This document shows positions 1 to 52,802 of a stretch of 52,802 bases of DNA, piece after piece (the first letter of the stretch is position 1; every line of letters starts with the position of its first letter). The translations under genes were made by a program, and so were the position numbers. The notes under the pieces were generated by a model, which was given only the letters and a program-made list of their open reading frames with translations, searched no databases and was not told where the DNA came from. Origin of the DNA: a virus (Duplodnaviria; Caudoviricetes); IMG/VR virus record IMGVR_UViG_3300011114_000970, positions 1-52,802 of that record. The stretch is one strand, 5' to 3'.

Positions 1-814
1 AACAGCAACTAGCGGGTCTGTTAATACTGGTGGAGGTGGAGGTGGAGTTGATAGCCAAGTAGGCACAAATAGTCCAGCTGGCGCTGGCGGTAGCGGTGTT
101 GTAATCATTAGCTATGCTGGTAGCCAACAATTCTCAGGCGGCACAGTAACTACAAGCGGTGGAAATACTATACATTCATTTACTAGCAGTGGAAGTTTAA
201 AAGGCAATGTAACTTATGCTGGAAATTTTAATGGTAGCAATCAATATTTAAGTTTGTCTGCTGGGCCATTAACTTATGGAACGGGTGATTTTACTTTTGA
301 GTGCTGGTTAAACCCAACATCAATTCCAACTTATATGCCTGTAGTTATTACCAATGTAACTGGTGGAATTTTTATTGGTAAAAATGGTTCTAATTTTGTA
401 TTAAGAGCTTATAGTGTTTCCGACTTATTATCTACTGCAAATCAACCAGCAACAGGAGTTTGGACACATATAGCAGTAACTAGGTCTGGAACAACTGCTT
501 ATATTTTTTACAATGGAATATTGCAAGTTAGTGGTACAACTGCTTATAATTTCTTGAGTGGTGCTACTGCTATTGGAACTGATTTAGGAACAGGATATGT
601 TAATGGCGCTATTTCTAATTTAAGGTCTATTGTTGGAACTGCTTTATATACAGCTAACTTTACTCCACCAACAAAACCTTTAACTGCGGTTTCTGGCACA
701 CAATTATTAACATTACAAAACTCAAGTATTGTTGATAACAGCACAAATGCTTACAGCATCACAAACAATAATAGTGTTACTACATCTGTTGTTGCACCAT
801 TTAATTTAAATTAA
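1..814 (+). CDS. Tail fibre/receptor-binding protein, 5'-truncated (glycine-rich domain + LamG/ConA-like domain)
   Basis: Frame 2 is open from base 2 (TATSGSVNTGGGGGG...GGSGVVIISY...GGNTIHSFTSSG) into the tracked ORF with LamG-type motifs DFTFECW, WTHIAVTRSG, GAISNLR. Confidence 0.8.
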   Translation, partial: TATSGSVNTGGGGGGVDSQVGTNSPAGAGGSGVVIISYAGSQQFSGGTVTTSGGNTIHSFTSSGSLKGNVTYAGNFNGSNQYLSLSAGPLTYGTGDFTFECWLNPTSIPTYMPVVITNVTGGIFIGKNGSNFVLRAYSVSDLLSTANQPATGVWTHIAVTRSGTTAYIFYNGILQVSGTTAYNFLSGATAIGTDLGTGYVNGAISNLRSIVGTALYTANFTPPTKPLTAVSGTQLLTLQNSSIVDNSTNAYSITNNNSVTTSVVAPFNLN

Positions 815-826
815 AGGAGAGCTAAA

Positions 827-1180
827 ATTTCACACTTCGGAAAAGTAGAAAATGGAGTAGTAGTCCAAGTCATTGTTGCTGAACAAGACTTTATTGATAG
901 CGCAGTATTAGGTCATGGTTGGGTTCAGACCAGCTATAACACTAGAGGCGGTGTCCATTATGGCGCTGATGGTCAGCCTGATGGTGGAGTTGCTCTAAAT
1001 AAGAACTATGCTGGAGTTGGCTACACTTATGACGGCACAGGTTTTGCAGCACCTAGTCCTTTTCCTAGCTGGACATTAAACCAAGATAGTTATATCTGGG
1101 AAGCACCAACACCAAAGCCAGAAGGCGCATATGAATGGGATGAAGCAACTCTATCTTGGAAAGAATCTGAGGTCGCATAA
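827..1180 (+). CDS. Conserved phage tail-associated protein (xHFxKVENGVVVQVIV type), apparent ATT start
   Basis: Not in the ORF track; RBS AAGGAGAG at 814-821, then ATT TCA CAC TTC GGA AAA...; 117-aa frame containing QTSYNT, KNYAGVGYTYD, WEAPTPKP. Confidence 0.75.
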   Translation: MSHFGKVENGVVVQVIVAEQDFIDSAVLGHGWVQTSYNTRGGVHYGADGQPDGGVALNKNYAGVGYTYDGTGFAAPSPFPSWTLNQDSYIWEAPTPKPEGAYEWDEATLSWKESEVA

Positions 1181-1332
1181 TGGTTGAAGAAAAAATTAAC
1201 CTTTCCTTCACACTAGAAGACTTGAATGCGCTGTTGACGCTGCTCGGTCAACTGCCTTTTTCTCAATCTGCTCCTGTTATAAATGATATTCATCAGCAAG
1301 CAGTTCCTCAAATGAAAAAAGAAAATAGCTGA
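1180..1332 (+). CDS. Small hypothetical protein (50 aa), possibly a fibre chaperone
   Basis: TAATG coupling to the upstream gene; MVEEKINLSFTLEDLNALLTLLGQLPF... Confidence 0.6.
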   Translation: MVEEKINLSFTLEDLNALLTLLGQLPFSQSAPVINDIHQQAVPQMKKENS

Positions 1333-1333
1333 T

Positions 1334-1567
1334 ATGGATTGGCAAATGTTTATCAATTTAATTGCGGGAGCTTTCCTTAGCATTTTGGGGTGGTTTGCTC
1401 GAGTTATTTATGACTCTGTAGAAACGCTTAAAAATGACGTCAATGCAATACGTATCGACCTGCCCCAAAATTATGTTAGAAAAATCGATTTAGATACAAG
1501 ACTTACCAGAATTGAAGGCGTCTTAGATAAAATTTTTGATAAGTTAGATCAGAAAGCAGACAAATGA
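1334..1567 (+). CDS. Membrane protein (N-terminal TM + coiled coil), lysis-associated
   Basis: Hydrophobic N-terminus, heptad-like C-terminus, first gene of the lysis cluster. Confidence 0.6.
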   Translation: MDWQMFINLIAGAFLSILGWFARVIYDSVETLKNDVNAIRIDLPQNYVRKIDLDTRLTRIEGVLDKIFDKLDQKADK

Positions 1568-1767
1568 CCAAAACGATGCATGGCGCTATACATTCTCGAA
1601 CGATGTGGTTTTCGCTCGCCATGGTCATTCTTGGTTCTTTATATGACAATTTTTCTTACATACAAAATATTATTGATCCAAAATATTACGGATCTATCTT
1701 CATAGTTATAGGAGTTATCTGTGCAGTGCTACGTTTTTATACCACCTTACCATTGGATGAAAAATGA
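1564..1767 (+). CDS. Putative holin (two TM helices)
   Basis: SRTMWFSLAMVILG and SIFIVIGVICAVLRF hydrophobic segments; ATGA overlaps; close to spanins and endolysin. Confidence 0.6.
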   Translation: MTKTMHGAIHSRTMWFSLAMVILGSLYDNFSYIQNIIDPKYYGSIFIVIGVICAVLRFYTTLPLDEK

Positions 1768-2324
1768 ACAAACTCTTGTATTGGTTTGTACTTGTACCTG
1801 TTAACCTGATTGGTGTTGTGCTGACTTTCCCATTAGCATTCATCATCGGAATCCTGTATTCCTCCCAAATTGGGTGGTGCAATAACGGTACAGTCTGGGA
1901 ATCAGGTCCACGTTTATTCTCATGGCTGTCTTGGTTTCAAACCCCTGATAACAGCTTAGACGGCGATCAAACTTTTAGAGCTGAGCATAACCCTTGCTGG
2001 TGGTCGAAAATACAGTGGCTCTGGCGTAACCCATTCTATGGCTTTGCAGTAAAAACTTTTGACGGTTCTACAGGTATGACTTATCAAGGCAAAATTGATT
2101 GCGGTGCTAATAACGCTGGAACCATTCGAGTGCAAGGTCATGGTTTGTGGCAGTTTAATTCTTATCAATCGCTATTTGGCAAAATGATCTGTTTTAACTT
2201 TGGGCATAACATTCGAGCTTTAGTTGATCCAGCTTTTATTACGCCTGATCAGTGGCACGACAATACAGCTTATATCAAAAACTATCCAGCTACTTTTGCC
2301 TTCACAATTAGAAGTGTAAGTTAA
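1764..2324 (+). CDS. Conserved phage membrane protein
   Basis: N-terminal TM; Trp-rich motifs WFQTPDNSLDGD and WLWRNPFYGF. Confidence 0.55.
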   Translation: MNKLLYWFVLVPVNLIGVVLTFPLAFIIGILYSSQIGWCNNGTVWESGPRLFSWLSWFQTPDNSLDGDQTFRAEHNPCWWSKIQWLWRNPFYGFAVKTFDGSTGMTYQGKIDCGANNAGTIRVQGHGLWQFNSYQSLFGKMICFNFGHNIRALVDPAFITPDQWHDNTAYIKNYPATFAFTIRSVS

Positions 2325-2326
2325 GT

Positions 2327-2740
2327 ATGTTTCCATTGCCTATCTCCGTTTATATCTACGCTGCTTGCGCCGTGCTTGCAGTAGCAGGATTAGGCTATGG
2401 TCGATACGAATCAGCTAAGTACGATGCATATGTGGCTAAAGCAGAAGCCGCCGCTGCTTTTCAAGAAGCAGAAAATAAATCAAAAGCCAAAGAAGCCACT
2501 CAAGTTAATGAAAAGGTCAAAAATGATTATGAAAACCGCATTGCTCTTATCAAGCGTACTTATGGTGGCGTGCGCTTCCCCAGTACCAGTGAAACAAGCA
2601 CAGTTTCCAAATCCACCAGTAGCATTGATGGCACCCCCTCTGACCCTGCCTTTATTGAAAAGTGTGCAATAACGACTCAACAACTGGTCAGCCTTCAGGG
2701 TTGGCTTAAAGAGCAGATAGGGATTTTCAATGCAAAATAA
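2327..2740 (+). CDS. Rz-like inner-membrane spanin
   Basis: N-terminal TM followed by Ala/Glu/Lys coiled coil; contains an embedded lipoprotein ORF. Confidence 0.75.
   Translation: MFPLPISVYIYAACAVLAVAGLGYGRYESAKYDAYVAKAEAAAAFQEAENKSKAKEATQVNEKVKNDYENRIALIKRTYGGVRFPSTSETSTVSKSTSSIDGTPSDPAFIEKCAITTQQLVSLQGWLKEQIGIFNAK
2529..2672 (+). CDS. Rz1-like outer-membrane lipoprotein spanin, embedded in Rz
   Basis: MKTALLLSSVLMVA-C lipobox and Pro-rich mature part in an alternative frame entirely inside the Rz-like gene. Confidence 0.75.
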   Translation: MKTALLLSSVLMVACASPVPVKQAQFPNPPVALMAPPLTLPLLKSVQ

Positions 2741-3269
2741 ACTTCTTTTAATTGGGTTATTTTTCTGTGGCTCTGTTACAGCTCAGACCTTAGCTATATG
2801 CAATGGCGAATACGCCTTATGCGCTGCTTCTTCCGCTACGCCAACAGGTAAAACGATAACAGTTCAAGGCAAAGAATTTAAAGAAGGTGTGGCTATATGC
2901 CCCGTACTCAGAGGTCAGAGTATTGCTAATTTAGACTTAATGAATGGTAGTTGTGATGCTCCAACAGGTAAAGTTTGGTCATTGTTTGGTAACCCAGCAA
3001 CCTTTCCGCAAGCACCTACATGGGAGAATTCGCCACCTGTTCATCGAATTTTTACAACTACCGCAGGCAACGGAGGAATGAGCAATATGTGGTCATTCCC
3101 TTGCGTTAAAGAGCTTAAGAAAATTAATGGAGTGACCTTGGCTAAATGCTATGGACCATTAAATGAATCTCCTTGGAATGCTACTGCTGTATCTATTGGC
3201 ACAAAGGTTATCACTGATGCACCAGTAGGCGCTACTTATCCTGTTGGTGGACCTGTCAAGGCAAAATGA
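2730..3269 (+). CDS. Secreted cysteine-rich protein of unknown function
   Basis: Signal peptide (...SVTA-Q) and six Cys in the mature region. Confidence 0.6.
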   Translation: MQNKLLLIGLFFCGSVTAQTLAICNGEYALCAASSATPTGKTITVQGKEFKEGVAICPVLRGQSIANLDLMNGSCDAPTGKVWSLFGNPATFPQAPTWENSPPVHRIFTTTAGNGGMSNMWSFPCVKELKKINGVTLAKCYGPLNESPWNATAVSIGTKVITDAPVGATYPVGGPVKAK

Positions 3270-3799
3270 TCCGTATGCAAAATAACTTTGACCAATCTCT
3301 ACAAGATCTTCTGCAAGATGAAGGTGGATTTGTGAATAATCCAAAAGACCCAGGAGGCATGACGAATCTCGGAGTAACAAAAGCCACTTGGGAAGCTTAC
3401 GTCGGACATCCTGTTTCTGAAAAAGAAATGCAAGAACTTACTCCTGCTATGGTTGCGCCACTATATAAAAAGAGATATTGGGACGCTGTAAGAGCTGATG
3501 AACTTCAAGCAGGGTTAGATTATTGTGTGTTCGACGTGGCAGTTAATTCAGGTTCAGGACGGGCAATCAAACTCTTGCAAACTCAAGTAGGCACAAACCC
3601 TGACGGTGGATTTGGAAGCGTTACGATGGCGGCTGTTGCCCAATTTAGTGGAGAGTCTTTAAAAATGTTAATTAACGATTATTGCAATGCAAGATTAAAT
3701 TTTATGAAAAGTCTTCCTGCTTGGGCAACATTCGGAAATGGTTGGACAAATCGAGTTAACAAGGTCGAAAAAAGAGCCTTAGAAATGGTGATCTTATGA
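3266..3799 (+). CDS. Endolysin, glycoside hydrolase family 108 with peptidoglycan-binding domain
   Basis: DEGGFVNNPKDPGGMTNLGVT, FDVAVNSG, FGNGWTNRV motifs. Confidence 0.92.
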   Translation: MIRMQNNFDQSLQDLLQDEGGFVNNPKDPGGMTNLGVTKATWEAYVGHPVSEKEMQELTPAMVAPLYKKRYWDAVRADELQAGLDYCVFDVAVNSGSGRAIKLLQTQVGTNPDGGFGSVTMAAVAQFSGESLKMLINDYCNARLNFMKSLPAWATFGNGWTNRVNKVEKRALEMVIL

Positions 3800-4428
3800 C
3801 AGTTTCATTTGTTTTAACTTACAATTCACTCACCTCCACTGTGCTCCAATATTTAGAGCGTAGCGATACTGCAACTACAGAACAGATTCCAACTTTTATC
3901 ACAATGTGCGAATTTGAAATTGCACAGCAAATAAAAACACTTGGGCAACTGCAAGTGGTCGAAAGCGCAATGCTCACAGGCAACGCTATTATTCAAAAAC
4001 CAGCTCGTTGGCGTAAAACTGTTTCTTTTAATGTTGTTGTTGACGGTTCAAGAACTCCTGTTTATTTGCGTAAATATGAGTATGTAAAATCATATGCTCC
4101 TGATATTTCAGTCACAGGATTACCTCTGTATTATTGTGATTATGATTATGATCATTGGTTAGTTGGTCCAACACCTGATGAGGATTATGATTTTGAAGTA
4201 TTGTTTTATGAAAGAATTGCACCGCTATCTTCTGAGAACCAAACCAATTGGCTAACACAAAATGCACCTAATGCGATGTTGTTTGGAACATTACTCCAAG
4301 CAATGCCATTTTTGAAAAATGATCAGCGAGTAATTTTTCAGCAAAAATATGATCAAGCTATGAGTGCTTTAAAAACAGAAGACATCACTCGAGTTGGCGA
4401 TCGTCAAACAATTGCTATTGAAAGTTAA
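3796..4428 (+). CDS. Head-tail adaptor/tail tubular protein
   Basis: IPTFITMCE, PTPD, NWLTQNAPNAMLFGTL pattern typical of podovirus adaptors; position before tail genes. Confidence 0.7.
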   Translation: MTVSFVLTYNSLTSTVLQYLERSDTATTEQIPTFITMCEFEIAQQIKTLGQLQVVESAMLTGNAIIQKPARWRKTVSFNVVVDGSRTPVYLRKYEYVKSYAPDISVTGLPLYYCDYDYDHWLVGPTPDEDYDFEVLFYERIAPLSSENQTNWLTQNAPNAMLFGTLLQAMPFLKNDQRVIFQQKYDQAMSALKTEDITRVGDRQTIAIES

Positions 4429-4430
4429 TT

Positions 4431-5669
4431 ATGCCTAGTTATATAAATCCATTTACAGGTCAAACAATTCAACCAAGTCAAGTTGGTTATGAATTACTGA
4501 CTATTTCCGTTGATACAACACTGCAATGGCCAGTTAATGGCAATACGAATGACGTTGTTGCAAATATTATTGAAGTTGACGCCACAGTTGCTAGTTTAGA
4601 TTTGTATATGCCAGCGGCGACGCAAGTGTCAACTGGACAGAGTGCTTTAATAACGAATGTAGGATCAAATACATTTACTGTTGTTGACAGCTCTGGCAAT
4701 ACGATTGTTTCAATTGCTTCAGGAATAGCTGAATATATCTACATCACAGACAACACTACAGTCGACGGTACATGGTCGACAGTGACGTTTGGCGCTGGAA
4801 CAAGTTCTGCAAACGCAGCTACGCTTGCTGGATATGGCTTAAAAGCAGTAAACACAACGCTAAATCAAGCTTATAACGTAACAACATATTATTCAGATAC
4901 CACTTTAGACGACACGCAACGTGCGCAGTTTGTTGTTTGGGACAGTGGCGTGGGAACAATTACTTTGCCAAATTCTGGTACTGTTGGTAATAATTGGTTT
5001 TGTATGATTCGTAACAATGGTACAGGCATATTAACACTTACGCCTCAAGGTGCAGACACCATTGATGGAAATGCTAGCGCTCAATTGCAATTAACAGAAT
5101 CATTAGTTATTGTTTCAGATGGCTCAACAGGATTTAATACTTTTGGGTATGGTCGGTCTTCTGATTTTTATTACACGATTCTTTCTAGAGCAGTGACAGG
5201 TGGTACTGTTGTTCTTACGAATGCAGAAGCATCAAACATCATTCAAGAGTATATCGGAGTGTTAGTTTCAAACTGCACGGTTATTCTTCCTAGCACAGTG
5301 CAACTTTATTCACTAAACAATTTAACAACAGGTGCTTATACACTTACATTTTCTACAGGCGCAGTAGGTGGATCAACATTAACGCTTCCGCAGAATCAAA
5401 CTGCTATTGCTATTTGTGATGGAACCAATATATACAGTGCGAGTACCGCTGCAATTGGAGTGCTTTCTAGTTTAACGCTTTCTGCAGGTAGTGCGGCTGC
5501 TCCCTCTTTAAACTTTATAAGTAATTTAACTACAGGTTTGTATTTACCTTCTTCAAATCAAATTGGATTCACCGCTGCAGGTGTTAACGCTGCGACAATC
5601 AGTAGCACAGGTCTTTCGGTTGTGAATGCAGTGACTGCGTTAGGTGGAATTTCAGGCGGTGCATTCTAA
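4431..5669 (+). CDS. Tail fibre/appendage protein
   Basis: Thr/Ser/Gly-rich beta-type composition; GSAAAPSLNF...TGLY; ends GGISGGAF. Confidence 0.7.
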   Translation: MPSYINPFTGQTIQPSQVGYELLTISVDTTLQWPVNGNTNDVVANIIEVDATVASLDLYMPAATQVSTGQSALITNVGSNTFTVVDSSGNTIVSIASGIAEYIYITDNTTVDGTWSTVTFGAGTSSANAATLAGYGLKAVNTTLNQAYNVTTYYSDTTLDDTQRAQFVVWDSGVGTITLPNSGTVGNNWFCMIRNNGTGILTLTPQGADTIDGNASAQLQLTESLVIVSDGSTGFNTFGYGRSSDFYYTILSRAVTGGTVVLTNAEASNIIQEYIGVLVSNCTVILPSTVQLYSLNNLTTGAYTLTFSTGAVGGSTLTLPQNQTAIAICDGTNIYSASTAAIGVLSSLTLSAGSAAAPSLNFISNLTTGLYLPSSNQIGFTAAGVNAATISSTGLSVVNAVTALGGISGGAF

Positions 5670-7505
5670 ATGACCGCAAAAGTCATATCTTTAGATATCA
5701 AGCCTGGAATTCAAAGGGATGGTACGCAATTTGACGCACCTTGTTATGTTGATGGATTATGGTGTCGTTTCCAGCGTGGTCGTCCTCGTAAGATAGGCGG
5801 ATATAGAGGTATATTTTTAAATTCTTCGGGTATTTCTCGTGGAATGATTATGAATTCTCAAGACGGCTTAAACTATGTTTATTCAGGTTACAACAACGGG
5901 CTAGAATATTGGCAAACTGACAACAATGACGGAGTCGGTGCTGGTCCTTTCAATATTGGGTTTGATGGTTCGATTGTTACTCTAGCTTCTTTGGTGGGTG
6001 GTTCTGGTTATGTAAATGCCACGTATACAGGAGTTCCCCTTATCAATGGCGTTGGATCAGGCGCTACAGCGGATATCATTGTTTCAGGCGGTGCTGTTAC
6101 AACAGTTACACTTGTCGCTGCTGGAACTAATTACGCAATCGGAGATGTTTTAACAGCTTCAAGCGCTAATCTTGGTGGGAGCGGTTCGGGATTTGCAATT
6201 ACAGTTACTGCAATTAACACTGATTTTGTTGCTGATCCGAACAATCTTTGGCAGTTTGACATTGGTTACAACTCAGACAATACAACGGAGCAAATTTTAG
6301 CTCATGCTGGGCTTAATTTAACTAATATTGACAACACCATAGATACGCCTGTTTTTGCTGGGACGTTTCCTGGCGGTGCAATGGTTATTTTAGAAGACAC
6401 AAGTGGCTCGACTCCTTCAGGTGATCCTATTGAAGTTTCAGGCGGGTTAGTTATGTTGCATCCCTATTTATTTGTGTATGGAAATAACGGACTAATTAAA
6501 AACTGCTCGGCTGGTAATTTTTTTGATTGGAACAGTGCTGACGCAAATGAAACAAATGTTTCAACAGGAAAAATTGTAAAAGGACTTCCCGTAAGAGGAG
6601 GCACAACCGCACCTTCTGGGTTATTTTGGTCGTTGGATTCTCTAATTCGAGTTAGTTACACTCCTACTACTGTTGGCGCTTCTACCTTATATTGGCGCTA
6701 TGACATTATTAGTAGCCAAAGTTCAATTCTATCTTCAAGCTGTGTTATTGAATATGACGGTCTTTACTTCTGGTGCGGAGTTGATCGATTCTTGATGTAT
6801 AACGGAGTCGTAAATGAGATTCCGAACAACATGAATGTTAATTACTTTTTTGATAATATTAATTACAATCAAAGGCAAAAAGTCTGGGTTAGCAAAGTAC
6901 CACGCTGGGGTGAAATCTGGTGGTTCTATCCTAAAGGTGATGCTGAAGAATGCACTGACGCAATTATTTACAATGTTCGAGATCAAGTTTGGTATGACTC
7001 TGGCGAAGCATTAGGCGCTAGACGCTCTGCTGGAGTATTTACAGAAGTGTTCCGTAGGCCAATTTGGGCTGGTAATGAAGAAAATTCTGCAAACACATAT
7101 ACGCTTTGGCAACATGAAACAGGTTCTGATCTCATTTACACCACGCAACAAAGTGCAATTCAAAGTTATTTCGAGACGAACAATATCGGTTGGGTGACAG
7201 GCGGTCCAGGAGCTAATGACCCAACAGGACCAAACAGATGGATTCGTATTGAGCGAGTTGAACCAGACTTTAATCAAGTTGGCGATATGAATCTCTACGT
7301 AACGGGTAAAGGGTATGCCACGGATGTTTCGGACACTTCTGACCCCTATGTTTTTTCTCCAACAACGCTTAAAATTGATATGCGTGAGCAACGTAGAGAA
7401 ATGCGTTTACGCTTTGAAAGCAATGTTGTAAATGGCAATTACGAAACAGGCAACATATTGCTCTCCGCTGATATGGGCGATGAACGTAGCACGGGGAATC
7501 CATAA
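5670..7505 (+). CDS. Tail nozzle/DNA-stabilisation protein (P22 gp10-like position and size)
   Basis: 611 aa; KPGIQRDGT, RPRKIGG, EIWWFYP, EPDF motifs; precedes the ejection genes. Confidence 0.7.
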   Translation: MTAKVISLDIKPGIQRDGTQFDAPCYVDGLWCRFQRGRPRKIGGYRGIFLNSSGISRGMIMNSQDGLNYVYSGYNNGLEYWQTDNNDGVGAGPFNIGFDGSIVTLASLVGGSGYVNATYTGVPLINGVGSGATADIIVSGGAVTTVTLVAAGTNYAIGDVLTASSANLGGSGSGFAITVTAINTDFVADPNNLWQFDIGYNSDNTTEQILAHAGLNLTNIDNTIDTPVFAGTFPGGAMVILEDTSGSTPSGDPIEVSGGLVMLHPYLFVYGNNGLIKNCSAGNFFDWNSADANETNVSTGKIVKGLPVRGGTTAPSGLFWSLDSLIRVSYTPTTVGASTLYWRYDIISSQSSILSSSCVIEYDGLYFWCGVDRFLMYNGVVNEIPNNMNVNYFFDNINYNQRQKVWVSKVPRWGEIWWFYPKGDAEECTDAIIYNVRDQVWYDSGEALGARRSAGVFTEVFRRPIWAGNEENSANTYTLWQHETGSDLIYTTQQSAIQSYFETNNIGWVTGGPGANDPTGPNRWIRIERVEPDFNQVGDMNLYVTGKGYATDVSDTSDPYVFSPTTLKIDMREQRREMRLRFESNVVNGNYETGNILLSADMGDERSTGNP

Positions 7506-7741
7506 TGGTTACTTATGATCCAAGAGGAATGACTTGGGATCAGTATTGTCCTTTGATGGCAGAGTTGTTCGCTGCGCAACAACTTGGAACAGTGCCAGAA
7601 GAACGCTGGAGAGAATGGGTAGCTGGAATGCAAGGTATTGGATATTTTAGTAATTCAAACATACCAGACGCAAGAGGGTTTGCTTCTTGGCAAGATTGGG
7701 CTAAAAGTGTGGTTGGTATCATGTCGATAGGGAATGCATAA
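7505..7741 (+). CDS. Hypothetical virion-region protein
   Basis: TAATG-coupled Trp-rich ORF (PDARGFASWQDWA). Confidence 0.65.
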   Translation: MVTYDPRGMTWDQYCPLMAELFAAQQLGTVPEERWREWVAGMQGIGYFSNSNIPDARGFASWQDWAKSVVGIMSIGNA

Positions 7742-10700
7742 TGGGTTGGGTAGATAGCGGAGATAGTGCAACGTGGGTAGATGATCCTGCTCCTGAGAGC
7801 AGTGTTACTGTCGAAGCTGCGCCTCCAGATCAAGGCGGGGGTGACATTTTTACTGGTGTACCTCAAATATACGACGTAGATAGAGTTCAAAATATTCCTC
7901 CAGATCAAGGCGGTGGCGTTGACATAAACGCCCTCTATCAACAATACTTAGGTCGTGGCGTTGACCCTTCTGGCGCTGCTACTTATTCTGGCTGGTCACC
8001 ACAAGACATTGCTAGTGATTTAATGAAAAGTCAAGAGTATGCATCGTCTCATGGCGCACTTCCGACGAACACCCCTCAAGACGTTAATTCTATTTATCAA
8101 TCACTTTTAGGTCGTGGTGTTGATCCCAGTGGAGCTGCCACTTATGCTGGCTGGGAACCATCAAATATTTGGAACAACATTTTGCAGAGTCAAGAATACA
8201 CTTCGACTCATAATAATCCTATGTTGTCTATGGCTGGAGTCTATCCTAGAGGTGCGCTTCCTAGTATTGATTACACGACAACTTATAATTACGCTCCTGA
8301 TTGGCTAAGTCCTCAAGATTACGCAGCTTCTGGTTTTGATAATCAGGGCAGAAGTGTAGCTAGCATCGTTCCCACTGCTAATTTAAATGCGCCAGAAGGT
8401 GGTCCAAGATTAAATGAATATGGTCGTTTAGATCAATATAACGGTCAAGAAGGAACTGCTACTCAAGGTTATCAAGTTGCTCAAGGTGGTCGGTGGCATG
8501 AAACAGTTGACATGGAAGGCAATCCAAAAATAACTTGGGTTCCATCAACCTTTGATTTAAGCGGTGGAAAACAAGTTAGTGATGATCCAAGTAAGCAAGG
8601 TAGCCCGACGTTTCAAGGTGGCACACGCATGCCTGACGGCACGATTGTTCATTATGACGCAATGACGGATTCTGTAACAGTAGAAGCACCTCTGTCTTCT
8701 TACTCTACAAAAGCTGATGATCAAAGGTTAGGTTATAGAGAACAGCGTTATACGGGTGCTAGTAATTTCGGCGACACGACAAAATTTCAAGGTCAAGACG
8801 TTAGCACTAGCAAGGGTGAATTCCTTGTTGATAAAGAAACAGGCAGGCTTTTTGTTGATAAGAACAACGACCCAATACCTGTTTATCGTAAACCTAGAGA
8901 TCCTGGGTTTGATGATTGGTTAACAGAAAATGGTTGGATGACTATTCCAATGTTGGCTGCAATTGCCTTGAGTGCTGGTAGTGCTACCCCACTTGTTGCT
9001 GGTGAAGTTGGCGCAGCTGGCGCAGCTGGCGCTGGCATAGCTGAAGGTGGAGTAGCAGCGTCAACAGCAGCTTCTACGACTTTTGCTGCTGAAACAGCCG
9101 CCGCTGCCAATGCCGCCGCCGCCGCTGCTAATCCTTTAAGCCCATCGACACTGTTGCCTTATTCAACAACGGGTAGTCAGTTAACAACAGGTTCAAGCCT
9201 AATACCAACCACAGTTGCTCCTTGGTATAGCACAACAATTCCTGCTTTAGACGCAGTCCTTGCAGGGGCTGCTAAGGGTGCTGTCATAGGTGCAGGGACG
9301 TCATATCTAACAAAAGGTGACCCTGTCAAAGGTGCGGTTTACGGCGCTTTGTCAGGAGGTGTAGGGGCAGGGGGCGCTGATTTAGCAGCGAATTATATAT
9401 CGCCTAGTGCTTGGGTTACTGGAGCTGCTGGTGGAGCTGCCGCCGCCGCCGCCAATGCTGCTGTTCGTGGTGGAGACAATATATTAAGAAATACAGCGAT
9501 CGGCGCAATCACTGGCGCAACTTTGCCTGTTGTTACTGATCTAGCAATCTCAGTTATTGGTTCTGATAATCCGCTTGCAGTTGATATTTTCTCTCGTGGA
9601 ATTCTTTCAGCAGGTAGAGCATTAGCTACAGGTGGCGACCCGTTACAAGCTCTCACTTATAGTTCAGTAGCAACAGTGCTTGGGTCTAATTTCAATCCCA
9701 GCACAGGCACTATAACTGACGCATTTGGAAAAGTAGTTTCCGACAACAATATAACTAATAGTCCGCAATATGCTCAATTATCTAGCGATTTGGGTGGCAA
9801 TAATGCAGCTAATGCTTGGATTGATACGCAACTAACAAGCATAACTCAAGACCAAAACTCTTTAACTACTGCAATGGATAACAGTAGCGTTTTAAACAAT
9901 GTTGCTAATAACACTAGTGCTTTTACTCAAGCAGACAACAAGCCAAATATATTTGACATAGTGTTACCTAGTATTAGCCCTGCAGGACTTGAATTTCCTT
10001 CACCAGAAGATTTATCAGGAATGTTTGCTAAAACAGCTGATCAAATGGCTGCAGGAGATACGCTTTATTCTAAAATAAATCCAGATAGCTATGTAATCAA
10101 AAATGAAGACGGAAGCTTAACTGCAGTAGGTCCAAGTGGCGAAAAAATGGCTGTTTCACAAGACCAAGCTAATGATCTTGTTAAAGCAATGAATGATGCA
10201 AATAATTCAATCACAACGGATGATTGGACTGATAAAACAAAAAGCCAAGCTCAAGGTGCTTTATTTTCAGGTGATGCTAAACCAATGCAAGTTCCAAATA
10301 ATTGGCAAGGCTGGACAGGCGATCAACCTTCTGCGTCTGTATTGTCGGACAATTATGAAGGTATGATGCAAAATGTCCAACAAGACGTCACTCAGAAGTT
10401 TATTGATGATTACAAAGATAAACCTACATTAGGTCTTGAAACTGTTAAATCTTCTCCAGAAGATATTCAAAGAATAAATGAGGAAATTCAAAACGAGCAA
10501 AGACAAGATGCGTCAAATTTAAACCAAGCTGGTCAAATGAGTCAGCCAACTGAGAATGAAGAGGCTTTAGCTATTAGCAACAATCCTTTAGTTTTGGCTA
10601 ACGCTACTCCAGAACAAGAAGAAAGAATTAACGAATTAAAAGACATCATTACTTCTCCAAACACAACCCCAGAGCAAAAAGATCAAGCTGCCAAAGAATT

Positions 10701-11751
10701 AACCTCTCTTTCTATCGGAATTGCTACACAAGGTGCAGACGATGGGACAAATCAAGGCGATAAAGACGGGTATAAGTTTGGAAAAGGAACTCAGCCTGGA
10801 ACTGGTGGGGGTTTATATGGCGATGAAGGGAATCCTGGGTTAGATAAAGTTGATATGGCTTCTTTAGAAGATCCTTTTGATGAGCCCATTGAAGAACCCA
10901 TTGAAGAACCAATTGAAGAACCAATTGAAGAACCAATTGACGAGCCTCCTCCTGAAGATCCTGAAGATCCTGAAGACCCTGAAGATCCAACAAAGACTAC
11001 TACTCCGCCAACTAAAACACCTGTTAAGCCGCCATTACCTGTTATCAAGAAACCTGTAATTCAAGCTGAAAGCCAAATACCAGGATATAGCTGGAACGAA
11101 ACTATTACAGGCGCTTTACCTCACAGTTTACAAGCAACATTTTTAGCTGGTGCGCCAGTGACCGAAGGAAGAAATATGCCATCTCAACTTAGACAACTCT
11201 ACCCACAGCTTGCCAATATTGACCCTCGACTATTGCAAATTCTCAGTGGGAAATCAACTCCCTCCAATTTAGGTGGCGATTATGGCAGCACTGACCTGAG
11301 TGCAACAGCGCAAGGTGGTAGACCTTCTGCAGGATACCCAGCTCAAGCTGCAGCGGAATCCTCTGCTGCAAAATTTGCATCGCCTAATCTTCCAGCGAGT
11401 TATAATTCGCTTTATGCAGCGGGTCTTTCTTCTTTAGGTGGCGCTTCTAATCCTTATGGCCTAAAAGAAGGAGGCACACCTCATAGACCTGAGTTTATAA
11501 CAGGCAAAACAGGTCATTTTGTAGAAGGACGTGGAGATGGTCAATCGGACGATATACCTGCTATGTTAGCTGACGGAGAATATGTATTTGACGCAGATAC
11601 TGTTGCTTCCTTAGGGAATGGTTCTTCTAAGGCAGGCGCTGCAGCGTTGGACAAGATGCGTGAGAGCATACGTCAACATAAGCGTTCAGCGCCACACAAT
11701 AAAATTCCTCCCAAGGCTAAATCGCCTTTAGAATATATGAAAGGTCGATAA
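7741..11751 (+). CDS. Large ejection/internal virion protein with two DUF4214-like repeats
   Basis: 1336 aa; two LYxxxLGRGVDPSG...SQEY repeats; Gly/Ala hydrophobic segment; C-terminal GDGQSDDIPAMLADGEYVFDADTV domain. Confidence 0.7.
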   Translation: MGWVDSGDSATWVDDPAPESSVTVEAAPPDQGGGDIFTGVPQIYDVDRVQNIPPDQGGGVDINALYQQYLGRGVDPSGAATYSGWSPQDIASDLMKSQEYASSHGALPTNTPQDVNSIYQSLLGRGVDPSGAATYAGWEPSNIWNNILQSQEYTSTHNNPMLSMAGVYPRGALPSIDYTTTYNYAPDWLSPQDYAASGFDNQGRSVASIVPTANLNAPEGGPRLNEYGRLDQYNGQEGTATQGYQVAQGGRWHETVDMEGNPKITWVPSTFDLSGGKQVSDDPSKQGSPTFQGGTRMPDGTIVHYDAMTDSVTVEAPLSSYSTKADDQRLGYREQRYTGASNFGDTTKFQGQDVSTSKGEFLVDKETGRLFVDKNNDPIPVYRKPRDPGFDDWLTENGWMTIPMLAAIALSAGSATPLVAGEVGAAGAAGAGIAEGGVAASTAASTTFAAETAAAANAAAAAANPLSPSTLLPYSTTGSQLTTGSSLIPTTVAPWYSTTIPALDAVLAGAAKGAVIGAGTSYLTKGDPVKGAVYGALSGGVGAGGADLAANYISPSAWVTGAAGGAAAAAANAAVRGGDNILRNTAIGAITGATLPVVTDLAISVIGSDNPLAVDIFSRGILSAGRALATGGDPLQALTYSSVATVLGSNFNPSTGTITDAFGKVVSDNNITNSPQYAQLSSDLGGNNAANAWIDTQLTSITQDQNSLTTAMDNSSVLNNVANNTSAFTQADNKPNIFDIVLPSISPAGLEFPSPEDLSGMFAKTADQMAAGDTLYSKINPDSYVIKNEDGSLTAVGPSGEKMAVSQDQANDLVKAMNDANNSITTDDWTDKTKSQAQGALFSGDAKPMQVPNNWQGWTGDQPSASVLSDNYEGMMQNVQQDVTQKFIDDYKDKPTLGLETVKSSPEDIQRINEEIQNEQRQDASNLNQAGQMSQPTENEEALAISNNPLVLANATPEQEERINELKDIITSPNTTPEQKDQAAKELTSLSIGIATQGADDGTNQGDKDGYKFGKGTQPGTGGGLYGDEGNPGLDKVDMASLEDPFDEPIEEPIEEPIEEPIEEPIDEPPPEDPEDPEDPEDPTKTTTPPTKTPVKPPLPVIKKPVIQAESQIPGYSWNETITGALPHSLQATFLAGAPVTEGRNMPSQLRQLYPQLANIDPRLLQILSGKSTPSNLGGDYGSTDLSATAQGGRPSAGYPAQAAAESSAAKFASPNLPASYNSLYAAGLSSLGGASNPYGLKEGGTPHRPEFITGKTGHFVEGRGDGQSDDIPAMLADGEYVFDADTVASLGNGSSKAGAAALDKMRESIRQHKRSAPHNKIPPKAKSPLEYMKGR
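10879..10989 (+). repeat. Coding tandem repeats (12-bp CCMATTGAAGAA and 9-bp CCTGAAGAY units)
   Basis: Encodes DEPIEEPIEEPIEEPIEEPIDEPPPEDPEDPEDPEDP. Confidence 0.9.
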
Positions 11752-11753
11752 TC

Positions 11754-12758
11754 ATGGCACTGTCTCAAGGTTCACCATTACCAAATATAACAACTACTCA
11801 GCAGCAGCAGACACAAGCTCCGAGTTGGTACACTGATTATTTAAATAATTTAGCGCAAACAGGTACACAAGCAGGTGCAGGTGCGCAATATGTTGGCGCT
11901 ACAGGTTTGCAAAATCAAGCGTTTAATCAAACGCAACAGAATGTTGGCAATTATCAACCAAGCCTAACAGCTGCGACTAACTTAGCGAATACTGCTGGCA
12001 ACACGAACGTAGCAAGCTCAGTTAATCAGTTTATGAACCCCTACACGCAAAATGTCGTTGATGCTTTGGGTGTTACAGGTCGTCGGAATATTGATCAGTA
12101 TTTAGCTCCTGGGGCGACTTCAGCTGCTGTTGGTTCTGGACAATTTGGTTCAAAGCGTGGAGCTGAAGTGCTTGGCCAAGCGATGAATACAGGTTTACAG
12201 AATTTAAATTTAGCACAATCCCAAGCGCTTCAAACTGGCTATGGGCAATCACTACAAGCAGCGCAGAACCAAGTCTCAAATCAATTAGCAGCGAGTGGTC
12301 AGCTTGGCTCTTTAGCAGGGCAACAGCAACAGTATGGATTGGGCGATGTTAATGCACTTTCAACACTGGGCGCTCAACAGCAACAAATTAGTCAAAATGA
12401 ATCTTTATTCCCCTTACAAACTGCAGCTCAACAAGCAGCGATATTGAGAGGCTATACAATCCCGACTTCTGTGGCTTCTAGTTATACAGGTCCAATTCCT
12501 GGTGCGTACAGCGCTTCTCCTTTACAGCAAATTGCAGGTTTAGGTTCACTGCTAGGTGCATTGAATCAATCTCCTGCTGGAGGTGGAAAAACACCTTCTG
12601 AAAATTTCGCCAGCTTGGTCGGAACAGGATATGACAAAATTAAAAATATATTTTCGAACCCATCTCAAGAAAATGACTACGTACCTATTGACCTTTCAAC
12701 AGGTGCTGAAGGAAATACTTCACTGCCTCCTTGGTGGTGGAATGACTCTTATGATTAA
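11754..12758 (+). CDS. Ejection (pilot-type) protein
   Basis: Q/A/G-rich; FMNPYTQNVV, GQFGSKRG, SPLQQIAGLG motifs. Confidence 0.7.
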   Translation: MALSQGSPLPNITTTQQQQTQAPSWYTDYLNNLAQTGTQAGAGAQYVGATGLQNQAFNQTQQNVGNYQPSLTAATNLANTAGNTNVASSVNQFMNPYTQNVVDALGVTGRRNIDQYLAPGATSAAVGSGQFGSKRGAEVLGQAMNTGLQNLNLAQSQALQTGYGQSLQAAQNQVSNQLAASGQLGSLAGQQQQYGLGDVNALSTLGAQQQQISQNESLFPLQTAAQQAAILRGYTIPTSVASSYTGPIPGAYSASPLQQIAGLGSLLGALNQSPAGGGKTPSENFASLVGTGYDKIKNIFSNPSQENDYVPIDLSTGAEGNTSLPPWWWNDSYD

Positions 12759-12767
12759 GGAATAGTT

Positions 12768-14393
12768 ATGGCACTTCCAATGGCAACAACTCCTCCTCAG
12801 GGATTAGGCATGGACGAAACAGGTCGTCAAGAGTATTTTGACGCTCTGAATAAAACATTGCAAGCGCTTGAAGCAAGGGGCAATGGTAATATTAATTTAT
12901 GGAATGTAGCTGGACAATTTTTCAACCCAGGACGAACAGGGCAATTCAGTGAAGCATTGGGAAACGTAGCTAGCTCAGTAGGCAAAGACATGGAGCGTCA
13001 GCAAGAAGCTGCTATTCCGCTTGCACAAATGCGTGCGACAATTGCTGGGCAGAAATATACAGTTGGAAACGAGACAAAAGCATTAGCATTACTAGCCAAT
13101 GCACTCGACACAACTCCTCAGCAAGCTGGTCAAACTATTGCTTCAGGAGAAATGACTCCTGATATGATTAGCAAAATACCTTCTGGACTTTATGTTTATT
13201 TAAATAAACTCGATCCAAAGCTGGGAGAAGGAATTAAAAATGCATTCACTATGGACGTTGAGCGTCGTAAGCTAGTTAATGAAGATATCAAAAATGGTTT
13301 GAGTGTAACCGACCTCACTGCCAAATATGGCAGAGGAGTTGAGCAATATTTACCAAGTCAATTGCAGAAGAAACCTTCTGCTCCTAGTGCGTCTTCTGAA
13401 ATTCTTGCACCTAAAGATCTTGCTGCGCAAATTGAAACAGATTTTGGAATTAAACTAGGACCAGCAGCATTAACAAGAACAGAAGCTCAACAAAAAGATT
13501 TAGTAGACCGAGCAGCCGCAGGCGAACAAGGAATTTATAAACCTGCGCCTGTTTTAAAAGGTAAAGAGACTTATCATGAAGGTGCAATAGATGTTCCTCG
13601 TACAGTTCCTGAGTCGTATTTGAATGCTCGAGGGTATTATCGCCCAGACAAAAATGATCCTGTTCACGCTGTGCCAATGCCTGCAAGGAAAGCAGAACCA
13701 AGTCCAGCAACAGCCAGCGAACAGGGCTTACCATTAGCAGTTCAAGCAGACGTACAAAAAGAAAGAGCAAAAGCTCAAGACGAGACTTTTAAAACTCAGA
13801 GAACTGAACTTTTTTCTTACACTCCGCAAATGACGGTGAAATCAAATCAACAATTAAAAGAGTTACATGATATTGCTGATAAATATCCTCGTATTTATGG
13901 ATTGATGCAACAACAAGGTACATTAGCAGCCATTCAAGCTGCGGCGCAAGAGGGAGTAACTGCAGGAAGGTTCGGTAATATTAGTTTACCAGTGCAAACA
14001 TTCTTAGAAAAAGTCAAGCTGGCTCCAGAAGAGCAAAGAGTCCTACGTAGAGCGGCGCAGCTTATGGCTGAGCAATTCTTTGAAACAGCAAAAGCAGAAA
14101 AATCAGCCTTGGGTCCACAGATCTCCAATGCAGATGCGCAATTTATGCAACGTCCACTCGTCACAGAAGCAGATGCAGCTTCTACAGTTAAATACTGGTC
14201 AGAGCAACGCATGGTGCTAAATCATCAAAGAGGAGAAATATTTAAATCAGCCACTCAATTCGATAAAAAATATGGCACATCATTACCAGCTGGGCGTTAT
14301 TTTGATTCACCTGACTATTTAAGTATTGTGAAAAAATACGACGATCTACAGACTCAATTGCGTGCTCGTCATCCTGACTTCGGAGCAAAATGA
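12768..14393 (+). CDS. Ejection protein with a putative M15-type peptidoglycan peptidase domain
   Basis: RTEAQQKDL...YHEGAIDV...DPVH resembles the zinc-ligand pattern of M15 peptidases. Confidence 0.6.
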   Translation: MALPMATTPPQGLGMDETGRQEYFDALNKTLQALEARGNGNINLWNVAGQFFNPGRTGQFSEALGNVASSVGKDMERQQEAAIPLAQMRATIAGQKYTVGNETKALALLANALDTTPQQAGQTIASGEMTPDMISKIPSGLYVYLNKLDPKLGEGIKNAFTMDVERRKLVNEDIKNGLSVTDLTAKYGRGVEQYLPSQLQKKPSAPSASSEILAPKDLAAQIETDFGIKLGPAALTRTEAQQKDLVDRAAAGEQGIYKPAPVLKGKETYHEGAIDVPRTVPESYLNARGYYRPDKNDPVHAVPMPARKAEPSPATASEQGLPLAVQADVQKERAKAQDETFKTQRTELFSYTPQMTVKSNQQLKELHDIADKYPRIYGLMQQQGTLAAIQAAAQEGVTAGRFGNISLPVQTFLEKVKLAPEEQRVLRRAAQLMAEQFFETAKAEKSALGPQISNADAQFMQRPLVTEADAASTVKYWSEQRMVLNHQRGEIFKSATQFDKKYGTSLPAGRYFDSPDYLSIVKKYDDLQTQLRARHPDFGAK

Positions 14394-15553
14394 TGAGCGA
14401 GTTAGACGAAATTCTCGGTAAAAAAGCGCCTGAAGTAAAACCCGTTTCAAAAAGCGAATTCAAACTGGAAGATCTAGACCCTCTTTTTGAAAAACCAATG
14501 GAACCTCCTGCAGAAAAAGAATCTAAACTAATCTCTGCAGAAATGCCTTCTAATGTTGTACCAGCTGCAGCTGTGGGCGCTGCGACAGGATATGTAGCTG
14601 GGAAGTTTATTCCTTCTATAGAAACAAAAGCACCTGCAAATGTAGCGAACAGAACCATAGAAGCAGAGGTGGCTAAAAAAGCTGCAGAGCGTCAAGTTGC
14701 TAATCTAAGTCAAGCAAAAACAGGACACGCAACCAATATTGACTCTGCTTTTCAAGAGCTAAATGTTTTAAAAGCAAAGGCTGATGAAGCCGCTCAAAGA
14801 CTAGCAGCTGTGCGTGAGAGAGCGATGGGTCTGGGTGCAATCCCTGAACCAAAACCTATCGTCCCAACTACAGCTGTTGGAAGTTCTGAAGTTCCTGGAT
14901 CTCTTTCTCAAGGTTCACTCCGTCACTCTGAAAAGATGGGTGAGATAACAGAAGCTAATAAAGTTCGTAAAGGAATTGCAGGTACTGCAAAGGGATTACC
15001 CTTAGAACAACGGATGCCATTGACAGGATTTTCTCAGAATAGCAGAGTTATAGTGCCTGACTATTTAGCACAGGCGCCAATTTATACACAAGAACAATTA
15101 GCAGTGCAAAGAGAATTACAGCAAGCTCAAACTATGTTTGAAAATGCGCAAAAACAAGCAACAGGTGCGCAGGCAAAATGGCAGGGGTTAACAAAATCAG
15201 TCCCAAGGGGAGTAACAACAGCGGAAGTAGGTGCGACACGTGCTACAGAAAAAGCAATGACTGCTGCTGACCGCTTGGCTGAATTGCAAAAATTAAAACC
15301 AAGCATGGTTTCTAAGATGGGCTCGGCTATTAGTAGAATCCCAGGACTTAATATTTTTGCAGGAGGATTAACCGCAGCTGAAGCAATGAATGCCTATGAA
15401 CAAGGATTAACCACAGAAGGTGTTATGTCTGGGCTGGGCGCAACAGGTGGAGCGCTTATGATGGCACCACATCCCGCTGCAAAATTAGTGGGGGGTGCAC
15501 TTTCAATACCCCCACTCGTTTATCAAGGTTATAAAGCATTGAGTAAAGAGTAA
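14390..15553 (+). CDS. Probable ejection protein (coiled coil, hydrophobic C-terminus)
   Basis: Last gene of the late operon; Ala-rich helices; Gly-rich hydrophobic C-terminus. Confidence 0.55.
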   Translation: MMSELDEILGKKAPEVKPVSKSEFKLEDLDPLFEKPMEPPAEKESKLISAEMPSNVVPAAAVGAATGYVAGKFIPSIETKAPANVANRTIEAEVAKKAAERQVANLSQAKTGHATNIDSAFQELNVLKAKADEAAQRLAAVRERAMGLGAIPEPKPIVPTTAVGSSEVPGSLSQGSLRHSEKMGEITEANKVRKGIAGTAKGLPLEQRMPLTGFSQNSRVIVPDYLAQAPIYTQEQLAVQRELQQAQTMFENAQKQATGAQAKWQGLTKSVPRGVTTAEVGATRATEKAMTAADRLAELQKLKPSMVSKMGSAISRIPGLNIFAGGLTAAEAMNAYEQGLTTEGVMSGLGATGGALMMAPHPAAKLVGGALSIPPLVYQGYKALSKE

Positions 15554-15569
15554 CTTCACAGCAGTTCCT

Positions 15570-15728
15570 TCAATTTACTCCCACTTCGGTGGGAGCTTTT
15601 TTTGAAGTCATCAGTGCAATGGTCCAAGCTTCTAACCAAATGCTGTAAGGGTCTTTCAAAAGATCTTCATTCCCCGTGTGTTTTAGCAACTCGATCCAAT
15701 CATCATATTCTTGTTTTGGGTCAATCAT
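15570..15728 (-). CDS. Small hypothetical protein (52 aa)
   Basis: MIDPKQEYDDWIELLKHTGNEDLLKDPYSIWLEAW..., start overlaps the polymerase stop; below track cutoff. Confidence 0.55.
   Translation of the reverse strand: MIDPKQEYDDWIELLKHTGNEDLLKDPYSIWLEAWTIALMTSKKAPTEVGVN
15578..15603 (+). terminator. Intrinsic terminator of the late operon
   Basis: CTCCCAC-TTCG-GTGGGAG followed by CTTTTTTT, where the two arms converge. Confidence 0.9.
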
Positions 15729-18447
15729 TTCCAATTACCTTCCATTTTTCAATTTGCATCATTCTTATTCCGTTCCCACCCATTTTCCCTCTTGCGAGGA
15801 TTATAGCGCCAATCGGGACAGATTCTAATATTTCTTTGCCCATTCTTTCGTAATCTTTTCTACGGATTGTAAGAATTGCAAGACCTGTATCGTCTTTTAC
15901 CGTGATGTTAAGCCAATAACGAAATTTACGATCAAAATCAGTTATGACTCCTCCACGTTTCATAACATTACCTGTTTCAAGAGCGTCTCGTAAATTCTTT
16001 TCAGTCATAATTCCAATAACGACTCGTTCAGACGAGTCGGCTTCTAAATCATTACACTTAGTTAACTCCCAGCCTTCTTTGAGACCGTGCTTGCGAGGGT
16101 TTGCATACCAATCTCCAAAGCGAGCTGTGAAAGGATACGGATCTGGCCATTTCAGTTTTGGGTTTTCCATTTTGGAGGTTATACTTGGTGGCAGAACCTT
16201 TCCTGTTACCCGAGAGTCAAGCACCTTCTGCGCCATCTTGGGTCCAATCCCATGCACAGCGATCAATCCACCGTAAATTGCATCACCTTTAGCTGCCCAA
16301 CTGGCTTCAGATTTGTCTTTGTCGAATGCGACGTATTTGAAACCTTCAGCAGTGATTTCTCGAAGCAGTTTCAAAACAGCGTCATCATCAGAAGTATGAC
16401 GCAAAGCGGCTGCGCAAAATTCCAATGGATGGTGATGTTTTAACCAAGCTGTCCAAGCAGAAATAACAGAATATGCCGCTGCATGAGCTTTTACGAATGC
16501 GTATGAGCCTGCATGCATCATTGAATTCCAAACTTCTAAAGCTACTTCTTTTTTGATATCTTGCTGTTCTGCGCCTGCTAAAAATTTATCACGGAATTGG
16601 TCGAAATATTCTTTACCCAAAGACTTTGACATTGCTCTTCTTAGAGCTGTTAATTCTGGCCAGCCTAATTTCCCCATATCTCTTCCAAGGAACAAAATCT
16701 GCTCTTGGTAAACAACAACACCTTCTGTTTGCTCTGTCCATTTTTTATGAATCTCATGATAATAGCTCGGGATCTCTTTGCCGTTACGTACTTCGAGGAA
16801 TTTCTTAGCGCCGCCAGATTGTAATGGTCCAGGACGAGCCAATGAAGTTAAGGCAACGATATCGTTGAAATTCTTGACTTCAAATTGCCTGAGCAATTGC
16901 CTAGCTGCGTCTCCTTCAATTTGAAAAACTCCTGTAATCTTTTGACTGTTCAGCAGCGAATAAACTTCTGGTGCGTGGATGTCGATATCTGTTATCTTTT
17001 TGCCGACTTTGTCTAAGGTCTCTTGCACAATGTCCAGTGTTTTTAGACCCAATGCATCCAGCTTCATCAAATTCAAAGACTCAGCTTGATATTTGTCTAT
17101 CTGTCCAATGCCTTCTGCAGTGACGGAACAGTAGTCTGCTACAGGCGTATTGCAGATGATAACACCAGCAGCGTGTACGCCAGCGTGCGAAGCATGCCCT
17201 TCTAGTGCGCCTGAATTACGGAATCCAGGATGTTTTTCTAATAATTCACGTCCCGCCTTCAATGCTTCCATTGTATCAGTCAAACAAAATGCAGCTCGAG
17301 AATCTCCCGAAGATCGCTCAATCATATTGTCACGAATTTCTGCAGTCTCCCAAACAGGAATTTTCATACGCTTTCCGACTGTTGCCAAGATTGACCTAGG
17401 CTTTAAACGATTCACATTTCCTAGCCTTGCAATACTTTCTGCTCCGTATTTCCCTTTTAGATATTCAAACAATTCGTCTCGGCGATCTCCAGGAAAATCC
17501 ATGTCAATGTCAGGCAAATCGATTCTGGTTATATCTACGAATCGTTCAAACAGCAATCCGTATTCAATCGGGTCAAGTTCAGTTATCCCGAGCAAATAAC
17601 ATATGATTGACCCTGAAGATGAACCTCGTCCAGGACCAACGAGCATACGTTCACGAGCCCAACGAATTAAATCATAAACCATTAAGAAATAAGATTCAAA
17701 CTTCTTTTCTCTGATTACGCCTAATTCACGTTGCAATCGAGCTTCGTATTCCTCACCGAAACCCTTTGGAAAACGCCAGCTGATCCCTTTCCTTGCTTCT
17801 GCTTCTAGATCGCCTTCTACGACCATATTTTCAGCTACAGGAAGCTTTATTGGCTCGAATCGCTCTGCAATTTCTTCCCAAGAGACAGAAAGTGGGTGAA
17901 TTTCATTTATTTCCCGCTGCGACCACCAATGCTGCGAGTGTGCACCCAACCGCACTCCGAGCAATTCTGCATACTTGCGGTCTGTCGGAGCAGGATATCG
18001 CACATCGGAAACAAAGAAAAGTGGTAATTTCTTTTTATATGCCCACGCTTTATTAATCTCATTTTTCAATGGATTTAAAGGCGATAAATCGATTACCATA
18101 TCTGCAGCTTGAATTCTGCTTATATCAGCTGTGTGGGGGAATACCAAAAGATTATCAGAAAATTCAGTATCATAACTAATTCCCGCACTGTGGCGATATA
18201 ATTCTCTAACCCCCTCTTGGTTCTTTGCTAACACTTTGCAGGATCGTTCTTCATCTTTTATTAATAACTCTGCACCGAGGATGGGTTGCAATCCTGCCTT
18301 TTCTGCAGCTTTGAAAAAAGGCACATGCCCCCAAGTTCCTGTGTCACAAATGGCTGGTTGTGTATAGCCTAAATCTATGGCTCGTTTTATGACTTTGTCA
18401 ATTGGACCAAAACAATTACCGAATGAAAATTCTGACCTAGTGAGCAT
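15721..18447 (-). CDS. dnaE: DNA polymerase III alpha subunit-like (family C) polymerase
   Basis: GPGRGSSSGS, LLFERF, PDIDMDF, HAAGVII, KLDALGL, RPGPL, VYQEQ, YAFVKAHAAAY; start may be 18447 or 18468. Confidence 0.95.
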   Translation of the reverse strand: MLTRSEFSFGNCFGPIDKVIKRAIDLGYTQPAICDTGTWGHVPFFKAAEKAGLQPILGAELLIKDEERSCKVLAKNQEGVRELYRHSAGISYDTEFSDNLLVFPHTADISRIQAADMVIDLSPLNPLKNEINKAWAYKKKLPLFFVSDVRYPAPTDRKYAELLGVRLGAHSQHWWSQREINEIHPLSVSWEEIAERFEPIKLPVAENMVVEGDLEAEARKGISWRFPKGFGEEYEARLQRELGVIREKKFESYFLMVYDLIRWARERMLVGPGRGSSSGSIICYLLGITELDPIEYGLLFERFVDITRIDLPDIDMDFPGDRRDELFEYLKGKYGAESIARLGNVNRLKPRSILATVGKRMKIPVWETAEIRDNMIERSSGDSRAAFCLTDTMEALKAGRELLEKHPGFRNSGALEGHASHAGVHAAGVIICNTPVADYCSVTAEGIGQIDKYQAESLNLMKLDALGLKTLDIVQETLDKVGKKITDIDIHAPEVYSLLNSQKITGVFQIEGDAARQLLRQFEVKNFNDIVALTSLARPGPLQSGGAKKFLEVRNGKEIPSYYHEIHKKWTEQTEGVVVYQEQILFLGRDMGKLGWPELTALRRAMSKSLGKEYFDQFRDKFLAGAEQQDIKKEVALEVWNSMMHAGSYAFVKAHAAAYSVISAWTAWLKHHHPLEFCAAALRHTSDDDAVLKLLREITAEGFKYVAFDKDKSEASWAAKGDAIYGGLIAVHGIGPKMAQKVLDSRVTGKVLPPSITSKMENPKLKWPDPYPFTARFGDWYANPRKHGLKEGWELTKCNDLEADSSERVVIGIMTEKNLRDALETGNVMKRGGVITDFDRKFRYWLNITVKDDTGLAILTIRRKDYERMGKEILESVPIGAIILARGKMGGNGIRMMQIEKWKVIGND

Positions 18448-18964
18448 CGAGCGCCTTATAGCATTCAAACAGAGCTTTTACGTCGTCCAATGCCCTGTGA
18501 GTCTGAGCGAGTGGTTTTCCCTGAGTGTGTTCATAAAGTTCTGTTAATTTCATGCGCCTACCTTTTATGTGCATCGTTGAATCGACGGTACATATCTGAT
18601 TCGGAGGGAAAGGGAATCTCCTCTCCCATCCGCAGCGGAGTAATTCAAAATAGAGTACATCTCTATCGAATGCTAAATTATGCGCTATTAAAGTGTTTGC
18701 ACCTAAAAAGAATTCAGCTAACTCAGGAATTATTTCTTCTATATGACGTTTACCTTTTAACTGCTCTGGCTTTATACCTGTAATTTTTGTTATTTCCGCA
18801 GAAATTTCTTGCTTTGGATCGATCAGCTCACTCAGCTCTGCAACAACATTCATTGACTCCGTTACCTTTATAGCACCGATTTCAATAATTTTTGGTTGCA
18901 GCTCTAAGTCAGAAGAGCTGGGCAGTGTTAAGCCTGTTGTTTCAAAGTCAAGGAGAATTATCAT
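18437..18964 (-). CDS. DnaQ-like DEDDh 3'-5' exonuclease
   Basis: DFETTG (Exo I), HNLAFD (Exo II), HRALDD (Exo III). Confidence 0.92.
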   Translation of the reverse strand: MIILLDFETTGLTLPSSSDLELQPKIIEIGAIKVTESMNVVAELSELIDPKQEISAEITKITGIKPEQLKGKRHIEEIIPELAEFFLGANTLIAHNLAFDRDVLYFELLRCGWERRFPFPPNQICTVDSTMHIKGRRMKLTELYEHTQGKPLAQTHRALDDVKALFECYKALDAH

Positions 18965-19241
18965 TAGTCAGCTCTTCAAGCATAGCGGCATAAACGGAAA
19001 GGTCGTGAGCAGAATCTCTATGACCGCCATGATCTAAATTCTCTGCGTAGCGCATTATCTTGCTAACGCACTGGACAAGAATCCCAAAACGATTATGCGA
19101 TTCAAAAGAATCTAACTCTAACCCTTTGGGGAACATTGCAGCCATAACTTTTCCATACTTTTTGTAATTATCTCCGTAAAGTTTATTACGTTGCTCATAG
19201 GTGTCAGCGCAATCACGTAACAATTCTGGAACAGTTTTCAT
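18948..19241 (-). CDS. DUF6378-like all-alpha protein, possible nucleotide pyrophosphohydrolase
   Basis: RNKLYGD, KIMRY, HRDSAHDLSVYAA pattern. Confidence 0.6.
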   Translation of the reverse strand: MKTVPELLRDCADTYEQRNKLYGDNYKKYGKVMAAMFPKGLELDSFESHNRFGILVQCVSKIMRYAENLDHGGHRDSAHDLSVYAAMLEELTNDNSP

Positions 19242-19660
19242 ACTAAAACTCCCTTAACTCCTAGTTCACGATACATCTCAACGATGTCTTGGCGATCGTC
19301 ATATGCTTTTTCAATTTCAAACATTTGTAGTTTTAGCATTTTGATTACATCTCTTTTTAATTCAACAGAGTGGCGATGGTCGTCGTTACCACGCATGATA
19401 AGGACTTTGTAATCGAAGCAATTATCATGCAGCCAGGATTTTGTTTTCTTTCTCATGTATTCTGGTCTGGCTGTAAGGAAAAATACATCAACAGGAGATT
19501 CGTCAACAATATGACGATTTATAACCAAATCACCACCACAATGCAAATGATACTCGTGGTATTTATGATCACCATCTGCAGCTTGAGGATCGATCATCCA
19601 ATGACGCCAGTCATCTTGACTTATGGTGTTGTCTAAATCAACAATACGGATTGTTCTCAT
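19238..19660 (-). CDS. HAD-family phosphatase (PNKP phosphatase-like)
   Basis: DLDNT motif I, LTARP motif II, Lys, AYDD motif IV. Confidence 0.85.
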   Translation of the reverse strand: MRTIRIVDLDNTISQDDWRHWMIDPQAADGDHKYHEYHLHCGGDLVINRHIVDESPVDVFFLTARPEYMRKKTKSWLHDNCFDYKVLIMRGNDDHRHSVELKRDVIKMLKLQMFEIEKAYDDRQDIVEMYRELGVKGVLV

Positions 19661-20397
19661 TATGATTTCCTTATCAAGTCAATAGCCTTTGCAATTTCCC
19701 ACCCCAAACCCTTGCCAGTGGTTATCCCGATTTCTTTTGCAGCTTTTTCTAACATCTCAATGGCAACGTCAATATCGGATTCAAAGAATGGTGCAGTCCA
19801 TGGCCAAACTGCAAGTATAAGTCGTTCCATTTCTCGAACGATTTCTCCATATTCTCCCTGTGCACGTAGCGACTTGCGTGCTTTGATTAGGTCGGTAACG
19901 GAACGGAAATTATATTTACAGATAATATTGCATTCTGTGTTCAAAGGCATAATCCCACGAGCGTCTTCGAGTGCTACGCCAGAATCAACTAGCTCTCTAT
20001 AAAAACTCCTAGCTGTATTAGCAGCATCGCGATAGATATCCAGCTGAACTGTATTCATTTTCCTGCCCTCGACAACAGCCAATTCAGACGCATCCGTTAC
20101 ACGCATCGATTGCATTGCGTAAGAAGCAGTCCTAGTTCTTGTTATTTGCTGCGCTACAGCTCGACTAATTCCACTGAGCAGGAAGGTCACGTCGACAAAC
20201 TCCCACGAGCTCTTGATTGTTTTAGCCATGTAGTCTAGCTCTGCTTTTTTCTTCTCTGGAGACCAGCTTTGTATTTCTTCCATCAATCCAGCAGAAAGAT
20301 TCAAACGAGTCTGTTTTGTAAAGATCATAACATCTGCAGCGTGCCAGACTTGGTCAGGTCTGCCAAGACCTGTATAATTCATTAATTCAATTTCCAT
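19660..20397 (-). CDS. thyX: ThyX-family flavin-dependent thymidylate synthase-like protein with atypical motifs
   Basis: ISRAVAQQITRTRTASYAMQSMR, EDARGIMP, NFRS...R....AQGE. Confidence 0.8.
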   Translation of the reverse strand: MEIELMNYTGLGRPDQVWHAADVMIFTKQTRLNLSAGLMEEIQSWSPEKKKAELDYMAKTIKSSWEFVDVTFLLSGISRAVAQQITRTRTASYAMQSMRVTDASELAVVEGRKMNTVQLDIYRDAANTARSFYRELVDSGVALEDARGIMPLNTECNIICKYNFRSVTDLIKARKSLRAQGEYGEIVREMERLILAVWPWTAPFFESDIDVAIEMLEKAAKEIGITTGKGLGWEIAKAIDLIRKS

Positions 20398-20549
20398 GGT
20401 GGTACTCCTTCAGTAATAATTCTTTTTTCTAAAACTGCTATAACTTGTAGCAGCTCTTCTTTGGTTATATCTTCTCTTAAAACATACGACTTAATTACTT
20501 CTAACGTGAACTTAACACCTTCATCGAATGCTTCGACTAAAGGACTCAT
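20382..20549 (-). CDS. Small hypothetical protein (55 aa)
   Basis: MSPLVEAFDEGVKFTLEVIKSY..., overlaps both neighbours and fills the gap. Confidence 0.55.
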   Translation of the reverse strand: MSPLVEAFDEGVKFTLEVIKSYVLREDITKEELLQVIAVLEKRIITEGVPPWKLN

Positions 20550-21451
20550 TTTAGGCTTTCTAATTTACGAGTGTATGAATCTGCATTAACTAAACGCTTA
20601 ATTACATTAAGATCGTGCAGCACATCGTCCAAAAGAATGTTGCGCCAAGTAGCAAATCTTCCTAAAGAATAAATTTGATGATTGTGCGACAGTATTTCTA
20701 CAATATGCCTTCTTGAAGATTCATCAATAGGAGAAATTTTACCATAGGACTGTTTATGAGTGACGTCAATTACAGAAACGTCATCATAAGTTAGCCCAAA
20801 GGAAAATAAAATTTCATCCAAATCAGCTTCTCCATACAAAGGATCTTCCACTGATTCCATAATAAGCAAGTCGCCAGTTATAGAAGCACGATAAACAGGA
20901 GTTAGTGGAGAGGGGTAGTAAATCGTTTGAAAAACATCTGCATTTTTAACTCTGAATCGTTGCACTCGAATAGGGGAAAATTTAAATTGCAGCTTGTCCA
21001 TTCCCGTGATGCCGCTAAGAGTGATCATCTTGTTCATGGGGATGGTACTTATGATCGGACGATCTAAAGGTAATTCTTTAACAGGAGAGTCCCAGTGCAC
21101 TCGATGACCGACTTGGCTTATCAATTGTAAAAGAAAATCTTCTGGGGCAATATATCGATCAACTGCTTCTATATTCCAAATCGACCGATCGAAATATCCA
21201 CCTGTAACTTTGTAAGAATATAAATTAGACATCTGAATATTAGGCTGGTGAAACGCTCCTTCCATCCAGATGTTTTTATAAACTCGAATCTTGCGGAAAG
21301 GAACACCAACAGCGTCCCCAACAGCAGAAGAGCGGAAGCGCAAAACAGCTCTGTGGGACTGAGCGTCCCGAGAGGCTGCTTCGAATACTGACGCTTGCGG
21401 ATTAACTGCAGCAGCAATTAGCCCTGAGAGACCAGCGCCAAGTATAATCAT
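20546..21451 (-). CDS. FAD-dependent oxidoreductase (Rossmann fold; UDP-galactopyranose mutase/amine-oxidase superfamily-like)
   Basis: MIILGAGLSGL...VFEA dinucleotide-binding motif, IISTIP, C-terminal LGRFATW; ATGA overlap with the upstream gene. Confidence 0.75.
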   Translation of the reverse strand: MIILGAGLSGLIAAAVNPQASVFEAASRDAQSHRAVLRFRSSAVGDAVGVPFRKIRVYKNIWMEGAFHQPNIQMSNLYSYKVTGGYFDRSIWNIEAVDRYIAPEDFLLQLISQVGHRVHWDSPVKELPLDRPIISTIPMNKMITLSGITGMDKLQFKFSPIRVQRFRVKNADVFQTIYYPSPLTPVYRASITGDLLIMESVEDPLYGEADLDEILFSFGLTYDDVSVIDVTHKQSYGKISPIDESSRRHIVEILSHNHQIYSLGRFATWRNILLDDVLHDLNVIKRLVNADSYTRKLESLK

Positions 21452-22185
21452 ACGAATGCCTCTGCAATTTCCCACAGCTTCATATTGACCTTGATCGTGT
21501 TGTCCATAGCACGAATGCCGTGCGTACGAGTGGCTCGACCATTACGTGATCGACCGACTACGCCACCTTTGATCATGTTTTCTTGAACCCGATTAAAAAC
21601 ACGCCAAAGATCTTCACCTTTGTCCTCGTCTCTACGAGCTTCGAGTAAAGAATTAGGCATAACACGACCACCCCAAAAAGCAGAGGCTAAAACAGAGAAT
21701 TGAGTGATTTGCGAGGCAGTTAAAATCCGTTTCTTAAACAGTTCAACTCGACGAGCTGCTTCTTGAGCTGCTTTGATAACTTTATTTGCTTCTTCAATAA
21801 CTCTCTCTGCAGTAACGTCAATATGGCGAATGCGCACAGAATCAATCTCGTGCGACTTAACGATCAATCCGTTAGAACAGATCATACGGAACATACCTGC
21901 TTCCATACGTAAAGACGAGCTGCCGTCGTTGGCGTTAATCAAAAGAATTTCAGGCACAGATCCATTGATTTCTTTTAGGTAAGATTCGTGACGCATACGT
22001 ACAAAATGCCGCACAACACGAGGATCACGCTTACGTGGCTTTAGCTGATTTGCTTGCGTAACACGGAAACCTTCCTCACGCATTAGCTCGACAACAGCTC
22101 CTGTGCTGATTAGGTCATATTTAGCAGACAATTTTTCGTATTTAATTCCGTCAATAGCTGCTTCGGGGAGTAATAATTCAGTCAT
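21448..22185 (-). CDS. DUF932-family protein
   Basis: HFVRMR, PEILLINANDGSSS, AGMFRMICSNGL, DLWRVFNRVQEN. Confidence 0.88.
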   Translation of the reverse strand: MTELLLPEAAIDGIKYEKLSAKYDLISTGAVVELMREEGFRVTQANQLKPRKRDPRVVRHFVRMRHESYLKEINGSVPEILLINANDGSSSLRMEAGMFRMICSNGLIVKSHEIDSVRIRHIDVTAERVIEEANKVIKAAQEAARRVELFKKRILTASQITQFSVLASAFWGGRVMPNSLLEARRDEDKGEDLWRVFNRVQENMIKGGVVGRSRNGRATRTHGIRAMDNTIKVNMKLWEIAEAFV

Positions 22186-22194
22186 GATAATTCC

Positions 22195-22395
22195 TTAGTT
22201 AAAAAAGGTTTTTATTTTCTGCCAAAAAGTCTTTTTGACTTTTGGTTTTACAACAACAGTGGCTTTTTTTAATTGCTTAGCCTTGTGCTTCACTTGATAA
22301 ACGTACTGCTCAGAACAGCCAACACTAGCAGCGATTTGTTTTACACTAACACCTTTCGAATCCATCTCACGGATTAATTGAGCTCTGTTTTTCAT
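22195..22395 (-). CDS. Small HTH DNA-binding protein
   Basis: GVSVKQIAASVGCSEQYVYQV helix-turn-helix; GGAG upstream of the ATG at 22395. Confidence 0.7.
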   Translation of the reverse strand: MKNRAQLIREMDSKGVSVKQIAASVGCSEQYVYQVKHKAKQLKKATVVVKPKVKKTFWQKIKTFFN

Positions 22396-22419
22396 TGTAC
22401 ACTCCATAAAAACATCAAA

Positions 22420-22452
22420 GAAAATAGGATGGCAGTTAAAATAACCGCCACC
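22420..22452 (-). terminator. Putative intrinsic terminator inside the early arm
   Basis: Minus strand GGTGGCGGTT-ATTTT-AACTGCCATCC followed by TATTTTCTTT. Confidence 0.55.
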
Positions 22453-22581
22453 CACTCGTACCAAGGTTCTCCTAGGAATTTCAAAACAACCTCGAAACAA
22501 CCCAAACAATTGTGGAGTAGATAATTAAATCAGCTACAAAAAAGTAAGGGAAATATTGACGGGAACGAAATTTTAAGACTT

Positions 22582-23004
22582 TCATTTGCTGGCTCCTTCG
22601 AGGACTTTTGCGTTTAGTTTGGTGATAAAAGAAATAAGCTGATCTGCTGATGTTACTTTTTCAGCATCAAGGCGATCGAAAGCAACCTTGAGTAAACGAT
22701 CAAGTTCGATATTGCGATCGATTGAATCAGCAATCGCTTGCACTAGGACTGCGTATTCGTCTGCACTGAGAGTGTCAGCCATATCACTGTCACAGATTTC
22801 GTCCGACCAAACCATCTCTGCGTCGTGTGCAGAAATAAGCTCGTTGTCGTCGCCTAAATCCAACCAATAACGTACGCCATCAACTTCGGCGTAGTACTGG
22901 TCGCTAACCCAACCACTGTGGGGGTTAGTCCATTGCTCGTAAGAGTTGCGACGCAGGTAGTCACCCTGCTTTTGAGTTAAGTAATACTTCGTATAAGTTT
23001 TCAT
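22582..23004 (-). CDS. Early hypothetical protein
   Basis: 140-aa ORF with CTGGAG RBS. Confidence 0.7.
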   Translation of the reverse strand: MKTYTKYYLTQKQGDYLRRNSYEQWTNPHSGWVSDQYYAEVDGVRYWLDLGDDNELISAHDAEMVWSDEICDSDMADTLSADEYAVLVQAIADSIDRNIELDRLLKVAFDRLDAEKVTSADQLISFITKLNAKVLEGASK

Positions 23005-23022
23005 AAGTTTCTCCAGTTTAGA

Positions 23023-23319
23023 TTAAGCAACTACTTGAACACGTTCAGTTTTTACAGTAATCACCGAAGTAATTTTTGTAAACTTCTGAATTAATTCTTC
23101 GGGGGCATTTAACTCCGCTGCAAGACCTTTGCCGTCCAACGTACCACGTTGTGACAATGTAATTTTGCAAACGAAATCATGACCAAGTGTAGCACCTTCA
23201 CCGAACTCGTTTGCGACTGCTGCTTTGAGTTCTTTAGCACGTGCTTCAAGCAATTTGATTTGCTCGTTGATCATTCCAAGTTCGTCTACTACAGAGGTGT
23301 TTTGGTTGTTTGTTTTCAT
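23023..23319 (-). CDS. Early hypothetical coiled-coil protein
   Basis: MKTNNQNTSVVDELGMINEQIKLLE...; RBS identical to that of the next gene. Confidence 0.7.
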   Translation of the reverse strand: MKTNNQNTSVVDELGMINEQIKLLEARAKELKAAVANEFGEGATLGHDFVCKITLSQRGTLDGKGLAAELNAPEELIQKFTKITSVITVKTERVQVVA

Positions 23320-23365
23320 CAGTTTCTCCAGTTTAAACCGCTCGAAAATTTCGATCGGTATAGCA

Positions 23366-23394
23366 ATTATGAGCGAAAAGTTCCACAAAGGCAA
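23366..23394 (-). promoter_or_regulatory. Sigma70-type early promoter
   Basis: TTGCCT-17 nt-CATAAT with AT-rich upstream tract (23395-23430). Confidence 0.75.
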
Positions 23395-23424
23395 CAACTT
23401 TCTTCATATTTTTATAAAATATTT

Positions 23425-23940
23425 TTAGATTTCAGCTAACTCATTGTTTTTATTGGTAATTTTTATCCAATCAGGGCATCCTACAGTACAACGATCCCAT
23501 TTCATCCAGGTATTTTCGTCGGTTTTCTTCTGATAATACTGGCGATAGGCAATAACAGCATCGGGATTCTTGCATTCATCAGGCATAGCCTGAGCAAATG
23601 GGGTCGGGGCTGCGAATAAAAGCGCAGGTGGGGGAGAAACAAGCTCGCCTGTAAAAAACCCATGGCAAGCGTGAAATTTGTCGTATCGTATTTTATATTC
23701 ACGAGCTAATGCTTGCCCTAACGACACTAACCAGAGATAATTCGTTCTTGAAGCAGCTGCCCAGACAACACAAGGGTGTTTTTCATGAGTCGGTTTATAA
23801 GTAACAGCTGCACCGTTACCGTGAATGTGGTGAACTGTAGCTAAAATTTGCGCAGTTTCGAGCACCATTTTTACGACGTGTTTGTCGCTATGAGCCTTGG
23901 CTGCCATGATTGGTATGTGGTGAAGTATAAATATGTTCAT
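23425..23940 (-). CDS. Pyrimidine-dimer DNA glycosylase (endonuclease V/DenV-like family)
   Basis: MNIF...DKHVVKMVLETAQIL...YKPTHEKHPCVVWA...NYLWL...AYRQYY. Confidence 0.75.
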   Translation of the reverse strand: MNIFILHHIPIMAAKAHSDKHVVKMVLETAQILATVHHIHGNGAAVTYKPTHEKHPCVVWAAASRTNYLWLVSLGQALAREYKIRYDKFHACHGFFTGELVSPPPALLFAAPTPFAQAMPDECKNPDAVIAYRQYYQKKTDENTWMKWDRCTVGCPDWIKITNKNNELAEI

Positions 23941-23976
23941 CTGTTTTTCCTGTTTGTTCGGTTGACTACGAAAGAA

Positions 23977-24005
23977 ATTATGCAACAAAAATTCGCAAAA
24001 GAAAA
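23977..24005 (-). promoter_or_regulatory. Second early promoter, paralogous to 23366-23394
   Basis: TTTTCT-17 nt-CATAAT, sharing the upstream AATATGAA.AAAGTTGTT block. Confidence 0.6.
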
Positions 24006-24041
24006 CAACTTTTTTCATATTTTTTGTAAATCTTTGTTTCT

Positions 24042-24503
24042 ATGAGAGAATCTGCGCTTTGGGCGTCCCTAAAAAGCTCAGGTCAACTCCCTTTTTCAGT
24101 CAGAGTGGAGTCACCTGCTTCTCCTGGACTGCCTGATGTTTATTTTGCATTGGGCAACGGCATAACGGGTTGGATTGAATTAAAAGTCGTACCTGATTCG
24201 CACAAAAAAATAATAACCCAAGGAACAGGTGTTGGGCAGCTCAGACCGCTACAGGTTTTATGGGCGCAACAAGCCAGCGAAAAAAATATTTTTACCTGCG
24301 TGTTGCTTTTTGCGCAAAAGCGAGGCATACTTGTCTCAGGTCGAGATGTAAAGGCATTATTGTCTGCACCGCTCGAGCAAGTCTTAACAAAAGCATTGTG
24401 GATTGGCAGCATTAGTCCACGCAAGCGTTGGGACGGATTACTGGAGAAACTGGATAAACATGGAACAATTGAAACTATTCAAATGGCAACAAACTGCACT
24501 TGA
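24042..24503 (+). CDS. PD-(D/E)XK nuclease (VRR-NUC/Holliday junction resolvase-like)
   Basis: MRES..W, GLPDVYF, WIELK, LRPLQVLW. Confidence 0.8.
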   Translation: MRESALWASLKSSGQLPFSVRVESPASPGLPDVYFALGNGITGWIELKVVPDSHKKIITQGTGVGQLRPLQVLWAQQASEKNIFTCVLLFAQKRGILVSGRDVKALLSAPLEQVLTKALWIGSISPRKRWDGLLEKLDKHGTIETIQMATNCT

Positions 24504-25752
24504 TCGCTCTGTCAATGAGGCTTCTTATGGGCTTTTTGCTGATCCTGGAACAGGTAAAACATACGCAGCGCTAACCATCGCAAAGCATTGGACAAACGCA
24601 GCCATAGTCATCTGTCCGCTTTCTGTGAAGGAACAATGGCACAAGGAAGCAAAGACAGTAAAAATTCCTGTTGTTGTGTTCCACTACGAGCAATTGCGCC
24701 AAAAGAAATTTTTCGACGTCATTTCCACAACACTCAAGAGTAACGAAATAACGTTAATCCTTGACGAAAGTCATCGTATAAAGAGTCCTAGTGCTTTAAC
24801 AACTAAAGCAGCGCTGAAACTTTCTTTCTTAGCGAGCCATAAGTTAGCGCTAACAGGAACACCAACAGCAAACAGTCCTGCCGATTTATATACGCAATTG
24901 AAATTCCTCAAGCCAGAAAAGAAAATGGAAACGTATCGTGACTTCCAAAGTGAATACATAGAAGCATTGCCATTCAACCATCCACTCATGAAACGTATAG
25001 CTGGTAGACCTTTCATCCCTCGCAAAGATAAAAATGGTCGTATGGTTCTGAAGAATATAGAAAATCTAAAAGCTCGTATAACGAGCTACGGATGCACGGT
25101 GAAACTCAATGAGGTGGTGGAGTTACCTGAACGTAGTTTCGTGCAGAAATATTGCGAGCCAAGCAAAGAATTATTAAAAACATATAATGAATTACGTAAG
25201 AATTACACTGCTAAATTTTTAACCAAAGAAGTCACAGCGCAAAATGCCGCCGTGCTTGCTGGTCGTCTTGTCAGACTGACCAGTGGTTATGGGCACGCTG
25301 ACTTTGACGTTTCTTTTCCGAACCCTAAATTGCAAGACCTGCTCGAAGACATAGCCTCTTATGTTGCAGTGGGTAAAGTTATTGTCTGGAGCGTTTGGGT
25401 TGATGAACGCAAAGACGTAATCAAAGAGCTAAAGGAAGCAGGTTACAAGATTGCAATTGAACCCAAAGAATTTATAGAAGGTGACGCACAAATCTTAGTT
25501 GCTTCTCCTAAGATGTTTGGTACTGGCTTAAACTTGCAACTCGCAAAATATCAATTGTGGCTTTCACGCTCGTGGTCATTGCTTGAAAGAGAGCAAGCAT
25601 TAGCGAGGAACTATAGAGCTGGACAAACGGAGAAAACAGTCGTGGTTGATTACCTAACAAAAAATACAATCGACGAGTTTGTGCTCCGTGCATTAGAAAC
25701 AAAAACAGATTTATTAAATCGAATTATGACAACAGGAGCATTTGATGCCTAG
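24460..25752 (+). CDS. SNF2-like superfamily 2 helicase
   Basis: PGTGKT, LDESH, LTGTP, GTGLNLQ, QALARNYRAGQ. Confidence 0.9.
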   Translation: MEQLKLFKWQQTALDRSVNEASYGLFADPGTGKTYAALTIAKHWTNAAIVICPLSVKEQWHKEAKTVKIPVVVFHYEQLRQKKFFDVISTTLKSNEITLILDESHRIKSPSALTTKAALKLSFLASHKLALTGTPTANSPADLYTQLKFLKPEKKMETYRDFQSEYIEALPFNHPLMKRIAGRPFIPRKDKNGRMVLKNIENLKARITSYGCTVKLNEVVELPERSFVQKYCEPSKELLKTYNELRKNYTAKFLTKEVTAQNAAVLAGRLVRLTSGYGHADFDVSFPNPKLQDLLEDIASYVAVGKVIVWSVWVDERKDVIKELKEAGYKIAIEPKEFIEGDAQILVASPKMFGTGLNLQLAKYQLWLSRSWSLLEREQALARNYRAGQTEKTVVVDYLTKNTIDEFVLRALETKTDLLNRIMTTGAFDA

Positions 25753-26080
25753 AGTATTTGTAACATCTAACCGCATGCGGAAGGACTCAGTAACAAAAGA
25801 GTTACGACCTATTGTGGATTTACGTCCTGCTGAACAGCATGGTCAACTTGTTTCTATTTTTGACCACGACATGGAGCCAAACAATCAAACTGATATGGCT
25901 GCAGCGAGAGATCGATTAACTGATTTTGATCCATTTGAAGATTTCATTTTGCCGAATGGCTCGCCAGTAGCAACCCTAGCAGCGGGATTAATTCTTGGAG
26001 AAAAACAAATGCCAGAAGTGCAAGTGCTTGTGTGGGACAGAATCTATCTCAAATACATTTTGACTGTGGTTGAACTATGA
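25742..26080 (+). CDS. Hypothetical protein
   Basis: 112-aa ORF overlapping both neighbours. Confidence 0.7.
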   Translation: MMPRVFVTSNRMRKDSVTKELRPIVDLRPAEQHGQLVSIFDHDMEPNNQTDMAAARDRLTDFDPFEDFILPNGSPVATLAAGLILGEKQMPEVQVLVWDRIYLKYILTVVEL

Positions 26081-27045
26081 GCTTGCATGCGAAACTATCT
26101 CCCAGTGGATCAGCAAGGTGGCTGTCTTGTCCTGGATCTGTTTGGTTAGCAGAAGAAGCACCGATTCCAATAAGTACCGCAGCCGCAACAGAAGGCACAG
26201 ATGCGCATGAATGGGCTGCAAAGATTCTGCTTGGCGGTGATGACTTTGATTGCCCTTACACAGGCTTAGACATTTACGTCAATCGAGTACGTGCCTCAGC
26301 AGAGCGCAAAGGTGCGCAGCTCTGGATTGAAGAACGAGTCTACCTGACAGAAGACATTCACGGCACTCCTGATGCTTGTGTTATGTATAAAAAAGAATTA
26401 GAAGTATTCGATTTGAAATATGGATACAACAAAGTCGAAGCGATGGATAATACACAAATGATTATCTATGCTGGCGCAGCGATCAAGACTTATAATCTTA
26501 ACCCCAGCAAGATAATTCTACACATCGTGCAACCTCGTGCAGGTGGCATTCGTTCTTGTGTTATGACTCGTAAATTATTCGAGGCAAGATTAAAAACTAT
26601 CCTTGCAGCGGCGGATGATCTTTTAAAGAATCCTGCAGCTCCACGCCAAGCAGGCGAACACTGTCAGTACTGCGTTGCAGCGACGATCTGTCCAGAGCGT
26701 TCAACAGAAGCAAAACGGATGGCAGAAATTGCATTCCGTACGGTGCAAGAAGTAGACGAAGATATGTTGATCTGGGCTATTGAAAGCAAAAAACGTATTG
26801 TTGAATGGTTTGACACAATGAATACTTACGCACTTGAAAAACCACCAACAGGATACGCAGTGGTGCAAGGTCAAGGCAGAAGAATTTGGCGCACTGACAT
26901 AGAAGTGCCAACAGTTTTGAAAGCGATGACGCTATCAGAAGCAGAAAAAGCAGGTTACCCACTGGATGACTTAACAGTGAAAAAACCTGGACCACTAACG
27001 CTTGTGAAAAAAGAAGTTGACACTGATCAATTTTCTGATTTATGA
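26077..27045 (+). CDS. DUF2800/Cas4-like PD-(D/E)XK exonuclease
   Basis: HAKLSPS..RWLSCPGS, GTDAH, GTPD, DLKYG, QMIIYA, HCQYC...C. Confidence 0.88.
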   Translation: MSLHAKLSPSGSARWLSCPGSVWLAEEAPIPISTAAATEGTDAHEWAAKILLGGDDFDCPYTGLDIYVNRVRASAERKGAQLWIEERVYLTEDIHGTPDACVMYKKELEVFDLKYGYNKVEAMDNTQMIIYAGAAIKTYNLNPSKIILHIVQPRAGGIRSCVMTRKLFEARLKTILAAADDLLKNPAAPRQAGEHCQYCVAATICPERSTEAKRMAEIAFRTVQEVDEDMLIWAIESKKRIVEWFDTMNTYALEKPPTGYAVVQGQGRRIWRTDIEVPTVLKAMTLSEAEKAGYPLDDLTVKKPGPLTLVKKEVDTDQFSDL

Positions 27046-27119
27046 GTTTTGACACAAGTGCTATGGCTGTAACACTTGTGTTCCTTTTATCCAGCCATTT
27101 GTCTAAGGAGTAATTGAGT

Positions 27120-27674
27120 ATGAGTACTATTTCCCCTATTGGGCGTATTTCCTTCCCCCATTTATTCAAACCACAGCAGAATGATCGTGGCGAGAATGTA
27201 TGGTCGCTGGTTATTGTATTCGATAAAAAAGCGCAAGCTTCTGAAGAATATAAAGCGATGGAAGCAGGTGTTCAAGCTGCAGCTGTAGAGCGTTTTGGTG
27301 CTAAAATGCCAGCTGGTGTAAAGCGTAAATCGTTGGAGCCAAAGTCAGGCTATCCAATCACACTGTGCGAAACAAAGCCAGAGTGGTTTGCTTGGGCTGG
27401 TGAAGGCAGCACGATGATTACTTTTTCCAGTAAATATGCGCCTGTGGTGATTGACCGTAACAAGACGGAAATCTTGGATCAAGCAGAAGTATACGCAGGG
27501 CAGTTTGGTCGTGTGCAGTGGACGACTTATGCCTATGATGCTTCAGGCAATCAGGGTGTTTCTTTCGGGTTGCGTGCTTATCAAAAAGTGAAGGATGGTG
27601 AAGCACTCTCGGGTGGTAAACCAGATCTCGGCGCATTCGGTGAAGTTACAGAAGAAGACGTCGAAGCATTTTAA
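27120..27674 (+). CDS. DUF2815-family ssDNA-binding protein
   Basis: RISFPHLF, VYAG, GNQGVSFGL...QKVKDGEALSG, acidic tail ending in Phe. Confidence 0.85.
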   Translation: MSTISPIGRISFPHLFKPQQNDRGENVWSLVIVFDKKAQASEEYKAMEAGVQAAAVERFGAKMPAGVKRKSLEPKSGYPITLCETKPEWFAWAGEGSTMITFSSKYAPVVIDRNKTEILDQAEVYAGQFGRVQWTTYAYDASGNQGVSFGLRAYQKVKDGEALSGGKPDLGAFGEVTEEDVEAF

Positions 27675-27680
27675 GTTGTA

Positions 27681-27714
27681 AGAGTGTCCGAGGGCAACCT
27701 CGGCACTCTCTTTC
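27681..27714 (+). terminator. Hairpin/terminator between SSB and primase
   Basis: AGAGTG(T)CCGAGG-GCAA-CCTCGGCACTCT followed by CTTTC. Confidence 0.7.
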
Positions 27715-27726
27715 ACTGCAAAGAAT

Positions 27727-29811
27727 ATGAAAATTATAAAATTCGAAAGACAAACAAAAGAGCTGCATCTGCCTGACGATATGTTAGCAGAAAAACGCTG
27801 GTTAGTTTGGAGAGAAGAGGATGGGCGCAAAGTCCCGTACTACCCAACGACGCATCGGCGGCGTAGCGGAACTATGGAAACTGCGCAGGATTTAGCAGCG
27901 ATGGGGAGCCACGCTGACGCAATGGATTCTTTACGTAACCACGTACCTCATTACACAGGTTTGGGTTATGCAATTACGAGTGGTAATATTCTTATTGACT
28001 TGGACGACGTACTCGGAGAAAGCGGCAAGTTCATAGACAAATGGGCAGAGCTATTTGTTTACAAGGCTGTAGCTGCTGGAGCATTTGTGGAAGTTTCTCA
28101 ATCTGGTACGGGAATTCACGTCATTGGGCGTGGCCATGCGAGGAAAGCAGGGTCAAAAAATATCAATATCGAAGTCTATCCTGATAAGCGCTTTGTCGCC
28201 ATCACTGGTGAATTGTTACCCAATGCAGATTGCCCTGACGACTTAACGGACGTTTCTGAATTCGCTGAAGAAGCTTTATTAGAGTATCAAAAGCGTTGCG
28301 AAGAAAAAGGATTGAATTCTTTATCTTCTGCATTAGCTTCAGAAGACGAAATCGCCTACCTCAAGGGTCAAGTCGAAGGTGACGTTCTTACGCAGATCCG
28401 TACATTGTTAGGTGTTTTTTCTCCTGACGAACGCGACCAGTGGTTTAAGGTTGGATTAGCATTGGGCAGGTCATACCCCAACGACCAGATGGTATTCGAA
28501 GAGTATGCAAAGTGGTCACGTGCTTCACCAAACTACTCAGCGCCAAGAGATGAAAAGACCATGCAAGATCTTTTCTTCCGTCAAGCATTGCAACCAACAA
28601 AGTCGAAATATACCCTCGACACCATGATAATGCAAGCGCAACAAGTCGGCGTACAGCTGAAACTTTTTGCGCAAGCGTTTGACGATTTACCCCTCAGTGA
28701 AGAAGAAGTAAAAATAAAGCGCATGTTCGGCTGGGAAAATAATAAGCACGACGCTAATCATCTTTTTTTGCATCCCCCACCGCCAATGGAATTCATCATT
28801 GAAGATATTCTACCAAAACACCGCACGACCTTTGCAGCTCCAGGAGGAACAGGTAAGACTCAGCTGACTCTTTGGATGGCTCTACACGTGGCAGCAGGGA
28901 GAAAGTTGTTCGGTCGTTACGAAGTCAAACGTCCTGGAAAAGTCCTCGTAATGAATGCCGAAGACCCAAAGCAACAACTGCAACGTAGGTTGATAACCCT
29001 TGCCAACAGTATGGAATGGGACAGCGAAGCAGAGAAATATGCAGCGTTTGAGAATGTAGCATTCGTAGATTTCGAAACTGACACCATCGCACTTTCTGCG
29101 CAGGTGCAAAGAACGAATCATTACGATATAACTAAGACAGTGCAAGAGATAATTAAATCTTACAAAGAAACAGGTCTGTCTTGGGTTATTTTTGACCCGA
29201 TGACGCTTTTCGGCTTTGACGAGGCAGGCGGCAATGACTCTGCTTCCGCAATGATGAAAGCGTCAGGAATTCTTGCTGATCAGTTGAACTGCGCAGTCAC
29301 TTATGTAACCCACACCACCAAAGCAGGCGCAAGAGCTGGCGAAGCAGACATGCATACAACTCGAGGTGCGGCGGCTTTTGGAGATTTGACGAGGGCGCAT
29401 TGGAATCTTATCAATCACAGACCTTATGATCCGCTTTCCAGAACTCGATACTTGCAACTTTCATTCGACAAAGCATCCTACGCACCGCCGCAATCGAGCG
29501 TATTTCTTATGTCTGTGGAGAACAATCGGTTCATCAGTTATGACCCTGAAGACAGCAATGAAGGATTCGAAGATGAACTTTGGGAAGGCATAAAACGTGC
29601 AATCGTCACGCTCCGTAAAAACGGCGAGGGGTGTTCTGTGGAGACAGTTTCTACGTATGGTTATGAAATCCAGAACCAAAGTGTCGGCAAAACAAGAGTC
29701 AAACCGAAGATTAGGGAGTGGTTGGAAGCAGGGAGATTAGAAACTTTTACAGAAGGCAAACGCAAGCAACAACTGCGAGTTAATAAACAATGGGAAGAGG
29801 AGAATTTTTAA
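27727..29811 (+). CDS. Primase-helicase (AEP prim-pol + PriCT-2 + RepA/AAA_25 helicase)
   Basis: KVPY, IDLDD, EVSQSGTGIH, RFVAITG; QWFKVGLAL..WSR; Walker A APGGTGKT, Walker B VIFDP. Confidence 0.9.
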   Translation: MKIIKFERQTKELHLPDDMLAEKRWLVWREEDGRKVPYYPTTHRRRSGTMETAQDLAAMGSHADAMDSLRNHVPHYTGLGYAITSGNILIDLDDVLGESGKFIDKWAELFVYKAVAAGAFVEVSQSGTGIHVIGRGHARKAGSKNINIEVYPDKRFVAITGELLPNADCPDDLTDVSEFAEEALLEYQKRCEEKGLNSLSSALASEDEIAYLKGQVEGDVLTQIRTLLGVFSPDERDQWFKVGLALGRSYPNDQMVFEEYAKWSRASPNYSAPRDEKTMQDLFFRQALQPTKSKYTLDTMIMQAQQVGVQLKLFAQAFDDLPLSEEEVKIKRMFGWENNKHDANHLFLHPPPPMEFIIEDILPKHRTTFAAPGGTGKTQLTLWMALHVAAGRKLFGRYEVKRPGKVLVMNAEDPKQQLQRRLITLANSMEWDSEAEKYAAFENVAFVDFETDTIALSAQVQRTNHYDITKTVQEIIKSYKETGLSWVIFDPMTLFGFDEAGGNDSASAMMKASGILADQLNCAVTYVTHTTKAGARAGEADMHTTRGAAAFGDLTRAHWNLINHRPYDPLSRTRYLQLSFDKASYAPPQSSVFLMSVENNRFISYDPEDSNEGFEDELWEGIKRAIVTLRKNGEGCSVETVSTYGYEIQNQSVGKTRVKPKIREWLEAGRLETFTEGKRKQQLRVNKQWEEENF

Positions 29812-30036
29812 ATGAATAAAAATGATAAAGGTCTTATGAAGCAGATGATCGAAGCTGGAAGATTTAATTACGGGATTTATGAATTGCTCGTCGAACAAAA
29901 TGCAGAAAATGCAAAACAAGCAGTCAAAAGGATGGGAGATAAATGGTGCTGTCACCCGAGTAATCAGGTTAAGCGCTTAGAAATACCATTGCCAATTTTG
30001 TCTGATGCAAAGATAAAGGTGCTAAAAAAGAAATGA
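29812..30036 (+). CDS. Hypothetical protein
   Basis: Abuts the primase stop; MGDKWCCHPSNQV. Confidence 0.65.
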   Translation: MNKNDKGLMKQMIEAGRFNYGIYELLVEQNAENAKQAVKRMGDKWCCHPSNQVKRLEIPLPILSDAKIKVLKKK

Positions 30037-30197
30037 GGCTGAGAATAAGAAGGGAGAAAAATCGTTTAGCGACGCAACGCAGAAGCAGTCGATTTATGCG
30101 AGGCATACGCAATCGCTTTGAATCTTTTAAGTTACGTATGGCTTTTGGCAGAAGGGCAGTTATTCATTGGTGGGATAAAAAACGAGGAAAGGATTAG
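30033..30197 (+). CDS. Small Arg-rich hypothetical protein
   Basis: ATGA-coupled 54-aa frame filling the gap. Confidence 0.4.
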   Translation: MRLRIRREKNRLATQRRSSRFMRGIRNRFESFKLRMAFGRRAVIHWWDKKRGKD

Positions 30198-30198
30198 C

Positions 30199-30408
30199 AT
30201 GACCACTTTTACTACAGAGGATAGGATTGCATCAGCGGCTGGACCAGACGTAATCCGTCGAGGGTTTACTTCACTAACCGCAGCACGAGGATTCCGTCAG
30301 AATTTAAAGAACCCAGAAGCGTATTACATCGTCGAAATTCAAGAGCATTGGCCGAATCCAGGACCAAATCTTGGGTTTTATATTATTAATAAAAAGGAGG
30401 AATTATGA
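30199..30408 (+). CDS. Hypothetical protein (MTTFTTEDR start)
   Basis: AAGGA RBS before ATG 30199. Confidence 0.6.
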   Translation: MTTFTTEDRIASAAGPDVIRRGFTSLTAARGFRQNLKNPEAYYIVEIQEHWPNPGPNLGFYIINKKEEL

Positions 30409-30704
30409 AAGATCTAATCGTTGGAACAATTTTATTTTTTGTCGGATTTAGCTTTGGGGTTGTTAATTGCAAAGCACAGACGATCTACTACACAGGGAGT
30501 TATGGGCAACTCATGGGAGTGGCGAACACAATAGGGAATCAAACCTATTATTCAAACAACTATGGGCAACTCATGGGGGTGGCTAGTGTTGCGCCAGCCA
30601 CAGTAACGCAGCCACTTATGCAAAATGAAATCACAAAACCCGCCATGCCGACTTCCCAGAACATTGTGCCACTTATGCCACTTATGCCAATTTATACAAG
30701 ATAG
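30405..30704 (+). CDS. Secreted protein with internal YGQLMGVA repeat
   Basis: Signal peptide; TATGGGCAACTCATGGG occurs twice. Confidence 0.65.
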   Translation: MKDLIVGTILFFVGFSFGVVNCKAQTIYYTGSYGQLMGVANTIGNQTYYSNNYGQLMGVASVAPATVTQPLMQNEITKPAMPTSQNIVPLMPLMPIYTR

Positions 30705-30715
30705 GAGTATTTATT

Positions 30716-31012
30716 ATGAAAAAGTTAATTTTAAGTTCTGCAGTATTTTTGTTAGTCGCTTGTAGTGGTCCAAAAGCTCCAGGAGGTGTTCAGTACAACA
30801 GCAATGCGCCACCCCAAACTTTAATTATTGATCCAGCAGTTCAAGCGTTAAGCCGTCAAGAAACAATCCAAGCTAGCCATGAGTGTTTAGCAGGTGGAAT
30901 GCAACCACTAATTATCTACGGCAAGCGTCGGATTGGTAACTCAGCAATGGCGACTGATATTCCTGTGGAAGTTTTGTGTACAACAAAGTGGGATCTTATA
31001 AAGAGGATGTAA
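30716..31012 (+). CDS. Lipoprotein
   Basis: MKKLILSSAVFLLVA-C lipobox; AGGAG RBS. Confidence 0.75.
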   Translation: MKKLILSSAVFLLVACSGPKAPGGVQYNSNAPPQTLIIDPAVQALSRQETIQASHECLAGGMQPLIIYGKRRIGNSAMATDIPVEVLCTTKWDLIKRM

Positions 31013-31085
31013 TGACAGCATTTGAAGATCAGGTTATTAAGCTGCTTAAAAAGATTTTGGCAATACTAAGAAAGGCACAGGAGAA

Positions 31086-31241
31086 ATGATTGAAGAAGAT
31101 AAAAACCATCTAAGAGATCTGTTTGCTGCTTTGGCTATGCACTCCTTAGTTGGGAAGAGTAAAACACTCCCTAGTGCTGAATTAGCTGCTAAGGCTTATG
31201 AATTGGCAGACTGTATGATTAGAGCTAAAAGTGAATACTGA
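31086..31241 (+). CDS. Small conserved phage protein
   Basis: LRDLFAALAM...AYELADCM pattern; AGGAG RBS. Confidence 0.65.
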   Translation: MIEEDKNHLRDLFAALAMHSLVGKSKTLPSAELAAKAYELADCMIRAKSEY

Positions 31242-31317
31242 AAGAATCTTTTTTGCAATGGGGCTACTTTTGTTCATTGCCGTGTGCTTGATCGTCCGAG
31301 AGTACTGCGGGATATGA

Positions 31318-31675
31318 CTGGCGGAACATCGGCGGAACTCAGGCGGAACTCGAAACCATACAGGGCATGGGTTAGCGGATATGTTCCGCCACACTCCGCT
31401 TTTTGTTTTATCAGCATGGGAATCAAGCGTAGGGGGTGGGAGAGGAGCGTAAGCGAACTCCTCTCCCCCCGAGTTCCGCCAGTGTCCTCTTCTCTTAGGG
31501 GGTCGGCGGAGCGGCGGATCAAGTGTTTTGACCATACAGGATATGGGATTATGTTCCGCCAGTGGGGTCAAAAAATGGGGAGTGTGCTGGCGGATCTTAA
31601 CCCCACGAAATGTATGGGTGTCGTTTTTTGCGAAAATTTGTCCCTTGTATCCATTGGGCTCGAGTTCCGCCAGCT
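31318..31675. repeat. GC-rich non-coding region with direct and inverted GGCGGAAC repeats; putative replication origin
   Basis: GGCGGAAC at 31320, 31331, 31342; GTTCCGCC at 31383, 31473, 31553, 31664; GGCGGA variants at 31505, 31513, 31589; hairpin 31438-31467. Confidence 0.7.
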
Positions 31676-31767
31676 GATGAGGTGTGTGCGGGGTATGGGA
31701 TGTAGGTGAGGCTTTTTATTTTTTTATTTTAGAGAGAGAATTCATATTTGACAAAAAGGAGAAAAAT

Positions 31768-31944
31768 ATGAATGTTTCGAAAACAAAAAATAAAGTTCTG
31801 GTTAATGGAGTTAAATATCATAGCGTGTGTGAGGCTTTTTTGAAACTTGAATTGCCTTTAGCAAAGCACCAATTGTTTAGGAAAAAATTAAAAATTGAGA
31901 AAAAAGCGACATATGCAGGCTATGAATTTGAAGTGGTTGAGTGA
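31768..31944 (+). CDS. Small basic protein, NUMOD1-like DNA-binding motif
   Basis: AAGGAG RBS; VLVNGVKYHSVCEAFLKL. Confidence 0.55.
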   Translation: MNVSKTKNKVLVNGVKYHSVCEAFLKLELPLAKHQLFRKKLKIEKKATYAGYEFEVVE

Positions 31945-31962
31945 ACAACTTTTGTGGGGGGA

Positions 31963-31991
31963 TTTTCTTTTCTTAAATTCCAAGGCATAAT
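31963..31991 (+). promoter_or_regulatory. Putative promoter of the packaging/head operon
   Basis: TTTTCT-17 nt-CATAAT, same architecture as 23977-24005. Confidence 0.55.
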
Positions 31992-32023
31992 TCATTTATT
32001 CCAACTTTTTTTTGGACCAAATA

Positions 32024-32443
32024 ATGGAGACATCAACAGTTGTAACAGCACCTAAACGCAGGGGCGGGAGGGTGAAAGGTGGGACAGCAGTCAAGCGAGA
32101 CATGCGTGAGCGCTTACTCGGACGACTCGACATGATGACTGTGACACCTTTGGAGGTGATGTATTTGACCATGAAAGATTTTTGGGACAAGGACGAAAAG
32201 ATTGCAGCTTGCGCAATTGCTCGAGACTTAGCGCCTTACATTCATCCAAAGCTAACAGCGATTCAACAACAGATTATAACAGATGACTCGAAAAAAGTGG
32301 CGGATGAGCGCTCCTTTGATAAAATTTTGAATGCATTGGAGCTTGGTGTAGAAATGCGCAAAGATTTGGCGGCTGGTCGAACTTCCAAGGTTATTGCTGA
32401 GCAAACAACAATAATTGAAACAATCGATGACGCTCCTGATTAA
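32024..32443 (+). CDS. terS: Terminase small subunit
   Basis: RGGRVKG, TPLEVM, ARDLAPYIHPKL; directly upstream of terL. Confidence 0.8.
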   Translation: METSTVVTAPKRRGGRVKGGTAVKRDMRERLLGRLDMMTVTPLEVMYLTMKDFWDKDEKIAACAIARDLAPYIHPKLTAIQQQIITDDSKKVADERSFDKILNALELGVEMRKDLAAGRTSKVIAEQTTIIETIDDAPD

Positions 32444-33842
32444 TGAAATAAAATTAGCGCAGGAAAATTTTCCCCTATTGAGCGATGAAAAGCAGGCTGC
32501 ATTCCTTGCACGAGTGGCTTGGCTCAGTACTGCAAAAGCGCATCAATTACCACCCAAAGATGAATGGTGGTCGATTTGGTTATTGCTCGCTGGACGTGGT
32601 GCAGGGAAAACCCGTGCAGCTGCAGAGTGGACTTGGTGGGAAGGCTGGAAGAACGAAGGCATCCGCTTACTCGTTTCTGCGCCGACTGCGGCTGACATTC
32701 GTGACGTGTGCTTTGAAGGCGACTCGGGGATTATGAATGTTGTGCCGATTGAAATCGTGCAAGACTACAAAAGTTCACTCAATGAACTAACGTTGAAGAA
32801 TGGTTCGATCATAAAGGGCATCCCTGCGTCAGAGCCAACCCGCTTCCGTGGACCCCAATTCCATGGTGGGTGGTTAGATGAGTTGGCTGCTTGGGATTAC
32901 TTAGACGAGTCGTGGGACATGATTCAATTCGGCATGCGACTCGGCCAGCACCCGAAACTTCTTTGCACTTCCACGCCAAAACCCAAGCCGCTGATTGTTG
33001 ATTTGGTCGACAGAGACGGCGAGGATGTGGCGTATACGCAAGCCAGCACGTACGACAATATTGACAATCTTGCTCCAAATTTCAAAAATCAGATCTTGCA
33101 GTATGAAGGTACCAAGATCGGTCGGCAGGAAATCTACGCAGAGATAATCGACCCAGAGGAAAGTGGCATCGTCAAGCGTGACTGGTTCCGCTTATGGGGA
33201 GCTGATAAAACCTTACCGCAGTTTCAGTACATCGTGCAAAGTTACGACTGCGCCACAAGCGACAAGACCAAGAACGACCCGACTGCGTGCACTGTGTGGG
33301 GTGTGTTCAAGCCGAACGAAGATAAAGCCACGTCAGTTATGCTTATTGACTGCTGGACTGAATACTTGCAATACCCAGAGCTTCGCCCACGAGTCGTCGA
33401 GGAATATGATTCAATCTATGGCGATGAGAATGAATTCGGTAATGGCAAAAAAGTCGATATGATCCTCATAGAAGATAAGTCTGCAGGGATTAGTTTGATT
33501 CAGGACTTACAACGTGCGGGTCTGCCTGTGCGCTCTTACAATCCTGGACAAGCAGACAAGATGATGCGTTTGAATATTATTTCCCCCATTATTCAAAAAG
33601 GCAGAGTATACTTGCCTGAGTCGAGTAAAAATGCAGGGTGTGCGAGGGATTGGTGCGAGCCTTTCATCAATCAAATCTGTTCGTTCCCTGAGGTACGGCA
33701 TGATGATTTGGTAGACTCCACGACGCAAGCGTTGCGGATTTTACGAGATCTTGGGTTCTTGGTTATTGATTACATTGAAGACAATAGCGATATGTACGTT
33801 GACGAAACAAAACCTCGTAGAGTAAATCCCTATGCCGTATGA
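32427..33842 (+). CDS. terL: Terminase large subunit
   Basis: AGRGAGKT, FRGPQF..WLDE, QSYDCA, IEDKSAG, HDDLVDSTTQA. Confidence 0.96.
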   Translation: MTLLINEIKLAQENFPLLSDEKQAAFLARVAWLSTAKAHQLPPKDEWWSIWLLLAGRGAGKTRAAAEWTWWEGWKNEGIRLLVSAPTAADIRDVCFEGDSGIMNVVPIEIVQDYKSSLNELTLKNGSIIKGIPASEPTRFRGPQFHGGWLDELAAWDYLDESWDMIQFGMRLGQHPKLLCTSTPKPKPLIVDLVDRDGEDVAYTQASTYDNIDNLAPNFKNQILQYEGTKIGRQEIYAEIIDPEESGIVKRDWFRLWGADKTLPQFQYIVQSYDCATSDKTKNDPTACTVWGVFKPNEDKATSVMLIDCWTEYLQYPELRPRVVEEYDSIYGDENEFGNGKKVDMILIEDKSAGISLIQDLQRAGLPVRSYNPGQADKMMRLNIISPIIQKGRVYLPESSKNAGCARDWCEPFINQICSFPEVRHDDLVDSTTQALRILRDLGFLVIDYIEDNSDMYVDETKPRRVNPYAV

Positions 33843-36800
33843 CGAGTTAGGCAACTACATTTCTGAAAGCGTCGCACTCGACGCAATGCGTTACGAGCTG
33901 GCTAAGAGAGGTAGCATGCCTGTTCGTCCTGGTGGTTCAGACGTTCCTTACGTTGCATCAGAAGTCCCGCAACATTACGTAGCTCAACCCCCACCACGTC
34001 CAAGTAGCACCGCTACAAACATTCCGCAAGCGCTGGCTGACCGACTCGGACTGAGCGCTATTCCGCAAGCTGCCTTGGCGATGGCTTCTGGCTTCCCAGC
34101 TGCAGTCGCAAAAAGCATGGGCTATGAAGGTGCAGGTCAGGCGATGCAATATGAGCCGACTTCGCTCGGTGGTAAGGAAATTGCGGAAGGTGTAGCGAGG
34201 TTGCCTGAAAAAATCACAGGCTCAACGATGGGTTTCGGCGCAGTTCCTGAGCTTTGGAACATGAGGGCAAGAGGCATCACCCCTAACGACGTGCGTGTCA
34301 TGGGAGCCAACATGCGACGCATCGGCAATGAGATTGTGGAAATTCCCCCAGACTTCCGTAATGCGCAATCAGGAGGACCAAAACGGCAAAATGCATTCGG
34401 CGAGCCAACTCTCGGCGTCAAGGCTGAAGCGGTCGCTTCCGACATCGGTGATGTGCTGGCTCGGCGCTCAGCAGCTGGCAAAAGCACTGTGCCGTATGTT
34501 AGCGACTTTCTGCCTGAAACAAATATGTACGCAGTGCGTAACACTGGCGAAGGTCAATTGTTAACACCCATAGATCTTCCTGGGGTGAATACTCGTGACC
34601 TCACGAACTATGGGCAGATGTCTCAAGTGAATGAAAGCGCACTCAGGTTCAATGCACAAACATTCCGTGATCAACCGATCGAGCAGTTCAACCGCTACAT
34701 GGATGAGTTCATCAATCCTGAATCTGTGCCAGACCCAATCCGTAAAGGCTGGTCGAAATATTTTGCAGAGCGGGTGCAAGGGCTGTTCCCCACAGCAACA
34801 GAAAAAAGTGAATCGAACGAAGCATGGTCACAGCTCATCCCTCCTGAGGAAAAGAACAAGTATAAGATGCAGTTCCTTGAGGATTTTGTCGCTAAACCAG
34901 AGAACAAAGAGATCGCCAAAGCATCTGGTAAAGACTTACCTTCTGTCGGAGAATACAAAGCTCGAGTTGAAGCAGCTGATAAGTGGCTCAAGGGTCCATT
35001 TACAAATTACGTGCAGAAGTTCGTAGGCACAAAGGAAGACCCGCTGCTCCAATTAGCTGAGAAAGGTTTGACACCTTCCTCGCCTGAGATGCTGCTGCAA
35101 GAAATTGAACATGACTTCTCATCGAGTAGGCGCAGCGCTCTTGAAACTCGTCGCACTCAAGCTGGCTTCCCTGAAAAAGGATTGTATTCTGAAAAAGTAA
35201 CAGCTGCTGAATGGAAACTCGACAGTGCAAAAGGTCAAGAGCGTGAATTGTCGACGCAACAAAACGCTATTGCTCGCCGACTCAACGAAACAAATCCAGG
35301 AGAAGATCCCGCTGTTCTCTCGCCTGAGTTCGCTCGACTGTCCAACCAAGTCACCGCAAAGGTGAATGAAGTTGAAAAGCTAGAAAAGCAACTTGAGAAT
35401 TTACAACTAGCTTCTGCTTATGAAACAATGTCAGATTACTCCATCATGCCGACAACCGCTGGCGAGCTAAAAGGGGAAATGACGTTTGTGGAGTCTCAAC
35501 TGTTCCCGAAATTAGCCAAGACACCTGACGAAGCAAAAATGATTGATCTCTCTCGTACAGGTACGTCGGGCGCTGGAATTGAAGAGGCTGCTAGGGAATA
35601 CGTCCATGACATCATAACAGGTGCGCTACCCATCAATCAAATTAGCAACATGTCGTTTGAAAAGCACGTGGGTCAGAAAGCTGGCGTCCGTGCGCAAGTA
35701 CAAGAAGCTAAGAGAATCGCTGCGAAGGAAAAGATCAATAAGCTAAATGCTTATTCGCAGGAGCGGGTGAATAGCACGCCAGAGTATCTCCGATTCGGTA
35801 ATGCGAATGTTGTGGAGTTTAATAAGACAACTCCGCTGGAAGAAATACGTAGGGGGTTGTCCTTTGAAACAGAAATGTTAGACCACTGCATAGGTTCAGG
35901 CGGAGGTGGTGCAGGGCGTAAGCACTTTATCACTGGTGAAAACCGTGGTCATACTCCTATCATCGACCCAATCACTGGCGAAATTCCAACAGGTTCATCA
36001 GGGAATGACAGAGGTTACGTGGACAGCGTACGTAAAGGCTCGACTCAAATTGCTTCAGTCCGTGACGCAACGACAGGTTACCCAGCGGTGACGATTGAAT
36101 TCAAGAAAAAAAGTGACAATAAATTTGACTTAGGCTACGTCTCGGGTTATAAAAACAAAACCCCAGAATCTATTTATCGCAATGCCACAAGGGATTACCT
36201 AAACAGCCGAGCAGATGAGATTCAAGGTACAGGTTCAGAGTTGACTGGCTATGATCTTTATGATCAGAAGAATTTAACCAATAGAACATTAGCGAGAATG
36301 ACCGACAAAACAGAGCATGAAGTTTCAATGACTCAGCTTGCCGAACTTCCTCGCTTTTTGACGATGAGCGATTTGAAGCAAGCAGTCAACGGCGAGATTG
36401 TAGACATTCCACCTTTGCCAGCTCGCCCAAGTCGTGAAATGTTGCCAGCTGTCATACCTGATCAACAGATTCGTGAATATCGTAGTTGGATAAATGATCG
36501 TTACCCAGACCTCCAAGATCGAATCAATCAAGTCACAGAAGATCTATCTGATATTGACAATGGACGAGTCACTGCGAGTCAATTTGGCTTAGAAGAAGAT
36601 CAAGTCGAAGCGTTCTACAATGCATTGGCGAATGAGCGCAGAGCATTGAGCGAGCAAAGCCGTGCTGAACGACTAGCCCAAGGTCGTGAGATGGGTAACA
36701 ATGATTTAGAAACAACACTCAACGACCCTATTCAAGCAGACTTAGACCAAGCCTATAATATTGTTAGTGAATCGGTTCGTATTCGTCATCCAAGTATAGT

Positions 36801-37983
36801 TGATACAATTAATAGATCTCCAGACACAAGAGATAATCTTGCTTATGTCATTAGAGCTGATCCCCCAAGATATGGTTTACAAAACTACTCTCCTGATGTA
36901 GTTAATTTGATTGCAGAAAGAATAATTGCAGAAGGATTGGCTAATAATCAGGCTCCAAATGCCCGTCTACTGCAGGAATTCGCGCCACGTGGTAATGACC
37001 CCGCTGCATATCGAGATTATTACACAACAGAACACTCAGGTGCAAACCAAGCATTTGATCAAGTTATACAAGCAGAGCGCATGACTCCTGGAGCAATCCA
37101 AGTAGCAATCGCAAGAACAGATGGGGCAAGGAATAACCAAGAGGTTAGGCAGTTTTATAATTTAAATTCTCCTGCTGGTGTTGAGCAATTGAACCACGCA
37201 TTGCGTCGATACGTTGAAGGTCGTGAAGCTGGACCGCCTGATATATTTGCAGAGACGAATCTCCTCCCTGCACTAGCTCCGAGAGATATTGCTGACGAGA
37301 TCGTACCTGTGACTCTTCCTGGTCGTAATGGATTAGTCGGTAGATTAACAAATCTTCTAACTGAAGAAATAAGAAATCTACCTGTAGGAAGAACGGCGCT
37401 CACTCGCTATATCGAAACGCTAAATGAAAATCCCAATGATTTAAATCCTGATATAATAAATATCACAAGGACTTATGACGAAGCTCAAAGATTAGTAAAT
37501 TATTTAACTCAGATAGCGCAGAGTCGTCTTGATAATCTACCCGCAGATGTTCACCAGGAAGTAACCGCCCGTCTACCAGCTACCACGAACGACACACTTC
37601 CAGCGATTCGTCAACGACCCATGGGAGTAAACTTCCTATCAGATGCAATTGACACTATGCCTGTAGACGAGCATATAAATCACCTGCAAGAAATGTATGG
37701 ATCAATCGGTGACCAAATCGAAGATTTATCTAACCGCATGGATCAGCAACAGATTTTACGTTTGATTCGCGAATATGCAGATCAAACTGAAGCAATGGGC
37801 AATCAGTCAGCTGCAAATTCTGTTAATCAAGTTGGTGATACTTTCCGTGACATGATCATTGAAGCTTCTCGTCCAGAAGGTCATGCAACAGGTGGATTAA
37901 TTCAATCTTTTAAATCTGGCGGTGGAGTATCATTCGCAGATAACTATGACGCAATGCGTTACGAATTACTAAGGAATCAATAA
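33832..37983 (+). CDS. Large protein with central PcfJ-like domain, probably virion-internal
   Basis: ETEMLDHCIG...IASVRD...PAVTIEF...GYKNK; DAMRYEL at both termini; between terL and portal. Confidence 0.6.
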   Translation: MPYDELGNYISESVALDAMRYELAKRGSMPVRPGGSDVPYVASEVPQHYVAQPPPRPSSTATNIPQALADRLGLSAIPQAALAMASGFPAAVAKSMGYEGAGQAMQYEPTSLGGKEIAEGVARLPEKITGSTMGFGAVPELWNMRARGITPNDVRVMGANMRRIGNEIVEIPPDFRNAQSGGPKRQNAFGEPTLGVKAEAVASDIGDVLARRSAAGKSTVPYVSDFLPETNMYAVRNTGEGQLLTPIDLPGVNTRDLTNYGQMSQVNESALRFNAQTFRDQPIEQFNRYMDEFINPESVPDPIRKGWSKYFAERVQGLFPTATEKSESNEAWSQLIPPEEKNKYKMQFLEDFVAKPENKEIAKASGKDLPSVGEYKARVEAADKWLKGPFTNYVQKFVGTKEDPLLQLAEKGLTPSSPEMLLQEIEHDFSSSRRSALETRRTQAGFPEKGLYSEKVTAAEWKLDSAKGQERELSTQQNAIARRLNETNPGEDPAVLSPEFARLSNQVTAKVNEVEKLEKQLENLQLASAYETMSDYSIMPTTAGELKGEMTFVESQLFPKLAKTPDEAKMIDLSRTGTSGAGIEEAAREYVHDIITGALPINQISNMSFEKHVGQKAGVRAQVQEAKRIAAKEKINKLNAYSQERVNSTPEYLRFGNANVVEFNKTTPLEEIRRGLSFETEMLDHCIGSGGGGAGRKHFITGENRGHTPIIDPITGEIPTGSSGNDRGYVDSVRKGSTQIASVRDATTGYPAVTIEFKKKSDNKFDLGYVSGYKNKTPESIYRNATRDYLNSRADEIQGTGSELTGYDLYDQKNLTNRTLARMTDKTEHEVSMTQLAELPRFLTMSDLKQAVNGEIVDIPPLPARPSREMLPAVIPDQQIREYRSWINDRYPDLQDRINQVTEDLSDIDNGRVTASQFGLEEDQVEAFYNALANERRALSEQSRAERLAQGREMGNNDLETTLNDPIQADLDQAYNIVSESVRIRHPSIVDTINRSPDTRDNLAYVIRADPPRYGLQNYSPDVVNLIAERIIAEGLANNQAPNARLLQEFAPRGNDPAAYRDYYTTEHSGANQAFDQVIQAERMTPGAIQVAIARTDGARNNQEVRQFYNLNSPAGVEQLNHALRRYVEGREAGPPDIFAETNLLPALAPRDIADEIVPVTLPGRNGLVGRLTNLLTEEIRNLPVGRTALTRYIETLNENPNDLNPDIINITRTYDEAQRLVNYLTQIAQSRLDNLPADVHQEVTARLPATTNDTLPAIRQRPMGVNFLSDAIDTMPVDEHINHLQEMYGSIGDQIEDLSNRMDQQQILRLIREYADQTEAMGNQSAANSVNQVGDTFRDMIIEASRPEGHATGGLIQSFKSGGGVSFADNYDAMRYELLRNQ

Positions 37984-40529
37984 TGCCAGAAATGCCAATT
38001 CCGCAGGACTATAATCGTTTTATCGAAGGTGAAGAAAACGAAAGTGAACTCGAAGGCGAAGAGTCTGTTTTTGAATTGTTCGACAACGATGACGAAGTCG
38101 AAGAACTCCCTGATGGTTCAGCTATTGTACGTATGGACGAAGGTAAAGGTCCAGACGAGTCTCCTGATTTTTATGCAAACCTAGCCGACGAACTCGACAG
38201 CTGGGACTTAGACAAGGTCGCATTGAAGTATCTTGACCTCATCGAAAAAGATAAAGAAGCAAGAGAAGAACGAGACAAGCAATATGAAGAAGGTCTTCGA
38301 CGCACAGGTCTTGGCCATGACGCTCCTGGTGGGGCGCAGTTCATGGGTGCTTCCAAGGTGGTGCATCCTGTCATGGCGGAAGCTTGTGTGGACTTTGCAG
38401 CTCGGGCGATCAAAGAATTGTTCCCCGCTGACGGACCAGTAAAAACCAAGATAATCGGCGAAGTGACAGAAGAAAAAGTCAGCAAAGCGGAACGTAAACG
38501 CGACTACATGAACTGGCAGCTCACAGAGCAGATTGAAGAATATCGCGATGAAGAAGAGCAAATGTTAACTCAGTTGCCGCTCGGTGGATCGCAATATATG
38601 AAGATGTGGTACGACGATTATAAAAAGCGCCCATGCGCTGAGTTCGTGCCTATCGACAATGTTTATTTACCCTTTGCAGCAGCTAATTTTTACACTGCTG
38701 AGCGAGTCACAGAAGTCCAAGATATAACCCAAGAGCAATACGATATCCGTGTCAGCTCCGAGCTTTATATAGATTTAGAAGTTTACCGTAGCTCAGAAGA
38801 GCCAAACCAAACAAAAGCTGAAAAAGCCAACGACAAAATCGAAGGTAAAAAAGAGAATAGCTCGAATGTCGACGGCATCCGTCGAGTGTTCCATATATTC
38901 ACATGGCTCGAATTGGAAGACGATAAACTTTCTAAAGGCGAGCGAGCACCTTACATCTTGATGATTGACCAAAATGAACGAGCAGTGGTTGGTTTATACA
39001 GGAATTGGGAAGATGGCGATGACACCTATACAAAGCTGGATTGGCTCATTGAATTCAAGTTCATTCCTTGGCGTGGGGCTTATGCTATCGGTCTTCCTCA
39101 TCTCATTGGTGGTCTTTCTGCTGCTCTTACTGGTGCATTGCGTGCTCTATTGGATTCTGCTCATATTAATACAGCCCCCACGATGCTCAAGCTTAAAGGA
39201 GCAAAGATCAGTGGACAAAGCGTCACGATTGAACCCACCCAAATAACAGAAATTGAGGGTGCTCCTGGTGTTGACGACGTACGGAAAATTGCAATGCCCT
39301 TGCCGTTCAATCAGCCTTCGCCTGTGCTTATGGAGCTACTTGGCTGGCTAACTAACGCAGCTAAGGGGGTTGTTACCACTAGCGAAGAGAAGATCGCAGA
39401 CATAACAAGCAACGCACCCGTCGGCACGACGCAAGCATTAATTGAACAAGGCGCTGCAGTCTTTAGTTCAATTCACAGTCGTTTGCACGACTCTCAACGC
39501 AGGGTTTTCCGTATTCTCACAAGGCTCAATCGGTGGTACCTTGACGAACAACGTAAGGCTGAAGCGGTAGAAGATCTACCCATTTCTCAGGATGATTTCA
39601 GATCCAATGCGGATGTGATTCCTGTTTCTGACCCGCATATTTTTGCAGAATCTCAACGCTATGCGCAAATTCAGACTTTAGCTGCGAGGGCTCAAGCTAA
39701 CCCAGACCTTTATAACCGACTTGCTGTTGAAAAACGGATTCTCAAACAAATCAAGTTACCCGATATAAACGAGGTATTGCCTGACCCACAAGACGTAAAA
39801 GAGATGAATCCTGCATTGGAAAATGTAGCGATGACTTTAGGAAAACCCGTCGGTGCATTCCCTATGCAAGACCATTTAGCGCATCTGTTGTCCCATACGC
39901 AATATGCTGCTAATCCTGTGTTTGGATCTAACCCGATTTTGGCGCCTACCTTTACGCCAGCTTGTTTAGAGCATATAAAGCAACACTTAACACTTTGGTA
40001 TTTGAACCAAGTCGACACCTATGCTAGTGTTTCTTTGGGTAGACCTTTTAATGTTCTTAAAGTTGAACCCATCATGCGGGAAGCTCAAAAGCTCGTCGCT
40101 GCCGCAGACCAACACACGCAATTGGACGCTCAACAGCAACTCGGTCAGATGGTTATGCCTGTTATTCAGCAGATGTTGCAAACACTGCAACAAATGAAGG
40201 GTTCTCAGCAAAATATGGATCCTAGTGTTCAAGCCATTGTGCAAACTCAAATGGCAGAAACTCAGCGTAAAGCTACCAAAGATCAAGCTGATGTTCAGCT
40301 CGATGCGCAAAAGCTACTCGCTGATAGCAAAAAAGCGGAAGATAGAATCATTGCCGATGAGCAGATAAAGGCAGCTGAACTAACTCATGATATCAATACG
40401 CTGACCTTAGAAAGACAATTCGAAGCGCAACAAAATGCAGCTGAAGCGCAAAGAGCAGAGCAAGAAGCAGCACGGCAACAGCAAGAACAGTTACAAACAG
40501 CCGCAGCAATGCAGCAAGTTCAACCATAG
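37983..40529 (+). CDS. Portal protein
   Basis: 848 aa; VVHPVMAEACVDF, LPLGGS, NAPVGTTQALIEQG; Gln-rich coiled-coil C-terminus. Confidence 0.9.
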   Translation: MPEMPIPQDYNRFIEGEENESELEGEESVFELFDNDDEVEELPDGSAIVRMDEGKGPDESPDFYANLADELDSWDLDKVALKYLDLIEKDKEAREERDKQYEEGLRRTGLGHDAPGGAQFMGASKVVHPVMAEACVDFAARAIKELFPADGPVKTKIIGEVTEEKVSKAERKRDYMNWQLTEQIEEYRDEEEQMLTQLPLGGSQYMKMWYDDYKKRPCAEFVPIDNVYLPFAAANFYTAERVTEVQDITQEQYDIRVSSELYIDLEVYRSSEEPNQTKAEKANDKIEGKKENSSNVDGIRRVFHIFTWLELEDDKLSKGERAPYILMIDQNERAVVGLYRNWEDGDDTYTKLDWLIEFKFIPWRGAYAIGLPHLIGGLSAALTGALRALLDSAHINTAPTMLKLKGAKISGQSVTIEPTQITEIEGAPGVDDVRKIAMPLPFNQPSPVLMELLGWLTNAAKGVVTTSEEKIADITSNAPVGTTQALIEQGAAVFSSIHSRLHDSQRRVFRILTRLNRWYLDEQRKAEAVEDLPISQDDFRSNADVIPVSDPHIFAESQRYAQIQTLAARAQANPDLYNRLAVEKRILKQIKLPDINEVLPDPQDVKEMNPALENVAMTLGKPVGAFPMQDHLAHLLSHTQYAANPVFGSNPILAPTFTPACLEHIKQHLTLWYLNQVDTYASVSLGRPFNVLKVEPIMREAQKLVAAADQHTQLDAQQQLGQMVMPVIQQMLQTLQQMKGSQQNMDPSVQAIVQTQMAETQRKATKDQADVQLDAQKLLADSKKAEDRIIADEQIKAAELTHDINTLTLERQFEAQQNAAEAQRAEQEAARQQQEQLQTAAAMQQVQP

Positions 40530-40539
40530 GAGAAATGAA

Positions 40540-40818
40540 ATGACTGAAGCAATTAATGCCCACAAAAAGATGGCAATGGGTATGACAGAAGGCAACGTAA
40601 TGAAAAAAGGTGGTGGTGTAAAGCGCTATGCTTCAGGCGGTGCTGTTTCAAATTCCGCAGCATCAAATTTACCAGCAATGGGCGACAAAAAGAATGCAGG
40701 TGTCGACTTTAACGCAGGTAAGGCAAAAATCGCTAGTTTGAAAAAAGGCGGTCGTCCAAAAGGCGTAACAATTGCTATCGTCATGCCAATGCGGAAAAGT
40801 GCAGGTCGGGGTCGCTAA
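40540..40818 (+). CDS. Small basic head-region protein with three xxxGG motifs
   Basis: AGGAG RBS; MKKGG, YASGG, LKKGG. Confidence 0.7.
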   Translation: MTEAINAHKKMAMGMTEGNVMKKGGGVKRYASGGAVSNSAASNLPAMGDKKNAGVDFNAGKAKIASLKKGGRPKGVTIAIVMPMRKSAGRGR

Positions 40819-41007
40819 TTGAACCTAATCAGCGAGCTAATTGGTCGAATCAAAGAAAAACGTCAGGAGATTTCTGACGCTATGATAAATGGAAATTGTA
40901 TCAATTTCGAAAGTTATCAGCGTTTGGTCGGTCAAAGTATTGGGTTGCAAGAAGCTTTGCAAATTGTAGAATTACTAATTGAGGAGCAAAACAAGAATGT
41001 CGAATGA
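40819..41007 (+). CDS. Conserved hypothetical head-region protein
   Basis: YQRLVGQSIGL motif; TTG start. Confidence 0.65.
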   Translation: MNLISELIGRIKEKRQEISDAMINGNCINFESYQRLVGQSIGLQEALQIVELLIEEQNKNVE

Positions 41008-41419
41008 CATGGAGCAAACGCTTGCAGAAGCGTTCCCTACTTTAGATCCTTTGATGGCACCGTATGGTGCTCGAGTTCTGGTGCAATTAAGAGCTGTGAA
41101 AGAAAAAGTAACTAGTGCTGGAATTTATATTCCAGAAGAAACAAAAGAAACAGAGAAGTGGAATACCATGGTTGGAAAGGTAATTGCTATTGGACCACTC
41201 GCTTTTAAGATGCGTGAGACGATGCAACCTTGGCCAGAAGGTGCTTGGGCTAGTGTTGGAGATTTTGTCCGAGTCCCGAAGTGGGGTGGAGATCGTTGGG
41301 AAGTCGATTTTACAGATGAACAAGGGGCAAAAGGAAGCGCATTGTTTACTTTCTTCAATGACCATGAGCTAATCGGTAAAATTACAGGTGACCCTCGTGA
41401 TATCAAAGCATTCATTTAA
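40997..41419 (+). CDS. groES: GroES-like co-chaperonin
   Basis: PYGARVLV, TSAGIYIP, GKVIAIGP, VGDFV, NDHELIG. Confidence 0.85.
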   Translation: MSNDMEQTLAEAFPTLDPLMAPYGARVLVQLRAVKEKVTSAGIYIPEETKETEKWNTMVGKVIAIGPLAFKMRETMQPWPEGAWASVGDFVRVPKWGGDRWEVDFTDEQGAKGSALFTFFNDHELIGKITGDPRDIKAFI

Positions 41420-41439
41420 GTTTTGAAAGGAAAACTGTC

Positions 41440-42432
41440 ATGAATTCAACAGAAAAGATGGAAATGCAAGTGGATGAAGAGCAAGACGGCGGCGCTACAG
41501 TATTGCTGCCTGAAAATGAAGAGAATCCACAAGCTGAAAATGATGATTCTAACGAAAATTCGTCTAAAAATGACGAAAATGAGGAAGAAAAATTAGAAAC
41601 AAGTAAAAACGAAGACGTAGATGAAGATCGAGAAGCCATCCGTGCTGCTCGTCGCGAAGAACGTAGGCTTAAAAAGCAGATTCATCGTGAAAAAACATCA
41701 GAATCTAAGTATTTAATCACTGCACTCAAGAAACAAAACGAAGAATTAGCAGGTCGTTTGGCTTCTGTAGAGCGTAAAACTAGCGGTGCTGAGTTGGCTC
41801 GAGTTGATAAAGCCATTGAAGACGCTGGCGTGCAAGTTGAATACGCAAAGATGAAGATGAAAGAGTCTGTTTCTGGTAGTGACGGAGAAGGTCTAGCAAG
41901 AGCGCAGGAAATGTGGTATGAATCCAAGCGTAAGTTAGAGTCTCTCGAAGCAATCAAACAGCATGCGACACGGCAGATGACTCAGCCAAAACAGAATATT
42001 AACGTGCCAGACCCTCAAGTCCAGCGGTTAGCTTCTGATTGGATGGAGGACAATGCATGGTATGACCCGAATGGTCGTAATGAAGATTCTCAAATCGCTC
42101 AGATGGTGGATAAAAAGCTAACTGAAGAGGGATTTGACCCAACTTCTGAAGATTATTGGGACGAACTTGATACAAGATTAAAAAAGTACTTGCCGCAACA
42201 TTATAATACCAGTTATAATAATCCCAGTACCAAAAATCAAAGACCAAGGTCGGTAATGACGAGTTCAGGCAGAGAGACGATGGCAACAACCAAGTCCAAT
42301 GAGTTCAGGCTTAGCCCTGACCGTGTCAAAGCCATGAAAGAAGCAGGATTGTGGGACAATTCTGAATTACGTCAAAAAGCCATTCGCAAGTATGCCGAAT
42401 GGGATCGTTCTAATAAAAATCGAGGTCAATGA
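41440..42432 (+). CDS. Capsid scaffolding protein (putative)
   Basis: Acidic N-terminus, long coiled coil, NAWY...GFDPTSEDYWDELD..L, position before capsid. Confidence 0.7.
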   Translation: MNSTEKMEMQVDEEQDGGATVLLPENEENPQAENDDSNENSSKNDENEEEKLETSKNEDVDEDREAIRAARREERRLKKQIHREKTSESKYLITALKKQNEELAGRLASVERKTSGAELARVDKAIEDAGVQVEYAKMKMKESVSGSDGEGLARAQEMWYESKRKLESLEAIKQHATRQMTQPKQNINVPDPQVQRLASDWMEDNAWYDPNGRNEDSQIAQMVDKKLTEEGFDPTSEDYWDELDTRLKKYLPQHYNTSYNNPSTKNQRPRSVMTSSGRETMATTKSNEFRLSPDRVKAMKEAGLWDNSELRQKAIRKYAEWDRSNKNRGQ

Positions 42433-42965
42433 TGGATAATCGTTTAAAGAAAAACAACAATGCAGGTCGTGAAAATCGTGCAATAGATGACTCATCACGA
42501 GCTGCTCCTGAAGAAAAAATGGTTTCATCTGAAGAGCGTCGCAGGATGTTTCGCTCGGAGTGGATGCAAGAAGCATTGCCCACTCCCCCTCCTATTGAGG
42601 GTTTTCATTTGTGCTGGCTTTCTTCGAACAGTCAATACGATCCAATCCACAAACGTATTCGCATGGGTTATGTTCCTGTAAAAGCTGAAGAACTTCCTGG
42701 CTTTGAACACATGAAGATGAAAGCAGGCGAACACGAGGGGTTTGTTGCTTGTAATGAGATGCTGCTTTACAAGCTTCCTATGGAAATTTATCAAGAGATC
42801 ATGGCAGAAATGCACCATAATGCTCCGATGGATGAACAGGAAAAGATCAAGGTTCAGCAAGATCAGCTACTCAACGCTAAAGACAGTAATGGTAAGCGTT
42901 TGGGTCAAGTTGAAGGTGATGGGATGAATTTCGATTTATCTAAGCAAGCACCAATATTTGAATAA
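42429..42965 (+). CDS. Conserved head-region hypothetical protein
   Basis: LPTPPPIEGFHLCW...RMGYVPVKAEE. Confidence 0.7.
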   Translation: MMDNRLKKNNNAGRENRAIDDSSRAAPEEKMVSSEERRRMFRSEWMQEALPTPPPIEGFHLCWLSSNSQYDPIHKRIRMGYVPVKAEELPGFEHMKMKAGEHEGFVACNEMLLYKLPMEIYQEIMAEMHHNAPMDEQEKIKVQQDQLLNAKDSNGKRLGQVEGDGMNFDLSKQAPIFE

Positions 42966-43106
42966 AAATAATAAGCGCTAGAAATTTAGCGCTTAGAACA
43001 GTTATACTTTCAGTAAGCCTTAAAATCGCGATATGGTGATTTTGCAAATGCAGCTTTGAACAAAGCTAATATCAAAATTTTCATTAACCTTTTTAAGGAG
43101 TTAACA

Positions 43107-43673
43107 ATGTCTGCAACATCTGCTCCATTTGGCATGCGACCTTCTTTCCACCCTTCAGGGCTGGATCGTGCTGTCGTCCTTGCTGATGGAATCACGTCAG
43201 GCTATGCTTCGAACATACTAAAAGGTCAGCCAGTCGCTTTAAACACATCAGGAGTGATTATTATCGCTACTGCAGGTAGCGCCTACCAAGGTGCATTTGC
43301 AGGTGTTGAGTTTACGGATACTACTGGTCGTCGTCGTGTGTCGAATTATTGGCCAGCATCAACAACTGGTACAAGCATTACAGCGTACTACTACTCTGAC
43401 CCAAATATTGTTTATGATATTCAGGCAGATGGTTCATTAGCCCAAACATCGATTGGTGATCAAGCAAACTTTACAAACATCGCAGCTGGTTCTACGACCA
43501 CTGGTTTGTCAGCTTGCACGATTTCCACTTCTTTGGCGGGAACAAGCGCCGTCGGTGATATGCGTATCATCGGCTTATATAACGCAGTTGACAACGCATG
43601 GGGCGACGCTTACACGATAGTGCAAGTACAAGTCTCACGTAGTCAATACGTTGCAACCATTAACGCCATTTAA
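43107..43673 (+). CDS. Capsid decoration/cement protein
   Basis: MSATSAPFGMRP..., DPNIVYDIQ; immediately upstream of the capsid gene; TAAGGAG RBS. Confidence 0.7.
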   Translation: MSATSAPFGMRPSFHPSGLDRAVVLADGITSGYASNILKGQPVALNTSGVIIIATAGSAYQGAFAGVEFTDTTGRRRVSNYWPASTTGTSITAYYYSDPNIVYDIQADGSLAQTSIGDQANFTNIAAGSTTTGLSACTISTSLAGTSAVGDMRIIGLYNAVDNAWGDAYTIVQVQVSRSQYVATINAI

Positions 43674-43687
43674 GGAGGGATTGAACC

Positions 43688-44602
43688 ATGGCAGCTCCGA
43701 TGAGAAGTACGGATTTCCGTTCAATCGTTGAACCGATCCTAAATGAAGCATTTGATGGCGTATACGACCAACGTGCTGACGAGTGGAGTACAGTTTTCCG
43801 TGAGCAATCGGGTATTCCACGTAACTACCACGAAGAACCTGTGTTGTATGGTTTTGGTGCAGCCCCTCAGTTACCTGATGGCAGCCCTGTAACCTATCAA
43901 CAAGGTGGCGTGCTGTTCTTACAACGCTATGTTTACCAAGTATTTGGTTTGGCATTTGCTTTGACTAAAGTTCTAGTCGAAGACGGTGACCACATCCGTA
44001 TTGGTCAAGTATATGCGAAGCACTTAGCTCAATCTTTGGTGGAAACCAAAGAACTGTTATGCGCTAACGTATTGAATCGTGCGTTTAACTCTTCTTACAC
44101 TGGCGGTGACGGTGTTGCTTTAAACAGCGCATCACATCCGATTGTTAGCGGTACATTTAGCAATTTGTTAAATACTGCAGCTAACTTGTCACAGACCTCA
44201 CTCGAACAGATGTTGATTCAAGTGCGTCAAGCTGTTGACAACAATGGCAAGAAAATCCGTTTGCAACCAACTAAATTAGTTGTTGCTCCTGGAAATGTAT
44301 TCCAAGCAGAAGTTCTGTTGAAATCCGTACTACGTACTGGTACTGCTAACAATGACATCAACCCAATTAAATCAATTGGATTGTTGCCTGAAGGCGCATC
44401 AGTTATTAGTCGTTTGACTTCAGCTACTAACTGGTGGGTCGAAACTGACGCTCCAGAAGGTATGAAACTGCTCATGCGTCGTGCTTTAGAAAAGACCATG
44501 GAAGGTGACTTCGAAACTGATAGTATGCGTTACAAAGCTACCGAGCGTTATCAGGTAGGTTGGACTGATCCTCGTGCTATGTTTGGTACGCCAGGAGTTT
44601 AA
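43688..44602 (+). CDS. Major capsid protein
   Basis: GFGAAP, ANVLNRAF, GGDGVAL...HP, LVVAP, EGDFETDSMRYKATERY..GWTDPR; strong RBS and terminator. Confidence 0.92.
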   Translation: MAAPMRSTDFRSIVEPILNEAFDGVYDQRADEWSTVFREQSGIPRNYHEEPVLYGFGAAPQLPDGSPVTYQQGGVLFLQRYVYQVFGLAFALTKVLVEDGDHIRIGQVYAKHLAQSLVETKELLCANVLNRAFNSSYTGGDGVALNSASHPIVSGTFSNLLNTAANLSQTSLEQMLIQVRQAVDNNGKKIRLQPTKLVVAPGNVFQAEVLLKSVLRTGTANNDINPIKSIGLLPEGASVISRLTSATNWWVETDAPEGMKLLMRRALEKTMEGDFETDSMRYKATERYQVGWTDPRAMFGTPGV

Positions 44603-44610
44603 TGTTGTGC

Positions 44611-44642
44611 AAGAGGTCGAGTCAAAAGCTCGATCTCTTTTT
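44611..44642 (+). terminator. Intrinsic terminator after the capsid gene
   Basis: AAGAGGTCGAG-TCAAAAG-CTCGATCTCTT followed by T tract. Confidence 0.85.
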
Positions 44643-44678
44643 AATTAACTATGTCTAAGCTTTTCAAGGAGAAAGACA

Positions 44679-45644
44679 ATGCCTCAATTTTCAGATGACT
44701 TATTTCTAGGTTCAGCGCAAGGGTTTCAAGGTACAGGAGTCTATCCTAATTCCACCACATTTACTGGATCTATCGCTACAACAACTCTTACTGTAACAGC
44801 TATGCTTTCAGGCGACCCAATTACAGTTGGAATGTATTTATCAGGAGCTCAAGTAGCCACAGCAAATGCCTATATAACAGCTTTTGCTACTGGTTCTGGC
44901 GGCACTGGTACATACACCATTAGTGCTTCACAAACGTCTTCAAGTGCAACAATTGTCGGTGCAGGCAATGCCTATCTTAATGATCCTACGAGCATGGATC
45001 TGGGCGTTGGACCCATGGGCAGATTCTATTTATTTGATGTTGTTCCACAAACACTAAACACAAGCAATGTTTGCGCTTCACAAACTGCAACTGCATCTGG
45101 TGCTTTAGTTCTAACTGCTGGTACAAATGCTAAATCTGTTATAAATGCAGCTGGTACAACAGTGATTCAATTAGATTGTCCTCGCGCATTGAAAGTAAAT
45201 TGTTCCACCACCGCTCGTGCATTTACTGTTAGTGGTTTTGACATTTACGGACAAGCAATGAGTGAAATAATTACTGTCGCTATCGCCGCTACTGCTGTAG
45301 CTGGACTAAAAGCGTTTTATCAAATCTCTGGAGTAACAATTGCGGGTTCTGCTACAGCTTGCGTAGTTGGAACAACTGATGCAATTGGTCTACCTGTTCG
45401 TTGTATTGATGCAGGTTATATTGCTCGTGCAGGTTGGAACAATACGCTTGCTGAAAACGCTGGAACTTTCGTAGCCGCCGCAACCGCAACCGCTACAACT
45501 ACTACAGGCGATGTTCGTGGAACTTATACTCCGTCTAGTGCTACTGATGGAATTAAGCGTCTTGTAATGGCAATCGGTTTACCTGGAATTGCTTCAGGTC
45601 CAAATGCAACCCGTACTGGCGCTTTTGGCGTCACACAAGCTTAA
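44679..45644 (+). CDS. Virion structural protein (head fibre/decoration-like)
   Basis: Thr/Ala/Gly-rich; [15 protein letters not shown]; follows the capsid gene. Confidence 0.65.
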
Positions 45645-45654
45645 GGAGAAGACC

Positions 45655-46440
45655 ATGGGACAATTTAAACCAATGCCTAAAATGGAAACAACTGAGCCAT
45701 CTGTTGAGCTAAAACTCAAAAAAGGTGGCAAAGTAAAAATGCAAATGGGCGGTGTTGCGCCTATGATGGAAGCTCCTGCTCGTCGCGGAATGCCTATGGC
45801 GATGCCTACTCGTCGTGGTATGGCTATGCCTGATCGTCGTGGCGCACCTATGCTTGATCGTCGTAATGTACCTCCCGCTGCTTTACTCCGTAAAAAGGGT
45901 GGAGAAGTAGAAACAAAAGACGAGATGCGTGATGAAAAAGACGAGATCAAACGTGTTGAAAAAGAGCTCAAACGTCACGAGGGAATGAAAGCTAGTAAAG
46001 GTCATAAAGGTCTTAAATCTGGCGGTCGTGCTATGTCTCCCAAAGCAGGTCCAGACATGGTTGGTGGATTAGCTGGTGGATTAAATGCCACCCGTGCGAA
46101 TTCAAAAATGACTACAGGCGCTGTTCGCAATAGCAATGCTGGTGGATACAAAAATGGCGGTGCTGCTAAGTTCTTAGCAAATATGTCTAATGGTGCAAAT
46201 CCTAAACAATTGTCTAAATCAACAGGCGCTGTTAAGAATGGTAAGCCAGCAGGCTATAAAGATGGTGGAGCTGCTAAATTTATCTCCAATATTTCTTGTG
46301 GCGAAAACCCTAAACAACTCCCTAAATCAACAGGAGATGTTAAGAACGGCAAACCAGCTGGTTATAAAGATGGTGGTTTTTCAGGTATGTCTACCAGTTC
46401 TTATGGTCATAAGGCTGGCGGAAAAATGATTAAGTGCTAA
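45655..46440 (+). CDS. Basic low-complexity protein with eight xxxGG motifs and a 36-aa tandem duplication
   Basis: LKKGG, MQMGG, RKKGG, LKSGG, YKNGG, YKDGG x2, HKAGG; TAAGGAG RBS. Confidence 0.75.
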   Translation: MGQFKPMPKMETTEPSVELKLKKGGKVKMQMGGVAPMMEAPARRGMPMAMPTRRGMAMPDRRGAPMLDRRNVPPAALLRKKGGEVETKDEMRDEKDEIKRVEKELKRHEGMKASKGHKGLKSGGRAMSPKAGPDMVGGLAGGLNATRANSKMTTGAVRNSNAGGYKNGGAAKFLANMSNGANPKQLSKSTGAVKNGKPAGYKDGGAAKFISNISCGENPKQLPKSTGDVKNGKPAGYKDGGFSGMSTSSYGHKAGGKMIKC

Positions 46441-46443
46441 ATT

Positions 46444-46470
46444 GGATAGGAGCTTCGGCTCCTGTCTTTT
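46444..46470 (+). terminator. Intrinsic terminator
   Basis: GGATAGGAGC-TTCG-GCTCCTGTCT followed by TTT. Confidence 0.88.
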
Positions 46471-46484
46471 AATTGGAGAATTAA

Positions 46485-46904
46485 ATGACTATTACAGCTA
46501 CATCACAAACACTGTTTGATGGCGAGCGAATTGCTATTATGAAGTTTTATGCATCAATGAGTACTACAGAAAATGAAAGTGCCGTTGCAAAGGTAACACC
46601 TTCAGCTTTAACAGCTTCTAGTGCTGGTGGCGCTTGTGATGCTGTAAGTATTCTTAAGGTAACTTCATTGACACATGGTTTAGAAGTGCAAATGAATTGG
46701 AATGCAACTACAAATGTTGTTATTCAAACAATTCCTCAAAATACACAATACACGCAAGATTTTTCTGGGTTTGGTGGTTTGACCAACAATGCAGGTGCAG
46801 GGAAAACTGGAGTTGTCTCTTTTACTACTTTGGACGGAAGCGCTGGGGATTCTTACACAGTGATTCTAGAAATGCAAAAGCATTATGTTAATCCTCTAGG
46901 CTGA
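46485..46904 (+). CDS. Virion structural protein (putative)
   Basis: ESAVAKV, DFSGFGGL.NNAGAGKTG...YTVILE. Confidence 0.65.
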   Translation: MTITATSQTLFDGERIAIMKFYASMSTTENESAVAKVTPSALTASSAGGACDAVSILKVTSLTHGLEVQMNWNATTNVVIQTIPQNTQYTQDFSGFGGLTNNAGAGKTGVVSFTTLDGSAGDSYTVILEMQKHYVNPLG

Positions 46905-46908
46905 TTTC

Positions 46909-47592
46909 ATGCCTAGCAAATCCAAAGCTCAGCACAATCTTATGGAAGCGGTGGCTCACAACCCTGCTTTTGCTAAGAAAGTTGGCATTCCCACAAAGGT
47001 CGGAAAAGATTTTGCACGGGCAGATAAAAGAATGAATGCGGGTGGAATAGTTAAATCTTTGAAACAGTCTGGTTTTTATGATTCAGGTAAAACTAAACCA
47101 GAAAGAGAAAAGATTGTTAGCAAAGTAACAACAAAACCCCAACGAATAGCAATGGTTGAGAAGTTATTTTCAGATAAAAAAATGGCTTCTGGTGGACTGT
47201 ATGCCAACATTCATGCAAAGCAAGAACGCATTAAGGCTGGTTCTGGTGAAAGAATGCGTAAGGTTGGTTCTGAGGGTGCGCCGACTAAAAAAGCGTTTAT
47301 CGAATCAGCTAAGACTGTCAAAGTAAAAGATGGTGGCGTACAATTATCAGTAGGACGTGGAGAAAAACTACCCACAAGTCAAGGCGCAGGATTAACTGCA
47401 AAGGGTAGAGCAAAAGCGAACAGAGCGACGGGAAGTCATTTACAAGCGCCAGCTCCTCATCCTAAAACCGCAAAGGAAGAAGGTCGTAAAAAGTCATTCT
47501 GCGCAAGAATGAGCGGTGTTGTTAACAATGCCAAAGGAGATGCACCGAGAGCTAAAGCTTCTTTAAAACGATGGAATTGTTCAGGGTGGTGA
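46909..47592 (+). CDS. Composite basic protein ending in a DUF6321-like domain
   Basis: MPSKSKAQHNLM module / GLYANIHAK..RIKAGSGE module / GLTAKGR...RKKSFCARM...SLKRWNC module. Confidence 0.7.
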   Translation: MPSKSKAQHNLMEAVAHNPAFAKKVGIPTKVGKDFARADKRMNAGGIVKSLKQSGFYDSGKTKPEREKIVSKVTTKPQRIAMVEKLFSDKKMASGGLYANIHAKQERIKAGSGERMRKVGSEGAPTKKAFIESAKTVKVKDGGVQLSVGRGEKLPTSQGAGLTAKGRAKANRATGSHLQAPAPHPKTAKEEGRKKSFCARMSGVVNNAKGDAPRAKASLKRWNCSGW

Positions 47593-47593
47593 A

Positions 47594-48652
47594 ATGAGCA
47601 CAAGTGGCACAGTCGGACAAACAGTTATCACTGTACAGAACTTAATTGATTCTGGGGCAAGACGTGCAGGTAAATTGGCTGAAGAGTTAACAGTTGAGCA
47701 AGTCGCTGCCTCTAAACAAAGCCTGTACTACCTTTTGTCCAATCTGGCAAACAGAGGAATTCAGTACTGGTGCATAAACAAAGTTATTGTTGGGTTGATT
47801 CCTGACAAAAATTTCTACTATTTGCCTGTCGGCACAGTTGACGTTCTTAATGCAAATTACCGTACGCTAACTGCAATTAGCACAGGGTATAACAGCTCTT
47901 CAGGGGTTACTGCTAATGCGTTTGACGGTGTTGGTGAGGATATCTGTCAGCTATCTACAAACACAGGTTACATTGGCATCAATAACGGCTCAGGTAACGG
48001 AGTTTATATAACGACTGTTGGTATTTTGCCAGCTGTTAGCGGTTCTGTTACGATTCAAATTCAATACTCTGAAGATGGTTCAACGTGGGTTACTTTGGAA
48101 AGTGTTGCAGCGACCACTTGGGTTGCAAGTACTTGGATTTATTATGATTTAGAAACCTCAGCTACACAGCCCTATTGGAGAATTCTTCAAACTGCTGGTG
48201 TAAATATGGGTTTCTATCAGGTTGTATTCGGAACCATGCCAATGGCAATTAACATGGCTCGTATGAATCGTGATGATTATTCTAGCTTACCTAACCGAAG
48301 TTTTCAGGCTTTACGCCCATTGCAGTACTGGTTTAACCGAACAATTCCGCAACCAAACATGGAGCTGTGGCCTGTGCCGAACTCCATACAACCTCAGCTT
48401 GAACTTTGGTTGCATCGGCAAATAGAAGATGTAGGGGCATTAAGCGGTGAAATAGAAATCCCACAGCGCTGGTATCTAGCCATTCAGAACATGCTTGCTC
48501 ATCAAATGTCAATGGAATTACCTAGTGTAGAAGCAACTCGAATTGCTTATTGTGAAGCTCAAGCTGAAAAGTATTGGTCACAAGCAGAGCAAGAAGAAAG
48601 AGACAAATCTCCGATTTATTTTGCTCCAAATATTTCCTACTATACAAGATGA
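47594..48652 (+). CDS. Head-tail connector with inserted discoidin/carbohydrate-binding-like domain
   Basis: MSTSGT, LANRGIQYW, RDDYSSLPN, LWPVP, IPQRW; central NAFDG...QYSEDGSTW...YWRI insert. Confidence 0.7.
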   Translation: MSTSGTVGQTVITVQNLIDSGARRAGKLAEELTVEQVAASKQSLYYLLSNLANRGIQYWCINKVIVGLIPDKNFYYLPVGTVDVLNANYRTLTAISTGYNSSSGVTANAFDGVGEDICQLSTNTGYIGINNGSGNGVYITTVGILPAVSGSVTIQIQYSEDGSTWVTLESVAATTWVASTWIYYDLETSATQPYWRILQTAGVNMGFYQVVFGTMPMAINMARMNRDDYSSLPNRSFQALRPLQYWFNRTIPQPNMELWPVPNSIQPQLELWLHRQIEDVGALSGEIEIPQRWYLAIQNMLAHQMSMELPSVEATRIAYCEAQAEKYWSQAEQEERDKSPIYFAPNISYYTR

Positions 48653-48653
48653 C

Positions 48654-49025
48654 ATGCCATTATTCCTTAACACTCTCGGAAACAGCGTACTTAGCATCGC
48701 GATTTGTGATCGATGCAAACGAAAGATCGCCTATTCAGACATTCGCCCAGACGGGAATATCCCCGCAATACGAGTATGCGGTGACGGGTGCTCAGATCAG
48801 TTTGACCCCTATAGGTTGCCAGCAAGGCAATCTGAGAAGATTAGCATCCGTTTTCCTAGACCTGACGCAGATGTTGCTGAGAATCAAGATGCAATTACGA
48901 CAGACCCGAATATCGTTAACGATCCCAATCAATCTATTCCTCCTAACACTGAAGGCGAATCAGGAATCGCTCCTGAAACGTCAGAAGATGATTTGGATGG
49001 AAACTTAGACTCTTTATCTCCATGA
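48654..49025 (+). CDS. Cys-motif virion-region protein
   Basis: ICDRC...VCGDGC.DQFDPYRLPAR. Confidence 0.65.
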   Translation: MPLFLNTLGNSVLSIAICDRCKRKIAYSDIRPDGNIPAIRVCGDGCSDQFDPYRLPARQSEKISIRFPRPDADVAENQDAITTDPNIVNDPNQSIPPNTEGESGIAPETSEDDLDGNLDSLSP

Positions 49026-49621
49026 ACAATTCTTTCGTTTACTGCTGGTCTGATAAGACAACTTCAAAAGTATATGTTGGAGTTCATAAAGGTCATGAAG
49101 AAGATGGGTATATTTGCTCTTCTAAACACATGAAAAAAGCATATGAAGAAAGACCTAATGATTTTTCTCGTAAAATAATTACAAAGGGATTTTTTAAAGA
49201 TTGTGCAGAATTAGAGATTCGAATAAACAGAGAACTTCTGAAAAATTTAAACACTTGTTACAATAGATGCGCTGGGAAGGCTATCATTAATGATGAAGCC
49301 ACTAGAAAGCTAATTGGAAGAAAAGTATCAGAAAGAAGCAAAGGGAGAATTGTTCCTCCTGAAGTCGGAAGAGCTATTTCAAAAGCTAAAAAAGGTGTAA
49401 AATTTTCAGAAGAGCATAAGATTGCGCTTAGCAAAGCTCAAACAGGAAGAAAAGATTCTCCTGAAAGAGTAGCTGTAAGAGCTCTTTCTTTAAAAGGTAT
49501 TAACAAAAAACCAAAAACAGAAGAGCATAAGGCTAAAATAAAAGAAAATATACGTTTGCTTTGGAGAACTCAAAAATACAGAGAAATGATGCTAGCTGCA
49601 AGAATGAAGAAAGCTAATTAA
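49022..49621 (+). mobile_element. Free-standing GIY-YIG homing endonuclease with NUMOD3-like repeats
   Basis: FVYCW...VYVGVH...GYICSS, conserved Glu and YN; SEEHKIALS and TEEHKAKI; more AT-rich than flanks. Confidence 0.85.
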
Positions 49622-49622
49622 T

Positions 49623-51971
49623 ATGTCGAATGTAAGAATTTCTCAACTCCCCTCGGCTCCGACTTCCATCACAGGAACAGAGCTAGTACCGATTGTTCAA
49701 AATGGACAGACAGTACAAACAACTGTTAGTGCTCTTACAAGTAGCCCAAGCTTAACGCAAACATTTTTAACTGTTAATAACGAAACAACTCTGGCAAATA
49801 GTCGATATCTAGGAGCTACGAACGGGTTAGCAATTTCTGACGGTGGCGCTCAAAGCGTATTAAACGTAACTTCTACAGGTGCATTACTGTCTTTAGTTAA
49901 CTCTGGTAATGGTTTTCAAGTTAAAACCTCTTCGACAGTTATCACAAATCGAACAATTACGATATCAGGTAATGGCTTAGCAATCACAAATGGTGATGGT
50001 GTATCGGGTGACCCTGTTATTGCTTTATCTGGTCAAGTTTTAAATTTTGCTAATGCAAGTTTTAATGGTCTTGTGGTTCTTTCCACTGGGGGTGCTATCA
50101 CTTCAGCGACCATAACAGGTACAGCAAGTCAGATTGATGTAGCTAATGGTACGGGTATAGGTGGAAACCCAACTCTTTCAATTTCGAGTGACCCTACTCT
50201 TCCTGGTACTGGCGGTGTAGCACTTCCTTCTGGAACAACTTTACAGCGTTCTGGCTCTCCAACGAATGGAGTGTTACGTTACAACACAACTACAGGTCTG
50301 TTAGAAGCGTATTTAAACAGTGTATGGACGTCTTTAGCTTCTGGCTCAGGAGTTACTTCAGTCGCTACGGGGACAGGTCTAACAGGCGGTCCAATTACTT
50401 CTACAGGAACTATAAGTATTGACGTGACAGGAGTTAGCGCCGCTACCTATGGTTCTTCTTTAGTCGTTCCTGTAATTGCAGTAAATGCGCAAGGTCAAAT
50501 CACTAGTGCAACAAATACTACAATTAACGCAATAACGCTAACAACAGGCACAATTAGCACTACTCCTTCTGCAAGCACCGATATTGCAAATAAGACTTAC
50601 GTTGACACAGTTGCACAAGGATTAGACACAAAAGCTTCCGTAGTTGCAGCGACAACAGTAAATATTACCTTGAGTGGTACTCAAACAATTGACGGAATTG
50701 CATTAGTTGCAGCTGATCGTTGTTTAGTTAAAAATCAAACACTATCACAAAACAATGGAATTTATGACGTTGCCGCAGGTGCTTGGACTCGCTCGAGTGA
50801 CATGAACACATGGGCGCAAGTTCCTGGTGCTTATGTTTTTGTCGAACAAGGAACAACCCAAGCTGACACTGGTTGGGTATGTACGAGTGATGCGGGTGGT
50901 ACTTTGGGGACAACAGCAATCACTTGGGCTCAGTTTTCAGGTGCTGGTTCTGGTGTTAGTTCGATTACTTTTGGTACAACTGGATTAACTCCAGCTACGG
51001 CAACCACAGGAGCGGTGACTGTTGCGGGGACGTTGGCTGTTGCTAATGGCGGAACAAACATTACTTCTTACGCAATTGGCGACCTTATCTACGCAAGCAC
51101 CACGGGCATATTGTCAAAGTTAGCTGATGTTGCAACAGGTAATGCTCTTATTTCTGGTGGTGTTGGTGTAGCTCCTAGTTATGGAAAAATTGCACTTACA
51201 ACCCATGTATCAGGTACTTTACCTGTCGCTAATGGTGGCACAGGCTTAACTGCAGGTACTAGTGGTGGAATATTAGCTTATACAGCGACAGGAACTTTAG
51301 CTTCTTCTGCGTTGTTAACTCAATACGGAATTGTTTACGGAGGAGGTGCAGGTGCAGTTCCTGTATCAACTGCCGCAGGTACTACAGGTCAAGTTCTTCA
51401 AGCAACGACTTCTGGCGCTCCTGTCTGGGGTACGACTTATGCAGGTACTGTTACTTCTGTAAGTTTTACAGGTGGAATTGTTTCTGTAGCAACAGCAACA
51501 ACAACTCCTGCTTTGACGGTTGCAGGAACTTCAGGCGGTATCCCTTATTTCTCAAGTGGTACAACATGGGCTACATCAGCTCTGTTAACAGCGAATGCAT
51601 TAATGATTGGTGGAGGGGCTGGTGTTGCTCCTAGTACAACAACAACAGGCACTGGAATTTTAACCTTCCTTGGTACTCCTTCTAGTGCTAACCTTGCGGC
51701 TGCGGTAACTGACGAGACAGGTTCTGGATCTTTAGTGTTCGGAACGTCTCCAGCGTTTACAACAAGTATAACTACTGCTTCTACTACATTTACTGCGTTT
51801 GCAGGAGCTACAACATTATTAACAATAGGTGGTACGGGAGCAACTGCAGTAGTTGCACATCCTGGAACACTTGAACAAACAGGAACTACAGGCGCACTAA
51901 CTGTTGCTGGTGGTGTTTATGTCGCCAAAATATTAACCGCAATCGGTGGTATTTCTGGAGGTACTTTCTAA
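49623..51971 (+). CDS. Long tail fibre protein
   Basis: MSNVRISQLP; GVLRYNTTTGLLEAY; VKNQTLSQNNGIY..WTRS; LPVANGGT repeats; ends GGISGGTF. Confidence 0.85.
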   Translation: MSNVRISQLPSAPTSITGTELVPIVQNGQTVQTTVSALTSSPSLTQTFLTVNNETTLANSRYLGATNGLAISDGGAQSVLNVTSTGALLSLVNSGNGFQVKTSSTVITNRTITISGNGLAITNGDGVSGDPVIALSGQVLNFANASFNGLVVLSTGGAITSATITGTASQIDVANGTGIGGNPTLSISSDPTLPGTGGVALPSGTTLQRSGSPTNGVLRYNTTTGLLEAYLNSVWTSLASGSGVTSVATGTGLTGGPITSTGTISIDVTGVSAATYGSSLVVPVIAVNAQGQITSATNTTINAITLTTGTISTTPSASTDIANKTYVDTVAQGLDTKASVVAATTVNITLSGTQTIDGIALVAADRCLVKNQTLSQNNGIYDVAAGAWTRSSDMNTWAQVPGAYVFVEQGTTQADTGWVCTSDAGGTLGTTAITWAQFSGAGSGVSSITFGTTGLTPATATTGAVTVAGTLAVANGGTNITSYAIGDLIYASTTGILSKLADVATGNALISGGVGVAPSYGKIALTTHVSGTLPVANGGTGLTAGTSGGILAYTATGTLASSALLTQYGIVYGGGAGAVPVSTAAGTTGQVLQATTSGAPVWGTTYAGTVTSVSFTGGIVSVATATTTPALTVAGTSGGIPYFSSGTTWATSALLTANALMIGGGAGVAPSTTTTGTGILTFLGTPSSANLAAAVTDETGSGSLVFGTSPAFTTSITTASTTFTAFAGATTLLTIGGTGATAVVAHPGTLEQTGTTGALTVAGGVYVAKILTAIGGISGGTF

Positions 51972-52008
51972 TGTTTTCAGCTTATAATTATTCAAAAGGA
52001 TTTTAATC

Positions 52009-52802
52009 ATGGCAGCTTCAGGCTACACACCCATTTCGTTATATTACAGCGCAACAGGTGCGGCAGTGCCTTTGGCTGCGAATCTTGTTGCTGGTGAGCT
52101 GGCTCTTAACACCAACGACGGAAAACTTTATTATAAAAATAGTGCAGGAGCTGTTACACTTTTAGCTGGTGTTGGAGCGGCGGTTAGTACTATCACTTTT
52201 GGCACGACAGGACTAACACCAAGTTCGGCAACTAGTGGCGCTGTTACTGTGGCTGGAACACTAGCTACCGCTAATGGCGGTACTAACTTAACTACTTTTA
52301 CTGCCGCTAATAACGCAATATATTCGACGTCAAGTTCTGTGTTGGTTGCTGGTACTTTACCCGTGGCAGCTGGCGGTACAGGCGCAGCAACTCTTACAGG
52401 TGTTATTAAAGGTAATGGCACTTCTGCTATTACTGCTGCTACTGCTGGCACAGATTATGTAGCTCCTGCTACTGCTACAACCTTTACAGCCTTACAGACA
52501 TTTAATGGTACTTCTGCCCTTGGTGCGCTAAAGACAGTTAATATCAATGAGCCTGCCACAATCTCAGCAACAGCTTCTACAGGCACTATTAACTTTGATG
52601 TTACCACTCAATCGGTACTGTATTACACAACCAATGCAAGCGGTAACTTTACCCTTAACTTTAGAGCTTCTAGCGGTACATCGCTTAATACTTTGTTAGC
52701 TACTGGTGACTCAATCTGTGTATCTTTCTTATGCACTAATGGTGCTACTGCTTACTATAACTCTGCTGTACAAGTAGATGGAAGTTCAGTAACTCCTAAG
52801 TA
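52009..52802 (+). CDS. Tail fibre protein, 3'-truncated, with Mtd-N-like docking domain
   Basis: MAASGYTPISLYYS...LVAGELALNTNDGKLYYKN; frame open to the window end. Confidence 0.8.
   Translation, partial: MAASGYTPISLYYSATGAAVPLAANLVAGELALNTNDGKLYYKNSAGAVTLLAGVGAAVSTITFGTTGLTPSSATSGAVTVAGTLATANGGTNLTTFTAANNAIYSTSSSVLVAGTLPVAAGGTGAATLTGVIKGNGTSAITAATAGTDYVAPATATTFTALQTFNGTSALGALKTVNINEPATISATASTGTINFDVTTQSVLYYTTNASGNFTLNFRASSGTSLNTLLATGDSICVSFLCTNGATAYYNSAVQVDGSSVTPK

Follow-up and report, generated by a model that had tools for sequence, protein, structure and literature searches.

Encapsulin cargo-loading peptides are short, mostly C-terminal and rich in Gly and small hydrophobic residues; they are found on unrelated enzymes and dock on the inner face of the HK97-fold shell. 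In phage T4, the capsid targeting sequence (IPI–III, Alt) is a short portable peptide that sends unrelated proteins into the prohead, and these are later injected. Located at the N-terminus, the T4 peptide attaches to the scaffolding core, and the prohead protease cuts it off at L/I-x-E. The Gly-Gly dipeptide is a frequent P2–P1 pair for viral and bacteriocin proteases. In adenain and C39 sites, which occur in basic core proteins, Gly-Gly is preceded by a hydrophobic residue lying four positions before the cut ((M/I/L)-x-G-G in the case of adenain). C39 leaders are N-terminal, comprise 15–30 aa ending in GG and are associated with a C39 peptidase/ABC exporter.

Giant multi-domain effectors encoded beside terminase and portal genes have been predicted to be packaged and injected; fusions with MuF or the portal were taken to account for packaging, and zincin-like peptidases for processing (Iyer et al. 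2017, PMC5512222). A terminal GG/helix tag is not described in the main text of that paper, in which the word 'glycine' occurs 0 times (PMC5512222). The locus compared here belongs to an uncultured tailed phage (Caudoviricetes; IMG/VR record IMGVR_UViG_3300011114_000970), and "the window" denotes the whole 52,802-nt stretch that was analysed. The initial annotation had pointed out a recurrent hydrophobic-[K/A]-x-G-G motif in five proteins of the virion region, listing nine single sites and eight further copies in 45655–46440. All nine sites lie in frame (positions are given below with each protein) and the eight copies also read as stated. HATGG and MNAGG depart from the pattern as it was worded there.

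The strict pattern [LIVMFYW][KA]xGG, defined after the fact, was scanned in the 62 predicted proteins of the window (16,879 aa). It was observed 18 times versus 5.1±2.3 in 300 within-protein shuffles, none of which reached 18 (maximum 13). With x-[VIA] added, 9 matches were observed versus 1.1±1.1, while the bare GG dipeptide was not enriched (125 versus 114.8±9.3, a count reached by 39 of the 300 shuffles). Fifteen of the 18 strict matches fall in the five named proteins, at 4.55 per 1000 aa; the remaining late proteins (31) reach 0.24 and the early ones (26) 0.19. By gene class, 17 matches fall in the 11,577 aa of late genes and 1 in the 5,302 aa of early genes. Three of the four strict matches in the protein encoded at 7741–11751 (VAQGG, IAEGG and LATGG) look like chance occurrences, as do two in the tail fibre (49623–51971) and one in 15721–18468 on the minus strand.

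Judging from its distribution, the same peptide also recurs in many relatives of this phage. In 80 related independent viral contigs, motif density per 1000 aa is 30.4 in the 92-aa family, 26.2 in the 261-aa family and 6.0 in the 227-aa family, compared with 0.03 in the portal and 0 in both the capsid protein and the 205-aa family, whose gene (43056–43673) lies just upstream of the capsid gene. In the alignments of the 261-aa and 92-aa families, the motif columns are the best conserved, set among spacers of variable length and sequence; conservation is higher at motif positions than elsewhere (p 4e-7 and p 0.0024, respectively). Conservation reaches 0.87 for motif Gly and 0.54 for other Gly, and hundreds of orthologues show no change in the motif columns. 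Gly codons vary from site to site in the window, which agrees with the earlier view that conservation is at the protein level. When carrier families were compared by hhalign, the motif alone aligned, except that the 92-aa and 261-aa families aligned over two motifs (52% probability); the description of the carriers as unrelated thus holds at the profile level, apart from this pair. The enrichment is, on present counts, specific to this phage lineage. In three phages that have their portal, capsid protein and GroES-like genes in common with the window phage, it is absent (Roseobacter phage CRP-901, 3 observed and 5.2 expected), marginal (Caulobacter phage RW, 4 observed versus 3.1 expected) or weak (HTVC023P, 12 observed versus 6.7 expected).

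It is highly improbable that the motif merely reflects chance or the composition of Lys-/Gly-rich low-complexity proteins. Three carriers do contain 14–15% Lys and 11–16% Gly, tandem duplication within 45655–46440 inflates the counts, and the pattern was set with the matches in hand. However, this reading is contradicted by the composition-preserving shuffles, by the family specificity in the 80 contigs and by column conservation, which singles out the motif Gly from the others; moreover, the motif recurs in acidic giant proteins at fixed terminal positions. From its enrichment and conservation, the hydrophobic-[K/A]-x-G-G peptide is a real protein-level signal, under selection and common to several otherwise unrelated head-region proteins.

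A cargo-like carrier is the giant 1383-aa protein (33832–37983, plus strand). Its gene lies between those of the large terminase (32415–33842) and the portal protein (37983–40529, plus strand; phrog_1216 portal, E 2e-16; 59% identical to the MW202545 head-to-tail connector) and overlaps both; this slot is the same in related loci, and such a packaging and head gene context is that of polyvalent proteins. The 1383-aa protein itself matched no Pfam, PHROG or NCBIfam family. A resemblance to PcfJ around its H-C-I-G stretch was noted by eye only. The C-terminal two-part tag (37882–37980, plus strand) comprises HATGG at 37882, FKSGG at 37909 and a terminal helix with D-A-M-R-Y-E-L, and is matched by the tag profile A6 at E 2e-17. 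In general, the tag is about 25–35 aa long and consists of a GG motif, often doubled, 2–16 residues, an amphipathic helix [D/E]-x-M-[R/K/Q]-x-[E/A]-L and then basic residues. Across 20 tags, GG is invariant and the helix Met at least 90% conserved. The giant protein carries a second copy of the helix half near its N-terminus (33862–33909, plus strand; E 0.016 against profile positions 39–54), and the arrangement of an N-terminal helix copy with a C-terminal tag is found in 44 of 120 tagged proteins.

The terminal position of the tag recurs in wider searches. The motif occurs in the last 45 aa of 19 of 32 distinct pre-portal ORFs, versus 12% expected from body density, and two consecutive pre-portal genes of one related locus (L052) each have their own C-terminal motif. 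In MW202545, Caulobacter phage RW and HTVC023P, the motif is found 2–7 residues from the C-terminus. Among the 120 best tag matches, the unit lies at most 8 aa from the end in 118; internal units are present in 11 of these proteins, with some examples carrying 3–4 units. A position-blind search of 1.84 billion proteins returned 361 clusters at E≤1e-3. Among its best 150 matches, the best-scoring segment ends within 12 aa of the C-terminus in 115, 32 are internal and 133 proteins carry two or more copies, figures obtained with a profile built from tags hand-picked as canonical and from matches of which many are mutually related or fragments. Within 175 tagged proteins, 70% of pairs have no body similarity, and linking at ≥50% coverage gives 7 clusters. 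Homologues of the giant protein and other tagged proteins contain ART-PolyVal (E 1e-23), PcfJ, DUF3990, DUF6973 and GH108 (lysozyme) domains; by domain content, these tag carriers are "polyvalent" effector proteins, in agreement with the class for which packaging and injection were predicted (Iyer et al. 2017, PMC5512222).

Two small basic proteins carry the motif in arrays. The 92-aa protein (40540–40818, plus strand; pI 11.0), encoded just after the portal gene, has MKKGG at 40600, YASGG at 40627 and LKKGG at 40738. A Pfam search at E≤10 gave no family for it. All 30 orthologues keep the second and third GG unchanged, and 80 motifs were counted in 27 proteins of this family. The 261-aa protein (45655–46440, plus strand; pI 10.3) contains, under a loose reading of the pattern, eight copies starting at aa 21, 29, 79, 120, 165, 201, 237 and 252 (nt 45715, 45739, 45889, 46012, 46147, 46255, 46363 and 46408). 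Its family has 3657 matches, and its motif columns are invariant or nearly so; against Pfam repeats, only a sub-threshold SEP match was obtained and the KGG stress-protein repeat was not matched. An AlphaFold2 model (78 aligned sequences) gave pLDDT 50.9, pTM 0.18 and a single helix at residues 88–110. The protein is predicted to be disordered, which would make its copies short linear motifs, and the family combines conserved islands of 5–7 residues, predicted disorder and variable spacers, as in short-linear-motif arrays. Judged from alignment alone, the 92-aa family likewise has conserved motif islands with variable spacers.

The remaining two carriers place the motif beside folded modules. 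In the 227-aa modular basic protein (46909–47592, plus strand), PHROG and Pfam define modules at residues 1–42, 92–140 and 159–222. MASGG at 47182 immediately precedes the G-L-Y-A-N-I-H module and VKDGG at 47323 the DUF6321 module, while MNAGG at 47032 lies inside an insertion unique to the window copy among 26 aligned sequences. The N-terminal module is swapped or absent in the orthologue alignment, with GG at both junctions conserved at 0.88–1.0. Residues 1–42 and 1–51 are matched by two PHROG families annotated as 'virion structural protein', an annotation that is the sole hint placing any of the five proteins in virions. In the 1336-aa protein (7741–11751), LKEGG opens a conserved C-terminal domain of ~95 aa (11461–11748, plus strand). 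Members of this family range from 411 to 1865 aa and have a common C-terminus, in most copies prefaced by hydrophobic-[AK]-x-GG. The C-terminal core matches the tape measure protein 8zdo_S twice (E 1.5e-7), as well as tape-measure PHROGs, and the protein is likely an internal or ejection protein with a tape-measure-like module. Together with the terminal tags, the 227-aa junctions bear out the initial annotation as to a location at module boundaries and near C-termini. Since the motif abuts conserved folded modules in the 227-aa and 1336-aa families, it may be just a part of the domain there.

The position ahead of folded modules in these two families would also suit a structural or self-associating element with no targeting role, an alternative that we consider somewhat unlikely. 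The motif could fold as a beta-hairpin turn and, combined with the helix after it, give a mini-domain that connects modules or lets units pair, or it could be a lysine-flanked contact for packaged DNA. The unit recurs N-terminally, internally and C-terminally in the same proteins, and the N- and C-terminal helix cores are slightly more alike within one protein than between proteins (4.44 versus 4.01 of 7; 26 of 5000 permutations match; row relatedness not controlled). The pI of the three small carriers (10.3–11.0) also favours a structural role, whereas the two giants are acidic (4.3 and 5.1). Moreover, the 261-aa model, despite its 78 aligned sequences, has no confident hairpins or domains around the motifs. 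The strictly conserved aromatic/Met and Val/Ile residues are not needed for a plain DNA contact or a flexible linker, and the strong bias to the extreme C-terminus is left unexplained by a structural role.

The initial annotation had proposed a signal for maturation cleavage or capsid loading. For the former, the cut would fall after Gly-Gly and be made by a protease of the phage or the host, while the head matures or once the proteins have been injected; it would release the modules of polyvalent or modular proteins and remove terminal targeting peptides. Units between the modules of multi-unit proteins point in this direction, as do the 227-aa motifs at junctions of modules that are found separately elsewhere; the internal best matches and multi-copy proteins are compatible with a linker or processing site as well. 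For some polyvalent proteins, processing by peptidases has been proposed (Iyer et al. 2017, PMC5512222). However, no peptidase family was detected in the 36 window proteins scanned with Pfam and/or PHROGs, neither a C5, CE-clan or C39 protease nor, as already remarked in the initial annotation, a recognisable prohead protease, and a Pfam scan of 6 tagged proteins likewise gave none. No PDB fold matched the conserved 178-aa head protein at E≤0.001. The major capsid protein (43688–44602, plus strand; Pfam Phage_capsid_4, an HK97-type family) has no propeptide, as the family alignment begins at its residue 6. In the strict sites of the window, and equally in relatives, K or A lies two residues before GG and the hydrophobic residue three before, so that the latter would be at P5, not at P4 as in the adenain/C39 consensus. 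Cutting at motifs 2–7 residues from the C-terminus would free trivial peptides only, and in the 227-aa family, copies starting at the module retain K-x-G ahead of it. Cleavage after Gly-Gly is, on balance, quite unlikely and has no direct support, whereas the loading half of the proposal fits the C-terminal tag beside the portal gene, the arrays in a protein predicted to be disordered and the copies close to the C-terminus. Should the motif mark cleavage instead, a protease that has so far escaped recognition would be expected in a very common group of environmental phages.

Overall, the motif resembles a docking label of proteins enclosed in the particle more than a cutting site, and the best reading, with a probability of roughly 0.45, is a modular docking signal for virion-internal proteins. 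The lineage-specific enrichment, the contact with folded modules in two families and the internal tag matches weigh against it. Hydrophobic-[K/A]-x-G-G, usually followed by x-[V/I], would be a short linear docking peptide that earmarks proteins for the virion interior, to be placed close to the portal or along the inner face of the capsid. Three formats would be in use. Giant 'polyvalent' effectors whose genes lie between those of terminase and portal carry it as the first half of the ~25–35-aa terminal tag, and in a long, internal, tape-measure-like protein it opens the conserved C-terminal domain. Small, very basic head-module proteins bear 3–10 copies separated by flexible spacers, an array that would allow multivalent binding to a repeated surface. 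The portal and major capsid proteins are candidate receptors by context, and no motif was found in 70 capsid-protein orthologues. A location in the virion, the binding of the motif by a protein and the resulting packaging are what we infer from these data.

For short-tailed phages, the way in which proteins are selected for enclosure and injection has been worked out in just a few models. A simple tag on hundreds of protein clusters, including giant effectors, would make that selection testable by fusion and mutation. It would help to predict which unannotated phage genes encode injected proteins and could provide a means of packing foreign proteins into phage particles. It is possible, if still tentative, that in an abundant clade of uncultured podophages the GG hairpin-like motif and the D-x-M-R-x-E-L helix form a portable address of ~30 residues at protein termini, the arrays using the GG half by itself, and that effector cargo of any kind, along with small basic proteins, enters the head by this address. 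Recombination could then bring in new anti-host weapons with no need to evolve their packaging afresh, and the tag would amount to a transferable signal of natural origin for 'load into phage and inject'.

Among the known systems, the C39 double-glycine leader was rejected, as the motifs here are C-terminal or internal and no C39 or ABC family was recognised in the scanned proteins. An adenain-type site was likewise discarded, the hydrophobic residue lying five positions before the putative cut in the window and in relatives, with no viral cysteine protease recognised among the 36 window proteins scanned. The tag also differs from a T4-type capsid targeting sequence in being C-terminal (115/150 and 118/120 matches), and no prohead protease was found. 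The likeness to mycobacteriophage Douge gp16 (PDB 8zdo), where each of the two matches to the C-terminal core of 7741–11751 starts at G-G followed by hydrophobic residues, is limited to this one of the five proteins. The polyvalent/MuF/SPP1 gp7-type systems are approached through the signature domains ART-PolyVal and PcfJ of the tagged proteins, with no MuF domain found in the window proteins or tagged proteins scanned with Pfam. Compared with encapsulin cargo peptides, the tag has another consensus, a second, helical half and additional N-terminal and internal copies, and the shell concerned is a DNA-filled head rather than a nanocompartment. However, both are short terminal peptides on unrelated protein bodies, and the capsid protein here is of the HK97-type Phage_capsid_4 family.

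The hydrophobic-[K/A]-x-G-G motif described in the initial annotation was confirmed on translation at every site listed, with glycine codons varying between sites, although two of the examples given (HATGG and MNAGG) fall outside the pattern as it had been stated. The strict form, [LIVMFYW][KA]xGG, occurs 18 times in the 62 predicted proteins, against 5.1±2.3 in within-protein shuffles, none of the 300 being as high as 18; GG as a bare dipeptide shows no enrichment in the same comparison. Fifteen of the 18 belong to the five proteins originally named, the density being about 0.2 per 1000 aa both in early genes and in late genes once the five are set aside. The strict matches in the body of the protein encoded at 7741-11751 (three), in the tail fibre (two) and in 15721-18468 on the minus strand (one) are probably due to chance.

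The window is a linear IMG/VR virus record with a CheckV completeness of 94%. In its late region the small terminase (32012) and large terminase (32415) are followed by the 1383-aa protein (33832-37983), the portal (37983-40529), the 92-aa protein (40540-40818) and a 62-aa protein. A GroES-like gene (40979-41419) and genes for 330-aa, 178-aa (42429-42965) and 205-aa proteins separate these from the major capsid protein (43688-44602), after which come a 321-aa protein, the 261-aa repeat protein (45655-46440), a 139-aa protein and the 227-aa modular protein (46909-47592). The GroES-like gene is kept inside the head module across the whole phage group, including phages RW, CRP-901 and HTVC023P. 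An adaptor-like protein, a homing endonuclease and a tail fibre follow, in that order, 3´ of the 227-aa gene. The homing-endonuclease-like gene (49022-49621; phrog_314, E 3e-18) has a homologue in only two of 84 related loci and so looks like a recent mobile insertion. The opposite end of the record holds an endolysin, a SU10-type adaptor, tail proteins and the fifth carrier, of 1336 aa (7741-11751). The adaptor domain (PF24175, 3796-4428, E 6e-22) suggests a tail construction like that of coliphage SU10. The window portal is 59% identical to that of MW202545, an uncultured phage from Manatee Spring, 48% to that of Caulobacter phage RW, and 30-34% to those of Roseobacter phage CRP-901 and pelagiphages HTVC023P and HTVC027P.

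The distribution of the motif was analysed in 80 viral contigs, whose ORFs were assigned to window genes; as retrieval used the capsid protein, the choice of contigs was independent of any motif carrier. Per 1000 aa, counted in loci L005-L084, density reaches 30.4 in the 92-aa family (80 motifs in 27 proteins), 26.2 in the 261-aa family (502 in 64 proteins) and 6.0 in the 227-aa family, with 1.7 in the G-rich tail fibre, 0.03 in the portal and none in the capsid protein or the 205-aa protein. Motif positions are more conserved than other positions in the 261-aa family (p 4e-7) and the 92-aa family (p 0.0024), these p-values overstating independence because the contigs are related to one another. 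In the 227-aa family motif positions are not better conserved than the rest, which is a well conserved domain. Counts in individual genomes indicate that the enrichment is lineage-specific: it is present in MW202545 (12 observed, 4.1 expected), weak in HTVC023P (12 and 6.7) and not significant in RW (4 and 3.1) or CRP-901 (3 and 5.2). RW, the nearest cultured relative, keeps motif copies only at the end of a 580-aa protein, and in HTVC023P copies lie at protein ends and ahead of its DUF6321 domain.

By profile comparison the carrier families have nothing but the motif in common, except for the 92-aa and 261-aa families, between which a distant kinship is possible. This restricted likeness implies that the motif either spread by modular exchange or originated more than once. 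A literature search found no description of the GG motif, and supplementary alignments may yet show the GG/helix unit; NCBIfam returned nothing meaningful for the five proteins.

The small carriers differ in how the motif is arranged. The 261-aa family yields 3657 matches at E<=1e-3; in its alignments most invariant columns belong to the motif K and GG, while spacers differ in length and sequence. The AlphaFold2 model of the window protein (78-sequence alignment; pLDDT 50.9, pTM 0.18) has a sole helix, at residues 88-110, and the protein is predicted to be a disordered basic chain with conserved motif islands. In the ESM Atlas it matched only unnamed viral clusters, with scores of at most 0.89. 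In the 92-aa protein a spacer separates a motif doublet from the last motif, and GG is invariant in motifs two and three. The 227-aa protein strings several modules together. Its N-terminal module is swapped or absent in relatives, and motifs stand before a G-L-Y-A-N-I-H module and before the DUF6321 module; some relatives carry an extra C-terminal insert, again with [KAS]-[DE]-G-G. No mention of DUF6321 was found in the literature search. The N-terminal 42 residues of the 227-aa protein (46909-47034) correspond to phrog_16759, a region that also heads 845-aa and 263-aa PHROG families labelled 'virion structural protein' and a 206-aa protein with two GG motifs in a related contig (L083, 13327-13947). 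These 42 residues may represent another portable module of head proteins.

Members of the 1336-aa family range from 411 to 1865 aa and share only a C-terminal domain of about 100 aa, preceded in most copies by hydrophobic-[AK]-x-GG. The core of this domain gives two matches to the mycobacteriophage Douge tape measure protein. The C-terminal module is duplicated in tandem in some relatives (L149, L152, L161 and L164). The window protein also carries two DUF4214-like repeats towards its N-terminus, an extended hydrophobic middle rich in Ala and Gly, and an acidic repeat, P-I-E-E-P.

Relatives differ widely in the gene that separates terminase from portal. Among 21 ORFs with at least two motifs and no BLAST match to the window, 19 lie upstream of the portal gene, 18 of these being at least 350 aa long. 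Of the 32 distinct ORFs ahead of the portal, 19 carry hydrophobic-x-x-GG in the final 45 residues, where the density in their bodies predicts 12%; at one locus (L052) two consecutive pre-portal genes each have their own C-terminal motif. The terminal tag is built from the motif, often doubled, followed after 2-16 residues by a helix, [D/E]-x-M-[R/K/Q]-x-[E/A]-L, and a basic end. A profile of 20 tags selected by the analyst matched 300 longer proteins in a 5.8-billion set, many database matches being fragments. In the best 120 matches the unit lies at most eight residues from the C-terminus in 118, with internal units too in 11. When 1.84 billion representatives were searched with an HMM blind to position, 361 clusters scored E<=1e-3; in the best 150 the top match was within 12 residues of the C-terminus in 115, N-terminal in three and internal in 32, and 133 had at least two tag matches. 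BLAST of a canonical 55-aa tag against cultured phage genomes and plasmids gave nothing below E 3, a weak test at that length.

The bodies of tagged proteins are mosaic. The idea that all are unrelated proved wrong, since single-linkage clustering joins 174 of 175 through shared modules; pairwise and coverage-based figures are the fairer measure, and by these similarity goes undetected in 70% of body pairs, and seven clusters, two of them large, remain when links require 50% coverage. The domains found in tagged proteins (ART-PolyVal, PcfJ, DUF3990, DUF6973 and GH108) identify these carriers as 'polyvalent proteins', as the term is used by Iyer et al. 2017 (PMC5512222). In the window's 1383-aa protein Pfam detects no PcfJ-like region; its central part (35880-35920) contains H-C-I-G and then a run of Gly, resembling by eye the PcfJ-like region found by Pfam in a tagged relative (P0211).

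The favoured reading, drawn from sequence, is that the GG motif would serve as a docking signal for virion-internal proteins. It is preferred because the tag is fixed at the terminus of differing cargo bodies encoded beside the portal gene, motif arrays sit in a protein predicted to be disordered, and a hydrophobic pair is conserved around GG. The unit might instead be a structural or self-pairing element, which is a live rival. The helix half is repeated within the first 70 residues in about 44 of the 120 best tagged proteins, and the 1383-aa protein has the heptad D-A-M-R-Y-E-L near both termini (33862-33909 and 37930-37980). Such bookend heptads are slightly more alike within a protein than across proteins (4.44 against 4.01 of seven positions).

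Cleavage at GG, one of the two readings first proposed, is a possible alternative: units occur between modules also, and Iyer et al. 2017 (PMC5512222) propose that polyvalent proteins are processed in some systems. However, some copies are too near the C-terminus for cutting to matter, which favours docking. The earlier remark that no prohead protease is recognisable still holds, no protease family being found in the 36 window proteins scanned, and the alignment of the capsid protein with its family starts at residue 6, leaving no room for a propeptide. Conservation is strong in the 178-aa head protein (42429-42965), flagged initially: column identity averages 67%, and His, Ser, Asp and Glu occupy invariant columns. 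The protein was rejected as a hidden protease for want of a recognisable fold or PDB relative: its AlphaFold2 model (pLDDT 71) had no Foldseek match in the PDB at E<=0.001, and its profile found nothing below E 0.39 among PDB sequences and no family was assigned. The 330-aa and 205-aa head proteins, used as profiles, likewise drew nothing convincing from the PDB.

As regards a receptor for the docking signal, complex prediction with the portal (25-row alignment) and the 55-aa tag (20-row alignment) scored 0.00, which is no verdict and counts neither way. Tag identity co-varies with that of its neighbours (Spearman: portal 0.37, 330-aa 0.33, 178-aa 0.33, 261-aa 0.31, capsid protein 0.17) and singles out no partner, as the correlations are confounded by linkage. 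Mimicry of the GroES mobile loop was considered, on the ground of a resemblance, and dropped; the loop of the phage's own GroES-like protein has a single Gly.

Three small virion proteins of phage T7 (V01146, L165) offer a comparison, as a lead only; the spacing of the hydrophobic residue is unlike that of the window motif. In gp6.7, gp7.3 and gp13, Gly-Gly falls among the final 20 residues: gp6.7 ends in F-G-G-K-K, gp13 in K-G-G, and gp7.3 carries two copies.

What the first reader, a model, noticed from the sequence alone, without database searches (positions are those of the whole stretch)
15721..21451. Candidate new nucleotide-modification pathway coupled to a phage-encoded Pol III alpha
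Seen: seven overlapping or abutting genes in one run: FAD oxidoreductase, small ORF, atypical ThyX, HAD phosphatase, DUF6378-like protein, DEDDh exonuclease, DnaE. Established: phages that substitute a base usually pair a synthase for the modified dNMP with enzymes removing the canonical nucleotide and a dedicated polymerase; the characterised pyrimidine systems I know use ThyA-fold hydroxymethylases with family A/B polymerases. Inference: ThyX-fold + second flavoprotein + family C polymerase may make and incorporate a non-canonical pyrimidine. I know of no characterised pathway with this combination.
Basis: partly seen in the sequence, partly recalled or inferred. Interest (0 to 1): 0.85.

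Follow-up and report, generated by a model that had tools for sequence, protein, structure and literature searches.

The report
Flavoprotein–ThyX nucleotide cassette beside phage DnaE
An uncultivated freshwater phage carries a tightly packed gene cassette, also present in the therapeutic Pseudomonas PB1-like phages whose DNA was recently found to hold an unexplained modified thymine, and this cassette is the best candidate for making that base.

Summary
On the minus strand, 22185-15721, eight overlapping or abutting genes run DUF932, a 301-aa Rossmann protein (PHROG 4828, "p4828"), a 55-aa ORF, a divergent ThyX, a HAD phosphatase, a DUF6378-like protein, a DEDDh exonuclease and DnaE.

The cassette recurs. 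ThyX lies downstream of p4828 in 77 of 80 viral loci, and p4828 lies upstream of ThyX in 78 of 80 reciprocal loci. All 54 loci that also hold DnaE are colinear. These six genes plus one helicase are all the window shares with Pbunavirus F8.

A 2025 preprint found by LC-MS that F8 and 14-1 replace about a quarter of their thymidine with sugar-like adducts, and named no genes. Neither phage has a ThyA homologue. In relatives, tailoring enzymes sit inside the cassette.

Best reading, at about 0.5: the p4828/ThyX/HAD-DUF6378 core makes a modified thymidine. The rival is an ordinary or two-component dTMP supply. DnaE is not obligatory, because one jumbo phage has the core without it. No evidence shows that this particular phage is modified.

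The parts
21448..22185 (-). DUF932 protein (245 aa), first gene of the run. Its stop overlaps the ATG of the next gene.
   Evidence: PF06067 103.6 bits; phrog_12094. A homologue lies upstream of p4828 in 35 of 80 loci by tblastn.
20546..21451 (-). p4828: 301-aa GxGxxG protein of PHROG 4828, predicted to have a UGM/PPO/amine-oxidase-type FAD fold.
20382..20549 (-). 55-aa ORF between p4828 and ThyX, overlapping both.
   Evidence: The equivalent frame with a similar peptide is present in L005 and L008. No family hit.
19660..20397 (-). Divergent ThyX (245 aa), with motif RTRTAS in place of RHRxxS.
   Evidence: PF02511 106 bits. TIGR02170 88.0 against a cut-off of 87.9. Alignments to solved ThyX. 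Motif census.
19238..19660 (-). HAD-superfamily phosphatase of the PNKP-phosphatase type (140 aa), motif I DLDNT.
   Evidence: PF25109 44.8 bits; phrog_415. Adjacent to or fused with the next gene in relatives.
18948..19241 (-). DUF6378-like small protein (97 aa) with invariant R18, Y22-G23, K61, R64, H74, D76-S77 and D80.
   Evidence: PF19905 19 bits, below cut-off. 17 of 18 relatives match PF19905 at E<=0.1. It forms the C-terminal part of fused phrog_4889. Alignment A3.
18437..18964 (-). DEDDh 3'-5' exonuclease (175 aa), epsilon-like.
   Evidence: PF00929 90.6 bits; phrog_192.
15721..18468 (-). DnaE-type family C DNA polymerase (915 aa).
   Evidence: PF07733 216.5 bits, PF17657 and PF02811; phrog_405 E 2e-215.
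24403..25752 (+). SNF2-type helicase. Apart from the cassette, it is the only window gene with a homologue in Pbunavirus F8.
   Evidence: phrog_62 E 6e-93; tblastn to F8.
23425..24018 (-). Pyr_excise-like (T4 endonuclease V-like) protein upstream on the same strand. In 17 of 80 relatives a Pyr_excise gene lies inside the cassette, after ThyX.
   Evidence: PF03013 23.0 bits, at the cut-off; phrog_624 E 2e-50.

Best explanation
The run is a horizontally mobile cassette for nucleotide metabolism and replication.

Its invariant core has three parts: a compact UGM-like flavoprotein (p4828), a histidine-less ThyX, and a HAD phosphatase paired or fused with a DUF6378-like domain. I propose that this core makes a C5-modified thymidine. 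This would be the kind of sugar-like thymidine adduct that LC-MS found in Pbunavirus F8 and 14-1.

Proposed mechanism (inferred, not shown):
1. The ThyX-type enzyme uses flavin chemistry to create or re-create the electrophilic exocyclic-methylene intermediate at C5 of (d)UMP or dTMP.
2. The intermediate is not simply reduced to methyl. It is captured with a sugar or sugar phosphate that the UGM-like flavoprotein handles. UGM-type enzymes form flavin-N5 sugar adducts (recalled from established knowledge).
3. The HAD and DUF6378 pair dephosphorylates the adduct or trims the nucleotide pool.
4. Lineage-specific tailoring enzymes vary the adduct. In relatives these are SDR, carbamoyltransferase, methyltransferase, radical SAM and class II aldolase genes.
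5. The adjacent exonuclease and DnaE replicate the genome and must tolerate the base.

Shown here: gene content, linkage, fold, loss of the ThyX motif histidines, and absence of ThyA. Shown by others: modified thymidine in F8 and 14-1. Inferred: every enzymatic step, and that this phage is modified at all.
For: (1) Linkage.
- p4828 occurs in 362 isolate-phage records. ThyX with >=80% query cover also occurs in 362 records, with the same genus counts: Pseudomonas 292, Escherichia 27, Serratia 9, Xanthomonas 6.
- ThyX lies downstream of p4828 in 77 of 80 IMG/VR loci. The 3 misses have under 2.4 kb of downstream sequence.
- p4828 lies upstream of ThyX in 78 of 80 ThyX-anchored loci. One of the two misses, L103, has only 3 bp upstream. 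The other, L105, has 4.5 kb upstream to the contig end and no p4828.
- All 54 of 54 loci with both p4828 and DnaE are colinear.

(2) The cassette moves as a unit. The only window genes with a tblastn match in F8 are DnaE, the exonuclease, DUF6378, HAD, ThyX, p4828 and one helicase.

(3) The core stays together without DnaE in RHph_TM30.

(5) The ThyX clade has R[T/S]R in 77 of the 80 ThyX hits typed (77 IMG/VR loci plus the 3 isolate phages); the rest were RNR 1, RHR 1 and one truncated hit. It lacks the GH, EH and (S/E)H histidines of solved ThyX, while Q75, R78, R80, S88, R90, R147 and R174 (T. maritima numbering) are kept.

(6) F8 and 14-1 virion DNA holds novel thymidine-derived nucleosides of 362 and 390 u, replacing about 1/4 of T. 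The authors say no known modification genes are present (PMC12191111, sections 8 and 11 read).

(7) ThyA-family search: 0 of 4 records (F8, 14-1, Kyle, TM30) and 0 of 1 (this genome), with a control ringing in 10 of 14 genomes.

(8) Tailoring-type genes lie inside the cassette in relatives: SDR in 36 of 80 loci, Pyr_excise 17 of 80, carbamoyltransferase 4 of 80, methyltransferase 4 of 80, radical SAM/SPASM 1 of 80 and class II aldolase 1 of 80.

(9) Between F8 and 14-1, whose adducts differ, the HAD-DUF6378 protein is 80% identical with 16 gaps. Its neighbours are 94-98% identical.

Against: - No experiment or computation ties any cassette gene to the F8 or 14-1 adducts. Pbunaviruses have dozens of other genes of unknown function.
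- The reported modification is partial and context-dependent (TG). This argues for a sequence-reading step on DNA, and no cassette protein is an obvious candidate for it.
- The ThyX keeps all the residues I could map for dUMP binding. It also reaches NCBI's ThyX equivalog cut-off, though only just (88.0 against 87.9). It may therefore simply make dTMP.
- The window's version of the cassette carries none of the tailoring genes.
- p4828 is not a UGM by any sequence test. Its fold is shared by oxidases with quite different chemistry.
- Public runs holding this phage are kept only as contigs, so modification of its own DNA could not be examined.
Confidence: 0.5

Rival explanations
1. Ordinary replication and dTMP-supply module with a two-component twist. 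The ThyX makes only dTMP. p4828 is its dedicated flavin reductase or helper, compensating for the lost histidines. HAD and DUF6378 are housekeeping nucleotide phosphohydrolases. The thymidine adducts of Pbunavirus are made by unrelated genes.
For: - ThyX passes the Pfam cut-off and just passes the TIGR02170 cut-off.
- The substrate-binding arginines are kept.
- About 3/4 of the thymidine in F8 is canonical (PMC12191111, section 8).
- Strict pairing of p4828 with this ThyX clade is what an obligate helper would show.
- The window's cassette has no tailoring genes.
Against: - The closest folds to p4828 are a non-redox mutase and substrate oxidases, not known flavin reductases.
- It does not explain why SDR, carbamoyltransferase, methyltransferase, radical SAM and aldolase genes are inserted in the cassette in relatives.
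- It leaves F8 and 14-1 with no candidate enzyme for C5 chemistry, since ThyA is absent.
Confidence: 0.3
2. p4828 acts on something other than nucleotides, for example a sugar nucleotide or cell-envelope precursor of the host. It travels with the replication genes only because early genes are co-transcribed.
For: - UGM is the best structural match.
- Some GenBank annotators call homologues UDP-galactopyranose mutase (rows H14 and H37).
Against: - Linkage is to ThyX specifically. The median gap is 46 bp, and it holds across otherwise unrelated phages and in a jumbo phage without DnaE.
- There is no sequence similarity to the GLF family.
- The protein is 60-200 residues shorter than solved UGMs.
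Confidence: 0.08
3. The core depletes or excludes a canonical nucleotide, for example dUTP or dTTP turnover by DUF6378 and HAD. This would be counter-defence or pool balancing, with no new base being made.
For: - HAD phosphatase and a small all-conserved-His/Asp domain are adjacent or fused in most loci.
- An Atlas neighbour cluster of the DUF6378-like protein is auto-named 'nucleotide modification associated domain' (score 0.95).
Against: - It does not need a flavoprotein strictly paired with ThyX.
- No activity is known for DUF6378.
- The structure job for this protein did not finish.
Confidence: 0.1

Closest known systems
Replication and nucleotide module of PB1-like phages (Pbunavirus F8 ORF65-ORF55; also Wifcevirus, Kylevirus and Serratia MyoSmar-like phages)
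   Same: The genes are the same and in the same order: p4828, ThyX, HAD+DUF6378, epsilon-like exonuclease, DnaE. Amino-acid identity is 27-40%.
   Different: - The window's phage shares no structural genes with them.
- HAD and DUF6378 are two ORFs here but fused there.
- The small ORFs between p4828 and ThyX differ.
- The genome is about 53-56 kb rather than 66-73 kb.
Flavin-dependent thymidylate synthase ThyX (PF02511; solved for T. maritima, M. tuberculosis, PBCV-1 and others)
   Same: Same fold family, with E 5e-20 for the clade profile against 3gwc. The conserved Gln, Arg and Ser positions of the ThyX motif region and the C-terminal arginines are kept.
   Different: - RHR is R[T/S]R.
- The 'GH' histidine is deleted.
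- EH becomes EF.
- The histidine of (S/E)H becomes Arg.
- The enzyme is always paired with p4828.
- The functional roles of these residues are recalled from memory, not tested.
UDP-galactopyranose mutase (GLF, PF03275), especially the eukaryotic enzymes 4dsg and 3ukh
   Different: - No Pfam or profile-profile similarity.
- E. coli Glf ranks 250th among the 1309 reported scores, out of 2001 sequences searched including 2000 shuffled copies.
- 301 aa against 367-510 aa.
Thymidine hypermodification clusters of M6, PaMx11, ViI, PhiW-14 and SP10 (ThyA-type dUMP hydroxymethylase, 5-HMUDK kinase, aGPT-Pplase transferase and tailoring enzymes including an FAD-dependent lyase)
   Same: The target is the C5 substituent of thymidine. 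There is precedent for a flavoenzyme (PaMx11 gp47) and for radical SAM and other tailoring enzymes acting in such pathways (PMC8989533, passages read).
   Different: - No ThyA homologue in this genome or in F8 and 14-1.
- The candidate synthase is of ThyX fold.
- I did not search for kinase or aGPT-Pplase homologues.

Membership tests
ThyX (PF02511 / TIGR02170) | Profile score over the curated cut-off | tested here: met
   PF02511 106.3 bits against 24.8. TIGR02170 88.0 against 87.9, so only just.
ThyX (PF02511 / TIGR02170) | ThyX motif RHRxxS (motif recalled from the literature and seen in the solved chains) | tested here: not met
   The window has RTRTAS. Of the 80 ThyX hits typed, R[T/S]R occurs in 77, RNR in 1, RHR in 1, and one is truncated.
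ThyX (PF02511 / TIGR02170) | Makes dTMP from dUMP with CH2-THF and reduced FAD | not testable with these tools
   Needs an enzyme assay or thyA complementation.
UDP-galactopyranose mutase (PF03275 GLF) | Sequence or profile similarity to GLF | tested here: not met
   No Pfam hit. hhalign probability 2% and 5%, aligning only GxGxxG. HMM score within the shuffled range.
UDP-galactopyranose mutase (PF03275 GLF) | UGM three-domain fold | tested here: inconclusive
GR2-type FAD flavoproteins (UGM / PPO / amine oxidase fold) | N-terminal beta-alpha-beta GxGxxG with an acidic residue at the end of strand 2, and the overall two-domain fold | tested here: met
HAD phosphatase (PF25109 HAD_PNKP) | Profile over the cut-off and motif I DxDxT | tested here: met
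   44.8 bits against 27.6. 'DLDNT' at residues 8-12 is read from the translation.
DUF6378 (PF19905) | Profile over the cut-off | tested here: inconclusive
   19.0 bits against 27.1. 17 of 18 relatives match at E<=0.1, best 1.4e-5.
DnaE / Pol III alpha (family C polymerase) | PHP, polymerase core and finger domains | tested here: met
   PF02811 47.5, PF07733 216.5 and PF17657 121.6 bits.
DEDDh exonuclease (PF00929) | Profile over the cut-off; DEDDh motifs | tested here: met
   90.6 bits. 'DFETTG', 'NLAFD' and 'HRALDD' are read from the translation.
Known thymidine hypermodification clusters (ThyA-type hydroxymethylase route) | ThyA-family dUMP hydroxymethylase | tested here: not met
   PF00303: 0 of 1 for this genome. 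The control rings in 10 of 14 genomes.
Known thymidine hypermodification clusters (ThyA-type hydroxymethylase route) | 5-hmdU DNA kinase and aGPT-Pplase transferase | not tested
   No search was made for these families.

The most novel reading that the evidence does not exclude
A ThyX-fold enzyme that has lost its histidines works with a miniature UGM-like flavoprotein to build sugar-derived C5 adducts of thymidine. This would be a second, flavin-based route to pyrimidine hypermodification that needs no ThyA-type hydroxymethylase and no TET/JBP dioxygenase. The route would be carried on a mobile cassette found in over a thousand phage lineages, including the PB1-like phages used in therapy. 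It would explain the 362 and 390 u nucleosides of F8 and 14-1 and the restriction insensitivity of Wifcevirus.
Probability: 0.4. Interest if true: 0.9.

Novelty: new variant of a known kind. Interest (0 to 1): 0.72.

Why it matters
- PB1-like phages are among the Pseudomonas phages most used for therapy. Their DNA was reported only in 2025 to be hypermodified, and the genes responsible are unknown.
- This analysis reduces the candidates to a four-gene core that is strictly co-inherited across more than a thousand protein clusters. That makes the question directly testable by knock-outs and LC-MS in laboratory strains.
- If the core is responsible, it would be the first modification pathway founded on ThyX rather than ThyA. 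It would also reveal a new use of the UGM fold.
- The cassette would then predict which uncultivated phages carry modified DNA. That matters for sequencing bias, restriction escape and sensitivity to modification-dependent nucleases.
- If the rival is right, an obligate two-component ThyX would still be a new variant of a textbook enzyme.

Tried and rejected
- **Nucleotide search against isolate phages.** Only three short DnaE patches matched, so the phage is new at DNA level.
- **UGM membership by sequence.** hhalign against E. coli Glf, an HMM search against Glf plus 2000 shuffles, and hhalign against a profile of 18 Glf sequences all gave nothing beyond GxGxxG. The UGM profile was built from hits that are 69-82% identical, so it is shallow.
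- **Profile search of 1.8 billion representatives with the p4828 alignment.** It returned 1120 clusters, but only the best 150 are listed and all are family members, so no bridge to a named family emerged.
- **Search for longer, fused forms of p4828.** None found; the tool itself rates this as weak evidence. Long 'p4828' ORFs printed (528-574 aa) are probably upstream read-through from my own ORF routine.
- **Complex prediction for ThyX with p4828.** No answer (score 0.00). This is neither support for binding nor evidence against it.
- **Structure of the DUF6378-like protein.** Its fold remains unknown.
- **Tet_JBP search of the genome.** No match, but the control was silent too, so this is uninformative.
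- **Sequencing runs.** 20 of the 24 listed runs hold the stretch or part of it, from 10 studies, mostly water and viral metagenomes. All are kept as contigs, which cannot show base modification.
- **Iyer et al. 2013.** The paper is not held, so what I say about 'Nmad' domains is recalled. The Atlas name is automatic.
- **Korf et al. 2019 (passages).** Nothing on restriction of Wifcevirus DNA.
- **T-dioxygenase preprint (term search).** No mention of PB1-like phages.
- **Literature on this pathway.** Searches found no paper assigning a function to the p4828 family or to this ThyX clade. Subscription journals and supplements were not visible, and the extended data tables of PMC12191111 could bear on this.

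Full report
**1. What is there**

The window is a whole IMG/VR virus record of 52,802 bp, estimated 94% complete. Twenty of the 24 public runs listed hold the stretch or part of it. They come from 10 studies, mostly water and viral metagenomes.

On the minus strand, genes run without gaps from 22185 to 15721:
- DUF932 (21448-22185)
- a Rossmann protein (20546-21451, 301 aa from the ATG that public gene calls use), called p4828 below
- a 55-aa ORF (20382-20549)
- ThyX (19660-20397)
- a HAD phosphatase (19238-19660)
- a DUF6378-like protein (18948-19241)
- a DEDDh exonuclease (18437-18964)
- DnaE (15721-18468)

Family assignments come from Pfam and PHROGs. Junctions overlap by 1-32 nt, several as ATGA. 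Promoter-like and terminator-like sites inside the run do not exceed the shuffled expectation, and a hairpin with a T run lies just past DnaE at 15578-15595.

DUF932 is an eighth member of the same unit. The small ORF has a similar peptide in the same position in close relatives.

**2. The cassette recurs and moves as a unit**

p4828 belongs to PHROG 4828, which has no assigned function.

Among isolate phages, a tblastn search finds p4828 in 362 of 50,697 records. These are Pseudomonas 292 (PB1-like Pbunavirus), Escherichia 27 (Wifcevirus), Serratia 9, Rhizobium 8, Xanthomonas 6 and others. The window's ThyX covers at least 80% of its length in exactly 362 records, with the same leading genus counts.

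In Pbunavirus SL1 and F8, Pantoea phage Kyle, Vibrio phage PVA7 and a Ralstonia phage, the order p4828, ThyX, HAD/DUF6378, exonuclease, DnaE is kept.

Results from the two surveys of IMG/VR loci:

| Survey | Result | Misses |
|---|---|---|
| 80 loci anchored on p4828 (best 80 of 366) | ThyX downstream on the same strand in 77 | 3 loci with under 2.4 kb downstream |
| Same set, loci that also have a DnaE match | 54 of 54 colinear | none |
| 80 loci anchored on ThyX (best 80 of at least 570) | p4828 upstream in 78; median gap 46 bp | 1 locus with 3 bp upstream, 1 with 4.5 kb to the contig end |

Both samples are the hits closest to the window, so they do not cover the family's full range.

HAD and DUF6378 are adjacent or fused in most loci.

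The only window ORFs with a tblastn match in F8 (E < 1e-4) are DnaE, the exonuclease, DUF6378, HAD, ThyX, p4828 and one SNF2-type helicase. The structural genes are unrelated. So the cassette is shared between otherwise unrelated phages.

The 207-kb Rhizobium phage RHph_TM30 has p4828 (annotated 'polysaccharide deacetylase'), a ThyX with RNR, and a weak HAD plus DUF6378 protein (annotated 'phosphoheptose isomerase'). It has no DnaE match anywhere in its record. The tool warns that such an empty answer is weak evidence. The invariant core is therefore p4828 + ThyX + HAD/DUF6378. DnaE is a frequent neighbour, not an obligatory one.

**3. The flavoprotein**

p4828 has no Pfam, NCBIfam or PDB sequence match. 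Its family is large and discrete: 1120 clusters at the 50% identity level, 1015 of them at E <= 1e-10.

G5, G7, G10 and E24 are invariant in 35 aligned sequences. Language-model neighbours include amine-oxidase and NAD_binding_8 clusters at a score of 0.92.

The AlphaFold model built on 35 sequences is confident, with pLDDT 90.3 and pTM 0.84.

| Method | Best match | Next families |
|---|---|---|
| Foldseek | UDP-galactopyranose mutases, E 8e-11, TMq 0.65-0.70 | amine oxidase and p-hydroxybenzoate hydroxylase, TMq about 0.52-0.54 |

Sequence tests of UGM membership fail:
- hhalign aligns only GxGxxG, at 2% and 5% probability.
- The p4828 HMM scores E. coli Glf no better than its shuffled copies.

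I therefore call it a compact flavoprotein of the UGM/PPO/amine-oxidase fold class, nearest to UGM, and not a UGM. Flavin binding is inferred, not shown.

**4. The ThyX**

It passes the Pfam cut-off comfortably. It passes NCBI's ThyX equivalog cut-off by 0.1 bit.

I aligned it with solved ThyX from M. tuberculosis, C. glutamicum and T. maritima. In T. maritima numbering:

| Position in solved ThyX | In this clade |
|---|---|
| Q75, R78, R80, S88, R90, R147, R174 | kept |
| histidine of the 'GH' loop | deleted |
| EH | EF |
| RHR | R[T/S]R |
| (S/E)H | Arg |

The motif census covers 80 ThyX hits: 77 from the IMG/VR loci and 3 from isolate phages. It gives RTR 63, RSR 14, RNR 1, RHR 1 and one truncated hit. 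The single RHR locus, L063, also carries a radical SAM gene in the cassette.

The roles of these residues are recalled from the ThyX literature and were not tested here.

**5. Evidence from relatives that modified DNA is involved**

A 2025 preprint (PMC12191111; abstract and sections 8 and 11 read) reports the following:
- F8 DNA resists enzymes whose sites contain TG.
- LC-MS of F8 and 14-1 virion DNA shows novel thymidine-derived nucleosides of 362 u and 390 u.
- These replace about a quarter of thymidine. The authors interpret them as a tetrose sugar-alcohol adduct and a cyclised aldopentose adduct.
- Pbunaviruses carry none of the known modification genes.

A ThyA-family search finds nothing in F8, 14-1, Kyle or TM30 (0 of 4) or in this genome (0 of 1). 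The control rings in 10 of 14 genomes. The histidine-less ThyX is thus the only thymidylate-synthase-like gene in phages known to have C5-modified thymidine.

My literature searches found no paper that assigns the pathway. A 2026 Pbunavirus preprint only cites the modification (passages).

**6. Tailoring genes inside the cassette in relatives**

Counts are out of the 80 p4828-anchored loci.

| Gene family | Loci | Position |
|---|---|---|
| Short-chain dehydrogenase (SDR) | 36 | 35 directly after DUF6378, 1 after HAD; also in Kyle |
| Unknown family 1 | 30 | same place as the SDR |
| Unknown family 2 | 32 | same place as the SDR |
| Pyr_excise (T4 endonuclease V-like) | 17 | after ThyX |
| Carbamoyltransferase | 4 | 3 after p4828, 1 after DUF6378 |
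| Methyltransferase | 4 | 3 after DUF6378, 1 after the exonuclease |
| Radical SAM/SPASM | 1 | after DUF6378 |
| Class II aldolase | 1 | after DUF6378 |
| Extra pyrophosphatase | at least 2 | within the cassette |

This is the pattern of a biosynthetic cluster with variable decoration. A plain dTMP supply would not need it.

The window itself has the minimal version. None of these families lies inside the run, and a Pyr_excise-like gene sits upstream at 23425-24018.

**7. F8 against 14-1**

The adducts of these two phages differ by 28 u. The table gives protein identity between F8 and 14-1.

| Protein | Identity between F8 and 14-1 |
|---|---|
| p4828 | 97% |
| ThyX | 94% |
| Exonuclease | 98% |
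| DnaE | 96% |
| HAD-DUF6378 | 80%, with 16 gaps |
| Small ORFs flanking ThyX | 78-82% |

14-1 also has a private gene annotated as a methyltransferase, which has no Pfam hit.

This is suggestive, not decisive.

**8. Weighing**

The linkage, the fold, the divergent ThyX, the absence of ThyA and the embedded tailoring genes together make the core the best candidate for the thymidine modification. I put this at about 0.5.

Four points count against it:
- There is no direct link between these genes and the adducts.
- The partial, TG-dependent pattern in F8 points to a DNA-level, sequence-reading step that no cassette protein obviously provides.
- The substrate residues of ThyX are intact.
- The window lacks the tailoring genes.

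The main rival, at about 0.3, is that p4828 is an obligate helper of a ThyX that makes only dTMP. That would itself be a new variant of the enzyme.

The ThyX-p4828 complex prediction gave no answer. The DUF6378 structure job did not finish. Whether this particular phage has modified DNA cannot be told from contigs.

Noticed in passing
L085:6707-7207 (phage 14-1 gp13) against F8; F8 ORF57 at L084:45771-46835: 14-1 has a private gene annotated as a methyltransferase (no Pfam hit) that F8 lacks. The HAD-DUF6378 protein is only 80% identical between the two phages, while its neighbours are 94-98% identical. The reported nucleosides of the two phages differ by 28 u. An ORF70 segment also differs.
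   Followed up: partly
window 23425-24018 (-): A 197-aa protein of phrog_624 matches Pyr_excise (T4 endonuclease V-like glycosylase) exactly at the Pfam cut-off. In 17 of 80 related loci a Pyr_excise gene lies between ThyX and HAD.
   Followed up: partly
L089:6581-7540 and L089:12721-13443 (Rhizobium phage RHph_TM30); L003:9505-10209 (Vibrio phage PVA7): Public annotations look wrong. The TM30 'polysaccharide deacetylase' is a p4828 homologue (39% identity). Both 'phosphoheptose isomerase' genes give weak HAD hits, and the TM30 one also has a DUF6378-like C-terminal part; no DUF6378 match was found in the PVA7 gene.
   Followed up: partly
window 7741-11751, 11754-15553 and 33832-37983 (+): Several very large structural-region proteins (1336 aa, 1383 aa and others) have no PHROG match. 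The virion module of this phage looks novel and is unrelated to that of PB1-like phages.
   Followed up: no
L063:3808-4575 and L063:6587-7753: The only related locus whose ThyX keeps the canonical RHR motif is also the only one with a radical SAM/SPASM gene inside the cassette.
   Followed up: no
window 31753-31914 (+): There is a short match (43% over 54 aa) to the phrog_4730-like small protein. That protein flanks p4828 in 50 of 80 related loci. In the window it lies about 10 kb away, on the other strand.
   Followed up: no
runs X6 and X7: Two small runs labelled with a single organism, not a metagenome, hold 68% of the sampled words of the cassette. A close relative of this phage may therefore exist in a culture or isolate data set.
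   Followed up: no
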